Source: Cenococcum geophilum
Lineage: Eukaryota
Length of the DNA: 64,000 bases
Direction of reading: 5' to 3'
Assembly: GCA_050273025.1 (NCBI GenBank)
Contig: CP158635.1
Span: 16,306,001 to 16,370,000 of the forward strand
In this document: one piece after another, positions 1 to 64,000 of the stretch
Numbering within the stretch: the first letter of the stretch is position 1
How the letters are laid out: the number at the start of each line of letters is the position of its first letter
Made by a program: the position numbers and the translations under genes
The notes under the pieces: model-generated
The model's database searches: none
The model's input: the letters and a program-made list of their open reading frames with translations, nothing else
What the model was told of the DNA's origin: nothing

Positions 1-817
1 CTACAGCTGTATATTAGCGTAGTATTTACTTTAGTAAAATATAATACGGTATAGAAGAAAGCCATTAACTTATTTTACGGTACAAGTTATTATATTAAAG
101 GTAAATTCGTCCCAATTTTCATTAATAAGTTTCGCGTATAAAGCTACCCCTAGTAGTAAGGAGTCTTCCCAGTCGTTTAAAGTAGGTATAGCCATGTTTT
201 TAGAGGGAGGGAAGTGTTATTAGTATAGGGATTATTATTTAGTACGCGTTCGTGATATATATTTGTCATTTAGTACATATTTATTATTTAGTACGCGTTT
301 ATAACGTATATTTACGATTATAGGGCTTAGAACCAATTCTGGCCTTAAATCGCGAAGACTTATAAAGCGTGTTATTCTGCGTAATGGACGCAAGAATCCA
401 TAATCTTAGAAAGGCTCAGGACTAGTTCTGGCCTTTAGATCCTTAAATTTATAGAAGAGTTCTATTTAAGGTTTAGGACCAGTTCTAACCTCAAAAGACA
501 GCTTCCTTTAGCATAAGTAGCACTAGTACAGTAGCTCGTCTCTTCTTAGTAATACCTAGCTGTTCTATAGTATAACAGTAAAGTTAACCACTAATCAGTG
601 TTGGTTACATAAGGGGATATCACGTAGCTACGGTTCGTAGATAGTATAATAATAATTATTCTATATTCCAAAAATGAGGGAGGGCGAGGAGCTTAAGGCT
701 CCTCGCCACGCTAGTGCCGCGGCGACACATGACGGCAACTTGCCGCACGTAACGGCAACTTGCCACACGTGACGGCAATATGCCTTATATGGTGACCACT
801 TACCTCTATTCCTAACA
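1..817 (-). mobile_element. Ty1/Copia LTR retrotransposon, 5' LTR (599-817) plus leader; continues off the left edge; RIP-mutated
   Basis: 599-817 is TGTTGG...CCTAACA, the reverse complement of the LTRs at 20214-20410 and 26022-26218 with one extra ~20 bp internal repeat; 1-598 is the reverse complement of the leader at ~20411-20960. Confidence 0.9.
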
Positions 818-2098
818 GTAAGAAAAGACACATTCTATCCCCGCCTATTACTATTAGGATATTAGCAGAAATCTTAAATAGCGCGTTAGAGCCTATAAGT
901 CTTATACACATAAACAGCGGGGATTTAGTATAATTAGCGAAATCTAGAATAGGATAGAATGGGAAATACTAGGACGTAGGTCTTTCTCCTACTGCGATAA
1001 TAGGAGCACTTGGATTTATTTTCGCTAAAGCGAGGCATCTTATAGACATAGGAAGGATCCTATATAAGAGCATAAACGCAGCAACGATAGCATTTTAGGG
1101 AAACTGCTATAGGAGTAACAGACGCTATCTAGGGCGTCACCGGGAGATTAATAATACTGCCGCCGGTTTAGGGACGCGCAGAAGGACTATAAGCTATTAT
1201 AAGAGAATACTCTAAGAAGTTAGCATTATTATAAGAGATAAGGTAGAGATCCTATTGCTTATAAACGCGTTAAGAAAAGATAATAAGGTAGTAATAGAAG
1301 TACAGCTAAAGATACAGAAGCTAAAAGGCGAGATATAATGAAAACAGCCTATTTAAGAATAAGACGAATGGTATTATTAATAGAAGGACGAGGGAGAGAC
1401 GACAACTTATAAACAGAAAGAAATTAAAATAAAAAATATTATTATTAAGGCCTATTTAGGTAAATAGAAATAGTGGTTAGTTAATACATTACACCAGATA
1501 ACCTCTAGATCTATTTACAATAAATTCCCAAAATTAGAGAGGTAAATCCCACTAAATTTTTATTACTATTATTAAAATCCTATTATAAAAACACTATAAG
1601 GAGCTAGGGTAGGAGAAAAGCAAAGGAACGAAAGATAAAGTAAAGTTCCGCGCTAGTAAAGAGCTGGCAATAAGTCGCATTATAGAGTACCTTTCTATTA
1701 AGGGTTTCCCTAATAGTTTTAGCCGGAACTCTATAAAAGCTTAGTAGAGGCAAAGTCTTAAAGGACTAAGACCCTAAAAGGGGAGGCAATTATAACGGAA
1801 TCCCCTAAAAGGTACATATCCAATAAGACGGTAGGAGGTTTTATCTATATCCCATCTATATTCCAGAAGACACAGTTAGATAAGTTAAGGGCGAAAGGTT
1901 TTACTAGCGTCTTAAAAGAAATATATAGGAAGCTAGTTCCCCTCTAAAGAAGAACTAGCGATTAGTCTCTAAATAGAAGTGGTTAGAAGCATTTGTCCTT
2001 TAATATATAAAACTTATTTTACCTTTAACTTACCTTCTACTTACTAGTAACACTGTTAATTAGATAATTATACGTTCTGGTTAAGCTGGCCTCTTACA
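818..2098 (+). mobile_element. 3' part of a Gypsy-type LTR retrotransposon (family E): antisense ORF relic, PPT and 3' LTR (~1791-2098)
   Basis: Polypurine tract AAAAGGGGAGG just before TATAACGG (RIP form of TGTAACGG) at 1791; LTR ends ...CTCTTACA at 2098; the partner LTR is not in the window. Confidence 0.6.
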
Positions 2099-5000
2099 AT
2101 ACTATAGCTCTAGTAGGTTTATATAAAACACTATATATATATAGGCTATAAATAGGGGTAGCTAGAAATAGTAGGCTAGCTTATTAATTTATCCCTTAAC
2201 TTAAAAAGAACTTAGATATCTTATATTAAGCTTCTTTAATAGTTAATTGGTTTTAATATTTGTTAAATATAATAAAACCTTATTACCTACTCTAAAATAC
2301 TTATCCTAGTATTTGCGGTTATACTAAAGTCTTTACTATACTTAGGCATCTTATAGGCTCTACTTTATATACTTTTATTACTCCTCCTATTCCTAGAGGT
2401 ATCCTTATACTCTCTAATAGATATTCTTAAACTTCTTAGTAAGATCCTATAATTAATTATACAGCCCTAGCTAGTAATTTATAGGTAAAACTCTAGTTCC
2501 TAGTTCTAGCATTCTATTTACTTATCCGTTTATAAGTAAAAAGCTATACTATAATAGTAGTTTATCTTTAAATAAAAGTATAAATCTAACTAGTATTGGC
2601 TTATAAAGACGCTGCCCCTATTAGTAATAATAAAGTACGGCTAGTCTACTTTAAAAAAGCATTTCTCCTTAATTATGTTAGTAAGCGCTTATATATTAGT
2701 TATCTTATTAATGGGAAGGTATTATATATACTTTAAAAACCTATTAATAAGTATAAGGACCAAATTATATATTTATCCTTGGCCATTTTTAATTAGCGGG
2801 AGATCCGTAATAAGGTCTATAGCGTAATATTACTATAGCTTACTAGTAGGGAGAACTAATTTAAGTAGACCCTATAGCTTATGCCTACGGATCTTATATA
2901 CTTAATACTTCTTATAATAGCTAATATACTTCTTTACTTCCTACTTAGGCTTTAGCTAATAATATTTACGCTAGGGTAATTCTACTATTTTAGCTTAACT
3001 ATAGTAGTCGCCTAAAGGATTATTATAATTCTTTATAAGAATCTTTTGTTATAAATTTGCTTTTTATAGCACCTAAACCTTACTATTTCTATATAGTAGG
3101 CCTATTAGGTCTAGTTTCTAATTTTAATACCTTATAGCTTTCTTTCCGTTATATTTCTAATCTATTTTCGCATTAAAGATAGTATAGAAGGTATCCCTTT
3201 ATTATATCTTATAGATAAAATCCATTAACCTTTTAGATAGTTTTTAGGTAAATATTATTTTATTTTATACTACTCTAAGTATAAAACTAAATAGTACTAT
3301 AGATCTTATAGCTTCTTAGTACGTATATATTAGGAAGGCCACTATAAGATTAAAGTCCTTTAATTGTTATAGGGCTCCGAGTTCTAATTATTCTATAGCT
3401 TTACTATTAGTTTAAGGGGATAGCTTAGTAATTAGAGGGAGTATATTACTAGGTTCTAAATTTATATTAGGGATATCCTATCTAGGTATATTTAGACCCT
3501 TAATAATAATAAACTGGGTACTAGCTAGAACGTTAATAAAAGCTAATAGGGTTTATACCGCCTAAGACTTAGTATATAGAGCTATAAGTACTTAAGCATT
3601 CTATACCCGGAGCTTATTCTATAATATAGGGAGTAAAATATCCATTATCTGTTTTTCTTCTCCTATTTTAGAACCTTTAGTATAGTCTAGCCGTTATAAC
3701 AGTTTATTAGCAGGGTTGTTTTCCCCTAGCTTATATTTAATCTTTAAATTAAATTATATAAGCTCCTTTACTTATTTAGCTTATTAAGGTATAAGCTCCT
3801 TTATAGTTATAAAGTAGCGTAAATTATAGTAATCTAAAAGTATATAAGTAGTATAGCTTATATACTTAAGGTAATATCACTACTACTTAAAGCAGTTAAC
3901 TATAGCTAGCAGTTTCTTATCGTGAGTATAATACCTAACTTTAGGCCCCTAAAATTTTCTATTATAGAATACTATAAGTTTTTAGTAGAGTTAGGTAGTA
4001 TCTAGATACCTATTAGGTTATAGTAGGATATTAATAAGGGCAAAATTTAATATATTAGTAATTGTTGTTAATAGCTAATCTAGGTTAAAATACCATAGTA
4101 ATAAAGCTTTTATAAACTTTATATATAGTTCCTAAAAGGCCTCCTAACCCTTTTTAGGCTATAACTATAGTTTATTCTATTAAGTTAGTCCCTTTTTAGT
4201 TTTCTTCCTTCTTACCTTTAAGCTTTTTACTTCTTAGGCTAGGGTTTAAAATGCTTATATAATATAATTAGATAGATATTAGGCGATATCTAAGTAGTTA
4301 TAGATAAAGTGCCTATAGAAATTGGCAAAGCCTAGGAATACTTAGATATTCTAGTAGCTCTTTTAGCTCTAGCTACTTTTTAGATTATCTATATCTGTAC
4401 TAGGTCTATAACTATACCTATAGGCGTTATAATATAACCTAGGAACTTAACCTACTTAATATTAAAAATATACTTTAACGCCGTAGCGCAGAGGCCCTAA
4501 TTATCTAAATATTCTAGTACTTTGGGGATATATTACTTATACTAATCCTTATCTTCTAAGTAAATTAGAACATTATCTAAATAAATAATATATATATGTT
4601 ACGAACGCTTTAAGTACAATATTACGACTACTTGGGGAAGAGTTGAAAGAAGCTAGTTAATTAATTTAGGCATAGTCTAGGATGGAGCTAATAGAGCTAT
4701 ATAACGAGGAATGGTAATTAAGGACACATAACGTGATCTGTATAATCTGTAAGATCTATATAATCCGTAACAGAGCAGATAGAGTATACGTATATTACGT
4801 ATAAGAGGGATTTTATAGGAGTACGGTTGTGTATTTAAGGACCCTTAGTCCCTACCTAGATAGTTCCTTCCTTATAGTGATTCTTAGAATATAATTAGAG
4901 TTAATCTATTAGGCAACCACTCTACCAGTTATTATTACGTTGTTAGCTTTAATTTGCATTACCTATATACTAAGCCTATTAATAAGCCTATCGTAGTACC

Positions 5001-5353
5001 TACTATAAGGTTCCGTTATATAATCACTACTAGGTTATAGTATTAAATATAGAAAGTTAAATAATATGCCACTAAAAGCAGCTACCACGACGCTATTAAC
5101 GGCGGCAACTACTTTAAGGTTAGGAAACGACACTAGCATAGTAGACACTGACTTATAGCAACCTATAACGGTTAGACAGTTATAAGAGATAGTTAACCAG
5201 TTAACAGAAAATAATATAATATTAGAAAATAGGATTAACGGGATAGGAGTAGCAAAGATTAAGTTACTATTAATTAAGAGATTCTTAGGAGAAAGGTTAA
5301 AACTTAAGGGATTTCTTACGTAAATGCACTTTAAGGTTATATAAGAAGGGGTA

Positions 5354-5768
5354 CCGGGTGGCAGAACTCGACAGAATTTGGCAGAATATGGTAAAATAAT
5401 TACCTTTATACGACTTTCGACTTTCGACTTTCTATACCACCAGCCTTGCGGGCCGCTGGCCTACGCCCTACCTGGACGACTGGAGCAGTTAATGGTTATA
5501 ACGGAACCTAGCCCTAGCTACACACCCACCGGACGGACCTAGGAGTACGCATTAAGATGGCTTTTCTGTAGCGCCTCAAGGAGACGTCTACTTGTGCTTA
5601 GTAGTCACTAATTAGAAGAGAGGCCATATAGGCCGTATAATAGAAGAAGGAGAGGTTTTATCCGGCTCTGTATGGTTCCCCTCTTATGTATATAATATAC
5701 CTATATAGACCCGCTGCATGGACCCTAATGGGAACCGCAACAGCGTAATTGAATATTATTATTATTAT
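5354..5768 (+). mobile_element. ~415 bp SINE-like non-autonomous non-LTR retroelement
   Basis: 14 bp TSD TATAAGAAGGGGTA (5340-5353 and 5769-5782); (ATT)n tail; absent from the equivalent gag position in sister copy D (~60350). Confidence 0.85.
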
Positions 5769-8040
5769 TATAAGAAGGGGTAAAGCTACTAATACCTATA
5801 GATCGAATAGTATATACGGGACTATTCCTATTAGAAAGGGCACTTAAGTAGTTTAAGCCCTACTTTACGGAAATATAGGCAAACGAAATAATAACCACTA
5901 ACTAGGAGGTATAATTTATATTCTTAAGTTAGGAGGGGTTTATAAAGCGACTTATATAAATATTTAGAGACCTAGAGGTAGTAACCACGGCGGAAAGAAA
6001 ACTCTAAGATATTACGTAATAAACCTTAGCAATTAAGTATACAACGCAGTTCTAGACGTTAGCTACTTAAGTTAAGTAGAATAATAAGGCGCTTATAATA
6101 CAGTATAAACAAGGACTTAAGGCTAAAGTTTAGGACGTAATTATTTTAATAAAAGATGCGGAAACCCTATGGGATTTAATAGATTAAGTAATTAAGATTA
6201 ATAATTAGATCTACTAAAGGGAATAGGCTAAGAGAGGTTAGGATAGAGTTCTATAATTATATAAGGCGTAGAGCACATAATGACTAAAGCTAAGTTAGAA
6301 ACTATAGTATGGCGCAGAGCTAATAGACCTAAGTAGTACTAAAAAAGCCTATAAGAGATAGAGTAAGAAACTATAAAAACCTAGAGGTTAAGGATCTAGT
6401 AATTATAGGATTAAAGAGCAGAGGCTAAACTAGGGATCTTAGTAGTAGAAGACGTTTAGGCGGACTTTATAGTAAAGCTAGTAGTTTAAAGACGGAGCTT
6501 ATATAAATTATAGAAAATAAGGTTACTTTATAAGGGATTATAAAGATAGTTAGAGTTACTATATAATAAAGGGAACTAGACTAGCAGAAGATATATATAA
6601 ATAGAGGGATAATAGTATACTGCGAGAAATAAAAGAATGTTTAATTAGAAGTTTCGCGTTTTATTATAATAACGTATGCTAAATTTATAAAGACGCTAAG
6701 TATAGTATAAGCTATTAGCTATAGGAGCTAAAATTCTTAAAGTATAGGGGAACTAATAAACCATTACGCAGACTAGATATTAAAGACGACAAGTTTAATA
6801 TAGGCGAAACATTTGTAAATAATAAGGTAATAAGGGCAGCTTACTAGGAGCATGTAAACCTTAAAGAAGTTATATTAAAAGTAGAGACTAAGACCGCTAT
6901 AAAGCAAGGTTTAGTAACGGGAATTATAACACTATTAGATACAGTATCTATTGCTTTATAAGATAAAAGGAAGAGTATCTTATAGAGACTAAGTAAGCAG
7001 ACAACTGCTAATACTAATTTATTACTTAATAAAGGCAAAAGGCTAAAGGCTTAAGACTCTTAAGATAAGATAAGAGATAACTAAGATTCTTAAAATAAGA
7101 TAAGGTATACCTAAGGACCTATAACGGATAGAAACCAATAAAGTAGGGTAATAGCTTAGTTTAAAGATATATAAATGAGCTCGGGATAGAATTTCCCACA
7201 GGTATAAGACTCTTAAGACGAGATAAGTAAGATTTAAGACTCTTAAGATAAAATAAGAACACCTAAGCCTAGTTAGACTAAGGTAGGAGTAAAGCTTAAG
7301 ATAGAAGTAAGCTTAGGATTAAGAATCCTATAGAACTAAGACTTTAAGACATAAATAAGGGCTATTAATGAAATTAAGAAGTAAGAAGACTTTAAGGATT
7401 TACTTATAAGACGCGAAAAGAAAGAAACTATAGAGGAATTTAGAGTAAGAATTACCTTATAGTAAAACCAGAAACTAGATAAGAGATTTAGTATACTAGG
7501 CTATATAAGGGACAGAGTACCTATATAAAGAATTACTAATAGGCTTAGGGCAGGCATACTAAGAGCTAAGTAGCTTACTAAATTAGAATAAGAAGAGGAT
7601 CTAGGGATTCTAATTAGATTTAAGGAACGATATACTAAAGGCTGTTATAATATAGTAATAAGAAGATACTTCCTTACGGACGAGCCGTATATACTTAAAG
7701 GGCTGTATTAAAAGTGGTATAGGCAACAATATAATAATAAGTAAGAAGATTTCTATATATAGTTAGACGAAAAAGCTATCTAAAACCACCTAATTATAGA
7801 AAAAGCTATAAGTTATATTAAAGGAGCCTTAATTATAATATTAAAAGATCTAGAGGAGTAATTAGAGGACTAGAGAAGCGAGAGATAAATCTTAGTACCT
7901 ATAAATAAAGTCGTAACGCTTAGATTAACCTAAGAAAGGTTTAAACTTAAGGATAAAGATAAGCTAAGAGTTAACCTAAAACACTAAGTATATTATATGT
8001 TAGCATAGATTATATATATAGATAATGCGTATAATATATA

Positions 8041-11000
8041 ATAATAAATTTAATTTACCGCCCGTCCCGGTCCCCCTAGTGGGTCCACGCAGGCTAATAC
8101 CTTCTATAGGAAAAACTCTATCTTAGAGAAAACCCGATCGCAGGCCGCGCTAGAGAGACGACAGCGTTCTAATATTGGGGCGCTAGCGACTTGTCTTCTA
8201 CCTGGCTAAAAGTCTATATATTAAGCCAATTAACCACGCTTCGCGGACAATCTTACACTACCCCTTCTTCCCTTATTCTTTTACCCTTATTCTTTTACCA
8301 GTCCTCTAAGCTTTAAAAGGGCTAGTATTTACTTATATCCTCTGTATCTATTGCCTTTATAGCCCAGAACTAAGTTAAGGCACCTAATTATACTAGCCAT
8401 TTTACAGCCGCTTAGGCACTTCTTTTATTACTTAAAATATCTTAAAGGCGTTTAAAGGCGCATTATACTATAAAGTCTACCCTTTAGTATTATAGACATT
8501 AGAATAATATATAGTATACTATCTGCCTTATCTAACTGCATTTATACCATGGGAGAATTTCTAATACTCTAATAGATATAAGCTATATATTAAGCCCTAT
8601 TACTTCTATATAAAGAAGAAATAATACTATAGCCTTAGCTTTTGTTAAATCTTTATATAGTGAAATTGTGGGTTTCTCCTATAGGGTCTTCCACGTGGTT
8701 TCTATACGATTTTTGGCCTTTACCTACTACTATTAGCGCCATTCTAGGTCTACCCATTTCGCGATAAGAGTGGTTTCCTGCTAGCGGTGCTAGTGACCTC
8801 CTATTTAGTGGCGGCGCTCCGTCTACGCTCTGCTAACGTTCCGCTGGCTACGCCTGCGGGGGTTTATTATAGCTTCCTACTCTATATAATCCTTCTAGTG
8901 TGTAAGGAACCCCTATATCTTATTCTTACGATCCTTTACGCGGTCTCTAAGCGCTTCTAGTAGTACTAGTAGCCGTTTTACTCTTTACTAGCGCTTTACT
9001 AGTATTTTCTAGATACCCTTAAGTGCCTCTACTAATTCCTTTTCTACCCTATTAAAAGCTGTTTTGGCGGCTCTTTAAAGGGTAGTTATTTTAACGTGGA
9101 GTTAGATTAAGGGAATAGCCGCTTCCTTCTTAATTGCAGCTATTAGTATTCGCTAATATACCCCTATAACCCTACGGAGGCACTAGTTCTAGACTTTTTA
9201 TAGCGGTTTAAGTAAGCTTTTCGCTGGCGTTCCGCCGTCGTCCCGCACTCCCTATACTTAGGCGCCGTATAGCATCGCTAGTCGGACGGTGGCCGTATAT
9301 AGGAGGCGCGAGCGGCGCATTAATAGGCCCTATATAGACGTAGTGATCCTTAATATCGCTTTAAAGGCTACTAAGCCTTTAGTTGCCGCCTTCTTAACCT
9401 ATTCTTTCTACTAAAGCTTAGGGTCCACCTAAATCCCTAGGATTCGCATACTAGTTTTCTAGGGAGCTATCTTACAGCTAGTGATACGCACGGTGGACGC
9501 AAGGTCTATAGTAGCGTGGCGTCGTTATCTTATAAAGTATATAAGCTAGTACTTTTTAGGGGCGAACGCCGCGCCGTATCGGTTTGCCTATATAGCGTAG
9601 CAATTATAGGTAGCTTCTAATCGTTAATAGTTTTCTGCTATAGAGTCCCCCTAAGTAATAAGGTTTATATTATCTATAAAGCTAAACCCTAGTATACCTC
9701 TATTAAGGCTCTGGAATTTCTCTAAAAGTTCTAATATAAAAAAGAGAAATAGAACTAGTAATAAGGGAGACCCCTAGGGTATACCTATCTATATCTAGAT
9801 TTAATTGCTCTTATATTCTATAAACTTAATATAGGTCTTATGTACTGTTAGGAAACTTTATATAAAGTCTATAATCTACTTTAAAAAGCCTTTTCTTTTT
9901 AGGATATAGAGGAGCCTTTTATAGGACACCTTATTAAATACCCCTACTAAGTCTAGGCTTAGCATTAATACTATATATCCGCGGCGCGTTCGCTACGTAG
10001 TTTATATGCAGGAGCTAAGCAGTTCTACCGCTAATAGTATAAACCGCTTACGCCTTACTCCTATCTAGTTCTAGGGAAGTAATTTATACTCTTCCGCTGC
10101 TTCTAATATAATATTAGCTACGTACTTCTCTAGGACTTTTACTAGTGTATTTTTAAGGGTAACTGGTCTATAACTACCTAGGAGAGAGTAGTCTTTCTTT
10201 TCTTCCTTATATAAAACTATAATTATAGATTCTTTAAGGCTTTTTAGTATTATTCTGTTAGTAAAGTAGTAACTAGCTGCTTTTACTAAATCTTTTACAA
10301 TTCCTAGCGCAATTGCTTTAAGAACCTTATTTAGTATACCGTTAGGCCCTAGGGCTTTTCCATTTAGAAGGTTTCTAATTAATTTATTAATTTCTTCTAT
10401 TAATATAATAGGGCTAATATTAAGTATTCTTTATTCTATTGTTACCTCTATTTTAATATCACTAAGATCTACTATTTCAGTTTTAGGGAAAAACTTAGCT
10501 ATAAGGATATCCGCTTTTATAGTATTATTATCTATTAAGGGGTCCTTAATAGACTTCCTAAGGTCTAGTAGATAGGGGTCCGCCTTCACTATACCTACTT
10601 TTCTGCTCCATTTTAATAGGATCTAAAGTCCTTTATTATAGGGCTTTATTTAGTCTTTAGTAAGTTTATAAATAAAGCGCCTTTAGTTATTATAGCTAAC
10701 TCTCCTAGTTTCTTTCTAGAGTTAATTACTTAGTGCTAGGTATCTTTATAAGTCCTAGGGGTTATTATAGTCCTAATACTATTATTGCGCCTAGCGGGCG
10801 CTGGCGTGGAGCTATATAGCTTATAGCGACTATTTTCAGCAAGCCTACTAGCTAGGCTGTACTTATAGGCGGTGTTTTTTAAGTGCTTATTTAATCCCTT
10901 CCTAAAGGGCTTAAAGGGGGTCTTTAGATGTAGCCTAGTTAAGTTCTTAGATGCTTTAGAGGAGGCCTTATAAGTCTAGCTTTTTAAGGATAAGGCGCCG

Positions 11001-13334
11001 GCGTTCCGCTAGCAAATAGCTCGTGTTATTAATTTAGATATAAATGGGTATATAGTCTCTTATAAGGGCCTATTTCTCTACTATACTATAGAAGTTAACT
11101 TTTCTATATAGATTTGGAGATATAAACGTAAGGTTAATTATACTCTCCTATTACCCTCTTTTCTATATAGGCTCTCCTTTTAGTATAGCGAGTATAAGAC
11201 CTCTAGTATTAGTTTCGGCTAATAGGCATTCCGCCTGTTCTTTGCTAGCTATATACTTTCTGCCCTATATTAGGTAGTAGGCGTTAAAGTCTCCTAGGAG
11301 TATAATTTCTCCCTTAGCCTCCTTAATAGCCGCTTTAACCTTAGGCTATATCCTAATCTAGGGGCTATCTGCGCGTAGGTTATAAATATTAATAATTATA
11401 ATCTCTAGCCCCTCTAGGCGCACCTAAAGGGCTATAGTAAAGGGGCTGTACTATCTGCGCTTTTAATGCGCGGTATTAATATTCCGGCTAATTATAAAGC
11501 AGACCTTTATTATAGGGTGGGCGTTATATATAAGTATAAATCCCCTAGGGTAGTATATTAACTTAGTATGCCTATTATATACCGGCTTCTAGACTATAAG
11601 GACCTAGTAGTCCGCTAGCGTAACGCTATTAAAGAAGGGGCAACACGCCCCTTAATTTGCATTTCCGCAGTCATACTAGATAATTATACACTTATTTATT
11701 TAGGGTAGGTATAGGCTTATCCATATCTGTGTCCTAATCCTCTTCGTTTTCGCTAGTAACTATTATTACTCTATTAGCGTGTAGCTAGAGCCTTAATTAT
11801 AAACTATCTCTACTTGCTTTATTAATAAAAGATAGTTTACCTAGTCCTTATTTAAGTGGTTATTCTTAGGTCCTTAACATTTCTCATTCTCTTTTTTTAT
11901 TTATTATAATTATAAAGTTTCCTAGTATTAGGGGTGGGGGTAGTATTATTTCTATAGCTTCTTATATATAAAGCGACTGCGTTAAAAGGGCCATCTTTTT
12001 TATTTAGATGCCCTTAAGGTAGCTTTAAAATGTCCTATACTCCTTTTTTTACTATGCTTTATAGGCTTTATTATAGTTAATATAGGATACCCTTTCCTTA
12101 AGGCAGTCTATAGTACTATATGGTCTTATATATTATTCGCATTTTATTTACTTTCCATATACGCTTTATATATATCCCTATTAATTATATTAGTAACATT
12201 ACTTTATAATTAAGCTGTTTTTAAATAGCCTAGTCTTAAAAAGCTAGGATTTAATAACTATCCTACTTTTTATAATCTTTTACTAGATTACCTAGGTTAG
12301 GATACTAATTATAAGTATTTCTCTAGTCTTCTTAGGTTTTCTTTAGGCACTACTAGGGCTTACCTAGCGTTTCGCCTGCGCTTTAGGGTCGTATAGCTAT
12401 TAGATCCGGCTAATAGCTACCTTAAGAATAAGGCGCTTTATAGCTTCGCAGATAGATTAAGTTAATTCTAAGTTATCTATATTCCTTCCACTATTAATTA
12501 GGGTCTTAAGTAGGACCCCAGAAACTTCTAGGAGGTAGTTTTTTCTTAATATCTTAAGTCCTAGCGCGTCTAATCCGTTTAGGATTTAATCCTTTATTAT
12601 TTAGGAGGGGACATAGACATCTATGTCCCCGCTATTAAGGGTATATACGGCGTATACACTTAATATTATTCTCTAAATAGTCTTAAGGAGCTCTCCTAGT
12701 TCGTGGCCTTGGGGCTCCTTAAGCTAAACGCGTACGGTCGCTCTCTGCGGTACCGCAACTACGTTTACTGTATAGGCCGCCTACGTAGTAACAGCTGCCT
12801 AGGTCTAGCCCTGTACCGGGGGAACTCCTAGACCTAGGGGTCCTCCTTTACACGTTTCCTTTTAGATTTTTATAATACTAGCTTTAATCCGGTTAAGCTA
12901 GGCCTTAGTATCTTTTTCCTAGGTTATTTAAGGCGCTAAACGCGTTAAGAGGGCTTTAACGCGTTATATTACCTCTTAAACAGCAACTAGTATCTAGTAT
13001 TGTGGGGTTTCTTTCTCCTCTTTTATAGGATTATCTTTAATTTATCTAAGTGTTTCCTTTAATTTTTGCTATTACTAGTTAAGCTAGCAGCTGTCCTTTC
13101 CTTATTATTGCCCGCCTAGTTTATAGTTTAGCTCCCTCGCGTTACGACTTTCATGACTCCAGCGGGAAGCTTGCGTCCCCCCGTTGTCCCCTATGCTTTA
13201 TAGATAGGGGCGACATAGTTTTATAGGATCTCTTGGTGCGGGGAATAGGATTCCGATATCGGATTGCTTTATTAAGTAGTTTTTAGGCTAGTTTCGCTGC
13301 TGTTAAGCTCTAGTAGATAATTATAGTAAGGCTT
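8041..13334 (-). mobile_element. Near full-length Tad1/CgT1-like LINE (ORF1, ORF2 with endonuclease and RT), RIP-inactivated
   Basis: 15 bp TSD TGCGTATAATATATA (8026-8040 and 13335-13349); (TAT)n tail at the 8041 end; minus-strand RT relics KALGPNG (~10345), GIP*GSPL..LFLFY (~9740-9790), FIDN (~9675), GAAFAPKK (~9560); endonuclease region ~11000-11690. Confidence 0.92.
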
Positions 13335-16300
13335 TGCGTATAATATATATAAAGTACCTAAAGATAAGAATTAGAAGTACTTAATAAAAATATATTAGGT
13401 ACCGGATAAAGTGAAATATAGAAACGCTAAGTATATATATAGTTAGCACCTAGTAGAAGTGCAAAGCTAAGGAGACTTAATACTTTAGCTAGGAAGATTC
13501 CTTATAGAAGAATGCCTAGATAGATAATAGTAGTAGGAATACTTAAAGAATACGTGTCTATAGTATATTAAAGATAAAAAGTAAACTAAGTATTAGCCGA
13601 AAACGGACTAAATATAAATAGGATTAAGCAGCTAATAATTAGGAAAAGTAAAGACTTATAAAACTAGAGGGAACCAATAGTAAAGCCTTAAACCCTTAAA
13701 GGAATTTAAGGACAACACCTAAATTTATAAGCTAAGTAGTAAGATTAATAGTTTAAAGCATTAATAGACAATAGAGCAATAAGGAACTATATCTTACTAG
13801 TAGCGGTTAAAAAAATGGGGTTACTATATAGGGAAAAGGAGTATTCTTACCTATTAGTAATAATTTTAGGAGATCTAATAGCCTATAGAGGAGGCATTAT
13901 TAATCTCAAAACAGGACCTATTTAGTTAACTATTAAAGGAAGATAAATTGAGATGTCTTTTAATATATTACTATTAGGAAATAATAAAGTAGTATTAGAA
14001 ATGCCTTAATTACAGGAATATAATCTAAAGATTAATTAGATTATAGGTTAGGTTAATATTAGGGATACTTAATAACGCAAGATGCGATAATAAGCTAAGT
14101 TAGTATAGTACTAAGTAGAGGTGACCTATAAAGAAACGGAAAAAGGATTAGGCTATATACTAAAGAAATACTATAAGTATAGTAAGAAACTATGGTCACT
14201 AAAAAGTAAGAAGCTATTAGAATATATAGTATAGAACTATAAGATAGAATTAGAACTAGGAATAAGTCTAAAGTTCTTTCTAATTTATAAGCTTACTAAA
14301 GAAGAAGGTAGAGTATTAAAAGAGTTTATCTAAGAAAACTTATAAAAGGGATATATTAGACTATCGCAATTATTAGCAGGTTATCTAGTACTGTTTATAC
14401 TAAAGAAGAATGGTAAACTAAGACTATATATTAACTATAGATAGTTAAACAGTATTACTAAGAAGGATAGGTATCCTTTACCCTTAATTAGCGAAATCTA
14501 AGATAGGATAGGTAATGCGCAAATCTTTATAAAGATAGATCTAAGATAGGCGTACTATTAGATTAGAATTAAGGAAGGTAATAAATAAAAAGCAGCCTTT
14601 AGGTTAAAGGAAGGACTATATAAACTATTAGTTATATAATTTGGACTTATAAACACACTAGCAACATTTTAAAAGCGTATTAATAATATATTAGGAGAAT
14701 ACTTAAATTAATTTATTATAGCATATCTTAATATTATTATTATATACTTAATAACTAAGAAAGAGCACGGAGAATACGTTAAATAGGTCTTAAAGAGACT
14801 ATAAGAGGAACAGATGCTAGTAGTAATCGAAAAATACGAGTTCTTTATAAGAAAGACCGATTTTGTTAGATTTATTATTAAACTAGGCCAACTTAGTATA
14901 GATCTAAAAAAGATTAAGGCTATAGTGAATTAGTAAGAACCAGAAAACGTTACGTAATTAAGATTGTTTTTAGGGTTTTATAATTACTGCAGAAGGTTTA
15001 TAGCATAATAGTTAAAGAATATTAAACTATTTACGTAATTAATAAAGAAAGAAAAACTATAGGCATAAGAAGAGGAACAGGAAGAACTCTTTAAAAAATT
15101 TAAAGAGTTATTTACTTAGGAGCTAGTTCTTAAGATCTATTAACTAGGACTAGAAATAGTTGTAGAAACGAATATATTAGACTTTATACTAGGGGCGTAC
15201 TTTATATAAAAATATTAAGATAGATAGCACCTAGTGGCATATTATAGTCGAAAGATAATACTACTAGAGTTAAACTATAACATTTATAATAAGGAGTTAT
15301 TAGGTATAGTTACAGCATTAAAGGAATAGAGAGCGTTCTTACAAGGTATAAAGAAACTATTTATAGTTAAAATAGATTATAAAAACTTAATAGGATTCCT
15401 AATAATAAAGGAACTTAACTAAAGATAGGTTAGATGGGCAGAGATGCTTATAGAATATTATTTTAAGATTTAGTATACTAAGGGTACAGATAATACATAA
15501 GCAGACGCTCTAAGTTAAAAGGCTAAACTATAAAATAACAAGAAGCCATTAGGGGCTTTACTGCGGAAAGATATAGATAGACTAATTAGGTATAATTATC
15601 TAAAAATTATAGCAACTTAAGAAGAACTAGATAGAGTCTATAAATTACTAAAAAGCTTTTAGGTATAGAAGATCTTTAAAGTATAACTAGAAGAACAGTT
15701 AGAATATCTAGGAGAAGAAATACCGTATAAGTATAGAGAGGTAAGGTATATCCTAAGAAGCATAGCAGAGCATTTTATAGGAGACTTCTATAAAGAAATA
15801 ACTTAAGAATATAATAGAGCTATAGGCTTAGTGTTAAGACTCTAAAAAGAGTATATTATTAACGAAATTTAAGGCTTAGCGCGAAAAGTTATAAAGAAAT
15901 ATCTAGATTGCTAAAGAAATAAACTAATAAGGCATAAGCTATATAGAGGGCTATAACCTATTAAAATACCAGAGAGACTATAGAAGGTTATATTATAGGA
16001 CTTTATCATTAAGTTATTAAAATTAAGAGATCCTATTACCGGGTAAGATTATAACGCGATTTTAGTAATAGTAGATAAGCTTATAAAGTAGGGATACTTT
16101 ATAGCATATATAAAAGAAATATTAGTAGAAGATATCGCTAGAATCTATATTAAAGAAGTATTTATAAAATATAGGGCACTAGGCAAAATTATATTAGATA
16201 GAGATCTAAAATTTATAGCAGTATTTTAGGAAGTATTCTTAGCGGAATAAGGAGTTAGAGTAATAACTTCTACTATATATTATCCGCAGACAGACGGCTA

Positions 16301-19300
16301 AATAGAAAATTTAAATTAGATACTAGAGCAGTATCTAAAACACTAAATTAATTACGCGTAGAATAATTAGGTATTATTATTACTAATTATATAGTTTACG
16401 TATAATATAACACTATAAGAAGGGATAGGCATATTACTATTTAAGGCAAATTATAGATATAAGCTAAGAATATTGTTATTACTATAATAAGTAAAGAAAA
16501 TAAGTAGTATAGCTAAAGAAAGAATAAAGACACTAATAAATCTTTATATAAACCTTATGGAATCAGTAAAAATAGTATAAGAGAAAATAAAAAAGCACTA
16601 TAATACTAAGAGATCTAAAGGACTAGATCTTAAAGAGGGAGATAAAGTATAGCTATTATATAAAAATTTTAAGAGTTAATAACTAAGTAGAAAGTTAGAC
16701 TATATTAGACTAGGACCTTTTAAAATTAAGTAGAAGATTTTACTAGTTACGTTTAAGTTAAACCTATTAGCTAAAATAAAGATCTACCTTATATAGTATA
16801 TTATAATGCTAAAGCTAGTATACGGGAATATTAAGCTACTAGTTTATAAGGTAGACACGTATAGAGGATAGGAAGAAGATAAATAGTAAGTTTTAAAGGT
16901 CGTTAACTATAAAGATATTAACAACGAAATATAGTATAAGGTTAAGTAAATAGGCTATAATAAGACTACCTGGGAACTACTAGAGAATTTAAAAAATGTT
17001 ATAAGAAAGGTATAGGAGTATTAAAAGAAATTAGGTTAGGTAGTATTAATAAAAAAGGATTACTAAAAAATAAGTTACCTAAGGGGGACCTAAGAAGAGT
17101 AGTTGCCGAACTACTTAGATCTATTTCCTTCTTAGTTAAAGGAGAATCCGTTCTTTTATTACCAAGTTCCTATAAACCTTATTCTATAAATTTCTACTCC
17201 TTAAAACGGACCTTCTTATAAACCTTTTTAAGACGGATTAACTGAGTAGACGCCGCTAAATAAGACTTAAGGGCCTGTTGCTAAGTATTAGTAGCCTCTT
17301 ATTTAGCATCCTAAGAATGGCGCAGCTCTGCTAGGGTAATAAATAGTTTATTATCTAGCCGCGTAGCAGTAGATTAAATATAAGACCCTAAGACAAATTA
17401 ATTAGGGAACTAGACAACTATTAAGAGTAATAGGTTATATATATTTAGCATTAGAGATAGAGTAAACGTTGCAGAATAAATAAATATTTACTTTAGTATA
17501 TACTGAGTAAAAGGACGGTTATTATAAAGATAGGTTCGCTAATATAATATAAACCAACCCCTTTTTTAAATAGCGAGAATATAGAGACGATATAATCTTA
17601 CTAAGAGACAATATTATAGTAATAGTGCGAGCACGACGAGTAGTTAAGAATAAAGAAATTGCTTTAGGTATAATAAGTAATAATATTAACTAAATTAATT
17701 AGACGGATATTATACCTCTAGTAAACAACTTAGAGATCTTTAGGATCTTTAAGGATAAAGATAAAAAGGAGGGAGATGGTATTATAAACGCTTTAAGTAT
17801 AATATTATAACTATTTAGGGAAGAGCCGGAAGAAGCTAGTTAGTTAATTTAGGTATAGTCTAAGATAGAGCTAATAGAGCTATATAACGAGGAATAGTAA
17901 CTAAGGACACGTAACGTAATCTATATAATCTATAAGATCTATATAATCCGTAATAGAGTAGATAGAGTATATATATATTACGTATAAGAAGGATTTTATA
18001 GGAGTATAGTTATGTATTTAAGGACCTTTAGTCCCTACCTAGATAGTTCCTTCCTTATAGTAATTTTTAGAATATAATTAGAGTTAATCTATTAGGCAAC
18101 TACTCCACCAGTTATTATTACGTTGTTGGCTTTAATTTGCATTACCTACACACTGAGCCCATTAACGAGCCTATTGTAGTACCTACTATAAGGTTCTATT
18201 ATAATATATAGTTAACTAGTCCCTCTAAGGCCTTATAAATATATAATTAGAATCTTATAGGCGTATTAGCTAGCCCAAAGGGCATTACTAGATACTTAAA
18301 GTAGCTATATTAGGTTTTAAAAGTAGTCTTTTACTTATCCCCTTTTTTAATATAAAGCCTATAATAGGCGTCTTATAAATCTAGCTTTATAAAGATCTCC
18401 GCCCTAAATAGTTAATCTAGTATTTTACTAACTAGCGGTAGTAGGTAATAGTTCTTAATTATAATCTTATTAAGACCGCGATAGTTTATATATAGCCTTA
18501 TAGTTCTATCTAGGTTTAGGATAAAGAGGATTAGCGCGCCTATTAGCAACTTATTAGGCCAAATCTATCCCTTTTCTAGTAAAGTATTAAGCTACTCCTA
18601 TAGAATCTTAAGCTCTTTATAAGAGAGGCTATAAATAAAAAGGTTTAGTAACTGTTTACCTTCTTTTAAATTAATTATATAATTATATTCCAAGTTTTAT
18701 ATAAGGAGTTTAGCCCACCTACCTAAAAATACCCTTAGTAAGTTCCTTAGGCCTAATAGGATATTTAATAGATTACGGTTATATTTATCCTTTATATTAT
18801 TATTAGGTAGGTCCTAACGCTCCCTTAAAATACTTATAGGCAGTATTACGCGCTATAGTGGTTACTTATATATAGTTTTATATAGTAGCTAGTAAAGGGT
18901 AGGGAAATCCTTAACGCAGTGTTTTAGGTACTATAGTATACTTTCTGCGTATTGCTTAAGCTAGAGTAACCTATAATAGTTAAAGTATTTTATAAGATCC
19001 TTAAGATTGCTGCCTCCCTATAATATCTCCGTAACTTATCTAGTAGTTATTTATAGGGTCTTTATTATAAAGGGGTTATTACCTATCTTACTATTAAATA
19101 GGGATTAGATTTAATACTCCTTTAGGTATAAAGTGTATACTATTTTACCTAGAGCTATATCTTTTAGGATATCTTTTAAGCTTATTAGTAATATACGCCC
19201 TTCTAATTCTTTATTATTCTATTATTTAAAGGCTTCTATTTTAAAGCGTATTTTAAGATCTACTTTTATAAGTTAAGGGTATTTAAGGATAAAGTTATAA

Positions 19301-20213
19301 TCTATAAAGTTAGCCGCTTAAAAGGGTTATAAGTTAACCACCTTAGTACAGTTATATATATTAGCCACTAATATTATAAGCTTATAGATACTATATAGTT
19401 TAATCTAATACTTATCTAGAAAGCCTATAATAGGTTTCCGCTACTTTAGTAATAGAATAAGTTTATACTCTTTTACTAAATTATATTATATAAGATTAAT
19501 TTCGACACTACTATTATATAGTGCTTAGAACTAATATACCTCGCCTATAGGGAGTACTATTTTTAGCTTAATAGTAATATAGAAAGTCTCTCTTTCTATA
19601 TCTTACTTTAGTTATAGCTAAAAGAAATCCACGACTAAGGCTTTTCTTTTATTAAATTATTAGTACGGTTATTACCCTGCTTATTTTTCCAATAGAATTT
19701 ACCTTTAGGGAAGTTTTCTTTTAACTTTTTAAAGTATTCCCGTAGAGGTACTAGACGGGTATTAGGTTAGCCCTAGAAGCCTTTCCTATTACTTAAGGCC
19801 CTTAACTTTAACCCTTTTAAAGGTTTCTTTAAGAACGGCTTCTTTAAAGGTTAGGTCTGCCCTATATTACTACTAGAGTACCTACACTTTTAGTAAACCC
19901 CTAGCTTTCTACTAAAAGAGGTTTAGTTCCTTACTATATTCTTACCGTTTAGAACTACTTGTTTAAAAGCGATATATATAGTTATCCGCAATAGGGCTCC
20001 TACGCGCATTATTTTATTATAAATTACTAGCTTAATTCTAGCCTAGATAAATCCAATCTTCTCCTTTTTATAAATACTACCGTCTTTATTTTTAAAGGGC
20101 TTTAGATTTATTTATTAAGTATAAGTTTCTATAAAGTTTATAAACTAGCGGAAGTTATAGCGATTAAGCTAAGTCTATTTCTTTAAAAAGGGTTACAGCT
20201 ATAGCTATATAGT

Positions 20214-23200
20214 TGTTAGGAATAAAGGCAAATGGTCACCATATAAGGCATATTGCCGTCACGTATAGCAAGTTGCCATCACGTGCCGCCGCGGCACTAG
20301 CGTAGTAAGGAACCTTAAGTTCCTTACCCCTTTCTTTAAGAATATAAGAATAATAATTATTATACTATCTACGAACCATAGCTACGTGATATCCCCTTAT
20401 AAGTCCAACACTAATTAGTGGTTAACTTTATAGTTATACTATAGAACAGCTAGGTTTTTACCAAGAAGAGACGAGCCACTATACTAGTGCTACTCATATT
20501 AGAGGAAGCTGTCTTTTAAGGTTAGAACTAGTTCTAAACCTTAAATAGAACTCTTCTACAAATTTAAGGATCTAAAGGCTAGAACTGGTCCTAAGCCTTT
20601 CTAAGATTATAGATTCTTGCGTCTATTATACAGAACAACACGCTTTATAAGTCTTCGCGATTTAAGGCTAGAACTAGTCCTAAGCCCTATAATTGTAAAT
20701 ATACGTCACAAACGCGTACTAAACGACAATCCCTATACTACTAATATTCCCTTCCTCTAAAGATATAACTATAGCCACTCTAAACGACTAGAGAGACTCC
20801 TTATTACTAGGGGTAGCTATATACGCGAAACTTATTAATAAAAATTAGGACGTATTTACCTTTAATATAACAACCTATACCGTAAAATAAGTTAACGGTT
20901 TTCTCCTATACCATATTCTATTCTACTAAGATAGCTACTATACCGATTTACAGTTATAGGAATACTTTAGGGAGGATTTTATAGGATGGACTGCTGACAC
21001 CTAGGCACTTAGCAATGTTAATATTATTTAGGATTTTTGAGACTCCCTTTAAAGGAATAGGGTGTATATTACTAAGGACGGTAACCTAATTACTAGTAAT
21101 ATTTACGCTGTTTTTACTAGTATAGAAGAACTAGTATAGATAGAAGCTAAGATTATACGTTAACTACGGAAACCTAAAATTAACCTATATTCTTTAGAAG
21201 GCAACTTTAATTTAGAACAAAACCCCTAGAACACTACTCTCCTACTTAAAGGTGCTCTACTACCTAGAGGTGCTCTTCCTCTACCTCTACTACCTCTAAT
21301 TCCTTTATCCCAGCTAATTAATAAGCCTTTATTTTAAGAAGTTACGAATCTAATAAAGGTATATTTAGACGAAGAGAAAAAGTTTAAAGGAGAATTATAT
21401 AATATACTTAGAGTAAAACTATAGGTCTTTTATAACTGCTGTAATAAGGTTAAAATTTAACGCTACTAGTTCTATTATGCTTTCTCTATTATATTAAAGG
21501 GACGGGTGGTAACGTTCTATTATAACTATATCGCAGGTAAAAACTATAGCTTTAATGTAATGCTTTAGCTTACTAGAGCCTACTTTAAAACTAATAAGAA
21601 CCGCCAACTCTATATATCCGAATGGCGGAAGACTATATTTTAGAGAGTTATTACTTCTAACCCGATAACAACTTACCTAAAGTATCTTTAACTACTCTTT
21701 AATAAACTCTAGAAAATTTAATATAAACTTACTAAAACTTACTAAAATAAGAACAGCCTAAGGGACTAGGTTATCTTAGTATACCATAGCGTTTCTAAGT
21801 ATAACTTAGCGCTATATAAACCTATAAATACGTTTAAAGGAGTATATACTAAGCTACACTCCGCTATAGGTACTGTAATGCGAATATAAGAATCTTAATA
21901 GCTTTATACTAAAAGCTCTACCTAACTAAGCGTTCCTAACTAATATAATTATAACTAGACTAATTGAATATATAGCGGCCGTGGTAGGGAATACGGCAAA
22001 GGGTATAATTAATATTAACTATAAGGTAATTATAGAGGTCCTTATAGAGGTTTATTTTAAAGTAATTACTAGAAGAAGTGCTACGTTTATAAGAAGCCAA
22101 ATTACTAGTTAACTAGACACTCCCTTAATAAGCGAAAAGAGGCATATAATAAGTTCCGTTAGAGTATAAGAAATGTTAGAAATTATAAGGTCACTATAGC
22201 CTACTTCTAAAGCTTCCTAGTTTAATACGAAGGCGTAAAAGACCTTAAGGGTAAGGTTAATAAGACCGAATAGCTCCTTATAAATATAGAAATTAAGGAC
22301 TACTTACCTAACTAATACTTTACTAAGTATAGTAAGGTAAATGGCATATAAACCGTCGCTGTTCTTAATAATTAATCTACGCTCTATTTTATTACAAAGT
22401 TAGATATCTTTAATAAGCCAAAGGAGAGCTCCGCGTTTTCCTTTAATAATAGATACTTAGCGAACGTCTTCTATAGTATTATGCCAGATACTAGAGCCGC
22501 AGGAGTATCTATAGTAGGAGAACCTTAAGTTTAAGCCCTTTAGTAGCTTAATAGCTCTATTTAGATTAACTATTTAACGGTAGGCCAATATACAATTCGT
22601 TTTGGTAAAGGTACTACGATCTCTCTTAGCACAATTAGGGTTTAAACCCCCTTAGGGTATATTACTTTTTATATTGTTCCTATAAATACCCTGTTTTTAT
22701 TTTGCATTAAAGATATAGATAAACTAGGCGTTAAGCTTAATAACCTTAAGAATATACTTATGCAGGGAGATAATCGGGTGCCTATTATACGTAAGTGGGG
22801 TTACCCTTAGCTGCTCCTTTAATAACCAAAAAAGAGTGTTGCTTAGAGCTATTTAACTAAGTTAGAGTTACGCTAACTATACCGTCGTTTTAGTTACCTA
22901 TTAGTTTACTAATTACTTAGGGTTCTTTAGCGAGTAGGCTATAAAGTCAAGGTTAAGGCAATTAAGCATTTTATAAAATACTGCTATTACTATTAAATAA
23001 ACCAGAGGTCCCCTAGCCGATTTAAGTTTACCCTTAAAGATAACTACGACTTTAACTTCTATATTATCGTTAACGTTATATACCTTAGCGGTAAGCCAGT
23101 ACTCTAAGTTATTGACTTCTTAACCTCTTTTTAAGCCGCATAATTCTTAAAGGATATATTAGCTAGGAACGTATGGGATACCCTTTAGTTATACTAGATT

Positions 23201-26200
23201 AATATCTACCTAGGACCCCCTAATTAAATCGTCTATAACGTAGGAAAGAACTTCTTATCTATAGAGTTCCGATAATAAATAAAGGCAATAGCAATTAAGG
23301 TTAAGGAAGTCCCTATTAAGGCATATAATAGTATTAGAAAAGTAGAGTAATATCATATACTATTACACCGCGTATATAAGATTATCTCTTCAAAACTAAA
23401 GGACGCTAGTAAAGAACTTACCTTGCAAATAGCTATTAAAGCTATTAACGATTCCGCTGGCCTGGATAGACTCGTACCTATATTACTAGTCTTTAGCGCC
23501 TACCCTTAAATAACTAATAATTCTCCACTATCTCCCTCTATTATATAATAAGCTAAGGCTATTTACAAAGTAATAAAGGAGGTACGACGTCTATATGCTA
23601 CGCGCCAGGTTAATAATATATTAGGAATAAGAAATGGCTTAAATACCTTAACTACGCTTAATCTGCCACTCCAATCTGAAGTATAGGTATAGCGTAAAAA
23701 GGGAGGATAGTTAGGCCTATATAAACTCATTATAATTAATAGTCAAACTTGCACTCTTTAGATGCCCTATAGACCTACTTAATTCCGTTTAACCGTTATT
23801 AGGCCCTACTATAAAGATAATAGTTCCGAGCCTTTGTAGGATACCCCAGAAGATGCCCTAAAAGATGCCCTAGAGGAGAACCACGACTAACGTACCCTAG
23901 AAGGCGACTATAATCCTAATATAATTATAGTAGATATACCGCAACTATAACACGGTAGAGGTCGCCTAAAGGGATTACAAAATTGCTAATATCTTATTAA
24001 TTTTAAAGAGCAATTTGTTGCTGCTATAGAGAGTAGAGTTAAGTTATTAATAGCCTTTATAACAGCTAAAGAGAAGGCTAACTTTAAGCTTGTAAAACAG
24101 CTCTAAAAGGAAGGTTATATTATAACCCCAGGAGCTCCTTTCCAAGCATCTAATAAGCAGGAGATTAACAGTCTTATTATAAGAGGAGTTTTTAAATTTA
24201 AGAAATATAACCCTACTAAGTTCAATAGAGTTCGTATCTTTAAGTTAAGAATAATTAATAAGATTAAGGGCAAAGCTATTAACGCCCTATTTAAGAAATT
24301 AAGGCTTATTATCTAAGGTTATAATAATAATAGTAAAGAGATAATTCTTATATAATCTTCTATAATTTAACGAGCTAGTTAGCAAGTTATTATTGCATTA
24401 GCTCCCTCCTTAATAAAGAATAGAATAGCAGTTTATTTACGAGATATTACTTAAGCCTACACCTAATTAGAGACGCACCTTTAGCGCTTAATATTAGCAT
24501 ACCTTCTAGAGTAAATTCGCCACCAGTATTCTAAAGACATAATTATGGTTATGCTTAAGCCATTATATAGAATTACAAAGGTAGGAACTTACTAGTGGGC
24601 TACCTATAGTAAGCACTATAAAGAGAAGCTTTTAATGACTACTTCTATATTTAATCCCTACTTCCTTATTATAACCACGGGAACCCTATTTGGAATTATT
24701 AGTATATAAACTAATAATATAATTATCTTAGGAGACGACCAATTCTTAGCTCTTAAAGAGGATAAGCTAGTAAAGGCAAATCTTATAGTAAAGCTAAAGG
24801 AAAAGCTTAACTTAATAATACTATTACTTTTTAATAGATGCATCCTTTCCCTAAACAAGGATTCCATTGCTTTACGCTAGAAGGGTTAAGGTAAGAAGAT
24901 CGACGTTATTAACGTTAATTCCCTAAAGTAAGGATACGTAGAGTAACGCGCTTACGGAGCTTATATTACTTCTATCTATTAACCTAAGGCTTTATTTAAT
25001 CTCTTTATTGCCGCCTAACACTAGGAACCAACTAAGGACGACGTTCTTACCCTAAATAAACATCTTTTCTGGTAAATAAACTATCTTAATTGGGGACTAC
25101 TTTATATGCCTATTAATCTTCCTACCACCAAGCTCTTTATATTTATTAATAGATTATTTATAAATAATAAAGATTTTAGCTCCTAGTTAGGATATAAGAT
25201 TATTATTATAAACAAATTTACTAAAGAGAATAACTTTATAATTTATAGCAATCTTATCTATTAGAGCTTAACTAAGAGTAAGCGCGTTACCTAAAGTGTT
25301 TTAGCATTAGAGATATATAGAATAGTTAGCGGAGTTAATATAGTAATTGCAATTGGAACTACCCTAAAGATAATTATAGATTGACTTGAACGTCCTATTA
25401 TCCCTACAATTATATACACCAATTTATTTTCCCTCTATAAGTGTTTAGTTAAGCTCGGTACCATAAAGGAGAAGCGCCTTATAATTAATATTATGGCACT
25501 TTAGCAATCCTATAAGCGTTAAGAACTCTTTAAGATTTAATAGATTAATAGCTAAGATAACCTAGCAGATGTAATAATAAAGGCGAACCTAAATAAGGCA
25601 CTAGAGACGTTTGTTAATACAAATACTCTATATATACAAGTTAAAGGTTAGGTTAAAAGGGAGTCCCTAAAAATTTCTTAGTTACGTAAGGTCTTAAAAT
25701 ATCTAGAAACTTTAACCGGCGGTTAAAGTTGTCTAATTAGTTAGATTCTATAGACCCTAACTTAAACCAGCCAATTAGGATTTTCCATCCCCGGGATAGA
25801 AAATCGCTATTAGCTTACTTACCGCTAGCGCCTTAGCGGCCCTACTGACAAGATACCTACCTATAACTTATAAGTAAGAAAGCACCACGTGCTAAGAGGC
25901 AAATTTTGGGATAGCAAGACTTATATTATAATGGCAATAGTAAGTAAAGAGGATTAATTTTTATTCCGCTAGTTAAGCGGTATATATATATAGATGGCAA
26001 CCATAAAAGAAGAGTTACTAGTGTTGGGAATAAAGGCAAATAGTTACTATATAAGGTATATTGCCGTCACATGTAGTAAGTTGCCATCACGTGCCGCCGC
26101 GGCACTAGTGTGGTAAGGAACCTTAAGTTCTTTACCCCTTTCTTTAAGAATATAAGAATAATAATTATTATACTATCTACGAACCGTAGCTACGTAATAT

Positions 26201-26218
26201 CCCCTTATAAGTCTAATA
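20214..26218 (+). mobile_element. Full-length Ty1/Copia retrotransposon (GalEa-like motifs), RIP-inactivated
   Basis: 197 bp LTRs 20214-20410 and 26022-26218; TSD ATAGT/GTAGT (one G>A); PR-IN-RT-RH order; relics YRRFSYL (HRRFGHP) ~22880, RDIT*AY ~24440, *DNLAD ~25555. Confidence 0.93.
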
Positions 26219-27886
26219 GTAGTAACTTACTCTTTATTAAGCTAATTAAGTATAATCTAGTTTAGTAATTAGTCTTTAATCTTGCTAATAATTCAGTATA
26301 TATATTCTTTAGTATTATTTTATATTATTAACATTTTAAAAAAGTTGTCTACCTTATAAACCCAATTATCCAGCTATTAGGCATTAGGTCTATAATAGAG
26401 TTCTAAACTATTAAAGACTTTAGCTAATTAGTTTATATCCTTTTTCTATTTACTATATAGATATCTTTTTAAGTCTTCTATACCTCTTTAGGTAGATACT
26501 AAGTAGCCCCTAAAAGGCCCTTAGCCTTAGCTGGGTTATAAAAGATTTTATCTAGCCTAGATTAAGCTTTACTAGATTTAAACCTACCCCTAAAGGTTTC
26601 TAATATATTTATTAGTGGCTCCTTCCTATATAGCTGTTAAGAGCCTTATAGCCGCTTCTTAATATCTATCTTAAAGAAAATTAGTTTAGGGCTCTTAACT
26701 TTCTAACCTTAGCCCTAGAGAAGCTTTAGCTATAAAGGTAGTATTAACACTAGTAGCTAGTATAGGTTTCCCTATAAAGCTTAAGTCTTAAATTAGTAAT
26801 TAGGTTAGGTTATCTAAAGGAGTAAACCTACTTAGCTTATAAATAGTTTATATACCGCCGCTTTGCTAATTATAGGCTAGTAGTCTTTTAGGAGAGTTCT
26901 AGTTAGTTCTCTAGTTAGATATATTAGTATATTTCTCTAGAATTTCTAGCTTAGAGGAAGATCTTAAAGTTACTTTTAGCGCTTAATCTTCTAATTAGCC
27001 TAAGTAGGGCTAGAGGGGTTCTAGTTACTTTTTAGTAGTATTATAGCCGCTATAGAGGATGCCTGCGTTTTCCTTAGCACTGCTAGTAACTATAGGTATA
27101 TAAGAGTTTTTAAGCTCCTAGCGCATCTAGATATTAGGGCTCGTTCAGCCGTCTTACCTAGAGGTTTATATTATTACAATCTCTCGCTATTAGAGGGACC
27201 TTTCTACTTTAATATAACGGCTTTCTATAAGGTATTTATGGAGTTTCTCTTTAGGTCGTCGCGAGATTTTTTAAGGGAGAATAGTAGGTATAAACAAAAT
27301 ATAGACAAATAATCTAGTTTTTAAACTAGCTGCCCTTCTAAATAGAGTAGGAAGGATTTAAATATAAGGGGACTTTGTAGATAGGGGGTTATAAGGGCAC
27401 AATTATAGAATAGGATATTATTAGTAAAGTCTAAAGATAAAGGCCTTATATATACTAAAAGGGAGTAATAGATAGTAATTAGACCTAAGTAGTAAAAGTT
27501 ATTAAGGTTAAATAAGTTACTATAGCTAGGTAATAGGAGGAAGTTTAGGGGTATTTTATAATACTATACTAAGTATTACTAACTCTTGGCTTTTAGAAGA
27601 AAGCCGGGCTTAGTAGGGGAGGATATAGTTCTTTTACGTGATTTCCTAATTGTGTAGGGTGTATTCTTGGCACAACAAATTTTGTTAACAACCGAGCCCC
27701 TAGATAGATCAATCAACCAACGCCTGGTACCACATAAGGAATGCTAAGATATCACGGGATCTGTAACTCATCGGGGATGATTTCTTTGCTGTGGGCGGGT
27801 TGGACCGCGACAAACTTCAACTTGTTCAATTACGAGGAACAATGTTACTCGAGCCTCGATATCAGGCACTTTATTCGAAGCAGTGG

Positions 27887-28070
27887 TGTCAGTGGTTAGG
27901 TTAAACCAATAGAAAAGGCTAACCTGTTAAAATTCTTAACCAGTTTACTAGCTTATATAGGCTTAGCATTTAATTGATTTAGTAGTTTTATATTGGTTTA
28001 ACCGGTTAAATCACCAATTCGGTTGATTTGGTTAAGGGCCAAATTTCGTGACCTAACCTAACCGTTGACA
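27887..28070. mobile_element. 184 bp MITE-like relic
   Basis: Imperfect 17 bp TIRs TGTCAGTGGTTAGGTTA / TAACCTAACCGTTGACA; interior rich in GGTT/AACC motifs; no clear TSD. Confidence 0.55.
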
Positions 28071-28379
28071 TGAAGTGACTTTAAGCTGACGTCTGCGTCT
28101 GTAGCTTCATTCACCGGTTATCGTAGTAAGCCATAGACTCACGCGAATATGTTTTCTGCATGGCATACTACTACTGTTAATTTGATTATCAATTTCTTAA
28201 ATAAAAACCTTATAGTAACCCAACCAAATATCATCCTCCCAAACAAATGTTATCCTCCCAATGAAATGTAAATCTGTTTTACTACTTGCTGCGGAGATCG
28301 TGAGGAAGGACATCGGCATCATCTTCGGCAACCCTTTCTTGAATTCCAATGGCCCACTGCCCCATCGAATGACATGGGT

Positions 28380-29258
28380 TTAATCTACGACAAGAGCGTA
28401 GTCAGCGGAACCCGAACTCACGTGGTACGCGAGAGGAGACTGAGGGCACCGCGCTGCTCCATTCCCAGTAAACCATAACGACTGACAATTTTGGCACCAT
28501 GCCCATTTGCCTTGGGTTCCTTGGGCCCCGCCTTGGGTCAGTAGCGTGTAATTGCCGCTGCCAGTATGTTCGTGCGTTCCTGTTCGAGGGCATGGTCCAA
28601 GAGATGGGTTACCTGCGAAGCTAAGCCCGTAGCATTTGTTGCACCACCGCCAATTGTCCTGTCCGCCGGTAGGATCGCCCTCTGTCAGAGTGTAATTGCC
28701 ACTTCCAGCACTTATGTGGGCACCGCCGGCGGCGCAGGCTGTATGGCCGTCGAATGCTAGCAGTTGGCACTTGGAGCACCATCGCCACTGGTCCTGTCCA
28801 CCAGCGGGATCTCCATTCCAAGATATGAAATAGTCACCGCTACCAGTATGGTCGTGGTCGCCACCTATCTGGCATGGCCCTGGAGTCGCATTCTCTGCAA
28901 ACGCAAGGCCTTGACACTTGTTGCACCATTTCCACCCAGCCTGTCCGTGGGCCGAAGTATTGTAGCTAAGGCCATAGTTGCCACTGGCAGATACATCATG
29001 AACTCCACCTCCCGTGCATGGCCCGATCGTGTTACCGGTGAAAGATAGAACTTGACATTTCTTGCACCACTTCCAGCCCATCTGACCGCCAGACTGCATC
29101 AAGCTATAGTCTCCGCTCACCGAATGATTGTGTACACCCCCAGCAGGACAGACTGCTGTGCCTGCAAAGAAAAGGCATTGGCATTTGCTGCACCAACGCC
29201 AGTTACTCTGTGTCGAGGCAGCAGCAGGACCGGGTTTTGCGTCACTGGTAGAAGCCAT
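28380..29258 (-). CDS. 292 aa intronless protein of six ~45 aa repeats QxxWxWCxxCxxLxFxG-x-C-x5/6-H-xxxxSGxY (putative CCCH metal-binding repeats); function unknown
   Basis: Intact ORF from ATG to TAA; balanced GC with no RIP signature; clear internal protein periodicity; no hydrophobic signal peptide. Confidence 0.92.
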   Translation of the reverse strand: MASTSDAKPGPAAASTQSNWRWCSKCQCLFFAGTAVCPAGGVHNHSVSGDYSLMQSGGQMGWKWCKKCQVLSFTGNTIGPCTGGGVHDVSASGNYGLSYNTSAHGQAGWKWCNKCQGLAFAENATPGPCQIGGDHDHTGSGDYFISWNGDPAGGQDQWRWCSKCQLLAFDGHTACAAGGAHISAGSGNYTLTEGDPTGGQDNWRWCNKCYGLSFAGNPSLGPCPRTGTHEHTGSGNYTLLTQGGAQGTQGKWAWCQNCQSLWFTGNGAARCPQSPLAYHVSSGSADYALVVD

Positions 29259-29373
29259 GCTCCTTTTGAGTGTATGATAATTTACGAGTAGAGAACTAAC
29301 TTGTGGGTTATTGTGGGTTATTGAAGGAAAGATCAGTTGCAGAACTGAAAATGCGAGGAGGACTCAGCTCTTG

Positions 29374-29381
29374 TTTAAATA
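29374..29381 (-). promoter_or_regulatory. Putative TATA box of the repeat-protein gene
   Basis: TATTTAAA on the minus strand ~115 bp upstream of the ATG. Confidence 0.45.
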
Positions 29382-30378
29382 CCCCGCCATTCCTCAATAA
29401 ATCCATCATCCTGGCTGTGTGAGAGTATGTCTAAGCACTAATTCGAAGAATTGGAGTCTAGTGGAAGACATATCTGCTGACATTCGACTCCACGATTCGA
29501 CGATTTCTCAATGGCTCGGGTGTAGCTCAAGCCACTTGCGGGGTCACGACAAAGCAAACCTCGCGAACGCAGTCGGTGGCTGCTAGCCAAGGCCCAGTAC
29601 CCATGCTGAAGCGTAAGAGTTACCTAGTATATTGATTGTATAGGACAGACACGCACCAGCGTGGTTTTCATTTTCAATATTGGCACTAATCAATATTAGC
29701 GAGTATTGGCGAGTACTGGATTTCCTCGGCTAACGCACGGTCTCACCTGACGCACGATTTTCCCGACCCCACTAAATCTATTTACAGTGGTGTTCACGGC
29801 TCGGCTGAGCGCCCGATCAGTCGCTGAGCCGCACGTGACGCATACAACCCCCGTCGACATTCGCGGGTATCGGAGGTCGGGGTTAGGCTTGGCATAACCT
29901 CGGGTTACGCACGACCCCCCAAGGTCCGCGACATATCGTCCAAATATCACCCCCCCCTTTTGGTGGTGGCCCCTACTTTTTAGACGCGTTTTTGAGGCCT
30001 AGGTTAGTACTAGGTTAGTATAGAGGACCTCGTCGCGCGCCTTCGACCTCATCGTCGCCTTAACAATCCATTTTTTAACCCTCTTCCTATTCTTATGCCC
30101 GCGCTAGCTCCTAGCTCGCGCGGGGCTTCTAGTTTTATATAAAACGGCCTACTATAATTCTAATTCTATAATATAGAGCTCTCTTCTTTTCCTCCTTTAT
30201 TAATATTTACGCGTTCGGTAGCTTTATTTACCTATACCCATACTATACTTACGCGTCTTCCCCCTAACCTCTTACGGAAATAAAGTCTTTTAAGAATCTT
30301 CTTACCCTATGGTCTACTTTATAGTCGAAAAAAGCCCCCCTAGCTTTCTCCTCCCCCTCTTCCTATAGCCTCTAGAAC

Positions 30379-32852
30379 GAATTTAAGGCCTAGATAGCAC
30401 GGCTATACAATATTTATAAGGCTTAGCGCTTAAAGAATACTATAAGGGCGTACAAGCCAAAGTAGAAAAAGTGGGAAGACTAGTGTATAAGATTAGAAGG
30501 CAATATAGACGGCGCCTAGGTAACAGAAGATAAGCTTTACCTATTTTTAAAGTAGTAAGTTATTAACTAAAAATTATAGGCTGCTAGCTATTAAAAACAG
30601 AAGTTAAAACAGAAAGAGATATAGAAAGATAGTAAGTGGGTAAAGAAGAGGTAGAAGACGGTTAAGCGGGTAAGGTAGCTAGAGGGGAAGTTAGCTATAG
30701 GGGCAGCCGTAGGGGTAGCTATAGGGGCAGCCATAGGCACAGGGGAGGAAGCTATAAAGGAGGAAGGGGAGATATAGGACGAGGAGGCCCTAGACGCCCT
30801 ATTTAATAAGATAGTCTAATACTTAGTTATAAATAGCTACGTCTCCGCTATTACCGAGCTTTATATATAGTAGTTAAAAGGTAAGACCTCGCAGCTACTA
30901 TAGGGGGCAAAGCTCTCAGTAGTACTAGATAGCGTCCGCTATAATAAGGACCGGATTTAACGCGTTAACTTTATTAATTAAGGCCTATTTATAATTACTA
31001 GCGGCTATAACGTTAAAGGGCTTAAAAAGGTAATTACTTAGTGCTAGGAGATAGGCTCTAAGATACTAGGTTTAGTTAAGTCTTACCTTTAAACTATAGC
31101 TAAGCATTTATTAGGTTTATATATACCCTACCTAGTCTATATAGCTACCGTTTTCTAACCTATTCCTTAGGCTATACTACTATTACCTATAGTAAAAGTA
31201 GATAAGACGTTTAGCTTGCTAACCTTATTTTTATTAAACTAGAGAATAAAGGGCCTAAACTAGATAAGTTAGCGCCGTGTATAATTATATTAATAATATA
31301 AGGGAAGCAGAATTAGTACGGTAAGGTTAAGTATATAGGCTATATACGGAACGCTAACCCTATCCTCTACCCCCTCTCTATAGTAACCTTTTACTTCTTT
31401 AACTACTAGGGTAAAGACGGCGCTAAGAGCTTCCTATCCTTTTAGTAGCTAAAGGACTACTATAACCTATACGTCTTCCCTAGCAGTATTAAAGTACCAT
31501 AATAGCCGCTAAGCTATTATATACAGTTTAAATAAAATAAAAAGATATTCTAGGGGGTAGGAATTTACTTAAAGAAGAAGACCTATAGCGCCTATAAGTA
31601 GAGCGTCTGGTATACTAAGCTTAGCGGCATTAAGGAGACCTAAATTAAATAGGCCGGACGCTGGAATATAGACGTGATAATAGGAGCCTACCTTAGCTAC
31701 CTACCCTATATATTTATACGGTTGATTACCGGCTTCCTAAAGAAAGGAAAGGGCTACTTTCTTCCCTACATATGGGAGGTGCTAAAGGAGGCCCTTTATT
31801 TAAAGATATGGCCTAAGACTAATGTCTAGCTAAAACGCATAGAGGCCTACTATCTAGGTAGGGCTAATAATAAGGTTATATAGCTTAACCTTATAGGCTT
31901 AGGATTTCTACGCCTCCTTCGTATACTTAGGGTAATCCTATTATAGGACTTAGTAATCCTACGTAAGTAGTTCCCGCTCTACCCCCTATAGAAGGACCCC
32001 CTCTTTAGCTATAAGGAGTACTAAAGGTTTGCTATATAGGTAAAAAGCTTACTAGCTAATATAGTTACGCTAGATAAGCTAATAATACGGAAATACTAGC
32101 CTACCTATAAGGCCGTAGCTAAGCTAAAATATAAGGCCGCGATCTCTAAAATAAAGGGGGTTTAATTATATATATAGACGATCTTAAAACGCCTTAGCAA
32201 AATAGAAAGGTTATTAGCATTATTCGCACCTATATAGATTTAGTAAGAGAAGATAGGTATCTAAATAGGGCCTATAGAGTCTGTATATCTACCTTTAGGC
32301 GAGCCTATACCATCTACTATAGCGTCTACTATATCCGCGCCGCCTACTCTGCTATCTATAATATCCATACTACCCGCTTAGCTGCTATCTATAATATCCA
32401 CACCGTCCGCTTAGCTATCTATAATATTCATACTATCTACTTAGCTGTCTATAATATCTATACCGCCTACTTAGCCGTCTACTATATCCGTATCACCCCT
32501 ATTAGCGTAGGTATAAGCTAATACTTAACTATCTCTCCTATTTATCCTTAACCTATAGGCGCCGCTAAGGAAATATAAAATGCTTTAAGGCGGTAATTTA
32601 GTCTTCTAGCTCTGGACTAAGTAGACTTTAGGGCTAGCGGATAGGCCGTTAATTAAAGCTCTTAATTGCTGCTAGGGGGTACGCTAGCGGGTTAACGGTA
32701 AGGCTATATTTTATAGCCGTCGCTATAAAATAATTAAGGATATAAGACGGCGTGTAGAAAACGGTACGGCAAGAGATAAGAGATAGGCTATTAACTAGCT
32801 AGAATAGCTATAAGGTCAGCGTTCTTTAGATTGGCTTTATAAGAATATTTAA
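30379..32852 (+). pseudogene. CryptonF-type tyrosine recombinase (Ndc10-like core + GCR1_C), RIP pseudogene; 5' start not resolved
   Basis: De-RIP reading: KNTIRAYEPKQKEW, VTEDKLCLFL, NEGP, GKQNQHGKVEY, CPLS, KKTHSARK (HxxR), RAGRWN..MTGAYL, C-terminal LWTEWTLG..GPSIEALD..WG..WR; probable intron ~31110-31170. Confidence 0.85.
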
Positions 32853-32862
32853 ATAGTTATTT

Positions 32863-33210
32863 TACTATAGTAACTAAGACGCCTTAATATATAACTGCAC
32901 TATAGTAACTAAGACGCCTCTATATATAATTATACTATAGTAACTAAGACGCCTTAATATATAACTATACTGTAGTAACTAAGATATCTTAATATAGGAC
33001 TATACTAGTAACCAAGACGTTTTAATATAGGACTATACTATAGTAACCGAGATGCCTTAATATATAACTATACTATAGTGACCAAAACGTCTTAATATAG
33101 GACTATACTATATTAACCGAGACGCCTTAATATAGGACTATACTATAGTAATTAAGACGTCTTAATATAGGACTATACTATAGTAATTAAAACGCCTTAA
33201 TGTAGGAATA
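32863..33210 (+). repeat. 35 bp minisatellite, ~10 units, 3' of the C1 gene
   Basis: Unit ~TACTATAGTAACTAAGACGCCTTAATATA(TA/GG)ACTA; one unit is 33 bp; no spacers. Confidence 0.92.
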
Positions 33211-33705
33211 GAGCCCATTTAGGTATTATAAATTTAGAGTAATATTATATAACCATCTAGAAGTACTAATCTAATATAAATTATATACCTTTTCGCCTAA
33301 AATCGCGTGCGAAAGTACTTGGGGGCGGTTACTACGCGACCTTATATAGGGTTCGGGCGCGTTATTAATAGGGGTAGCCCTAACCTCGTATTAACCCAGG
33401 TCGTAACCGCGCTAAATTAGCCCCCCCGATATGTGATAGATATCTACAGCCAAGCCTATAGCCAAGCCGTGGACATCTATCACATATTAGGGGGGCTGAT
33501 TTGGCACAGTTACGACCCGGGTTAATACGAGGTTAGGGCCATCCCTACTAATAACGCGCCTAAACCCCATATAAGGTCGCGTAGCAATCGCCCCTAAGTA
33601 CTTTTACACGCGATTTTAGGCGAAAAGGTATATAATTTATATTAGATCGGTACTTCTAGATGGTTATATAATATTACTCTAAATTTATAATACCTAAACG
33701 GGCTC

Positions 33706-34053
33706 TATTCCTACATTAAGGCGTCTTAGTTGCTATAGTATAGTCCTATATTAAGACGTCTTAATTACTATAGTATAGTCCTATATTAAGGCGTCTCGGT
33801 TAATATAGTATAGTCCTATATTAAGACGTTTCGGTTACTATAGTATAGTTATATATTAAGGCGTCTTAGTTACTATAGTATAGTCCTATATTAAAACGTC
33901 TTGGTTACTAATATAGTCCTATATTAAGATATCTTAGTTACTATAGTATAGTCGTATATTAAGGCGTCTTAGTTACTATAGTGTAATTATATATAGAGGC
34001 GTCTTAGTTACTATAGTGCAGTTATATATTAAGGCGTCTTAGTTACTATAGTA
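33706..34053 (-). repeat. 35 bp minisatellite, mirror copy in C1b
   Basis: Reverse complement of 32863-33210. Confidence 0.9.
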
Positions 34054-34063
34054 AAATAACTAT

Positions 34064-36537
34064 TTAGATATTCTTATAAAGCCAATCTAAAGAACGCCGA
34101 CCTTATAGCTATTCTAGCTAGTTAATAGCCTATCTCTTATCTCTTACCGTACCATCTTCTACACGCCGTCTTATATCCTTAATTATTTTACGGCGACGGC
34201 TATAGAATATAGCCTTACCGTTAACCCACTAGCGTACCCCCTAGTAGTAATTAAGAGCTTTAATTAACGGCCTATCCGCTAGCCCTAAAGTCTACTTAGT
34301 CTAGAGCTAGAAGACTAAATTACCGCCTTAAAGCATTTTATATTTCCTTAGCGGCGCCTATAGGTTAAGGATAAATAGGAGAGATAGTTAAGTATTAGCT
34401 TATACCTACGCTAATAGGGGCGATGCGGATATAGTAGATGGCTAAGTAGGCGGTATAGATATTATAGACGGCTAAGTAGATAGTATAAATATTATAGATA
34501 GCTAAGCGGACGGTGCGGATATTATAGATAGCGGCTAAGCAGGTAGTATGGATATTATAAATAGTAGAGTAGGTAGCGCGGATATAGTAGACGCTATAGT
34601 AGACGGTATAGGCTCGCCTAAAGGTAGATATACGGACTCTATAGGCCCTATTTAGATACCTATCTTCCCTTACTAAATCTATATAGGTGCGAATAATGCT
34701 AATAACCTTTCTATTTTGCTAAGGCGTTTTAAGATCGTCTATACGTATAATTAAACCCCCTTTATCTTAGAGATCGCGGCCTTATATCTTAGCTTAGCTA
34801 CGGCCTTATAGGTAGGCTAGTATTTCCGTATTATTAGCTTATTTAGCGTAACTATATTAGCTAGTAAGCTTTTTACCTATATGGTAAACCTTTAGTACTC
34901 CTTATAGCTAAAGAGGGGGTCCTTCTATAGGGGGTAGAGTGGGAACTACTTATATAGGATTACTAAGTCCTATAATAGGATTACCCTAAGTATATAAAGG
35001 AGGCGTAGAAATTCTAAGCCTATAAGGTTAAGCTATATAACCTTATTATCAGCCCTACCTAAATAGTAGGCCTCTATACGTTTTAGCTAGACGTTAGTCT
35101 TAGGCTATATCTTTAAATAGAGGGCCTCCTCTAGCACCTCCTATGCGTAGAGAAGAAAGTAGCCCTTTTCTTTCTTTAAGAAGCCGGTAATCGACCGTAT
35201 AAATACATAGGGTAGGTAGCTAAGGTAGGCTCCTATTATCGCGTCCGTATTCCAGCGTTCGGCCTATTTAATTTAGGTCTCCTTAACGCCGCTAAGCTTA
35301 GTATACCAGACGCTCTACTTATAGGCGCTATAGGTCTTCTTCTTTAAGTAAATTCCTACCCCCTAGAATATCTTTTTATTTTATTTAAACTGCGTATAAT
35401 AGCTTAGCGGCCGTTGCGGTATTTTAATACTGCTAGGGAAGACGTATAGGTTATAGTAGTCCTTTAGCTACTAAAAGGATAGGAAGCTCTTAGCGCCGTC
35501 TTTACCCTAGTAGTTAAAGAAGTAAAAGGTTACTATAGAGAGGGGGTAGAGGATAGGGTTAGCGTTCCGTATATAGCCTATATACTTAACCTTACCGTAC
35601 TAATTCTGCTTCCCTTATATTATTAATATAATTATACACAGCGCTAACTTGTTTGGTTTAGGCCCTTTATTCTCTAGTTTAATAAAAATAAGGTTAGTAA
35701 GCTAAACGTCTTATCTACTTTTACTATAGGTAATAGTAGTATAGCCTAAGGAACGGGTTAGAAAACGGTAGCTGTATAGACTAGGTAGGGTATATATAAA
35801 CCTAATAAATACTTAGCTATAGTTTAAAGGTAAGACTTAACTAAACCTAGTATCTTAGAGCCCATCTCCTAGCACTAAGTAATTACCTTTTTAAGCCCTT
35901 TAACGTTGTAGCCGCTAGTAATTATAAATAGGCCTTAATTAATAAAGTTAACGCGTTAAATCCGGTCCTTATTATAGCGGACACTATCTAGTACTGCCGA
36001 GAGCTTCGCCCCCTATAGTAGCTGTAAGGTTTTACCTTCTAACTACTATATATAAAGCTCGGTAATAGCGGAGACGTAGCTATTTATAACTAAGTATTAG
36101 ACTATCTTGTTAAATAGGGCGTCTAGGGCCTCTTTATCCCATATCTCCCCTTCCTCCTTTATAGCTTCCTTCCCTATGCCTACGGCTGCCCCTACGGCTG
36201 CCCCTACGGCTGCCCCTATAGCTAACTTCCCCTCTAGCTGCCCTACCCGCTTAACTATCTTCTACCTCTTCTTTACCTACTTACTATCTTTCTATATCTC
36301 TTTCTGTTTTAACTTCCATTTTTAATAGCTAGCAGTCTATAATTCTTAGTTAATAACTTACTGCTTTAAAAATAGGTAAAGCTTATCTTCTATTACCTAG
36401 GCGCCGTCTATATTGCCTTTTAGTCTCGCGCACTAGTCTTCCTACTTTTTCTACTTTAGCTTATACGCCCTTGTGGTATTCTTTAAGCGCTAAGCCTTAT
36501 AAATATTGTATAGCCGTGCTATTTAGGCCTTAAATTT
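34064..36537 (-). pseudogene. CryptonF-type tyrosine recombinase, C1 copy b, RIP pseudogene
   Basis: Mirror of 30379-32852. Confidence 0.85.
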
Positions 36538-37292
36538 GTTCTAGAGGCTATAGGAAGAGGGGGAGGAGGAAGCTAGGGGGGCTTTTTTTGACTATAAAGT
36601 AGACCATAGGGTAAGAAGATTCTTAAAAGACTCCATCTCTGTAAGAGGTTAGGGGGAAGACGCGTAAGTATAGTATAGGTATAGGTAAATAAAGCTACCA
36701 AACACGTAAATATTAATAGAGGAGGAGAAGAAGAGAGCTCTATATTATAGAATTAGAATTATAATAGGCCGTTTTATATAAAACTAAAAGCCCCGTATAA
36801 GCTAGGAGCTAGCGCGGGTATAAGAATAGGAAGAGGGTCAAAAAATAGATTGTCGAGGCGACGATGAGGTCAAAGGCGCGCGACGAGGTCCTCTATACTA
36901 ACCTAGTACTAACCTAGGCCTTAAAAACGCGTCCAAAAAGTAGGGGCCACCACTAAAAGGGGGGGGTGATATTTGGACGATATGTCGCGGACCTTAGGGG
37001 GTTGTGCGTAACCCGAGGTTATGCCAAGCCTAACCCCGACCTCCAATACCTTTAAATGTCTTTACCCCCGCTAATCGAGTCGCTAATGCGCGCGTACTAT
37101 TGGCCTATTGGGCCAGCTATGCGCCTATGTATTTACCCTATGCGGTAAGGTCACTTATCCACGTCGCTGAGCGGTTAGTAGGTAGGGTAGGTATACTTTC
37201 TCTACCTCTCCTCCCCGGTCTATATCTGCGTATATATAAAAAATAGGAACCCCCCTAGGGCGCCGCTTCTCCAGCAGCGTCCTATCTTAAAA

Positions 37293-39534
37293 ATGGCGTT
37301 AATTAGTCGCGTAGAGATTAACGTCGCGAATAATGCCAAACTACGCGCTAACGCGTAGAGCATTCTCGCCCTTACGCGTGCCGAGAGGCCTAAAAACACG
37401 TCTCTAAATTATAAGCCGAAGTAGAAGGAGTTTAAGGTAGGTAGCTAGGTGCTTTACGGAGTAGTATACTTATAGCTAACGCGCGTCTTTCTAGGCCTTT
37501 TATAAGAAGAAGCAGTACTATAATAATAATACCGTTATAGAAGAAAAGCTACTCCTTTTCCTTATTAAGGAGGTTATAGGCCGGCCACTAAAAGTAAAAA
37601 GCCGTAAGGCCAGTAATAATATACCCTAGGATGAGACGCGGCTCTTCTAGCGCTTAGTTCGCGGCTATATTATGGCCCTAACGGACTTTTATTAGGCGTA
37701 GAAGGCTATAGGGATAAATAGCCACTAGTTCCTATAGGAGGATAATATTTAGGAGTACCTAAAGATTCTATAACGGAGGGACGCGTAGTAGGAAAAGGAC
37801 TAGTTCGCGGATAAGGGTAGAGATATATTGCTTAACGGATATACGGAGGACGAGTTTAAGAACGTCTGCCGCTAGCTATAGGCCCGCGGAGACTCCTTGC
37901 CGGAATGCTACCTCCGCATGCTTATAGATATCCTACTAGGCTACTATATGCTTACCCGCGGTGGCGACAGGCGCTCTACTAAGATCTTAGACCTATTTAC
38001 CTTTAAGTTTAAGGGCGAAGGCCCTATGCGCTATATGCCCCTAATATTTACTATACGCGCTAGTAAGTAGAACTAGTATAGCCGCCTTAAAACTATTAGG
38101 GCTCTATATAATATAAAGCCGCTTATCTATATACTTAGTGGGCTAGCTTTTTACCTCTTATACCGCTAGGACCTTAGCAATAAGCTATTCCTAGACTTTA
38201 GTAAGCGGTTAGCGTGGTATAATATCCGCCTAATTAAGAGTAGTGCTAGGGACTGTAAGGCGGCCTTCTTATATAACTTATAGCGGGAGTAGGTTGCTAA
38301 GGCGTTTTAGTACGTTAGCGTCTTCTTATAGAAGAAGACCTATATTAGACGAAGCGCTAGCGCTAAGACAGTAGAGCTAAAAGGGGTTAGTAAGGACCAG
38401 ATTAGACGCGCTAGTAGGTAAAACTAGGAGCAAATGGTTGGCTACTACTTAAACTCGCTACTATAGGAGTTTATGCGGACGATAGCTGGCTATACGCCGT
38501 AGATAGGCTGCTTTGAAATTTATAGGGCAAGCGTCGCCCCCCCTAACGTACTACTATTAATAATCTAGCCAGAGCTAAATATCTAAAAGGGTTAGTTTAG
38601 CCCTTAGGTTGGCTAGATTAATAACCTTATAGCTATAGGCGCTATAAACCTCCTATTCTACCTTTAGGAGGTTATCTTATAGGACTTAGTAGTCCTCCGC
38701 AAAATGTTCTTAAGTAGCCCTATATAGAACCACCCGGTTTTTTAGTATAAGGCCTATCTACCCTTTACGCAGAAGGTTAAAGCCTACCTATAGTAAAAGG
38801 AAGAAGGCCCTAGCTAGCTATTAATACTCTACTAAGCCGTACTAGCTATTATGGACTGCCTAAAGACTATAGACGCCTAGAATAACTAGAGAGTATATAA
38901 GAATAATAAGAGAGTATATAAGCTGTAGGCGTTATTTAACCATATAGCTAAGTCCTAGTAGGCGCAGTCTTTGCAGCTTTAATTGCTTATGTCTAGTAGC
39001 CTTACCTTTTGGCTTAAGGTCCCTTTAGTACGTCTACTAATAGCACGTTTACTAGCGCCTCTATCTATCGCGGGATTAAGCTAGTATGCGTTAGCCCGGG
39101 CGAGCGCTATAGCTTCCCCTTTACCGGCGCCGCCGCAGCTATAGTTATAGCTGTAACTATAGCTGTAGTAAGGGCCTAAGTCTAAGCTTAAGCTTAAGCT
39201 CTAGCCTAAGCAGCCGCCCGTGTATTATATATACCATATAGTAAAGTCTATATAGGCCCTTTGGCGCAAGTAGACTAAGGGGCTTAGAGGTAATCCTTTT
39301 ATAGTAGCGCTAGATTCTAAATAGAGTAGTAAATAGCGGGCTAGCCGGCAGAATAAGCTCTAATAGTATTCCCTACGGCTTAAGGTTATTAAGGAGATTA
39401 AGCGGGTTATATAGGCCTAGAGGGTTAGTAAGGAAGCGGCTATATAGTAGGTTAATCTATAGTAGGAGTAGATGCAGTGCTTATTAGATTAGCTTTGTAA
39501 ACGGCTTTAAGTAAGTAGAAAAGCTTTTAAATAG
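37293..39534 (+). pseudogene. CryptonF-type tyrosine recombinase + GCR1_C (C2 unit 1), one intron 37437-37494, RIP pseudogene
   Basis: ATG at 37293; GTAGGT...GCTAAC...CTAG intron; de-RIP motifs RPKNT, VTEEKLLLFL, DKGRDTLLDGY, HYMLTRGGDRR, EGPTRC, GKQNQHGR, KKTHIGR, RRAGRWN..M.GCYL, LWREWTEGL.GNPS..ALD.KWG.KWR. Confidence 0.88.
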
Positions 39535-40268
39535 TATATATCTTTAAAATACTAAGGGGTCTTCTATTAAGTCTTCTATTAAAACCTTTATTTATAGCCC
39601 CCTAGGGGCTTATTTTAGTGCGGTATAAGTTTAGTAGGGTACTTATATAATAGCGGTGCCTAACTTAAAATATAAATATCTTTATTAACCTACGGCCAAT
39701 TCTTACCATTCTAGTGCGAGTAGAGAGCTCTTGGCCGGCTCTACGCATAGCGCTTAATAGGTATTAAGAGTGCGGCGTTGCTGGTGATTATAGATCGACT
39801 ATAGATATGGGGTAATATCCATATGCCGCTAAGCGCATGGGCCTCTTCGCTTGCAAAATCTAACTTAGTGGCTAATTTAGCTATATAAATCGAACTATAG
39901 ATATACTATTGGTATTTACGGCTTAGCTAAGCGCCTAATTAGTTGCTAAGCCGTATATAACGCATATAACCCCCATTAATATTCGCGGATATTTACAGCC
40001 GAGCCTATAGCTAAGCCGTAGACATCTTTAAATATCTTTACCCCCGCTAATCGAGTTACTAATACGCGCGTACTATTGGCCTATTAGGCCAGCTATGCGC
40101 CTATATATTTACCCTATGCGGTAAGGTTACTTATCTATATCGCTAAGCGGTTAGTAGGTAGGGTAGGTATGCTTTCTCTACCTCTCCTCCCTGGTCTATA
40201 TCTGCGTATATATAAAAAATAGGAACCCCCTTAGGGCGCCGCTTCTCTAGCAGCGTCCTATCTTAAAA

Positions 40269-42510
40269 ATGGCGTTAATTAGTCGCGTAGAGATTAATAT
40301 CGCGAATAATACCGAACTACGCGCTAACGCGTAGAGTATTCTCGCCCTTATATATGCCAAGAGGCCTAAAAATATGTCTCTAAATTATAAGCCGAAGTAG
40401 AAGGAGTTTAAGGTAGGTAGCTAGGTGCTTTATAAAGTAGTATACTTATAACTAACGCGCGTCTTTCTAGGCCTTTTATAAGAAGAAGTAGTACTATAAT
40501 AGTAATACTGTTATAGAAGAAAAGCTACTCCTTTTCCTCATTAAGGAGGTTATAGGCCGGCCACTAAAAGCAAAAAGCTATAAGGCTAGTGATAATGTAC
40601 TTTAGGACAAGACGCGGCTCTCCTAGCGCTTAGTTTATAGTTATATTACGGCCCTAATAGACCTCTACTAGGCGTAGAAGGCTATAGGGATAAATAGCCA
40701 CTAGTTCCTATGGGAGGATAATATTTAGGAGTACCTAAAGATTCTATAACAGAGGGATGTGTAGTGGGAAAAGGACTAGTTTATAGATAAGGGTAGAGAT
40801 ATACTACTTAACGGATATATAGAGGACGAGTTTAAGAACGTCTACCGCCAGCTATGGGCCCACGGAGACTCCTTGCCGGAATGCTACCTCCGCACGCTTG
40901 TAGATATCCTACTAGGCCACTATATACTTACCCACGGCGGCAACAGGCGCTCCGCTAAGATCTTAGACCTATTTACCTTTAAGTTTAAGGGTAAAGGCCC
41001 TACGCGCTATATGCCCCTAATATTTACTATATACGCTAGTAAGCAGAACTAGTATAGCCGCCTTAAGACTATTAGGGCTCTATATAATAAGAAGCCACTT
41101 ATCTATATACTTAGCGGGCTAGCTTTTTACCTCTTATACCACTAGGACCTTAGTAACGAGCTATTCCTAGACTTTAGTAAGCGGTTAGTGTGGTATAATA
41201 TCCGCCTAATTAAGAGCAGTACTAGGGACTATAAGGCGGCCTTCTTATATAACTCGCAGCAGGAGTAGGTTGCTAAGGTGTTTTAGTATATTAGCGTCTT
41301 CTTATAGAAGAAGACCTATATTGGATAAAGCGCTAGCGCTAAGATAGTAGAGCTAAAAGGGGTTAGTAAGGACTAGATTAGACGCGCTAGTAGGTAGAAC
41401 TAGGAGCAGATGGTTAGTTGCTACTTAAACTTGCTACTATAGGAGTTTATACGGACGATGGCCGGCTATATACCGTAGATAGGCTGCTTTGAGATTTGTA
41501 GGGCAAGCGTTACCCCCCCTAACGTACTACTATTGACAATCTAGCCAGAGCTAGATGTCTAGAAGGGTTGGTTTAGCCCTTAGGTCGGCCAGATTAACGA
41601 TCTTATAGCTATAGGCGCTATAAACCTCCTATTCTACCTTTAGGAGGTTATTCTATAGGACTTAATAGTCCTTTGCGAAATATTCCTAAGCAGCCCTATA
41701 TAGAACCACCTAGTCTTCTAGTATAAGGCCTATCTACCCTTTACGCGGAAGGTTAAAGCCTGCCTATAGTAGGAGGAAGAAGGCCCTAGCTAGCTATTAA
41801 TACTTTACTAGGCCGTGCTGGCTATTGTGGACTGCCTAAAGACTATAAACGCCTGGAATAACTAGAGAGTATATAAGAATAATAAGAGAGTATATAAGCT
41901 ATAGGCGTCGTTTAACCGTATAGCTGAGTCCTAGTGGGCGCAGTCTTTACAGCTTTAATTGCTTATGTCTAGTAGCCTTACCTTTTAGCTTAAGGTCCCT
42001 TTAGTATATCTATTAACGGCACGTCTACCGGCGCCTCTATCTATCGCGGGATTAAGCTAGTATGCGTTGGCCTAGGTAAGCGCTATAGCTTTCCCTTTAC
42101 CGGCGCCGCCGCAGCTATAGCTATAGCTATAACTATAGCCGTAGTAAGGGCCTAAGTCTAAGCTCGAGCTTAAGCTCCAGCTTAAGTAGCCGCCTGTGTA
42201 TTGTATGTGCTATATAGTAAAGTTTATACGGGCCCTTTAGCGCGAGTGGACTAAGGGGCTTAGAGGTAATCCTTCTGTAATAGCGCTAGATTCTAAATAG
42301 GGCAGTAAATAGCGGGCTGGCCGGTAGAATAAGCTTTAATAGTATTCCCTATAGCTTAAGGTTATTAAGGAGATTAAGCGGGTTGTATAGGCCTAGAGGG
42401 TTAGTAAGAAAGCGGCTATATAGTAGGTTAATTTATAGTAGGAGTAGATATAGTGCTTACTAGATTAGCTTTATAAATGGCTTTAAGCAGGTAAAAAAGC
42501 TTTTAAATAG
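40269..42510 (+). pseudogene. Crypton C2 recombinase, unit 2
   Basis: Colinear with unit 1 at offset +2976. Confidence 0.88.
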
Positions 42511-43244
42511 TATATATCTCTAAAATACTAAGGGGTCTTCTATTAAGTCTTCTATTAAAACCTTTATCTATAGCCCCCTAGGGGCTTATTTTGGTACGGT
42601 ATAAGTTTAATAGGGTACTTATACAATAGTAGTGCCTAACTTAAAATATAAATATCTTTATTAACCCACGGCCAATTCTTATTATTCTAGTGCGAGTAGA
42701 GAGCTCTTGGCCGGCTCTACGCATAGCGCTTAATAGGTATTAAGAGCGCGGCGTCGCTAGTGATTATAGATCGACCGTAGATATAGGGTAATATCTATAT
42801 GCCGCTAAGCGCACAGGCCTCTTCGCCTGTAAAATCTAACTTAGCGGCTGATTTAGCTATATAAATTAAACCGTAGATATACTATTAGTATTTATGGCTT
42901 AGCTAAGCGCCCGATTAGTCGCTAAGCCGTATATAACGCATATAACCCCCGTTAATATTCGCGGATATCTATAGCTAAGCCTGCAGCCAAGCCGTGGACA
43001 TCTTTAAATGTCTTTACCCCCGCTGATTAAGTCGCTAATACGCGCGTACTATTGGCCTATTGGGCTAGCTATGCGCCTATATATTTACCCTATGCGGTAA
43101 GGTTACTTATCCGCGTTACTGAGCGGTTAGTAGGTAGGGTAGGTATGCTTTCTTTACCTCTTTTCCCTGGTTTATATCTGCGTATATATAAAAAATAGGA
43201 ACCCCCCTAGGGCGCTGCTTTTCTAGCAGCGTCCTATTTTAAAA

Positions 43245-45486
43245 ATGGCGTTAATTAGTTGTGTAGAGATTAACGTCGCGAATAATGCTAAACTACGCGC
43301 TAACGCGTAGAGTATTCTTGCCCTTATATGTGCTAAGAGGCCTAAAAATATGTCTCTAAATTATAAGCCAAAGTAGAAGGAGTTTAAGGTAGGTAGCTAG
43401 GTGCTTTATAGAGTAGTATACTTATAGCTAACGCGCGTCTTTCTAGGCCTTTTGTAAGAAGAAGTAGTACTATAATAGTAATACCGTTACGGAAGAAAAG
43501 CTACTCCTTTTCTTTATTAAGGAGGTTATAGGTTAGCCACTAAAAGCAAAAAGCTATAAGGCTAGTGATGACGTACCCTAAGACGAGACGCGGCTCTCCT
43601 AGCGCTTAGTTCGCGGCTATATTACGGCCCTAATGGACCTTTACTGGGCGTAGAAGGCTATAGGGATAAATAGCCACTAGTTCCTACGGGAGGATAACGT
43701 TTAGGAGTATCTAAAGATTCTATAATAGAGGGACGCGTAGTAGGAAAAGGACTAGTTTGCGGATAAGGGTAGAGATATACTGCTTAACGGATATATAAAG
43801 GACGAGTTTAAGAACGTCTGCCGCTAGCTATGGGCCCGCGGAGACTCCTCGCCGGAATACTACCTTCGCATGCTTATGGATATCCTACTAAGCCACTATA
43901 TACTTACCCGCGGCGGTAACAGGCACTCCGCTAAGATCTTAGACCTATTTACCTTTAAGTTTAAGGGCGAAGGCCCTACGCGCTATATGCCCCTAATATT
44001 TACTATATGCGCCGGCAAGTAGAACCAGTATAGCCGCCTTAAGACTATTAGGGCTTTATGTAATAAGAAGCTACTTATTTATATACTTAGCGGGCTAGCT
44101 TTCTACCTCTTATACCGCTAGGACCTTAGCGACGAGCTATTCCTAGACTTTAGTAAGCGGTTAGTATAGTATAATATCCGCCTAATTAAGAGCAGTGCTA
44201 GGGACTATAAGGCGGCCTTCTTATATAACTCGCAGCGGGAGTAGGTTGCTAAGGCGTTTTAGTATATTGGCGTCTTCTTATAGAAGAAGACCTATATTAA
44301 ATAAAGCGCTAGCGCTAAGATAGTAGAGCTAAAAGGGGTTAGTAAGGACTAGATTAGATACGCTAGTAGGTAGAACTAGGAGTAGATAGTTAGCTGCTAC
44401 TTAAACTCGCTATTATAGGAGTTTATGCGGACGATGGCTGGCTATACGCCGTAGATGGGCTGCTTTGAGATTTGTAGGGTAAGCGTTGCCCCCCCTAACG
44501 TACTACTATTGACGATCTGGCTAGAGCTAGACGTCTAAAAGGGTTGGTTTAGCCCTTAGGTTGGCTAGATTAATAACCTTATAGCTATAGGCGCCACGAA
44601 CCTTCTATTCTATCTTTAGAAGGTTATTTTATAGGACTTAGTAGTCCTCTGCGAAATGTTTCTAAGTAGCCCTATATAGAACTACCCGGTCTTTTAGTAT
44701 AAGGCCTATCTACCCTTTACGCGGAAGGTTAAAGCCTGCCTATAGTAGGAGGAAGAAGGCCCTAGCTAGCTATTAATACTCTACTAGGCCGTGCCGGCTA
44801 TTGCGGACTGCCTAAAGACTATAGACGCCTAGAATAACTAGAGAGTACGTAAGAACAATAAGAGAGTATATAAGCTATAGGCGTTGTTTAACTATATAGC
44901 CGAGTCCTAGTGGGCGCAGTCTTTGTAGCTTTAATTGCTTATATCTAGTAGCCTTACCTTTTAGCTTAAGGTCCCTTTGGTATATTTACTAACAGTACAT
45001 CTACCGGCGCTTCTATCTATTGCGGGATTAAGCTAGTATACGTTGGCCCGGGCGAGCGCTATAGCTTCCCCTTCGCCGGCGCCGCCGCAGCTATAGCTAT
45101 AGCCGCAACTATAGCCGCAGTAAGGGCCCGAGTCTAAGCTTAAGCTTAAGCTCTAGCCTAAGCAGCCGCCCGTGTATTGTATATACCGCGCAGTAAAGTC
45201 TATACGGGCCCTTTAGCGTAAGTAAACTAAGGGGCTTAGAGGTAATTCTTTTATAGTAGCGCTAGATTTTAAATAGGGTAGTAAATGGCGGGCCGGCTGG
45301 CAGAACGAGCTTTAATGGTATTCCCTACGGCTTAAGGTTATTAAGGAGATTAAGCGGGTTGTGTAGGCCTAGAGGGTTAGCGAGGAAGCGGCTATATAGT
45401 AGGTTAATCTATAGCAGGAGTAGATATAGTGCTTACTAGATTAGCTTTATAAACGGCTTTAAGTAGGTAGAAAAGCTTTTAAATAG
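43245..45486 (+). pseudogene. Crypton C2 recombinase, unit 3
   Basis: Colinear with unit 1 at offset +5952. Confidence 0.88.
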
Positions 45487-46220
45487 TATATATCTCTAAA
45501 ATACTAAGGGGTCTTCTATTAAGTCTTCTATTAAAACCTTTATCTATAGCCCCCTAGGGGCTTATTTTAGTGCGGTATAAGTTTAGTAGGGTACTTATAT
45601 AATGGCGGTACCCAACTTAAAATATAAATATCTTCATTAACCTACGGCTAATTCTTACTATTTTAGTGCGAGCAGAGAGCTCTTGGCTGGCTCTACGTAT
45701 AGCGCTTAACAGGTGTTAAGAGCGCGGCGTCGCTAGTAATTGTAGATTGACTATAGATATGGGGTAATATCTATATGCCGCTGAGCGTATAGGCCTCTTT
45801 GCCTGCAAAATCTAACTTAGCGGCTGATTTAGCTATATAAATCGAACCATGGATATACTATTGGTATTTACGGCTTAGCTAAGCGCCCAATTAGTTACTA
45901 AGCCGTATATAATGTATATAACCCCCGTTAATATTTATAGATATCTACGGCTAAGCCTACAGCCAAGCCGTGGACATCTTTAAATGTCTTTACCCCTGCT
46001 AATTAAGTCGCTAATACGCGCGTACTATTGGCCTATTGGGCCAGCTATGCGCCTATATATTTACCCTATGCGGTAAGGTTACTTATCCGCGTCGCTGAGC
46101 GGTTAGTAGGTAGGGTAGGTATACTTTCTCTACCTCTCCTCCCTAGTCTATATCTGCGTATATATAAAAAATAGGAACCCCCCTAGGGCGCCGCTTCTCT
46201 AGCAGCGTCCTATCTTAAAA

Positions 46221-48462
46221 ATAGCGTTAATTAGTCGTGTAGAGATTAACGTCGCGAATAATGCTAAACTACGCGCTAACGCGTAGAGTATTCTCGCCCT
46301 TACGCGTACTAAGAGGCCTAAAAATATGTCTCTAAATTATAAGCCGAAGTAAAAGGAGTTTAAGGTAGGTAGCTAGGTGCTTTATAGAGTAGTATACTTA
46401 TAGCTAACGCGCGTCTTTTTAGGCCTTTTATAAGAAGAAGCAGTACTATAATAGTGATACCGTTATAGAAGAAAAGCTACTCCTTTTCCTTATTAAGGAG
46501 GTTATAGGCTGGCTATTAAAAGTAAAAAGCTATAAGGTTAGTAACGATATACCTTAAAACGAGACACGGCTCTCCTAACGCTTAGTTCGCGGCTATATTA
46601 TAGCCCTAATAGACCTCTACTAGGCGTAGAAGGCTATAGGGATAAACAGCCACTAGTTCCTATAGGAGGATAATATTTAGGAGTACCTAAAGATTCTATA
46701 ACGGAGGGACGCGCAGTAGGAAAAGGACTAGTTCGCGGATAAGGGTAGAGATATACTGCTTAACGGATATATAGAGGACGAGTTTAAGAACGTCTGCCGC
46801 TAGCTATAGGCCTGTAGAGACTCCTTGCCGGAATACTACCTCCGTACGCTTATAGATATCCTACTAGGCTACTATATACTTACCCGCGGCGGCGACAGGC
46901 GCTCCGCTGAGATCTTAGACCTATTTACCTTTAAGTTTAAGGGCGAAGGCCCTACGCGCTATATGCCCCTAATATTTACTATACGCGCCGGTAAGTAGAA
47001 CTAGTATAGCCGCCTTAAGACTATTGGGGCTCTATGTAATAAGAAGCCGCTTATTTATATGCTTAGCGGGCTAGCTTTCTACCTCTTATACCGCTAGGAC
47101 TTTAATAACGAGCTATTCCTAGACTTTAGTAAGCGGTTAGTGTAGTATAATATCCGCCTAATTAAGAGCAGTGCTGGGGACTGTAAGGCGGCCTTCTTAT
47201 ATAACTTGTAGCGGGAGTAGGTTACTAAGGCGTTTTAGTATATCGGCGTCTTCTTATAGAAGAAGACCTATATTAGACAAAGCGCTGGCGCTAAGATAGT
47301 AGAGCTAAAAGGGGTTAGCGAGAACTAGATTAGACGCGCTAGTAGGTGGAACTAAGAGTAGATGGTTAGCTGCTACTTAAACTTACTACTACGGGAGTTT
47401 ATACGGATAATGGCCGGCTATACGCCGTAGATAGGCTGCTTTAAGATTTATAGGGCAAGTGTTGCCCCCCCTAACGTACTACTATTGATAATCTAGCCAG
47501 AGCTAGATGTCTAAAAGGGTTGGTTTAGCCCTTAGGTTAGCTAGATTAACGACCTTATAGCTATAGGCGCCATAAACCTCCTATTCTACCTTTAGGAGGT
47601 TATCCTATAGGACTTAGTAGTCCTCCGCGAAATATTCCCAAGTAGCCCTATATAAAACTACTTAGTCTTTTAGTATAAGGCCTATCTACCCTTTACGCGG
47701 AAGGTTAAAGCCTACCTATAGTAGGAGGAAGAAGGCCCTAGCTAGCTATTAATACTCTATTAGGCCGTGCTGGCTATTATAGACTGCCTAAAGACTATAG
47801 ACGCCTGGAATAACTAGAGAGTATATAAGAATAATAAGAAAGTATATAAGCTATAGGCGTTATTTAACTGTATAGCTAAGTCCTAGTGGGCGCAGTCTTC
47901 GTAGCTTTAATTGCTTATATCTAGTAGCCTTACCTTTTAGCTTAAGGTCCCTTTGGCACGTTTACTAACAGTATATCTACTAGCGCCTCTATCTATCGCG
48001 GGATTAAGCTAGTATACGTCGGCCTGGGCGAGCGCTGTAGCTTCCCCTTTACCGGCGCCGCCGCAGCTATAGCCGCAGCCGTAACTATAGCTATAGTAAG
48101 GGCCCGAGTCTAAGCTTAAGCTTAAGCTTTAGCCTAAGTAGCCGCCTATATATTATATATGCCGCGCAGTAAAGTCCGTATAGGCCCTTTAGCGTAAGTA
48201 GACTAAGGGGCTTAGAGGTAATCCTTTTATAGTAGCGCTAGATTCTAAATAGGGTAGTAAATAGCGGGCTAGCTGGTAGAACAAGCTCTAATAGTATTCC
48301 CTATGGCTTAAGATTATTAAGGAGATTAAGCGGGTCGCGTAGGCCTAGAGGGTTAGTAAGGAAGCGGCTATATAGCAGGTTAATCTATAGTAGGAGTAGA
48401 TATAGTACTTACTAGATTAGCTTTATAAACGGCTTTAAGCGGGTAAAAAAGCTTTTAAATAG
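46221..48462 (+). pseudogene. Crypton C2 recombinase, unit 4
   Basis: Colinear with unit 1 at offset +8928; ATG mutated to ATA. Confidence 0.88.
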
Positions 48463-49196
48463 TATATATCTCTAAAATACTAAGGGGTCTTCTATTAAGT
48501 CTTCTATTAAAACCTTTATCTATAGCCCCCTAGGGGCTTATTTTAGTGCGGTATAAGTTTAGTGGGGTATTTATATAATGGCGGTGCCTAACTTAAAATA
48601 TAAATATCTTTATTAACCTACGGCCAATTTTTACCATTCTAGTGCGAGTAGAGAGCTCTTGGCCGGCTCTACGCATAGCGCTTAATAGGTATTAAGAGCG
48701 CGGCGTCGCTGGTAATTGTAGATTAACTGTAGATATAGGGTAATATCTATATACCGCTAAGCGCACGGGCCTCTTCGCCTGCAAAATCTGACTTAGCGGC
48801 TAATTTAGCTATATAAATTAAACCATGGACATACTATTAGTGTTTACGGCTTAGCTAAGCGCCTAATTAGTTGCTGAGCCGCATATAACGTATATAACCC
48901 CTATTAATATTCGCGGATGTTTATAGCTGAGCCTGTAGCTAAGCCGTGGATATCTTTAAATATCTTTACCCCTGCTAATTAAGTCGCTAATACGCGCGTA
49001 CTATTGGCCTATTAGGCCAGCTATGCGCCTATATATTTACCCTATGCAGTAAGGTCACTTATTCACGTCGCTAAGCGGTTAGTAGGTAGGGTAGGTATGC
49101 TTTCTCTACCTCTCCTCCCTAGTCTATGTCTGCGTATATATAAAAAATAGGAACCCCCCTAAGGCGCCGCTTCTTTAGCAGCGTCCTATCTTAAAA

Positions 49197-51422
49197 ATGG
49201 CGTTAATTAGTCGCGTAGAGATTAATATTATAAATAATACCGAACTACGCGCTAACGCGTAGAGTATTCTCGCCCTTACGTATGCTAAGAGGCCTAAAAA
49301 TACATTTTTAAATTATAAGCCAAAGTAGAAGGAGTTTAAGGTAGGTAGCTAAGTGCTTTACAGAGTAGTATACTTATAGCTAACGCGTGTCTTTCTAGGC
49401 CTTTTATAAGAAGAAGTAGTACTATAATAGTAATACCGTTACGGAAGAAAAGCTACTTCTTTTCCTTATTAAGGAGGTTATAGGCTGGCCACTAAAAGCA
49501 AAAAGCCGTAAGGCTAATAATAATGTACCCTAGGACAAGACGCGGCTCTCCTGGCGCTTAGTTTGCGGCTATATTACGGCCCTAATAGACCTTTACTAGG
49601 CGTAGAAGGCTATAGGGATAAATAGCCACTAGTTTCTATGGGAGGATAATATTTAGAAGTACCTAAAGATTCTATAACGGAGGGACGCGTAGTAGGAAAA
49701 GGACTAGTTCGCGGATAAGGGTAGAGATATACTACTTAATGGATATATAGAGGATAAGTTTAAGAATATCTGCCGCCAGCTATGGGCCCGCGGAGACTCC
49801 TCGCCAGAATGCTACCTCCGCACGCTTGTGGATATCCTACTAGGCCACTATATGCTTACTTATAGTGGCGATAGGCGCTCTGCTAAGATCTTAGACCTAT
49901 TTACCTTTAAGTTTAAGGGCGAAGGCCCTACGCGCTATATGCCCCTAATATTTACTATACATACTAGTAAGTAGAACTAGTATAGCCGCCTTAAGACTAT
50001 TAGGGCTCTATATAATAAGAAGCCGCTTATCTATATACTTAGCGGGCTAGCTTTTTACCTCTTATACTATTAGGACCTTAGCAACAAGCTATTCCTAAAC
50101 TTTAGTAAGCGGTTAGCGTAGTATAATATCCGCCTAATTAAGAGTAGTGCTGGGGACTATAAGGCGGCTTTCTTATATAACTTGTAGCGGGAGTAGGTTG
50201 CTAAGGCGTTTTCTTATAGAAGAAGACCTATATTAGATAAAGCGCTGGCGCTAAGATAGTAGAGCTAAAAGGGGTTAGCGAGGACTAGATTAGATACGCT
50301 AGTAGGTAAAACTAGGAGTAGATGGTTAGCTATTACTTAAACTCGCTACTACGGGAGTTTATACGGACGATAGCTGGCCATATACTGTAAATAGGCTGCT
50401 TTAAGATTTATAGGGCAAGCGTTGCCCCCCCTAATGTACTACTATTAACGATCTAGCTAGAGCTAGATATTTAAAAGGGTTAGTTTAGCCCTTAGGTTGG
50501 CTAGATTAATAACCTTATAGCTATAGGCGCTACGAACCTCCTATTCTACCTTTAGGAGGTTATCTTATAGGACTTAGTAGTCCTTCGCGAAATGTTTCTA
50601 AGCAGCCCTATATAGAACTACCTAGTCTTCTAGTATAAGGCCTATCTACCCTTTACGCGGAAGGTTAAAGCCTACCTATAGTAGGAGGAAGAAGGCCCTA
50701 GCTAGCTATTAATACTTTACTAGGCCGTACTAGCTATTACGGACTGCCTAAAGACTATAGACGCCTGGAATAACTAGAGAGTATATAAGAATAATAAGAG
50801 AGCATATAAGCTGTAGGCGTTATTTAACCGTATAGCCGAGTCCTAGTAGGCGCAGTCTTTATAGCTTTAATTGCTTACGTTTAATAGCCTTACCTTTTAG
50901 CTTAAGGTCCCTTTGGCACGTTTACTAACGGCACGTCTATTAGCGCCTCTATTTATCACAGGATTAAGCTAGTATATATTGGCCCGGGTAAGCGCTATAG
51001 CTTCCCCTTTACCGGCACCGCCGTAGCTATAGCTGTAGCTGTAACTATAGCTGTAGTAAGGGCCTAAGTCTGAGCTTGAGCTTAAGCTTTAGCCTAAGCA
51101 GCCGCCCGTGTATTATATATGCCGCGCAGTAAAGTCTATATAGGCCCTTTAGCGTAAGTAGACTAAGGGGCTTAGAGGTAATCCTTTTATAGTAGCGCTA
51201 GATTCTAAATAGGGCAGTAAATAGCGGGCTAGCCGGTAGAATGAGCTCTAATAGTATTCCCTACGGCTTAAGGTTATTAAGAAGATTAAGTGGGTTGCGT
51301 AGGCCTAGAGGGTTAGTAAGGAAGCGGCTATATAGTAGGTTAATCTATAGTAGGAGTAGATATAGTACTTACTAGATTAGCTTTATAAACGGCTTTAAGC
51401 GGGTAGAAAAGCTTTTAAATAG
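49197..51422 (+). pseudogene. Crypton C2 recombinase, unit 5 (16 bp deletion at ~50210)
   Basis: Colinear with the other units apart from the deletion. Confidence 0.88.
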
Positions 51423-52380
51423 TATATATCTCTAAAATATTAAGGGGTCTTCTATTAAGTCTTCTATTAAAACCTTTATCTATAGCCCCTTAGGGGCTTA
51501 TTTTAGTGCGGTATAAGTTTAGTAGGGTACTTATATAATAGCGGTGCTTAACTTAAAATATAAATATTTTTATTAACCTATAGCTAATTCTTACCATTCT
51601 AGTGCAAGTAGAGAGCTCTTAGCTGGCTCTACGTATAGCGCTTAATAGGTGTTAAGGGCGCGGCGTTGCTAGTAATCGTAGATCAACTGTGGATATAGGG
51701 TAATATCTACATACCGCTAAGCGTATGGGCCTCTTCGCCTGCAAAATCTAACTTAGCGGCTGATTTAGCTATATAAATTAAACCGTGGACATACTATTGA
51801 TATCCCCTCCTTAGCGAGTTACAGATTCGCTACGCGTATCCAATTTCGCCTGGTTGCCACCAGCTGTATATAGTAATTATAGTGAACGGCTGTGGCTGCA
51901 CGTAAGGTCCTTTTTGGTTACCCTGGAGAATCGCCTTGGTTGGCCAGGAGAATTAAATTAAAGACGACGCTTCCTTTTCTCTCCTTTAACTATGCCTCCA
52001 TTATGCCCGCCAAAACGCGAATACAACGCTGTCTCTGCAGAGGGGTTGACAAAGTTTAGCAATATCGTACAGGTGGAAGCCTCACGATATTTGACAAAGA
52101 TCACAACACTGCGGAGGAAGGCCGCCAGAAGTAATGTTCTTGCAGCCAAGTACAGCCTGTACGACCTCCAGTGTCCCCCCCCCCTATATACGCGCAGCAC
52201 ACACACCTAATTTCGCTACGTCTGCAGCTAAATTAGTATGTAGAGCTAGCAGGAAGGGGTGTAGTACATGGCCAGGGCTTAAGCCACGGCCTATAGCTCG
52301 GATTTGAAGCTGTTCTCTCTTACCAAAAGTTATAATATTGCCTTTAGATCCTAATGTTTTACCCTATTCCCTTCTTTAAT

Positions 52381-55300
52381 ATGGCTCCGCATATAGGCGA
52401 CTAGCAGCACGCCTTTATTAAAATCTTTCTTACAGCCGGCGCCGGTAAGCGTATATACGCCCGTTAAGCCAATTGCTCTCCTAAGGCAATTTAACGTATT
52501 TGGAGGAAGATAAGGCTGTATAGAAAGATAAGGCTTAGTTGCAAATATAAGTTAAGATACATACTAAGCAATAAGATAATTATTATATTACTCTGCCAAC
52601 TAAATAAGGCTCTGAACTTATATCTTAACAAGATAACGTAGTTTATCTATAATTGGTTTTAGGTAGTTATAAGCAGGTAGATAATTAGTATAGAACTAAG
52701 AGCTACTAGCTAGAGTTAGAAGCTAGTAAGAAGGCTTTTATAGGCGCATATAAGGAAGTTGCTAATTATATATAAGGCTTATTAAGTCGCCTATAAGCGA
52801 AGCTAGGAGGATTATGCCTTATTCTAGGCCACAATCTTATAATTTACTATTAATTAGTTGGTATTTATAGACAAATCTAGAGCTAACTCTAAAACGGGTA
52901 TATAAAGGCCGTTTTGGTTACTAGTAGGAGTTATACCAGTTCTATATATACTATATAATTATAATAAGTAGCGAGTTAATATACTACTTGCCTATACTGT
53001 TAAGGGCGTGCTAGTATTATTAGTATATACTAGCTTAACAAATTTAGATAGCTATAACTACTAAATTAAGCATATTCTCCTACCTTATTATAATCCTTAT
53101 TTAGCACTAAGATTAGTAGTTATTATAGATAACGCGAGCTTTTATTACTTAGCCTATATTATAACGGAACCTTATAATAGGAACTACGGTGGGCTTGTTA
53201 TTGGGCTAGGTATATAGGTAATGTAAGTATAGAGGTCAATAAGTAATAACAACTAGTGGAGTGGTTGCCTAATAAATTAACTCTAATTATATTCTAAGAA
53301 TTACTATAAGGAAGGAACTATCTAGGTAGGGACTAAGGGTCCTTAAATACATAACTGTACTTCTATAAAATCTTTCTTATACGTAATATACGTCTTATAT
53401 ATAAGGTATATAAGTTTCTCTTATTCCTCTTATTTAATACGTAGCATGTTATATAACCTTAGTTACTATTCCTTATTATATAGTTCTACTGGCTCTATTC
53501 TAGACCGTGCCTAAATTAACTAACTAGCTTCTTCCAACTCCTCTCCTAGTAGTTATAACATTGTACTTAAAGCGTCCGTAATACTATTTCCCTCCTCTTT
53601 ATCTTCGTCCTTAAAGATTTAAAATATCTCTAAGTTATTTACTAAAGGTGTAATATCCGTTTAATTAATTTAGTTAATATTATTGCTTATTATACCTAAA
53701 GCAATTTCTTCTTTATACGCCTAACGTCGTGCTCGCACTATTACTACAGTATTATCTCTTAGTGAGATTATACCGTCTCTGTATTCTCGTTGTTTAAAAA
53801 AGGGGTTGGTTTATATTACGCTAGTAAACCTATCTTTATAATAACTGTTTTTTTACTTAAAGTATACTAAAACGAATATTTATTTGTTTTATAATATTCG
53901 CTTTACTTCTAATACTAAATATACGCGACCTATTACTCTTAATAGTTGTCTAGTTCCCTAATTAATTTATCTTAGGGTCTTATATTTAATCTACTGCTAC
54001 GCGGCTAGATAGTAAACTATCTTAAGCCCTTACTAAATTAGAATATTCTTAGGATGCGGAATAAAAGGCCCTAGATACTCGCATCGCGGCATCTACTTAT
54101 CTACTCCATCTTAAGAAGGTTTATAAGAAAGTTTATTTTAAGGAGTAGAAACTTATAGAATAAGGTTTATAGGAACTTAGTAATAAAAGAATAGATTCTC
54201 CTTTAATAGAGAAGGAAATAGATCTAAGTAGTTTAGTAACTACTCCTCCTAGGTCCCCCTTAGGTGACTTATTTTTTAGTAATTCTTCTTTTTTAATGCT
54301 ACCTAACCTAATCTTTTCTAATACTCCTATACCTTTCCTATAGCATTCTTTAAATTTTCTAGTAGCTTCTAGGTAGTCTTAATATAGCCTATCTACTTAA
54401 CCTTATACTATATTTTATTGTCAATGTCCTTATAACTAATAATCTTTAAAACTTACTATTTGTCTTCTTCCTATCCTCTATACATGTCTACTTTATAAAC
54501 TAGTAGCTTAATATTCCTATATACTAGCTCTAGCATCGCGATATACTATATAGGGTAGATTTTTATCTTAGCTAGTAGGTTTAACTTAAACGTAACCAGT
54601 AAAATCCTTTATATAATTTTAAAAGGTCCTAGTCTAACATAGTTTAACTTCTTACTTAGTTGTCAACTCTTAAAATTTTTGTGTGGTAGCTATACTTTAT
54701 CTCCCTCCTTAAGATCTAGTCCCTTAGATCTCTTAGTATTATAGTACTTTTTTATTCTCTCTTGTACTTTTTTTATTAATTCTATAAGGTCTATATAAAG
54801 ATTTATTAACGTCTTTATTCTTTCTTTAGCTATACTACTTATTTTCTTCGCTTATTATAGTAATAACGATATTCTTAGCTTATATTTATAATTTGCCTTA
54901 AATAGTAATATACCTATTCCTTTTTAAAGTGTTGCATTATATACAAACTATATAACTAGTAATAGCGATACCCAATTATTCTGTGCATAATTAATATAAT
55001 ATCTTAGATACTATTCTAGCGTCTAATTTAATCTCTCCGTTTAACTATCTGTCTGCGGATAATATACAGTAGAAGTTACTGCTTAAATTCCTTACTTTAC
55101 TAAGAATACTTCCTAGAATGCTGCTATAAATCTTAGATCTCTATCCGATATAATCTTACTTAGTGCTCTATATCTTATAAATACTTCTTTAATATAGATT
55201 CTAGTAATATCTTCCGCTAATATTTCTTCTATATATACTATAAAGTATCCCTACTTTATAAGCTTATCTACTATTACTAAGATTATATTATAATCTTATC

Positions 55301-58300
55301 TGGTAATAGGATCTCTTAACTTTAGTAACTTAATAATAAAGTCCTATAATATAACCTTCTATGGTCTTTCTGGTATTTTAATAGGTTATAGCCCTCCGTA
55401 TAGCTTATACCTTATTAGTTTATTTCTTTAGCAATTTAGATACTCTCTAGTAACCCTTCTAGCTATCCTCTAGATTTCGTTAATAATATACTCTTTCTAA
55501 AGTCTTAACACTAAGCCTATAGCTCTATTATATCCCTAAGTTAGTCCCTTATAGAAGTCCTCTATAAACTATTCTGCTATACTTCTTAGAATATACTTTA
55601 CTTCTCAATTTTCGTATATATCCGTCTATAAATCTTCTAGTTATACTTCTAAAATTCTTTATACCTAAAAGCTTTCCGGTGTCTCGTAAACCCTATCTAG
55701 TTTTTCTTAAGTTACTATAATTTTTAGATAATTATACCTAATTAATCCGTCTATGTCTTTTCGCAGTAAAGCCCCTAATAGCTTTTCATTGTTTTATAGT
55801 TCAGCCTTACAACTTAGAGCATCTACTCGCGTATTATCTGTACCCTTAGTATACTAAATTTTAAAATGGTATTCTATAAGTATATCTACCCATCTAACCT
55901 ATCTTTAGTTAAGTTCCTTCGTTATTAGGAATCCTGTTAAGTTCTTATAATCTATCTTAACTATAAATAGTTTCTCTATACCTTATAAAAATACTCTCTA
56001 TTCCTTTAATGCTATAACTATACCTAACAACTCCTTATTATAGATGTTATAGTTTAATTTTAGTAGTATTATCTTTCTGCTATAGTATGCCACTAGGTGC
56101 TATCTATTTTAATACCTTTATATAAAGTATGCCCCTAGTATATAGTCTAATATATCCGTTTCTACAACCGTTTCTAGTCCTAGTTAATAGATTTTAAGAA
56201 CTAGCTCCTAGGTAAACAACTCTTTAACTTTCTTAAAGAGTTCTCTTTATTTCTCTCCCTATACCTATAGTTCTTTTTTTTTATTAATTATATAAACGGC
56301 TTAATATCCTTTAACTATTGTGTTATAAACCTCCTATAGTAATTACAAAACCCTAGAAATAATCTTAATTACGTAACGTTTTCTGGTTCTTACTAATTCA
56401 CTATAGCCTTAATCTTTTTTAGATCTATACTAAGTTGGCCTAGTTTAATAATAAATCTAACAAAATCGGTCTTTCTTATAAAGAACTCGTATTTTTCGAT
56501 TACTACTAGCATCTGTTCCTCTTATAGTCTCTTTAAGACCTATTTAACGTATTCTCCGTGCTTTTTCTTAGTTATTAAGTATATAATAATAATATTAAGA
56601 TATGCTATAATAAATTAATTTAAGTATTCTCCTAATATATTATTAATACGCTTTTAAAACGTTGCTAGTGTGTTTATAAGTCCAAATTATATAACTAATA
56701 GTTTATATAGTCCTTCCTTTAACCTAAAGGCTGCCTTCTATTTATCGCCTTCCTTAATTCTAATCTAATAGTACGCCTATCTTAGATCTATCTTTATAAA
56801 GATTTGCGTATTACCTATCCTATTTTAGATTTCGCTAATTAAGGGTAAAGGATACCTATCCTTTCTAATAATGCTATTTAACTGTCTATAGTTAATACAC
56901 AGCCTTAGTTTACTATTCTTCTTTAGTATAAACAGTACTGGATAACCCGCTAATAACTATAATAGTCTAATATATCCCTTTCGTAGATTTTCCTAGACAA
57001 ACTCTTTTAATGCTCTACCTTTTTCTTCGGTAAGCTTATAGATTAAAAAGAACCTTAAACTTATTCCTAGTTCCAATTCTATCTTATAGTCCTATACTAT
57101 ATACTCTAATAGCTTTTTACTTTTTAGTAACTATAGTTTCTTGCCATACTTACGGTATCTTTTTGGTACATAACTTAAGCCTTACTTAGTCTCTTTATAT
57201 ATTACTCTAACTTAGTACTATACTATCTTAGCTTATTATTATATCTTGCGGCGTTAAGTATCTCTAATATTGACCTAACCTATAATCTAATTAATCTTTA
57301 GATTATATTCCTATAACTAAGGTATACCTAATACTACCTTATCCCGTCCTAATAGTAGGATATTAAAAGATATCTTAATTCGTCTTCCTTTAATAGTTAA
57401 CTAAATAGGTCCTGTTTTAAGGTTAATAATACCTCCTCTATAGGCTATCGGATCCCCTAAAATTATCACTAATAGGTAAGATTACTCCTTTTATCTATGC
57501 GGTAATCCTATTCTTTTAATTACTGCTAGTAAGATATAGTTCCTTATTGCTCCACTATCTATTAATGCCTTAAACTGCTAATCTTGCTATTTAACTTGTA
57601 AATTTAGGTATCGTCCTTAAATTCCTTTAAGGGTCTAAGGCTCTATTACTAGCTCCCTCTAGTCCTATAGGCCTCTACTTTTCCTAACTATTAGCTGCTT
57701 AATCCTATTATACTTAGCTTATTCTTTAGCTAATACCTAATTTACTTTTTATTTTTAATATACTATAGACACGTGTTCTCTAGGTATTTCTATTACTATT
57801 ATCCATCTAAGCATTCTTCCGTAAGGAATTTTCCTAGTTAAAGTATTAAACTTCCTTCCTTTTAAACCTCTACTAGATGCTATCTATGCATATATTTGGC
57901 ATTCCTATACTATTACTCGTCTATTATCTAGTATATCCTTATAAGGTATTTCTAATTTTTTTCCTTTAGATTTTTATATATCTCGTATATATCGTCTATA
58001 TACGCAATCCATAATAATATATAGTGTACTAGGTGCTTTAGGTTAACTCTTAACTTATCTTTATCTTTAAGTTTAAACCTCTATTATGCTAATCTAAACG
58101 TTATAACTTCGCTTACGGGTACCGAGACACGCCTCTTACTTCTCTAGTCCTCTAAACGTTCCTCTAGATCCTTTAACGTTATAATTAAGGCTCCTTTAAT
58201 ATGCGTTATGGCCTTTTCTGTAATTAGGTGGTCCTAGATAACTTTTTTTATCCAACTATATATAGAAGTCTTCCTACTTGTCGTTGTGTTGTTATCTATA

Positions 58301-61300
58301 CTACTTTTAGTATAGCTGCTAGAGTATATACGGCTTGTCCATAAGAAAGTATTTTTTTATTACTACATTATAACAGCCCTTTATATATTATTCTTCGAAC
58401 TTAGTAGAAATCCCTAGATCCTCTTTATTCTCCAGTTTGGTAAGCTACTTAGCTCTTAATATACCTACCCTAGGCCTATTAGTAATTCTTTATACTAGTG
58501 CCCTATCCTTTATACATCCCAATATACTAGATCTCTTATCTAGTTTCTATTCTTGCTATACAATAATTCTCTATCTAAATTCTTCTATGGTTTCTTTTAG
58601 TTTGCGTCTCGCGCTTAGATCCTTAAAGTCCTCTTACTTCTTAATCTTAGTATTAACTTTTTAATCTTTAGGCCGAATACTATATTCTCCTAGTAAGTCT
58701 TCTAGGTCTATATATCTGTCTCCTAGTCTAATAGCTGTTTATACTATAGATTCTCTAATTTATAAAGAAGCCTCTTGCCTCTTATTTATGGGTGTCCTTA
58801 TTCATACTCTAAATTCTTAACCCTTTTGGATTTTCGATCCTAAGCTTGCTTTTATCTTAAGCTTTACTCCAGCCTTAGTCCAACTAGGCTTGCTTAGTAT
58901 TCTCATCTTATCTTAAGAGTCTTAAATCTCACTTATCTTATCTTAAGAGTCTTATGCCTTTAGGAAACTTCGTCCTAAGCTCATTCATATATTACTAAAC
59001 TAAGCCGTTACTCTGCTCTATCGGTTATCGTCTATTATAGGTCCTTAAGCTTACCTCATCTTATCTTAAGAATCTTGGTCGTCTCTTATCTCGTCTTAAG
59101 AATCTTAAGTCTTTAACCTTTTGCCTTTATTAAGTGCCGAAGTGGTTCGCTATCCTACTTCTCTTACGTCTCACAAAGCGATAGATATTGTGTTTAGTAG
59201 GGTCTTAATCCCTATTAATATTCCTTGTTCTGTAGTAGAATTATCCTCTACCTCTAGTATAACATCTCCGAGGTCTATGTACTCCCAGTAAGTCGCCTTT
59301 ATTACCTTATTGTTATAAAATATTTCGCCTATATTAAAATTATCGTCCTTGATGTCCGATCTGCGAACTAGTTTATTAGTTCCTTTACATTCCGCTAAAT
59401 ATAGCTCTTATAGCCAATAGCTTGCGCTATACTTAGCGTCTTTATAAATTTAGTATGCGTTGTTATAACAGAACGTAAAACTTCTAATTAAACATTCCTT
59501 TGTTCCTCGTAGCATATTATCGTCCCTTTATACATATATATTGTCTACTAGCCTTATTCCTTTTACTATATAGTAACTCTAACTACTCCTATAGTCTCTA
59601 ATATAATAACCTTATTTTCCGTAATTTATGCAAGCTCCTTCTTTAAACCATTTTTCTTACTATAGAGTCCGCCTAAACGTCTTCTGCTATTAAGATCCCT
59701 GGTTTAGCCTCTGCTCCTTAGACCTTTAATTACTTAATCCTTATCCTTTAGATTTCCATAATTTCTTATTCCATTTCTTAAATTCTTTAGTACTACTTAG
59801 GTCTATTAGCTCTGCGCTATACCATAGTTTTTAACTTAGCTTTTATCATTGCGTATCCTACGCCTTATATAACTATAGAACTCTATCCTAGCCCTTCTTA
59901 GCCTATTCCCTTTAGTAGATCTAATTATTAATCTTAATTACCTAATCTATTAGTTCCTATAGGTTGTCCGTATTTTCTATTAGGATAATTACGTCCTAGA
60001 CTTTAGCCTTAAGTCCTTGTTTATACTATGCTATAAGCGCCCTATTATTCTACTCTACTTACGTTGCTAATGTCTGGAACTGCGTTATATACTTAATTGC
60101 TAAGGTTTGTTACGTAATATTTTGGAGTTTCCTTTTCGCTATAGTTATTACCTCTAGGTCTCTAAATATCTAGGTAAGTTGCTCTATAAATCTATTCTAG
60201 CTTAAGAATATAAACTGTACCTCTTAGTTAGTGGTTATTATACTATTCGCTTATATCTCTGTAAGGTAAGGCTTAAACCACTTAAGTGCCCTTTCTGTTA
60301 AGAACAGTCCTGTATATGCTATTTGATCCATAGGTGTTACTAGTTTTGCTCCCTCTTATATAACCTTAAAGTGCATCTATATAAGGAATCCTTTAAGCTT
60401 TAATCTCTCTCCTAAGTACCTTTTAATTAATAGTAACTTAACCTTTGCTGCGCTTATCCCATTAATCCTATTTTCCAACGTTATATTATTTTCTATCAAC
60501 CGGTTAACTATCTCTTATAGTTATCTAACTGTTATAGGTTGCTGTAAGTTAGTATCTGCTATACTAGTGTCGTTACCTAACCTTAAAGTAGTTGCTGCCG
60601 TTAATAGCGTTATAGTGGCTGCTTTTAGTAGTATGTTATTTAACTCTCTGTATTTAATACCGTAACTAGGTAGTAATTATATAACGGAACCTTATAGTAG
60701 AAACTACGGTGGGCTTGTTATTGGGCTAGGTATATAGGTTATGCAAGTATAGAGGTTAATAAGTAATAATAACTGGTAGAGTGGTTGCCTAATAGATTAA
60801 CTCCAATTATATTCTGAGAATTACTATAAGGAAGGAACTATCTAGGTAGGGATTAAGGGTCCTTAAATACACAACCGTACTTCTATAAAATCCTTCTTAT
60901 ATATAATATACGTCTTATATATAAGGTACGTAAGTTCCTCTTATTCCTCTTGTTTAATACGTAGCATATTATGCGACCTTAGTTACTATTTCTCGTTATA
61001 TAGTTCTACCGGCTCCATTCTGGACCATGCCTAAATTAACTAACTAGCTTCTTCTGACTCCTCTCCTAGTAGTCGTAATATTGTACTTAAAGTGTCCGTA
61101 ACATATATTAGCTCTCTCTTTAAGCGAGCTGGCGTAAGGCTTATATACTTACCTATATACTTACCCGATTTAAATTTAATTAAGAAGTTCTTTAGTAAGC
61201 TAAAGGAGTTTATTTAACGACACTTTGTTATATAGAAGGAGGCGCTAAAGTAATAGGGTAATAGCTTTAATAACTTTCTAAGTTAGTATGTAGAGATTAT

Positions 61301-61367
61301 AGGAAGTAAATCTAATAGCGCGAGAGCTTATTTCCGCTATAGTGGGTATATTAGTAGAGGGGAGTAA
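52381..61367 (+). pseudogene. DDE transposase (Tc1/IS630 type), split as 52381-53159 + 61109-61367
   Basis: ATG at 52381; relics IDKSR (VDESG) ~52867, IDNASFY (MDNASFH) ~53125, LPIYLPDLNLIKKFF (LPxYSPDLNPIE) ~61148-61195. Confidence 0.88.
53160..61103 (-). mobile_element. Full-length Ty3/Gypsy retrotransposon D (same family as A, diverged LTRs), RIP-inactivated
   Basis: 424 bp LTRs 53160-53583 and 60680-61103; TSD TATAT; reverse-complement PPT at 53584-53600; interior colinear with A without A's two inserts. Confidence 0.93.
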
Positions 61368-61501
61368 GATTCTTATTATATAAAGGAAGGTGTAGCTATA
61401 CCTTAAGCTTATAATATTTAATTTGTATAAGAATTACTGCTAAAGAGTATATTATAATAGGTGCCTATAAGTAGGCGTATACTTAAGTTAGAAATTCACT
61501 A

Positions 61502-63217
61502 CTAGCCAAGCCCTAAGCTCTCTAAATTACCACTAAGTACGCCTCTTAAGCTTCTCCACTCCTTAATATCTATTTATAATCTTTTAGCGATTACCTCTAG
61601 AACGCCTGCCTTAATTAGTATTTTTCTTTACTTATCTAGCTTTTGGTCTCTAATTATCTTTAAATCCTACCGCTTAGTAAAAGTAACTTAATAGGCGGCT
61701 TTAATATCTTCCTTCTAGGCCTCTAAATCTTCTACCGCCTTCTTATACTACTTAAAATACTCTTATAAATCTGCGAGCTGATTAATGCCTTAAGAACGCG
61801 GTAGAGGAGCAATTAGTAATAACTTTAAGCCTAAAAACGAGGCTACTAGAGGTATAGATAGGCGCCTATAGTAACTGCTAATTGGGTTAATATAGAACTA
61901 ATTTATAATACCTAGAGTACTTAATATAGAGGCCTTAGAGGTAAGCTATTCCTTTTTATTACCCGTCTTCCTCTCTAAAAGCTTCTATATTAAGCTAACT
62001 AGAGGAGTATATTTAGTAATAAGGCCTTAATTAATCGCCCAACCCTATTCTCTTACGTCCTCCTATATTAGCTTATAGTTAACTTACTAATATACCTAGC
62101 ACCAGTTACTTCCGCAGTTTTTGCAATATTATTACTATTAAGATACTTTTATAAAGCTTGTTTTAGGAATTATAGAGGGAGTAGTAATATTACTATTTAT
62201 AGGCTATGATATTATTAGCAGAGAGCTCTATAAGGGTTTTAGAGCTAATTATAGAGCTAATTATAATGCTATAAAAGAACGGGCAGGAGTATAAGCAGCT
62301 TATAGCTTAATTATCTTAATATATTCTAAAGTAAGTTTAACTTTAAGCCGCTTAACTAAGCCGTTATTGTAATTATAACACCCTTTTACTATCCTTAAGA
62401 GTTCTTCTCCTAGATTAATCTAATTAATTATATAGCTTAGGTTAAGTTAAAACGTAGATTTAATAGAGTTTAATCACCTGGTAAGCTTTATAGTAGTATT
62501 ATATAACTTCCTTTAGAAGGTATGGCTAGCGAACTTCTACTATAAAGCCTTATTAATTCTATAAAGAACTTTGCGATTATATATTACTAAAAGGCTAAGG
62601 TAAGCCTTAGGAAATGTGTAAGCTAATATAGGAGTTAAGCGACTTGGCTTCGCAACCTTTGCTAATATAAGTAGGCGATATTTAAAGAAGGAGCCTCTGC
62701 CTAAAGGCTTTACTATATTTTCCTTCTGCTCCGTTTAAAGCCTTAGAGCCTCCTTCTCTTCCTCCTCCTCCTCCTTTACCAAAACTTTAGATGTCGGAGT
62801 CTCTAGTAATTAACGCCTCTTAGCGTACCGTTGACCTCGTAATATAGGGGGAGCTACATTTATACGCTATAGAGCTCTTACTATATTCCGTTCCTACAGT
62901 AGATAAAAGTATTAAATTTCCTTATTAGTATGCTTTTTAGCAGCTACCGGGTTGCTTAGGATCTTATTAAGCTCGTTTGCGGTAAAATAGGCAGCCTATT
63001 ATAATGCATACTAGGTACTATAGTTAAGCTGCGTATTAAGTTAGCTACTATATATAGGTGGAAGATTTACAACCGTACTTATACTCGAGCTCTATATAAA
63101 AGGAGGTAGACAACTAATTATTAAGGGAGGCGGTACTGGTGACAATTAAAATTGCTAAGTAAGTGGGCGACTAGAGGGACTACCTGCAGAGGTAGGAGCA
63201 GGGCGTTTAGAGCTTAT
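61502..63217 (-). pseudogene. Second gene of the Tc1-like element, ~570 codons, uncharacterised; CKNCGSNWC motif and a helical C-terminal domain
   Basis: One continuous frame (MSSKRPAPTSAGSPSSRP...EEEEEEKE...YCKNCGSNWC...EAGVPEVIAKRLQTDIKEW, de-RIP reading), broken only by stops explainable by C>T/G>A; start and stop are approximate. Confidence 0.72.
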
Positions 63218-63588
63218 ATTAATGAGAGAAAGAAGCTTTATAATACTACGACCTGGAACAGATATCACGACTTTTGGCGAGGGAGAGGAGTTTAGAATAG
63301 CTTTAAAATCGAGCTTAGAGCTCCGAATTCGAGGTGGGCCTTAGCTTAAGCCCCGGCCATGTACTACACCCCTTCCTGCTAGCTCTACATACTAATTTAG
63401 CTGCAGACGTAGCGAAATTAGGTGTGTGTGCTGCGCGCACACAGGGGGGGGGAGGTCGTACAGGCTGTATACGGCTTCGCTACAATTACTATGTACAGCT
63501 GGTGGCAACCAGGCGAAATTGGATGCGCGTAGCGAATCTGCAACTCGCTAAGGAGGGGGGGGTGAAGCTGGTCGTGCACATCACTGTA

Positions 63589-64000
63589 CAGCCTGTTGCA
63601 CGACCAGCTTCACCCCCCCCTTTAACGAGTGCTCCAAAATTTCAAATTCGGTACGCGCATCCAATCTCGCGAGTAATTGTAGCGAACGGCTGTGGCTACA
63701 CGCAAAGACCTTTTTGGTTGCCATGGAGAATCGCATTGGTTGGCCAGGAGAATCAAATTGAAGATGTACGCTTCCTGTTCTCCCCCTACGCCTGCCGTTG
63801 TGGCCGCCAAAACGCGAATACAACACTGTCTCTGCAGAGAGGTCGATGAAATTTGGCAGTGTCGTACGGGTGGAAACCTTACGACATTTAACAAAGATCA
63901 CGGCACTGCGGAGGAAGGCCTCCAGAAACAAAGTTCTTGCAGCCAAGCATATGGCTTCGCTACAATTACTACGTACAGCTGGTGGCAACCAGGCGAAATT
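63589..64000. mobile_element. MITE copy 2 (same family as copy 1), runs off the right edge
   Basis: Starts TA|CAGCCTGTTGCACGACCAGCTTCACCCCCCCC; 63670-63950 aligns with 51870-52150; the right TIR starts at ~63955. Confidence 0.85.

Follow-up and report, generated by a model that had tools for sequence, protein, structure and literature searches.

Positions 29790..51799 (+ strand) of the window, the 64-kb stretch of DNA that was analysed as a whole, are occupied by five copies of a CryptonF-type transposon that follow each other exactly head to tail and were all killed by RIP. The arrayed family is termed C2 and a second Crypton, two copies of which are nested in the array, is termed C1; both names were coined in this analysis. 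We consider it likely, with a probability of roughly 0.7, that the array arose before RIP through the action of the element's own recombinase at the ends of the element. While the kind of element is already known, its tandem state has rarely been documented.

All four start-to-start spacings between units are exactly 2976 bp. When 7 lags were scanned a signal appeared at 2976 alone, and BLAST with unit 2 as query returned 5 copies with 90.4-91.1% identity, which confirms the period of five head-to-tail units given in the initial annotation. Tandem Repeats Finder, with a longest period of 500, is blind to this array. Units 2 (39912..42887), 3 (42888..45863), 4 (45864..48839) and 5 (48840..51799) follow each other on the + strand. 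The earlier claim that the units join with no intervening host DNA holds, the four joints being clean. Two points are added here to the original description: unit 5 has only 2,960 bp due to a 16-bp deletion after 50210, and unit 1 is split by the two nested Cryptons. Unit 1, also on the + strand, thus consists of a head with the arm GTGTTCACGG (unit positions 1-77, 29790..29866), a centre piece with the motif copies M1 (+) and M2 (-) of a C2 palindrome, stranded between both C1 copies (positions 78-114, 33440..33476), and the remainder (positions 115-2976, 37050..39911). The length balance is exact (22,010 = 5 x 2976 - 16 + 2 x 3573).

From its sequence, C2 is classified as a CryptonF-type element of 2,976 bp with one gene, predicted to code for a tyrosine recombinase whose C-terminal part is a DNA-binding domain of the GCR1_C type. 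A Pfam search in six frames yielded only NDC10_II (4.4e-47) and GCR1_C (6.7e-7; 29.9 bits, the cut-off being 23), both in one frame, and no reverse transcriptase. In unit 2 the recombinase frame lies at about 40597-42507, with NDC10_II at about 40681-41733 and GCR1_C at about 42217-42429. Precomputed Pfam assignments place NDC10_II in all 108 homologs and GCR1_C in 102 of them; a Chaetomium protein with 50% identity is among these homologs. The catalytic pattern is KTH-x-x-R, followed by W after 26 residues and Y after a further 9. Y276 is found in every one of the 108 relatives, and R117, R118, K149, H241, R244 and W267 are each conserved in at least 90% of them; their catalytic roles are presumed from the spacing in Cre (26 and 9 residues). 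The copies in the window deviate from this pattern by RIP-type changes alone, such as H>Y in 5 of 5 units and in both C1 copies. A structure model computed from the 108 sequences (pLDDT 79) matched the fold of Ndc10 first (E 1e-8 to 6e-5), then those of Flp (probability 0.96-0.97), Cre, Xer, XerH and lambda Int, while a sequence search of the PDB had Ndc10/CBF3A as sole match. An earlier model from 24 close sequences (pLDDT 53.5) was discarded. The two domains, the 108 homologs and the Ndc10/Flp/Cre-like fold bear out the initial assignment as a Crypton.

The mutations in the C2 units have the spectrum of RIP, with a preference for CpA and then CpG. Among the variable columns of the five units, 564 of 567 are pure C/T or A/G transitions, and C is changed to T at a rate of 0.59 if followed by A and 0.31 if followed by G, compared to 0.04-0.06 before C or T. 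A 77-nt head fragment (29790-29866) escaped RIP. Relative to this fragment, 19 (unit 2), 16 (unit 3), 24 (unit 4) and 18 (unit 5) positions are changed, exclusively by G>A or C>T. Every C2 copy in the array is dead. Even after correction for RIP, the consensus sequence of the units, which was used for counting only, has no frame above 121 codons, because many sites are mutated in all units. Every unit carries its own mutation pattern; pairwise identities are flat (0.903-0.917) and mutations are not shared in a nested fashion, resulting in a star-like pattern. The flat identities and the lack of nesting support the order already proposed, with amplification before RIP. By this evidence, to which the unmutated 77-nt head fragment adds, array formation preceded RIP, and the C1 insertions probably did so as well.

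Unit-specific mutations also bear on the possibility that the repeat was wrongly collapsed or expanded during assembly and that the real number of units is lower or higher. Such an assembly artefact would fit with the finding that no joint is spanned by Logan unitigs (60-250 nt): none has 31 nt on each side of a joint, and the joint matches listed have sides of 20-28 nt which lie in repeats, so that they weigh neither way on copy number. Yet the units differ at about 9% of sites by unit-specific transitions, and public runs from several studies, under two organism labels, contain unit-specific unitigs that match with 0 differences. In run X1 these unitigs have depths (97-112) similar to the depths of unitigs from the flanks (95-125), depth being only a rough guide. 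The unit-specific patterns and the matching unitigs in other studies disfavour a simple artefact, which we regard as very improbable.

At the four joints, after 39911, 42887, 45863 and 48839, the tail of one unit is followed by the head of the next with zero foreign bases between them. Joint 1/2 (39891..39925, + strand) consists of a left arm (39891-39904), the spacer ACTATTG (39905-39911) and a right arm (39912-39925), and this layout repeats at +2976, +5952 and +8928. Reading C/T columns as C and A/G columns as G, we recovered the previously described consensus of two 14-nt arms around ACTATTG, and it is little mutated in relatives. The arms CCGTGGACAT and GTGTTCACGG form an imperfect inverted pair of 10-14 nt (11 of 14 positions complementary) around the 7-nt spacer. 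Beyond this inverted arm, offset by the spacer, the two ends of C2 share nothing, and neither LTRs nor long TIRs are present. As had been stated before, the outer ends of the array are the two halves of the joint: the head GTGTTCACGGCTCG begins at 29790 and the tail ...CCGTGGACATACTATTG finishes at 51799.

The arm motif is not restricted to the joints. The window has 30 occurrences of a RIP-tolerant 12-mer derived from the arm, compared to 7.4 +/- 2.65 in 100 shuffled sequences, none of which reaches 30; 26 of the 30 lie inside the array or the centre piece. In the relatives, four arm-N6/7-arm sites are found at conserved positions around the junction (shuffle mean 0.05-0.14), with a spacer of 7 nt at the joint and of 6 nt at the other three. 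The switch from flank to element occurs at the 3' edge of the spacer, and targets match the spacer at only 2-4 nt. The split of unit 1, several extra copies of the arm motif and a crossover at the spacer edge instead of an overlap shared with the target had been missed in the initial annotation.

If the joint is a recombination site, solitary copies of the element should have the same termini. We examined relatives from metagenome contigs (80 loci) and found that four solitary full-length copies (L001, L011, L018, L019) terminate at the same bases as C2, as do further single ends (L022, L049, L013, L042). The termini of solitary copies, set beforehand as a point on which the proposal could fail, are thus identical to the halves of the array joint, and therefore the joint corresponds to the expected circle junction. 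All nine joints of the C2 family (4 in the window, 3 in L030, 1 each in L013 and L025) connect tail and head without any indel, and L049 contains one tandem joint of a C1-like element. Crypton tandem junctions are hence present elsewhere and in both families, as the initial annotation had suggested to search for. Arrays occur in 4 of the 29 relative contigs of at least 4 kb, which lack mutual overlap at >=97% identity, with periods of 2957 (C2-like) and 3497 (C1-like); two related metagenome data sets are the source of all of them, and it may be that they derive from a single organism or lineage, perhaps one close to the window's own. Identical termini in solitary relatives, together with the same geometry in C1, strengthen the proposal of an attP-like core site, and the joint is probably the circle-junction (attP-type) site of C2, with strand exchange at the 3' edge of the spacer (TTG^GTGTT).

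The geometry of the C1 junction is equivalent, with 10-nt arms (CCCCCGATAT and GTATCGGAGG, 8 of 10 matching), a 7-nt spacer and the crossover at the 3' edge of the spacer. Both C1 copies have 3,573 bp. The left copy (29867..33439, + strand) has the head GTATCGGAGG and the tail ...GTGATAG, and the right one (33477..37049, - strand) is inverted; they differ by 184 transitions, with 0 transversions and 0 indels. C1 has an NDC10_II domain (4.3e-20), and its GCR1_C match (1.7e-3, 19 bits) is under the cut-off of 23. The two copies occupy both arms of a palindrome built from the 10-bp motif of the C2 junction itself, the insertion points being G^ATGTC in M1 and M2, with no base gained or lost. We also considered the resulting 7.2-kb palindrome as a fold-back duplication or a hairpin-primed inverted dimer, and this was rejected because its centre holds the missing 37 nt of C2 and because each of the insertions is base-perfect. 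No C2-like palindrome is visible around the C1-like array in L049.

Flanking sequences were compared for the array and its relatives. The left flank of the array ends with TACAGTG (29783..29789, + strand), the heptamer which also precedes the crossover in a target termed T-type, and 3 of its 7 positions are identical to the element spacer. The right flank (51800..52311, + strand) belongs to a repeat, T, that also flanks C2-like copies on the right in L019, L042 and L013. The T-type target is occupied in L019, L042 and the window. It is also found empty in L042, in L019 and, as a paralogous site, in the window (TACAGTG^ATGTGCACGAC, 63571..63588, - strand), and there is no duplication. Left flanks end with AGTG, AGTG, GTTG, GGTG, AGTA, ATTG and ATTG, compared to ATTG for the element tail, and right flanks begin with ATATC, ATATG, ATATA, GGGTG, ATATT, ATGTT, ATGTA, ATCTT and, in L066, CTAAC, compared to GTGTT for the head; an end in L073 with ambiguous alignment was excluded. 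Short terminal direct repeats (4-6 bp) mirroring the target, with no target-site duplication, are a feature by which Cryptons are recognized, and the elements described here show it. The left flank of the array resembles the T repeat for about 11 nt at most, with no homolog in the remainder of the window or in any of the 80 loci, and on the right about 19 nt of T nearest to the crossover are missing. Because the left flank is mostly not T while the right flank is T minus about 19 nt, at least one additional rearrangement must, judging from these sequences, have affected the array edges.

We propose the following scenario for formation of the array. The recombinase would prefer targets with an arm-like half-site to the right of the crossover (G^ATRTC...), and the head of a resident copy would be the best arm-like target in the genome. 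For this reason a second copy would land precisely where the first one ends, or would arrive there by sister-chromatid exchange. The first tandem joint would then be a full junction site within the chromosome and could capture more copies. C1 may have applied the same logic across families, by conservative insertion into both arms of the palindrome in the same relative orientation, and RIP would have come after both array formation and C1 insertion. Of the routes named in the initial annotation, both serial integration and a concatemer are consistent with the data, but a third one, recombinase-mediated sister-chromatid exchange, which fits equally well, had not been considered; the data do not separate serial integration, sister-chromatid exchange and multimer circles.

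One version merits separate discussion, namely that a multimeric circle (pentamer or larger) was integrated in a single event through one of its junctions. Such a circle could originate from rolling-circle replication or from junction x junction recombination of monomer circles. After such an event the joints would be just as exact and the outer ends unchanged, and a star-like RIP pattern without staged amplification suits a single event. An active CryptonF gains copies despite clean excision, which, as far as the cited text goes, hints at a replicative step (PMC9977147). We nevertheless consider this origin unlikely: no replication function is encoded, the six-frame Pfam search having found the two domains only, and in the relatives there are solitary copies alongside arrays of varied size, even though sequence alone cannot separate it from serial events.

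The arrays of the relatives also bear on a possible role of the host. Here no more than a dimer would be due to the recombinase or to double insertion at one hot spot, and the dimer would have been expanded to five units by unequal sister-chromatid exchange or replication slippage. Arrays exist in two Crypton families with different periods, while none of the other repeats in the 64-kb window is arranged in this way. Fungi with RIP tend to lose rather than expand tandem duplications before meiosis. On the other hand, homologous exchange between identical 3-kb repeats likewise preserves an exact period, and TE dimers from double insertion are described as array seeds in the part of the literature cited here (bioRxiv 10.1101/158386). 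We consider amplification by the host to be quite unlikely. It does weigh against the preferred reading, formation by the element's own recombinase, that unequal exchange after the first dimer yields an identical sequence outcome. Further points against it are that neither a circle nor a read or contig across a joint was seen, that target spacers differ from the element spacer, in departure from classical tyrosine recombinases with their strictly identical overlaps, that the array edges show further rearrangement, and that the relatives' arrays come from two related data sets.

A more far-reaching reading, which we put forward tentatively and hold to be possible but on the doubtful side, is that this Crypton lineage multiplies by self-targeting. 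Resident or related Cryptons with the motif would be the preferred landing sites and exact arrays a regular product, with a recombinase recognizing the 10-nt arm, present in at least 7 copies per element, as four arm-spacer-arm sites around the junction. If true, this would provide a replicative route, via attL x attR exchange between sister chromatids or via circle capture, and explain how cut-and-paste Cryptons gain copies. Tandem arrays, which are collapsed by short-read assemblies, would then be normal Crypton biology, and a complete attP/attB pair would be available for a eukaryotic Crypton for the first time.

In the sections of the literature cited here, Cryptons are described as the sole eukaryotic DNA transposons thought to rely on a tyrosine recombinase alone, their ends as hard to define, and their mechanism as still a model (PMC3212892, PMC13465315, PMC8969392). 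The locus and its relatives supply full junction sites for two families, natural targets in occupied and empty state, two base-perfect nested insertions, and intact recombinase sequences from the relatives. This material suffices for a direct binding and recombination assay. That Cryptons are able to build exact arrays bears on copy gain and on the seeding of satellite-like repeats by transposons.

CryptonF elements occur in fungi and oomycetes (Goodwin et al. 2003; Kojima & Jurka 2011, PMC3212892), and the elements analysed here resemble them in having a single gene for a tyrosine recombinase with GCR1_C, a length of about 3-3.6 kb, and neither LTRs nor long TIRs. CryptonF-2_CGlo from Chaetomium globosum has 3,618 bp and the terminal repeat TTGRTA, as listed in Additional file 1 of PMC3212892; the repeats that straddle the crossover here are KTG^RTR in C2 and TAG^RTR in C1, and the crossover TTG^RTR matches the published repeat. 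For published CryptonF elements the cited part of that paper lists 2-30 copies and leaves many termini as 'n.d.' (PMC3212892). CryptonF-1_cRei, which is active in Chlamydomonas reinhardtii, has the terminus CACCG and the target CAYCG, and its copy number rises in spite of clean excision (PMC9977147). Common to this element and those described here, as far as its published text goes, are a short terminus nearly identical to the target, precise insertion, rearrangements between an end and target-like sites, and copy gain. The motif differs, and tandem insertion is not mentioned in the part of that paper cited here (PMC9977147). A full-text literature search returned no description of Crypton tandem arrays, and an earlier one may exist outside the texts it covered. 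Within the published descriptions available to us, what sets our elements apart are exact head-to-tail arrays, a full site of inverted arms and 7-nt spacer with three more nearby, and the site-specific nesting of one family in the motif of the other.

The sites of Flp/FRT and Cre/loxP have inverted arms of about 13 nt around a 6-8-nt spacer, and FRT has an extra arm copy beside the core. The site layout, the extra arm copies and the H-x-x-R/W/Y spacing (26 and 9 residues) found here resemble these systems, and Flp/FRT of the 2-micron plasmid and Cre/loxP (1m6x, 1flo, 5crx and other structures) are also the fold matches next after Ndc10. In contrast to Flp and Cre, C2 is a chromosomal transposon and not a plasmid or phage, its targets would need no more than a half-site-like arm and 2-4 nt of spacer identity, and its recombinase has a C-terminal GCR1_C domain. 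Tandem arrays made by tyrosine recombinases are known from CTX phage and from ICE, and SGI1 reportedly forms tandem multimers. In multimers of such bacterial integrative elements, insertion at the element's own att-derived site leads to a head-to-tail array whose joints are attP, as seems to be the case here; the C2 array differs in residing in a eukaryotic nuclear genome, in having no conjugation or phage functions, and in having been frozen by RIP.

The array of the Crypton C2 occupies positions 29790-51799 of the window and consists of five units of 2,976 bp, arranged head to tail. In a repeat search of the window, unit starts were found to be 2976 bp apart in all four cases, this lag was the only one with similarity among the seven tried in a lag scan, and BLAST with unit 2 as query returned 5 copies with 90.4-91.1% identity. 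At the four joints, the tail (right end) of one unit is followed by the head (left end) of the next with zero bases in between. The initial annotation had described exact units without intervening DNA, and repeat spacings, lag scan, BLAST and joint readout agree on this. In unit 5, 16 bp are deleted after 50210. Parts of the stretch are contained in 20 public sequencing runs. No joint-bridging unitig was found in the four runs examined, where unitigs are about 60-250 nt long. Unit-specific unitigs match with 0 differences, and in one run (X1) their depths are 97-112, compared to 95-125 for flank unitigs, which weakly supports that each C2 unit is present once.

When the five units are aligned, 2,409 columns are invariant and 567 vary, 564 of the latter being pure C/T or A/G. 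C>T changes affect 0.59 of CpA and 0.31 of CpG, compared to 0.04-0.06 elsewhere. This is the pattern of repeat-induced point mutation (RIP), which marks the host as fungal. Identities between units are flat (0.903-0.917) and all patterns of shared mutations are about equally frequent; therefore, all five units existed at the onset of RIP, and the proposal that amplification came before RIP holds. The window is AT-rich and repeat-rich (GC 0.27-0.44), with a single island of 0.51 at 28-30 kb. The sole open frame of at least 120 codons near the array lies in this island, to the left of the array (28380-29363, minus strand, 327 aa), and has no Pfam match. Further RIP-mutated repeats surround the array (13345-18208 and 57981-53155; 4592-5349 and 61108-60351; 51801-54800, minus strand) and are probably LTR retrotransposon remains. 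Among them are a 4.9-kb inverted repeat pair with 85% identity and a match to a Tf2-type integrase SH3 domain (1.5e-5, under the Pfam cut-off).

After RIP correction the C2 joint reads CGAACCGTGGACAT ACTATTG GTGTTCACGGCTCG, which recovers the junction consensus and spacer noted initially, and at both array ends the outer ends are the two halves of this site, also as claimed. Metagenome contigs were scanned with a profile of 24 homologs, which yielded 80 loci. Solitary full-length C2-like copies with 79-86% DNA identity occur at L001, L011, L018 and L019, and several further loci have single C2-like ends. C2-like tandems with a period of 2957 were found at three loci: L030 has two full units, differing by 299 transitions and 1 transversion, between two partial ones, and L013 and L025 have two units each. 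A C1-like tandem at L049 has a period of 3497. Arrays thus occur in 4 of the 29 loci of at least 4 kb, and the array loci do not overlap each other at 97% identity or more. All seven left ends begin with GTGTT(C/G)ACGG, the ten right ends extracted (window array included) carry the tail GGACATACTATT(G) or a close variant, the alignment being ambiguous for L073, and all nine C2-family joints are tail|head. In the initial annotation, termini of solitary copies that differ from the junction were named as a refutation; the termini of the relatives are the same as the joint halves, and the reading passes this check. At L030, unrelated DNA takes over from the fourth unit near its position 1782 (8872/8873), and at L049 about 5.4 kb (10959-16403) interrupt a C2-like copy at unit position 1645-1651.

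A RIP-tolerant 12-mer of the arm has 30 copies in the window, where 7.4 +/- 2.65 are expected; of these, 26 are in the array or in the centre piece of a palindrome within unit 1. Each C2 unit has five of them, all clustered in a stretch of about 230 bp that spans the joint. Chance does not explain the arm as an inverted repeat. Less mutated relatives reveal four sites of one design, with two arms separated by 6 or 7 nt: CCGTCGACAT TCGCGG ATGTCCACGG at C2 position 67, CCGTGGACAT CTTCGA ATGTCTTTAC at position 110, CCGTGGACAT GGGGTA ATGTCCACATG at position ~2867, and the joint itself. Shuffled elements contain 0.05-0.14 such sites on average. A C2-like copy at L016 (9360-9470) lacks the palindrome formed by the two arm-motif copies M1 and M2 (unit positions ~78-115), which suggests that this palindrome is unstable or excisable. 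At L018 (9314-9400) and L049 (9317-9400), head arm and M1 arm both have TTGACGG in place of T(C/T)CACGG; such a parallel change would fit one protein reading both copies, or gene conversion.

Unit 1 is split by a second Crypton, C1. Positions 1-77 of unit 1 are at 29790-29866 and, according to BLAST, the unit resumes with position 115 at 37050. In between lies a 7.2-kb near-perfect palindrome with arms that are 95% complementary. As each arm codes for its own protein with NDC10_II (4.3e-20) and GCR1_C (1.7e-3), the palindrome represents two inverted copies of C1, both 3,573 bp long; C1 and C2 proteins share about 29% identity. The palindrome centre (33440-33476, 37 nt) is exactly the stretch of C2 positions 78-114 that is absent from the rest of unit 1. 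The length sums close (77 + 37 + 2862 = 2976; 22,010 = 5 x 2976 - 16 + 2 x 3573), and neither insertion has added or removed a base. Both occurred at G^ATGTC(C/T)ACGG (^ marks the crossover), in the position-67 and position-110 sites, and since C1 faces the same way with respect to the motif in both sites, the copies are mutually inverted. The C1 joint, read from L049 and the window ends, is CCCCCGATAT GTGATAG GTATCGGAGG, with 10-nt arms, a 7-nt spacer and the crossover at the 3' edge of the spacer. C1 obeys the same target rule as C2. RIP has left no changes in the 77 nt of the unit 1 head, from which units 2-5 deviate at 19, 16, 24 and 18 sites, without exception by G>A or C>T. RIP has a repeat-length threshold, and short fragments escape recognition as repeats. 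The unmutated head fits a fragment below this length, and therefore C1 had already inserted before RIP. Downstream (3') of its gene, each C1 copy carries about 9.9 tandem copies of a 35-bp repeat (32863-33207 and 33709-34053) and 30/63-bp repeats (32307-32489 and 34428-34585). Summed unitig depth over C1 (33668-36335) is about 10x that of C2 in all four runs, these being contig depths and not copy numbers, a hint that sequence of the C1 family is far more common in those samples.

Left flanks end with AGTG, AGTG, GTTG, GGTG, AGTA, ATTG and ATTG, and the C2 tail itself with ATTG. Right flanks, leaving out the ambiguously aligned L073 end, begin with ATATC, ATATG, ATATA, GGGTG, ATATT, ATGTT, ATGTA, ATCTT and CTAAC (L066), and the C2 head with GTGTT. 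From this comparison the crossover is KTG^RTR. Repeat T, the right flank of the array (51804-52311), recurs at 63319-64000 and also adjoins C2-like copies at L019, L042 and L013. Empty T sites have the sequence TACAGTG^ATGTGCACGAC (window 63571-63588, L042, L019), occupied ones ...ACTATTG^ATGTATACGAC..., without duplication, and the sequence to the right of the crossover is similar to C2's own arm. C2-like Cryptons have repeatedly inserted at T, which may be a non-autonomous element or belong to another transposon. Its centre is palindromic (GTCGTGCACAT ... ATGTGCACGAC). The window array has a left flank that is T-like for only ~11 nt, and its right flank is T with ~19 nt missing. These mismatched flanks, and a spacer identity between target and element of only 2-4 nt, count against a textbook reaction.

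The joints are exact and conservative, solitary and arrayed copies have the same termini, targets are arm-like, and arrays occur in two families. We infer that the ends of C2 are themselves substrates of its recombinase. The resident head, a perfect right arm plus TG^GTGTT, would be the target; integration of a circle at this point, or sister-chromatid exchange of the attL x attR type, would produce a dimer, and its joint would be a full site able to capture further copies. Whether copies were captured one after another, exchanged between sisters or integrated as a multimer circle, the resulting sequence is identical. Possibly, host unequal exchange expanded the array after the first dimer. 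In full-text literature searches and in the accessible parts of the papers compared (PMC3212892, PMC13465315, PMC9977147, PMC8969392, PMC4522978), we found no published account of an exact multi-unit Crypton array and likewise none of a multi-site junction region or of cross-family nested Crypton insertions, Goodwin 2003 and most supplements being outside the reach of the search.

For the Pfam search, the unit was translated in six frames with stops read through as X. One plus-strand frame matches NDC10_II (4.4e-47) and GCR1_C (6.7e-7), and the other five have no Pfam match above threshold. This recombinase frame has 69-76 stops per C2 unit. There are 108 homologs at E <= 1e-3 (553-830 aa; named sources include Chaetomium, Purpureocillium, Corynascus, Zopfia and Hirsutella), the best sharing 64% identity with the query in its mutated state; NDC10_II is present in all and GCR1_C in 102. 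The C2 frame is colinear with them along ~640 residues, and all its deviations at conserved columns are of the RIP type. The relatives keep the motifs DRR, K, KTH-x-G-R, RW and CYLN, Y276 is invariant (108/108), and the spacings from H to W (26) and from W to Y (9) are those of Cre. A structure model from the 108 sequences (pLDDT 79) has Ndc10 as top match (E 1e-8 to 6e-5), followed nearly exclusively by tyrosine recombinases (Flp, staphylococcal integrase, Cre, Xer, XerH, lambda Int). According to PMC3212892, NDC10_II plus GCR1_C is the CryptonF architecture. C2 and C1 are ordinary CryptonF members. The published terminal repeat of CryptonF-2_CGlo is TTGRTA (Additional file 1, PMC3212892), and for the active CryptonF from Chlamydomonas the terminus is CACCG and the target CAYCG (PMC9977147).

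Follow-up and report, generated by a model that had tools for sequence, protein, structure and literature searches.

A 7.2-kb palindrome in Cenococcum geophilum consists of two copies of one Crypton-like transposon (C1) that lie in opposite orientations in the two arms of a short inverted repeat belonging to a second Crypton-like transposon (C2). We favor, with a probability of roughly 55%, an origin by local re-integration: C1 would have entered two neighboring core-like sites of C2 (A and B), the second copy would have been RIP-dead when it did so, and the recombinase would have been supplied in trans. The window analyzed here is a stretch of 64,000 nucleotides (contig CP158635.1, forward-strand positions 16,306,001 to 16,370,000), and all coordinates refer to it.

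C2 forms a tandem array with a period of 2,976 bp, with unit junctions at 39910, 42886, 45862, and 48838 and pairwise identities between units of 0.90 to 0.915. The palindrome splits unit 1, and 16 bp are deleted from unit 5. Self-BLAST of the window found no C2 homology left of 29788, and unit 1 owes its completeness solely to the start of the array at this point, 68 bp to the left of the 59-bp inverted repeat, or hairpin, listed below.

29788..51797, plus strand: tandem array of five C2 (CryptonF-like) units, 2,976 bp each, identified from direct-repeat spacing, self-BLAST, and junction sequences.
29788..29866, plus strand: first 79 bp of C2 unit 1, severed from the rest by C1 and not RIP-mutated; includes the left arm and spacer of core-like site A (GTCGACAT-TCGCGG).
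37050..39909, plus strand: remainder of C2 unit 1, beginning with the spacer and outer arm of site B (CTTTAA-ATGTC).
39804-39819: core-like site D, at the end of the unit preceding unit 2 (motif match).
39910..42885, plus strand: C2 unit 2, empty, used as the reference unit; hairpin at 39978-40036.
~40681-41733, plus strand: NDC10_II of C2 unit 2 (Pfam E 4.4e-47, profile positions 3-316 of 317).
~42217-42429, plus strand: GCR1_C of C2 unit 2 (Pfam E 6.7e-7, 29.9 bits, cutoff 23).
42954..43012, plus strand: hairpin of unit 3 (59-bp inverted repeat comprising sites A and B), empty; equivalents start at 39978, 45930, and 48906.

The palindrome structure is real, and the preliminary description of it as two 3,573-bp C1 copies holds in its coordinates and arms. 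Its parts, with the features of C1 copy 1, are as follows.

29856-33450 and 33466-37060: arms of the 7,205-bp palindrome, 3,595 nt each and 95% complementary, with 15 nt between them.
29867..33439, plus strand: C1 copy 1, 3,573 bp, a RIP-degenerate CryptonF-like element; boundaries set by comparison with empty C2 units and 22 other C1 copies.
~31161-32021, plus strand: NDC10_II of C1 copy 1, in the frame of 29856 (Pfam E 4.3e-20, profile positions 34-316 of 317).
~32574-32804, plus strand: GCR1_C of C1 copy 1 (Pfam E 1.7e-3, 19 bits, below the cutoff of 23).
32863..33207, plus strand: 35-bp tandem repeat, ~10 copies, in the 3' noncoding part of C1 (Tandem Repeats Finder), mirrored in copy 2 at 33709-34053.
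33440..33476, plus strand: 37-bp C2 hairpin core between the C1 copies, identified by comparison with empty units.
33477..37049, minus strand: C1 copy 2, 3,573 bp, the reverse complement of copy 1 save for RIP-type transitions.

Over the full 3,595-nt arms there are 191 differing positions, 190 of them transitions, and no indels, and the arm-specific changes are split 97/93 between the two arms. Within C1 proper the copies differ at 184 positions, again with no indel. Comparison with empty units bears out two further statements made earlier: C1 sits in both hairpin arms at equivalent positions and in opposite orientation, with the heterologous outer 6-bp spacers (TCGCGG and CTTTAA) the same as in empty units, and removal of both copies restores exactly 2,976 bp (79 + 37 + 2,860). 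The 37-bp core comprises the right arm of site A, the 15-nt center, and the left arm of site B. Read directly, it is in its original orientation, and an inverted version would need non-RIP changes. A C1 tandem dimer at A followed by recombinase inversion against B was rejected; it fits all three junctions on paper but requires an inverted core, and the core is not inverted.

We regard it as very improbable that the palindrome is an assembly artifact, whether a chimeric join of separate C1 copies or a fold-back read. C1 is very high in copy number and hard to assemble, and among the contigs listed, none bridges the palindrome center (33440-33476), so the join stands without independent confirmation. 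However, a fold-back would give identical arms, and these differ at 191 positions, in nearly equal shares between the two sides; the junctions and core match the empty hairpin at every base; and the unit length is exactly restored. A 212-nt contig from run X1 at single-copy depth (89.5 versus 84) also matches the left arm without any difference. Contigs with empty-site joints for C2 were present in runs X5 and X9. Among the contigs listed, joints that skip 3,573 bp occur in three contigs of X5 and one of X9, with a near-equivalent in X1; they may stem from other empty C2 copies and are uninformative on alleles with one arm filled.

Both elements are CryptonF-like, given that each has a match to NDC10_II, the Crypton recombinase-type domain, and to GCR1_C; this agrees with their earlier designation as Crypton families. 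The Pfam searches used one frame for each element, with stops read as X. In C1, GCR1_C follows in the same frame and order as NDC10_II, and the recombinase regions of C1 and C2 are 28 to 31% identical over ~310 amino acids. Neither element has terminal inverted repeats or long terminal repeats, and in both a short direct repeat is common to one terminus and its flank. In C2 each side has TG and a word of the type RTRTYC (GTGTTC versus ATATCC, a RIP-compatible difference).

Both elements are heavily RIP-mutated (C-to-T, G-to-A). The open reading frame (ORF) relic of C1 copy 1, in the frame of 29856, contains 100 in-frame stops, and we saw no intact C1 ORF: a seven-copy de-RIP consensus had at least 49 stops in every frame, and the ORFs of at least 250 amino acids in the metagenome C1 loci were located in the flanks, with none in C1. 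An active recombinase donor is thus an assumption on our part. At the presumed HxxR box, the sequence of C2 is T-Y-I-G/R-R, and its R codon survives in unit 1 only; the sequence of C1 is T-Y-S-A-Y in all seven copies. An H-to-Y change is of the RIP type, at CpA, and the RW and Y positions are retained (GRW in C1 and SRW in C2 unit 4).

The circle junctions of the two families share a layout that is new here, with inverted arms of about 10 bp (8 of 10 positions matched) around a 7-bp spacer. The C1 junction reads CCcCCGATAt-GTGATAG-gTATCGGaGG and the C2 junction reads CCGTGgACAt-ACTATTG-gTGTtCACGG; in both, the element boundary is the edge between spacer and right arm. C2 has three extra core-like copies (D, A, and B) with 6-bp spacers within ~110 bp of its junction, and A and B face each other and so form the 59-bp hairpin. 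These three extra sites, two of them occupied by C1, are also new here. As previously proposed, the hairpin arms repeat the junction site of C2 itself, on the evidence of the junction sequences and the de-RIP unit. In that unit, six of seven matches to GTGGACAT (at most one mismatch) fall within -108 to +116 of the junction, against a shuffle mean of 2.28 over the whole 2,976-bp unit. In the window, GAYAT-N6-RTRTC occurs 23 times, both strands counted, versus 0.71 expected from shuffles.

The 59-bp layout of the preliminary consensus stands, but its left arm, ATGTCCAC, does not, since the sixth base is T in each of the five units. The C given there was deduced from the symmetry of the hairpin, at a position that is a CpA hot spot; after de-RIP, the left arm is ATGTCTAC in all five units. 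The de-RIP consensus hairpin has a DNA fold of -14.4 kcal/mol (z -3.8) and the unit 4 hairpin one of -12.2 kcal/mol (z -4.5). Among the individual RIP-mutated hairpins, only one of the four empty copies folds clearly better than its shuffles.

C1 occupies A on the plus strand and B on the minus strand, at the spacer/arm boundary in each. Among the non-junction core edges, only those of A and B follow a G, the base that C1 requires, and this explains both the position of C1 and its opposite orientations. The match between A or B and the C1 core is modest (GACAT versus GATAT, ATGTC versus GTATC, and a spacer of 6 versus 7 nt). The similarity of A and B to C1's own core may have attracted C1. No left-arm word was found at the expected distance in 18 other C1 insertions, so the evidence for attraction by C2 sites comes from this one locus.

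To characterize C1 targets we used 22 further C1 copies in 20 metagenome contigs with differing flanks. These metagenome loci contained no C2, and the window flanks resemble only two of them: 27000-27428 matches L021 at 82%, and there is a 71-bp match to L011. The C1 5' end falls at the same base in all 22 copies. Four of the 22 are head-to-tail C1-C1 junctions, and a single contig holds five consecutive C1 unit starts. The 18 non-tandem 5' flanks all end in AG and are otherwise unrelated, with only positions -2 and -1 conserved. AG is present also at the C1 3' end, and site A, with GG, differs from all 18. The 3' flanks read GTAGT, CTATA, and ATGTC (twice), compared with GTATC at the C1 5' end. 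Among the contigs listed for run X5, 10 break exactly at 29866, with a flank agreement of 0.49.

These flanks do not fit the specificity for GACAT-N5G|ATGTC that had been attributed to C1. None of the 18 non-tandem flanks lies in C2, and only one has a GAYAT word at -12 or -11. Unrelated flanks elsewhere had been named beforehand as the outcome that would count against the proposal, and strict site specificity fails on them. Because the flanks share only AG at the junction, C1 integrates like known Cryptons, via short microhomology. The extended word is absent at the 18 independent insertions, and the practical claim of a eukaryotic integrase with a long defined target is not supported. The claimed novelty of a Crypton-on-Crypton integrase system gives way likewise, as short-microhomology integration at a fixed crossover point is already the published Crypton model (PMC3212892, PMC9977147, PMC13465315). 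In both window copies and in L006 and L019, the two metagenome copies with a visible 3' flank, the 5' junction retains the target spacer and the 3' junction that of C1. Crossover at one spacer edge with no spacer exchange suggests a single productive strand exchange or a very short overlap.

The two arms are each other's closest relatives. Both C1 copies are 3,573 bp long, compared with 3,502 to 3,603 bp in five other copies, and they are 94.9% identical to each other versus 84 to 89% identical to other copies. At 794 RIP-susceptible sites, defined by the other C1 copies (metagenome outgroup), neither, one, or both arms are mutated in 309, 125, and 360 cases, an odds ratio of ~28; the ratio is 3.4 to 3.8 for unrelated C1 pairs and 6 to 10 for tandem neighbors. 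Roughly three quarters of the RIP load is common to both arms. This kinship, together with the shared load, suggests that the second copy derived from an already dead C1, a derivation that is new here. It also speaks against the earlier picture of two independent arrivals of an active C1. Heavier independent RIP was rejected as the source of the shared mutations: it needs a fraction of ~0.81 of the susceptible sites mutated in each arm, and the measured load is 0.55 (0.38 to 0.48 in other copies). An attempt to read pre-duplication RIP from the window alone was uninformative, as the arms share 94 in-frame stops and the five C2 units share 63. C2 CpA sites mutated in one, two, three, or four of the five units number 19, 37, 39, and 72, rising toward saturation.

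The RIP record of C2 also bears on timing. Of 29 RIP-type polymorphic columns in the severed 79-bp start of unit 1, none shows the RIP allele in that unit, compared with 17 to 24 in units 2 to 5, and at unit coordinates 117-600 the RIP allele appears in 8 of 76 columns of unit 1 versus 27 to 40 in the others. The first ~500 bp of 37050..39909 are thus under-RIPped relative to other units. These allele counts show that C1 was in place before C2 was RIP-mutated.

An unlikely though serious alternative is that C1 integrated once, into one arm, and that the other arm acquired its copy through host repair or replication, without a recombinase, either by priming from a fold-back at the inner inverted repeat or by gene conversion between the arms. 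Arms identical at the split would be expected, and the arms indeed have no indel, differ almost wholly by RIP-type changes (190 of 191), and share a 3,573-bp length that the other copies do not have. Copying would also account for the shared RIP load, which left the copied C1 unable to encode its own recombinase, and for the presence of both copies in one unit of five, and a fold-back could have started from the 11 bp over which the inner arms are perfectly homologous. The difficulty lies at the outer boundary. The right arm keeps the native CTTTAA and not the complement of TCGCGG, so copying would have had to stop exactly at the C1 end, within 1 nt of its 5' terminus. On the outer side, the closest microhomology is ATGTC, 6 nt beyond this point, and its use would bring the wrong spacer; 5 bp of outer homology is also little for gene conversion.

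Long inverted repeats that lie close together are known to undergo arm-to-arm conversion. Two early independent integrations of active C1 at A and B, homogenized later by whole-arm conversion or repair, would explain the excess of shared RIP, and the AG/G rule would supply the exact boundaries and orientations. We think this improbable, more so than host copying. The conversion tract must span all 3.57 kb and end inside the element. Along the arms the differences are distributed rather uniformly (chi-square p 0.08), and large blocks of zero or of high divergence are absent, although one identical run of 218 bp is longer than expected (P 0.003). Two hits in one unit among ten equivalent sites would have a chance of 5/45 = 0.11.

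A single event would suffice if one double-stranded C1 circle had integrated into the extruded 59-bp hairpin or cruciform stem, so that the two C1 strands came to occupy the two arms of a single DNA strand, and replication had then made the palindrome. Equivalent positions, opposite orientation, and arms identical at birth would all follow; the two different spacers could be retained as a partly paired stem bubble, and the consensus fold energy given above is compatible with extrusion. Staggered cleavage by a tyrosine recombinase, however, should leave the C1 spacer at one outer junction, and both arms are instead configured as ordinary double-stranded insertions. The stem beside the bubble is only 5 bp, and keyword searches of the literature found no Crypton precedent. 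We give hairpin integration little credence.

Under local re-integration, the reading that we favor, C1 and C2 are distantly related CryptonF-type transposons that carry a tyrosine recombinase with GCR1_C and integrate as circles. C1 would have integrated at the spacer/arm edge of A (plus) and of B (minus). The source of the second C1 would be the first, or else another RIP-dead copy of the same sequence, which was probably excised or copied and then re-integrated at a distance of 37 bp. We infer that a recombinase placed the second copy and that it came in trans, presumably from one of the many other genomic C1 copies. The high copy number of C1 makes such donors plausible: summed contig depth is very high in all four runs, reaching 20,000 to 120,000 over C1 versus 84 in the unique flank in run X1. 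Later RIP would have added ~90 private transitions per arm.

A stronger version strikes us as doubtful, namely, that the sites are full tyrosine-recombinase cores at which strands are exchanged at one edge of the spacer, that C2 keeps a functional cluster of four cores, and that C1 cross-recognizes and parasitizes them and can be moved in trans though dead. Inverted arms around a spacer are the design of loxP and FRT, and bacterial integrative elements integrate in tandem at att sites. Self-targeting of the C1 and C2 junctions could yield tandem arrays in the same way. Tyrosine-recombinase cores have two inverted binding arms around a 6- to 8-bp spacer (PMC3212892). The C1 and C2 junctions resemble them in arms and spacer, but most C1 targets are without a recognizable left arm, and crossover is always at one spacer edge.

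The comparison with described Cryptons is similarly mixed. As in the CryptonF elements of fungi and oomycetes (PMC3212892), C1 and C2 combine a tyrosine-recombinase region and GCR1_C in one protein, have no terminal inverted repeats, and show terminus-flank direct repeats, in C1 an AG plus a loose GTATC match. Most fungal Cryptons have a 6-bp direct repeat (Kojima and Jurka 2011, PMC3212892), whereas only 2 bp (AG) are strictly kept in C1. The 10-bp inverted arms with a 7-bp spacer, the extra cores, and the head-to-tail arrays set our elements apart from the CryptonF descriptions in that source; the accessible text of PMC3212892, PMC9977147, and PMC13465315 gives 4- to 6-bp direct repeats or terminal words only. 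CryptonF-1_cRei of Chlamydomonas, the first observed active Crypton according to Lopez-Cortegano et al. 2023 (PMC9977147), likewise integrates between a short word at its terminus and a target almost identical to it (CACCG versus CAYCG), gains copies despite excision, and shows recombinase-linked rearrangements at copies and target sites. Unlike that element, C1 offers historical evidence only (RIP-dead copies), has a shorter target word, and placed its second copy 37 bp from the first in mirror orientation. Keyword searches of open-access literature turned up neither tandem arrays of Cryptons, nor a Crypton inserted into another, nor a Crypton palindrome, although absence from such searches is no proof.

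No class of eukaryotic DNA transposons is as poorly understood as the Cryptons. Head-to-tail Crypton arrays are documented here, and the duplication of a RIP-dead copy with exact ends bears on Crypton mobilization in trans. This locus and the 22 related copies give testable substrates (the crossover AG|G and candidate cores in two families), and C2 provides both filled and empty core-like sites as a natural series. If the cross-recognition reading were true, the sites would be defined 22- to 23-bp substrates for a eukaryotic tyrosine recombinase, and Crypton tandem arrays would be explained as self-integration at the junction core.

The palindrome comprises two oppositely oriented copies of C1, a RIP-degenerate CryptonF-like element, lodged in the first of five tandem units of C2, a second CryptonF-like element. 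BLAST of the left side places the start of C2 homology only at ~29788, and the array to the right of the palindrome has a period of 2,976 bp.

29788-51797: C2 array of five whole units, with internal junctions at 39910, 42886, 45862, and 48838 (from junction sequences)
29856-33450 and 33466-37060: inverted-repeat arms, 3,595 nt each and 95% complementary (from inverted-repeat analysis of the window)
29867-33439 (+) and 33477-37049 (-): C1 inserts of 3,573 bp each, with a 37-bp core between them (from comparison with the four empty units)

The outer spacers at the filled site, TCGCGG and CTTTAA, are those of the empty units, and unit 1 without both inserts measures exactly 2,976 bp. Because inserts, spacers, and restored length agree with the empty units, the structure given in the preliminary description is correct; one base of its de-RIP hairpin is inferred, a C where all five units have T. 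Ungapped comparison of the arms revealed 191 differences and no indel; 190 are C/T or G/A transitions, divided 97 and 93 between the arms. That the palindrome is an assembly artefact is very improbable. Although no contig among those listed for the public runs spans its center, a fold-back read cannot give arms differing at 191 RIP-type sites, as had been argued earlier against a chimera, the junctions and core match the empty site exactly, and a contig of run X1 at single-copy depth is identical to the left arm.

Frames of both elements, stop codons replaced by X, were searched against Pfam. One frame per element matched NDC10_II (E 4.3e-20 in C1, 4.4e-47 in C2) and GCR1_C (E 1.7e-3 and 6.7e-7); the remaining ten frames gave a single weak DUF5933 match (E 0.096, 13.4 bits, cutoff 27), in a second C2 frame. 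In the accessible part of PMC3212892, the CryptonF group is defined by a recombinase plus GCR1_C, and C1 and C2 are previously undescribed members of this known kind. They are separate families, since their recombinase regions are 28-31% identical across ~310 residues; the catalytic residues are checkable only in part. Both elements bear heavy RIP-type mutation: each copy carries ~100 in-frame stops, and the RIP indices are 1.9-2.1 (TpA/ApT) and 0.26-0.45 ([CpA+TpG]/[ApC+GpT]). RIP in this organism targets CpG as well as CpA: of the RIP-type columns that are polymorphic among the five C2 units (29788-51797), 276 are in CpG context, 167 in CpA, 100 in CpT, and 27 in CpC. The 3' noncoding part of C1 contains a 35-bp tandem repeat of ~10 copies (32863-33207 and 33709-34053), which shows many length variants (joints) among public-run contigs.

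In the left flank, 28000-29787, the indices are normal (0.81 and 1.25) and the GC content is 0.50; this is the only stretch not mutated by RIP. It and the outer parts of the window contain the following.

28380-29258 (-): open ORF of 292 aa adjoining the Crypton array on the left, with no Pfam match
4592-18208 (+) and 53155-61108 (-): ~8-kb element in two copies, both mutated by RIP

The ~8-kb element is probably an LTR retrotransposon, with terminal direct repeats of ~420 to 440 bp (4604-5020/17787-18203 and 53160-53601/60680-61122; 90% identity); its left copy has a 5.3-kb insertion at 8022-13345. Window positions 27000-27428 are 82% identical to positions 1005-1426 of a metagenome locus, L021. 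In the window this stretch, probably another repeat family, is separated from the array to its right by ~2.4 kb; in L021 a C1 insertion follows ~130 bp downstream of it.

Circle junctions, the element 3' end joined to the 5' end, were read directly from sequence: CCcCCGATAt-GTGATAG-gTATCGGaGG for C1 and CCGTGgACAt-ACTATTG-gTGTtCACGG for C2. In both, a 7-bp spacer separates inverted arms of 10 bp that agree at 8 of 10 positions, and the element boundary falls at the spacer/right-arm edge. They share the layout of a tyrosine-recombinase core, inverted arms around a spacer, as laid out in the portion of PMC3212892 available. In the de-RIP C2 unit, six of seven matches to GTGGACAT (at most one mismatch) lie within -108 to +116 of the junction; shuffles averaged 2.28 matches per whole unit. 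The matches group into four sites.

D, 39804-39819, with equivalents at 42780, 45756, 48732, and 51692: GTGGATAT-GGGGTA-ATATCCAC (de-RIP), ~100 bp before each unit junction and empty in all five units
J: the C2 unit junction itself
A: GTCGACAT-TCGCGG-ATGTCTAC
B: GTGGACAT-CTTTAA-ATGTC...

Sites A and B are opposed and form the 59-bp hairpin, which thus consists of two additional copies of the C2 core; this supports, at the sequence level only, the earlier wording that these are C2's own recombinase-binding sites. C1 is inserted where spacer meets arm, on the plus strand in A and on the minus strand in B. Among the eight spacer/arm edges of the four sites on the two strands, checked by hand, G precedes only J(+), A(+), and B(-), and this G rule alone accounts for the edges used and for the inverted orientation of the copies. 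AG/GG/CT/CC dinucleotides number ~297 per kb in the de-RIP unit (~880 candidate positions), giving one random insertion a chance of ~0.003, by hand calculation, of landing at one of the three edges. Chance is therefore an unlikely reason for C1 to sit at a C2 core edge, on the evidence of this one locus.

We drew C1 flanks from metagenome contigs and from contigs of four public runs aligned to 28800-33700. Summed contig depth across C1 was 20,000 to 120,000 in the four runs versus 84 for the unique flanking sequence in run X1, and in run X5, 10 of the contigs listed end exactly at 29866, where the flanks agree to only 0.49; the C1 family is thus present in very many copies, whose 5' end is constant and whose flanks vary. 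A 30-nt pattern for the C1 5' end, written to tolerate RIP changes, matched 22 such ends at 21 loci in metagenome contigs; none of the loci contained C2 sequence. A C1 3' end directly precedes the 5' end, head to tail, in 4 of the 22. Such arrays occupy L003 409-8028 and L004 2-4318, which form one contig with five consecutive unit starts ~3.6 kb apart, and occur also in L012 and L020, the latter with three copies.

All 18 nontandem 5' flanks end in AG, bearing out the G at -1 noted earlier, with no further position conserved and a GAYAT word at -12 in just one. The two readable metagenome 3' flanks are GTAGT (L006) and CTATA (L019); for comparison, C1 itself begins with GTATC, and both window copies are followed by ATGTC. 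The preliminary description had expected flanks of GACAT-N5G|ATGTC genome-wide, often inside C2, and had named unrelated flanks as the outcome that would count against it. In the metagenome copies the flanks are unrelated beyond AG and the loci lack C2, which refutes strict specificity for the hairpin site; the locus does not provide an integrase that recognizes a long defined target. C1 targeting matches what has been published for Cryptons, in which one terminus and the target have a short word in common, as described in the available parts of PMC3212892, PMC9977147, and PMC13465315.

Insertion of C1 preceded the RIP mutation of the C2 array, since unit 1 is under-mutated beside it: the 79 bp severed by C1 carry 0 of 29 RIP alleles (17 to 24 in other units), and the 480 bp right of the palindrome are likewise under-mutated. 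With five metagenome copies as the outgroup, the arms are mutual closest relatives (94.9% identity versus 84 to 89%) and share the 3,573-bp length, which is absent from those five. At 794 RIP-susceptible sites, polymorphic among the other C1 copies, neither, one, or both arms are mutated at 309, 125, and 360, respectively. The shared-mutation odds ratio, computed by hand, is ~28 for the arms and 3.4 to 3.8 for different-locus pairs; tandem-array neighbors, at 6 to 10, share more RIP alleles than the latter. RIP load per site is 0.55 in the arms versus 0.38 to 0.48 in the other copies.

Allowing for baseline parallelism, ~310 to 350 of the ~420 mutations per arm (by hand) are older than the split. 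Therefore, either an already dead C1 served as the source of the second arm or a single event homogenized both arms over their full length. Two old insertions followed by whole-arm conversion would be a rather doubtful route to the latter; patchy conversion is argued against by the even spread of arm differences (chi-square p 0.08; one identical run of 218 bp). The 37-bp core is not inverted, which rules out a tandem dimer with subsequent inversion. Repair-mediated copying, including templated fold-back, is unlikely, though less so than whole-arm conversion; fold-back copying would have to halt within one base of the C1 end, and the native CTTTAA is retained. Integration of one C1 circle into an extruded hairpin would make the palindrome in one step, but with staggered cleavage the two arms should differ in the configuration of their junctions, which they do not, and we consider it improbable. 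With the dimer, fold-back, and hairpin-circle models excluded or disfavored, we favor, at a probability of roughly 0.55, local re-integration, in which the first C1 copy would have re-integrated 37 bp away through a recombinase supplied in trans.

The preliminary description knew of no earlier account of such a Crypton-on-Crypton system; both elements are CryptonF, the integration pattern is already published, and the locus does not represent a new kind of system. For Cryptons, the available part of PMC9977147 reports integration guided by microhomology, excision accompanied by copy gain, and rearrangements linked to the recombinase. In the keyword-searched literature, as far as its accessible text extends, we found no description of an inverted-arm/7-bp-spacer core at a Crypton circle junction, a cluster of core-like sites in a Crypton, head-to-tail Crypton arrays, or one Crypton lodged in the cores of another. 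The C1/C2 locus is a good natural data set for defining Crypton recombination sites.

Follow-up and report, generated by a model that had tools for sequence, protein, structure and literature searches.

The stretch of DNA analysed here, 64,000 nt of Cenococcum geophilum (contig CP158635.1; hereafter the window), contains two nested families of decayed elements, C1 and C2, both of which are assigned below to the CryptonF type. The outer family forms the C2 array on the plus strand (29790..51799), in which five units of a 2976-bp element follow each other head-to-tail. The units start at 29790, 39912, 42888, 45864, and 48840, the last one being 2960 bp long, and they align without gaps across 2976 columns. 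Unit 1 hosts two copies of the inner, 3573-bp element: C1a on the plus strand (29867..33439), with the left end GTATCGGAGG and the right end CCCCCGATAT-GTGATAG, and C1b, inverted, on the minus strand (33477..37049). When both are excised in silico, unit 1 returns to exactly 2976 bp. The region 33426-33490 is the center of the 3.6-kb inverted repeat that the two copies create, the arms of which (29856-33450 and 33466-37060) are 95% complementary. C1a and C1b are separated by 37 bp of C2 (33440..33476, plus strand), which run from the right arm of one palindromic site (site 1; ATATC, ancestrally ATGTC) to the left arm of the next (site 2; GACAT). C1a is preceded by the first 77 bp of unit 1 (29790..29866, plus strand), ending in the site 1 left arm CCGTCGACAT and its spacer TCGCGG, and C1b is followed by the site 2 spacer CTTTAA and right arm ATGTC (37050..37060, plus strand). 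No further copies of C1 or C2 were found elsewhere in the window.

The surroundings hold features of their own. RIP-free DNA adjoins the C2 array on the left and contains the one long open frame in the neighborhood of the elements (28380-29363, minus strand); this frame encodes 327 aa with about seven repeats of W-x-W-C-x-K-C ... G-G-x-H ... S-G-x-Y and matched no Pfam family. Right of the array, the segment 51872-52150 recurs 11.8 kb further on, at 63672-63947 (85-88% alike). Inverted, RIP-mutated copies of an LTR-retrotransposon-like element, 77-90% alike, occupy 13400-18100 and 53200-57900, and reverse transcriptase and RNase H domains can be read through the stops at 13602-17300 (plus strand).

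C1 and C2 have been degraded by RIP. Among the C2 units 575 columns vary, of which 574 are C/T or G/A, as expected of RIP, and one is A/T; a comparison of C1a with C1b over 3573 nt shows 184 transitions and neither transversions nor indels. The dinucleotide ratios agree: TpA/ApT is ∼2.0 in the elements vs 0.81 in the left flank, and (CpA+TpG)/(ApC+GpT) is 0.26-0.45 vs 1.25. One stretch has been spared. The 77-bp stub left of C1a (29790-29866) matches the de-RIP consensus of C2 at every position and carries no RIP mutation, and over the same stretch the other four units are heavily mutated, which suggests that RIP acted after C1 had severed the stub from the rest of unit 1. The stub is in its own right a natural case of RIP sparing a short isolated repeat. 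As for coding capacity, the de-RIP consensus of the five C2 units holds no frame longer than 121 aa, and an intact recombinase gene was found neither in the window nor in the related loci described below, where the longest frame is 151 aa.

What kind of elements are these? Pfam searches in which RIP stops were read through as X recovered two domains in one frame of C2 unit 1: a tyrosine-recombinase remnant (NDC10_II, PF16787; 37702..38757, plus strand; E 9.9e-47, 160 bits) and a GCR1_C DNA-binding domain remnant (PF12550; 39235..39453, plus strand; E 9e-7, 29.5 bits, above the cut-off of 23). C1a has an NDC10_II remnant as well (PF16787; 31161..32021, plus strand; E 8.1e-21, 74.8 bits) and, in its frame, a weak GCR1_C-like remnant (PF12550; 32574..32804, plus strand; E 8.7e-4) whose 20 bits fall below the cut-off of 23. 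NDC10_II is a domain that we take to be related to, or derived from, the tyrosine recombinases of Cryptons. Remnant motifs that may include the catalytic R-H-R-Y residues are visible in the read-through translations, all copies being RIP-mutated; a comparison of the C2 recombinase remnant with solved structures gave no match at E <=0.01. C1 and C2 are classified, from these translations, as RIP-degraded tyrosine-recombinase transposons of the CryptonF type; the combination of a recombinase with GCR1_C is given as the CryptonF architecture in passages of Kojima and Jurka (2011, PMC3212892). With 33% identity between their recombinase remnants over 311 residues, C1 and C2 represent different families.

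The junctions can be read base by base. C1a is embedded as GACAT (29856-60)-TCGCGG (29861-66)|GTATCGG...CCGATAT-GTGATAG (29867-33439)|ATATC (33440-44), and C1b, on the minus strand, as GACAT-TTAAAG|GTATTGG...CCTAATAT-GTGATAG|ATGTC; the arrangement GACAT-N6-GTRTYRR occurs twice in the window, where 0.02 occurrences are expected. The C2 array is bounded by ACAGTG|GTGTTC on the left (29789|29790) and GGACAT-ACTATTG|ATATCC on the right (51799|51800). An earlier, sequence-only reading of this DNA had quoted these three sets of junctions, and all of them read back, with ATATC in place of its ancestral form ATGTC to the right of C1a. The other C2 units supply the corresponding empty sites. Units 2-5 read ...GACAT-TCGCGG|ATGTC...GACAT|CTTTAA-ATGTC..., or, after de-RIP, CCGTCGACAT-TCGCGG|ATGTCTACGG-(17 bp)-CCGTGGACAT|CTTTAA-ATGTCTTTAC. 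Both empty sites are matched in unit 3 (42954..43012, plus strand; GAYAT-N6-ATRTY twice) and in unit 4 (45930-45988), and site 2 is the sole site matched in unit 2 (40021-40036) and unit 5 (48949-48964). Filled and empty sites differ by the element alone, hence there is no target-site duplication; the fixed-length duplication that marks DDE cut-and-paste elements is lacking. Contigs of three public runs (3, 3, and 1 contigs) bridge the joint 29866->33440 in the same manner, with one base that fits either side. The lack of a target-site duplication, proposed earlier from the junctions, is thus confirmed by empty sites within the array itself and by the bridging contigs.

Could the inverted pair have formed with no insertion by a recombinase, C1a and C1b being the halves of a palindromic duplication, or could the arrays be the outcome of rolling-circle (Helitron-like) copying? 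Two arms of 3.6 kb that are 95% alike and only 37 bp apart would suit a duplication, and tandem arrays, which are typical of rolling-circle elements, would suit the copying. Yet the outer flanks of C1a and C1b differ, each matching its own empty site in units 2-5, and the 37-bp center keeps its original orientation, namely that of the empty units. As for a Helitron, the elements are too short for its protein, the C1 ends read GTATC...GATAG and not as the characteristic ends of that class, and the plus strand of the scanned C1a and C2 parts yielded NDC10_II and GCR1_C only, with no Rep/helicase. The 31 independent insertions with common exact ends, described below, speak against both versions, and we consider this explanation extremely improbable.

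A feature that links the two families is the palindromic character of their joined ends. At the internal head-to-tail joints of C2 (39895..39921, plus strand, and then with a period of 2976 bp), the ancestral sequence CCGTGGACAT-ACTATTG|GTGTTCACGG consists of 10-bp inverted arms, 8/10 complementary, around a 7-bp spacer. The joined ends of C1, CCCCCGATAT-GTGATAG|GTATCGGAGG, form a 10-7-10 palindrome too, again with arms 8/10 complementary, and in both families the joint between element and chromosome coincides with the arm/spacer boundary. C2 has four palindromes built on the half-site CCGTGGAYAT: the joint and three others with 6-bp spacers, found at unit positions 62 (site 1), 105 (site 2), and 2864 (site 3). 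Site 3, with the de-RIP sequence CCGTGGATAT-GGGGTA-ATATCCACAT (39804..39819, plus strand; again at 42780, 45756, 48732, and 51692), is present in every unit ∼100 bp before the right end as GAYAT-RGGGTA-ATATC, with arms CCGTGGATAT. The joint and sites 1-3 thereby place four recombinase-type sites within ∼250 bp of the joined ends of C2. In the literature covered by the search, no paper on palindromic Crypton joints or on head-to-tail Crypton arrays was found.

C1a occupies site 1 and C1b occupies site 2, and none of the five third sites is occupied by C1 (0/5). Of the 15 such palindromic sites in the array, 2 are therefore filled. Since two C2 palindromes hosted the C1 copies, the 6-bp target spacer that the earlier reading had raised to a general rule is the spacer of C2's own sites and a property of these particular landing places. 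It does not extend to C2, which has no GACAT-like arm 6 bp to its left, nor to the other C1 insertions, only 2 of 30 of which match GAYAT at 4/5 or better. The frame GACAT-N6-ATGTC accordingly stands at both C1 sites in the window, but it is peculiar to the C2 palindromes and leaves a faint trace in the 30 flanks: over the positions -11..-7, GAYAT is matched at a mean of 2.2/5, other offsets giving 1.3-1.8, and no flank matches 5/5.

These 30 flanks come from a survey of further C1 insertions. A RIP-tolerant pattern of the C1 left end, used in one metagenome scan, matched 57 loci on 41 contigs, from three data sets that possibly represent one organism. The pattern fixes purine or pyrimidine at positions 5-7, so it would miss ends rewritten over at least 5 bases. 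Right ends were located by an anchor upstream of the terminal 7-mer, so that its count was not forced by the search, and the chromosomal right junctions are a small sample (10) drawn solely from sequence up to 4 kb away from a left end. C2 was not found in these loci. The scan gave 67 left ends, 36 of them head-to-tail joints and 31 chromosomal junctions. Each of the 67 starts with GTAT, and AG directly precedes it in all 31 chromosomal flanks; beyond AG no other position is fixed, and among the 30 left flanks compared none of the 435 pairs is alike. At the other end of the element, RIP variants of GTGATAG are present at 46/46 right ends and in all 36 head-to-tail joints, which upholds the claim of a constant right-hand 7 bp. 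The 10 chromosomal right flanks read A6/G3/C1 at +1, T10 at +2, A9/C1 at +3, and T8/G2 at +4, and only one of them has the full GTATYRR start. The C1 target AG|RTAT repeats what the element itself carries at its joint, ATAG|GTATC; for C2 the arrangement is parallel, the element having TG|GTGT and the target TG|ATAT.

Seven insertions have both junctions, and against AGGTAT they match at 6, 6, 5, 5, 5, 5, and 4 of 6 positions. In three of the seven the direct repeat is perfect: AGGTA, AGGTAT, and AGGTATC (5, 6, and 7 bp). The poorest cores are those in the window, where C1a matches 3/6 and C1b 4/6. An ancestral left end GTGTC, which would give better repeats in the window, was considered and rejected, as all 67 left ends read GTAT though the pattern allowed G. 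The tabulation of other insertions thus produced the very direct repeats that the sequence-only reading had named as evidence against itself. Its view of the last G (or TG) as the one shared part was incomplete, given that AG is invariant (31/31) and RTAT follows to the right of the joint, and its suggestion that homology of 1-2 bp is enough does not agree with seven paired insertions that match at 4-6 of 6 positions.

Pieces related to C1 are numerous among the contigs of public runs. Four runs compared with C1a contain thousands of diverged pieces, 12,217 of them in X1, contig depth being no measure of copy number; run X21 has next to none of the sampled words and diverged pieces only. Loose contig ends coincide to the base with 29866 (12 and 16 contigs) and 33443 (8 contigs). 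The consensus of these ends was considered as a source of the arm at -11..-7, where X5 reads GATAT and X1 reads ATTAA, and was set aside as too weak, with an agreement of 0.44-0.47. Within C1 there are two tandem repeats, of 30 bp x ∼6 and 35 bp x ∼10 (32307-32489 and 32863-33207, mirrored at 33709-34053 and 34428-34611), parts of which are omitted or duplicated in contigs of other runs. Arrays occur among the relatives: one contig (L001-L003, L008, L009, L050, L051) holds at least seven head-to-tail units of 3498 bp, and another (L012-L015) at least five of ∼3603 bp, all RIP-mutated. The unit lengths of the relatives, 3498, 3537, and 3603 bp, compare with 3573 bp here, and our guess is that such differences come down to the number of tandem repeats.

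What mechanism would produce these junctions? The reading that we prefer, with a probability of roughly 0.78, is that C1 and C2 are distinct CryptonF elements inactivated by RIP, which inserted by the canonical core recombination of Cryptons, leaving an imperfect short repeat and no duplication, and that the right-hand 7 bp are the element's end. Each element would presumably move as a circle, whose joined ends would make up a lox-like site of 10-bp imperfect inverted arms and a 7-bp spacer. A tyrosine recombinase, probably the one encoded by the element, would join the site on the circle with a chromosomal copy of its 6-7 bp core at the boundary of spacer and right arm, the C1 core AG|GTAT(C) using the target AG|RTAT and the C2 core TG|GTGT using TG|ATAT. 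The integrated element would then be flanked by an imperfect short direct repeat with no duplication, and its right-hand 7 bp would be its own end. For such an enzyme the junctions of a resident copy would be ideal targets, which would account for the head-to-tail arrays. No circles were seen among the contigs; the head-to-tail joints that were seen (in X1 and X6, with a single contig in either run and single-copy depth in the former, and in the related loci) represent chromosomal arrays. The C1 copies in the window would have entered poor cores (3 and 4 of 6) within C2 palindromes that resemble the whole C1 site. These two insertions suggest that the palindromic C2 arms attracted C1 in spite of the weak cores, and that recognition of the arms can make up for a poor core.

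The earlier reading had favored a different mechanism, modeled on Tn916 and CTnDOT, the integrases of which are tyrosine recombinases, accept non-identical sequence between their cut sites, and leave no target-site duplication. Exchange would take place over non-homologous 6-7 bp coupling sequences with 1-2 bp of identity, the arms GACAT and ATGTC framing a 6-bp spacer. C1 and C2 share with these systems the lack of a duplication; both C1 targets in the window show the exact frame, AG alone is conserved left of the joint, and the slight excess of GAYAT at -11..-7 (2.2 vs 1.3-1.8 of 5) points the same way. However, the coupling sequences of Tn916 derive from the previous flank, change at each move, and hence vary among insertions, whereas the C1 7-mer is invariant at 46/46 ends and in all 36 head-to-tail joints. 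Since the 7-mer never varies, the comparison with Tn916 fails. The sequence right of the joint is conserved as well (T 10/10, A 9/10, T 8/10), three of seven pairs have perfect direct repeats of 5-7 bp, and the GACAT arm is missing both from most C1 targets, 2/30 of which reach 4/5, and from the target of C2 itself. A Tn916-like exchange is therefore, in our view, very improbable.

Another question concerns the polarity of the junctions. The earlier reading had noted a polar inheritance of the spacers, and the larger sample bears this out: the 7-mer stays with the right end (it is at 0/31 left junctions and missing from 0/10 right junctions), bases of the target remain on the left, and at +1 all 31 left junctions, like both in the window, have retained the G of the element. 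The target base at +1 is not G in 7 of 10 targets, nor in the two in the window. If a heteroduplex over +1..+4 were split at random, A would be expected at about one-third of the left ends; it is observed at 0/31, for which the chance is ∼10^-6, an estimate that relies on right-flank base frequencies and a left-end pattern that is biased; as a counterweight to this bias, just 1 of the 10 right flanks begins with a complete GTATYRR. With G always at +1 on the left, the canonical two-strand model has to be supplemented by one of two assumptions: that repair is biased, or that the exchange point is fixed at AG| (e.g., one strand pair plus replication). Either would account for a crossover that resolves at AG| in every case.

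One form of a fixed exchange point is one-strand exchange: only the strand pair cut at AG|G would be exchanged, leaving a Holliday junction for replication or host factors to resolve. Precedents are the integration of CTX phage and, in integrons, attC x attI recombination. Such a process would keep the Crypton framework, alter its chemistry, and make polarity obligatory, in line with the strict pattern seen (no upstream 7-mer or A at +1 in 31 left junctions, GTGATAG at all 10 right ones). It would also agree with the position of the joint at the arm/spacer boundary of a 10-7-10 palindrome in C1 and C2, and with spacers of unequal length, 7 bp in the element and 6 bp in the C2 sites, which are awkward for a paired two-strand exchange. 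On the other hand, plain arm recognition, or an AGRTAT overlap of 6 bp whose ends are conserved, would equally predict the conserved TAT at +2..+4; an equal polarity could arise by biased G.T repair; and the sampling bias of the left ends applies here too. We regard one-strand exchange as rather improbable. A broader proposal is that Crypton recombinases act on a lox-like 10-7-10 site with the crossover fixed at one spacer/arm boundary, by one-strand exchange plus replication or otherwise asymmetrically, and that C1 additionally uses C2 palindromes as landing pads. If true, it would explain the fully polar inheritance of the spacer and of the mismatched +1 base, and why a single half-site plus AG suffices as a target; it is unlikely as a whole.

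With canonical core recombination as the preferred reading, no new insertion rule is revealed by this locus, and the junctions of C1 and C2 are ordinary for Cryptons. RIP, together with a tolerated mismatch at +1, hid an ordinary terminal repeat from the earlier reader, and the case shows that RIP plus one such mismatch can mask a Crypton terminal repeat. The value of the locus lies elsewhere: a single array offers filled sites next to empty ones, the lox-like palindrome formed by the joined ends can be read directly for two Crypton families, and the target logo AG|RTAT emerges cleanly from dozens of independent insertions. In addition, full polarity at a mismatched position is a testable clue to strand exchange by poorly studied eukaryotic recombinases.

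How do C1 and C2 relate to the systems already described? Cre/loxP, Flp/FRT, and Xer/dif use inverted arms around a 6-8 bp spacer and cut at the arm/spacer boundary. The C1 and C2 sites are like them in having two inverted arms, a short spacer, and a joint at the arm/spacer boundary; for core sites of this kind, arms of 11-13 bp and spacers of 6-8 bp are cited in passages of Kojima and Jurka (PMC3212892). They are unlike them in that the partner site usually has one recognizable half-site only, that the identity of the spacer is not kept, and that homology spans the boundary of spacer and right arm and not the spacer.

CryptonF transposons of fungi and oomycetes were reportedly described by Goodwin et al. 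in 2003. C1 and C2 share with CryptonF a length of ∼3-3.6 kb, one gene with a tyrosine-recombinase domain (followed by GCR1_C in C2 and by a below-cut-off, GCR1_C-like remnant in C1), the lack of a target-site duplication, and terminal direct repeats of 6 bp that are often imperfect and agree with the target. The terminal repeats listed for CryptonF include AGGTAG/AGWTAT, TTGRTA, CAGTAT, and CTGGTATT/CTGATACTT (Kojima and Jurka 2011, PMC3212892, Additional file 1). The C1 pair AGGTAT/AGRTAT resembles AGGTAG/AGWTAT of CryptonF-2_TS, CAGTAT, and CTGGTATT/CTGATACTT, with the same tolerated purine position, and the C2 pair TTGGTG/TTGATA resembles TTGRTA of CryptonF-2_CGlo. As the core repeats match these listings, the junctions are canonical for Cryptons, and the departure from the Crypton description once claimed for them is not supported. 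Passages of the same paper treat the 4-6 bp repeats of Cryptons as recombination substrates (PMC3212892), and parts of two later accounts present Crypton terminal repeats as microhomology with the target and not as a duplication (PMC13465315, 2026; PMC9977147).

Some traits go beyond this picture. Cryptons are described, in the passages cited, as having no terminal inverted repeats (PMC3212892), unlike C1 and C2 with their 10-bp imperfect inverted arms (8/10); these short arms refine the description of Cryptons and do not exclude membership. Also distinct from CryptonF as described are the long head-to-tail arrays, with five units here and at least seven in the L001-L003 contig, the very many contig pieces in the runs, and the three extra palindromic sites carried by C2. 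A last comparison is with CryptonF-1_cRei of Chlamydomonas, an element seen transposing, which in parts of its published account has the terminus CACCG and the target CAYCG, leaves the target intact upon excision, and mediates rearrangements through inverted-pair insertions (PMC9977147). Host and core differ, and its copies are active whereas all C1 and C2 copies are RIP-mutated. As far as those parts of the account go, CryptonF-1_cRei resembles the elements described here in its terminus, which matches a degenerate target, in its intact target upon excision, and in its insertion in inverted pairs.
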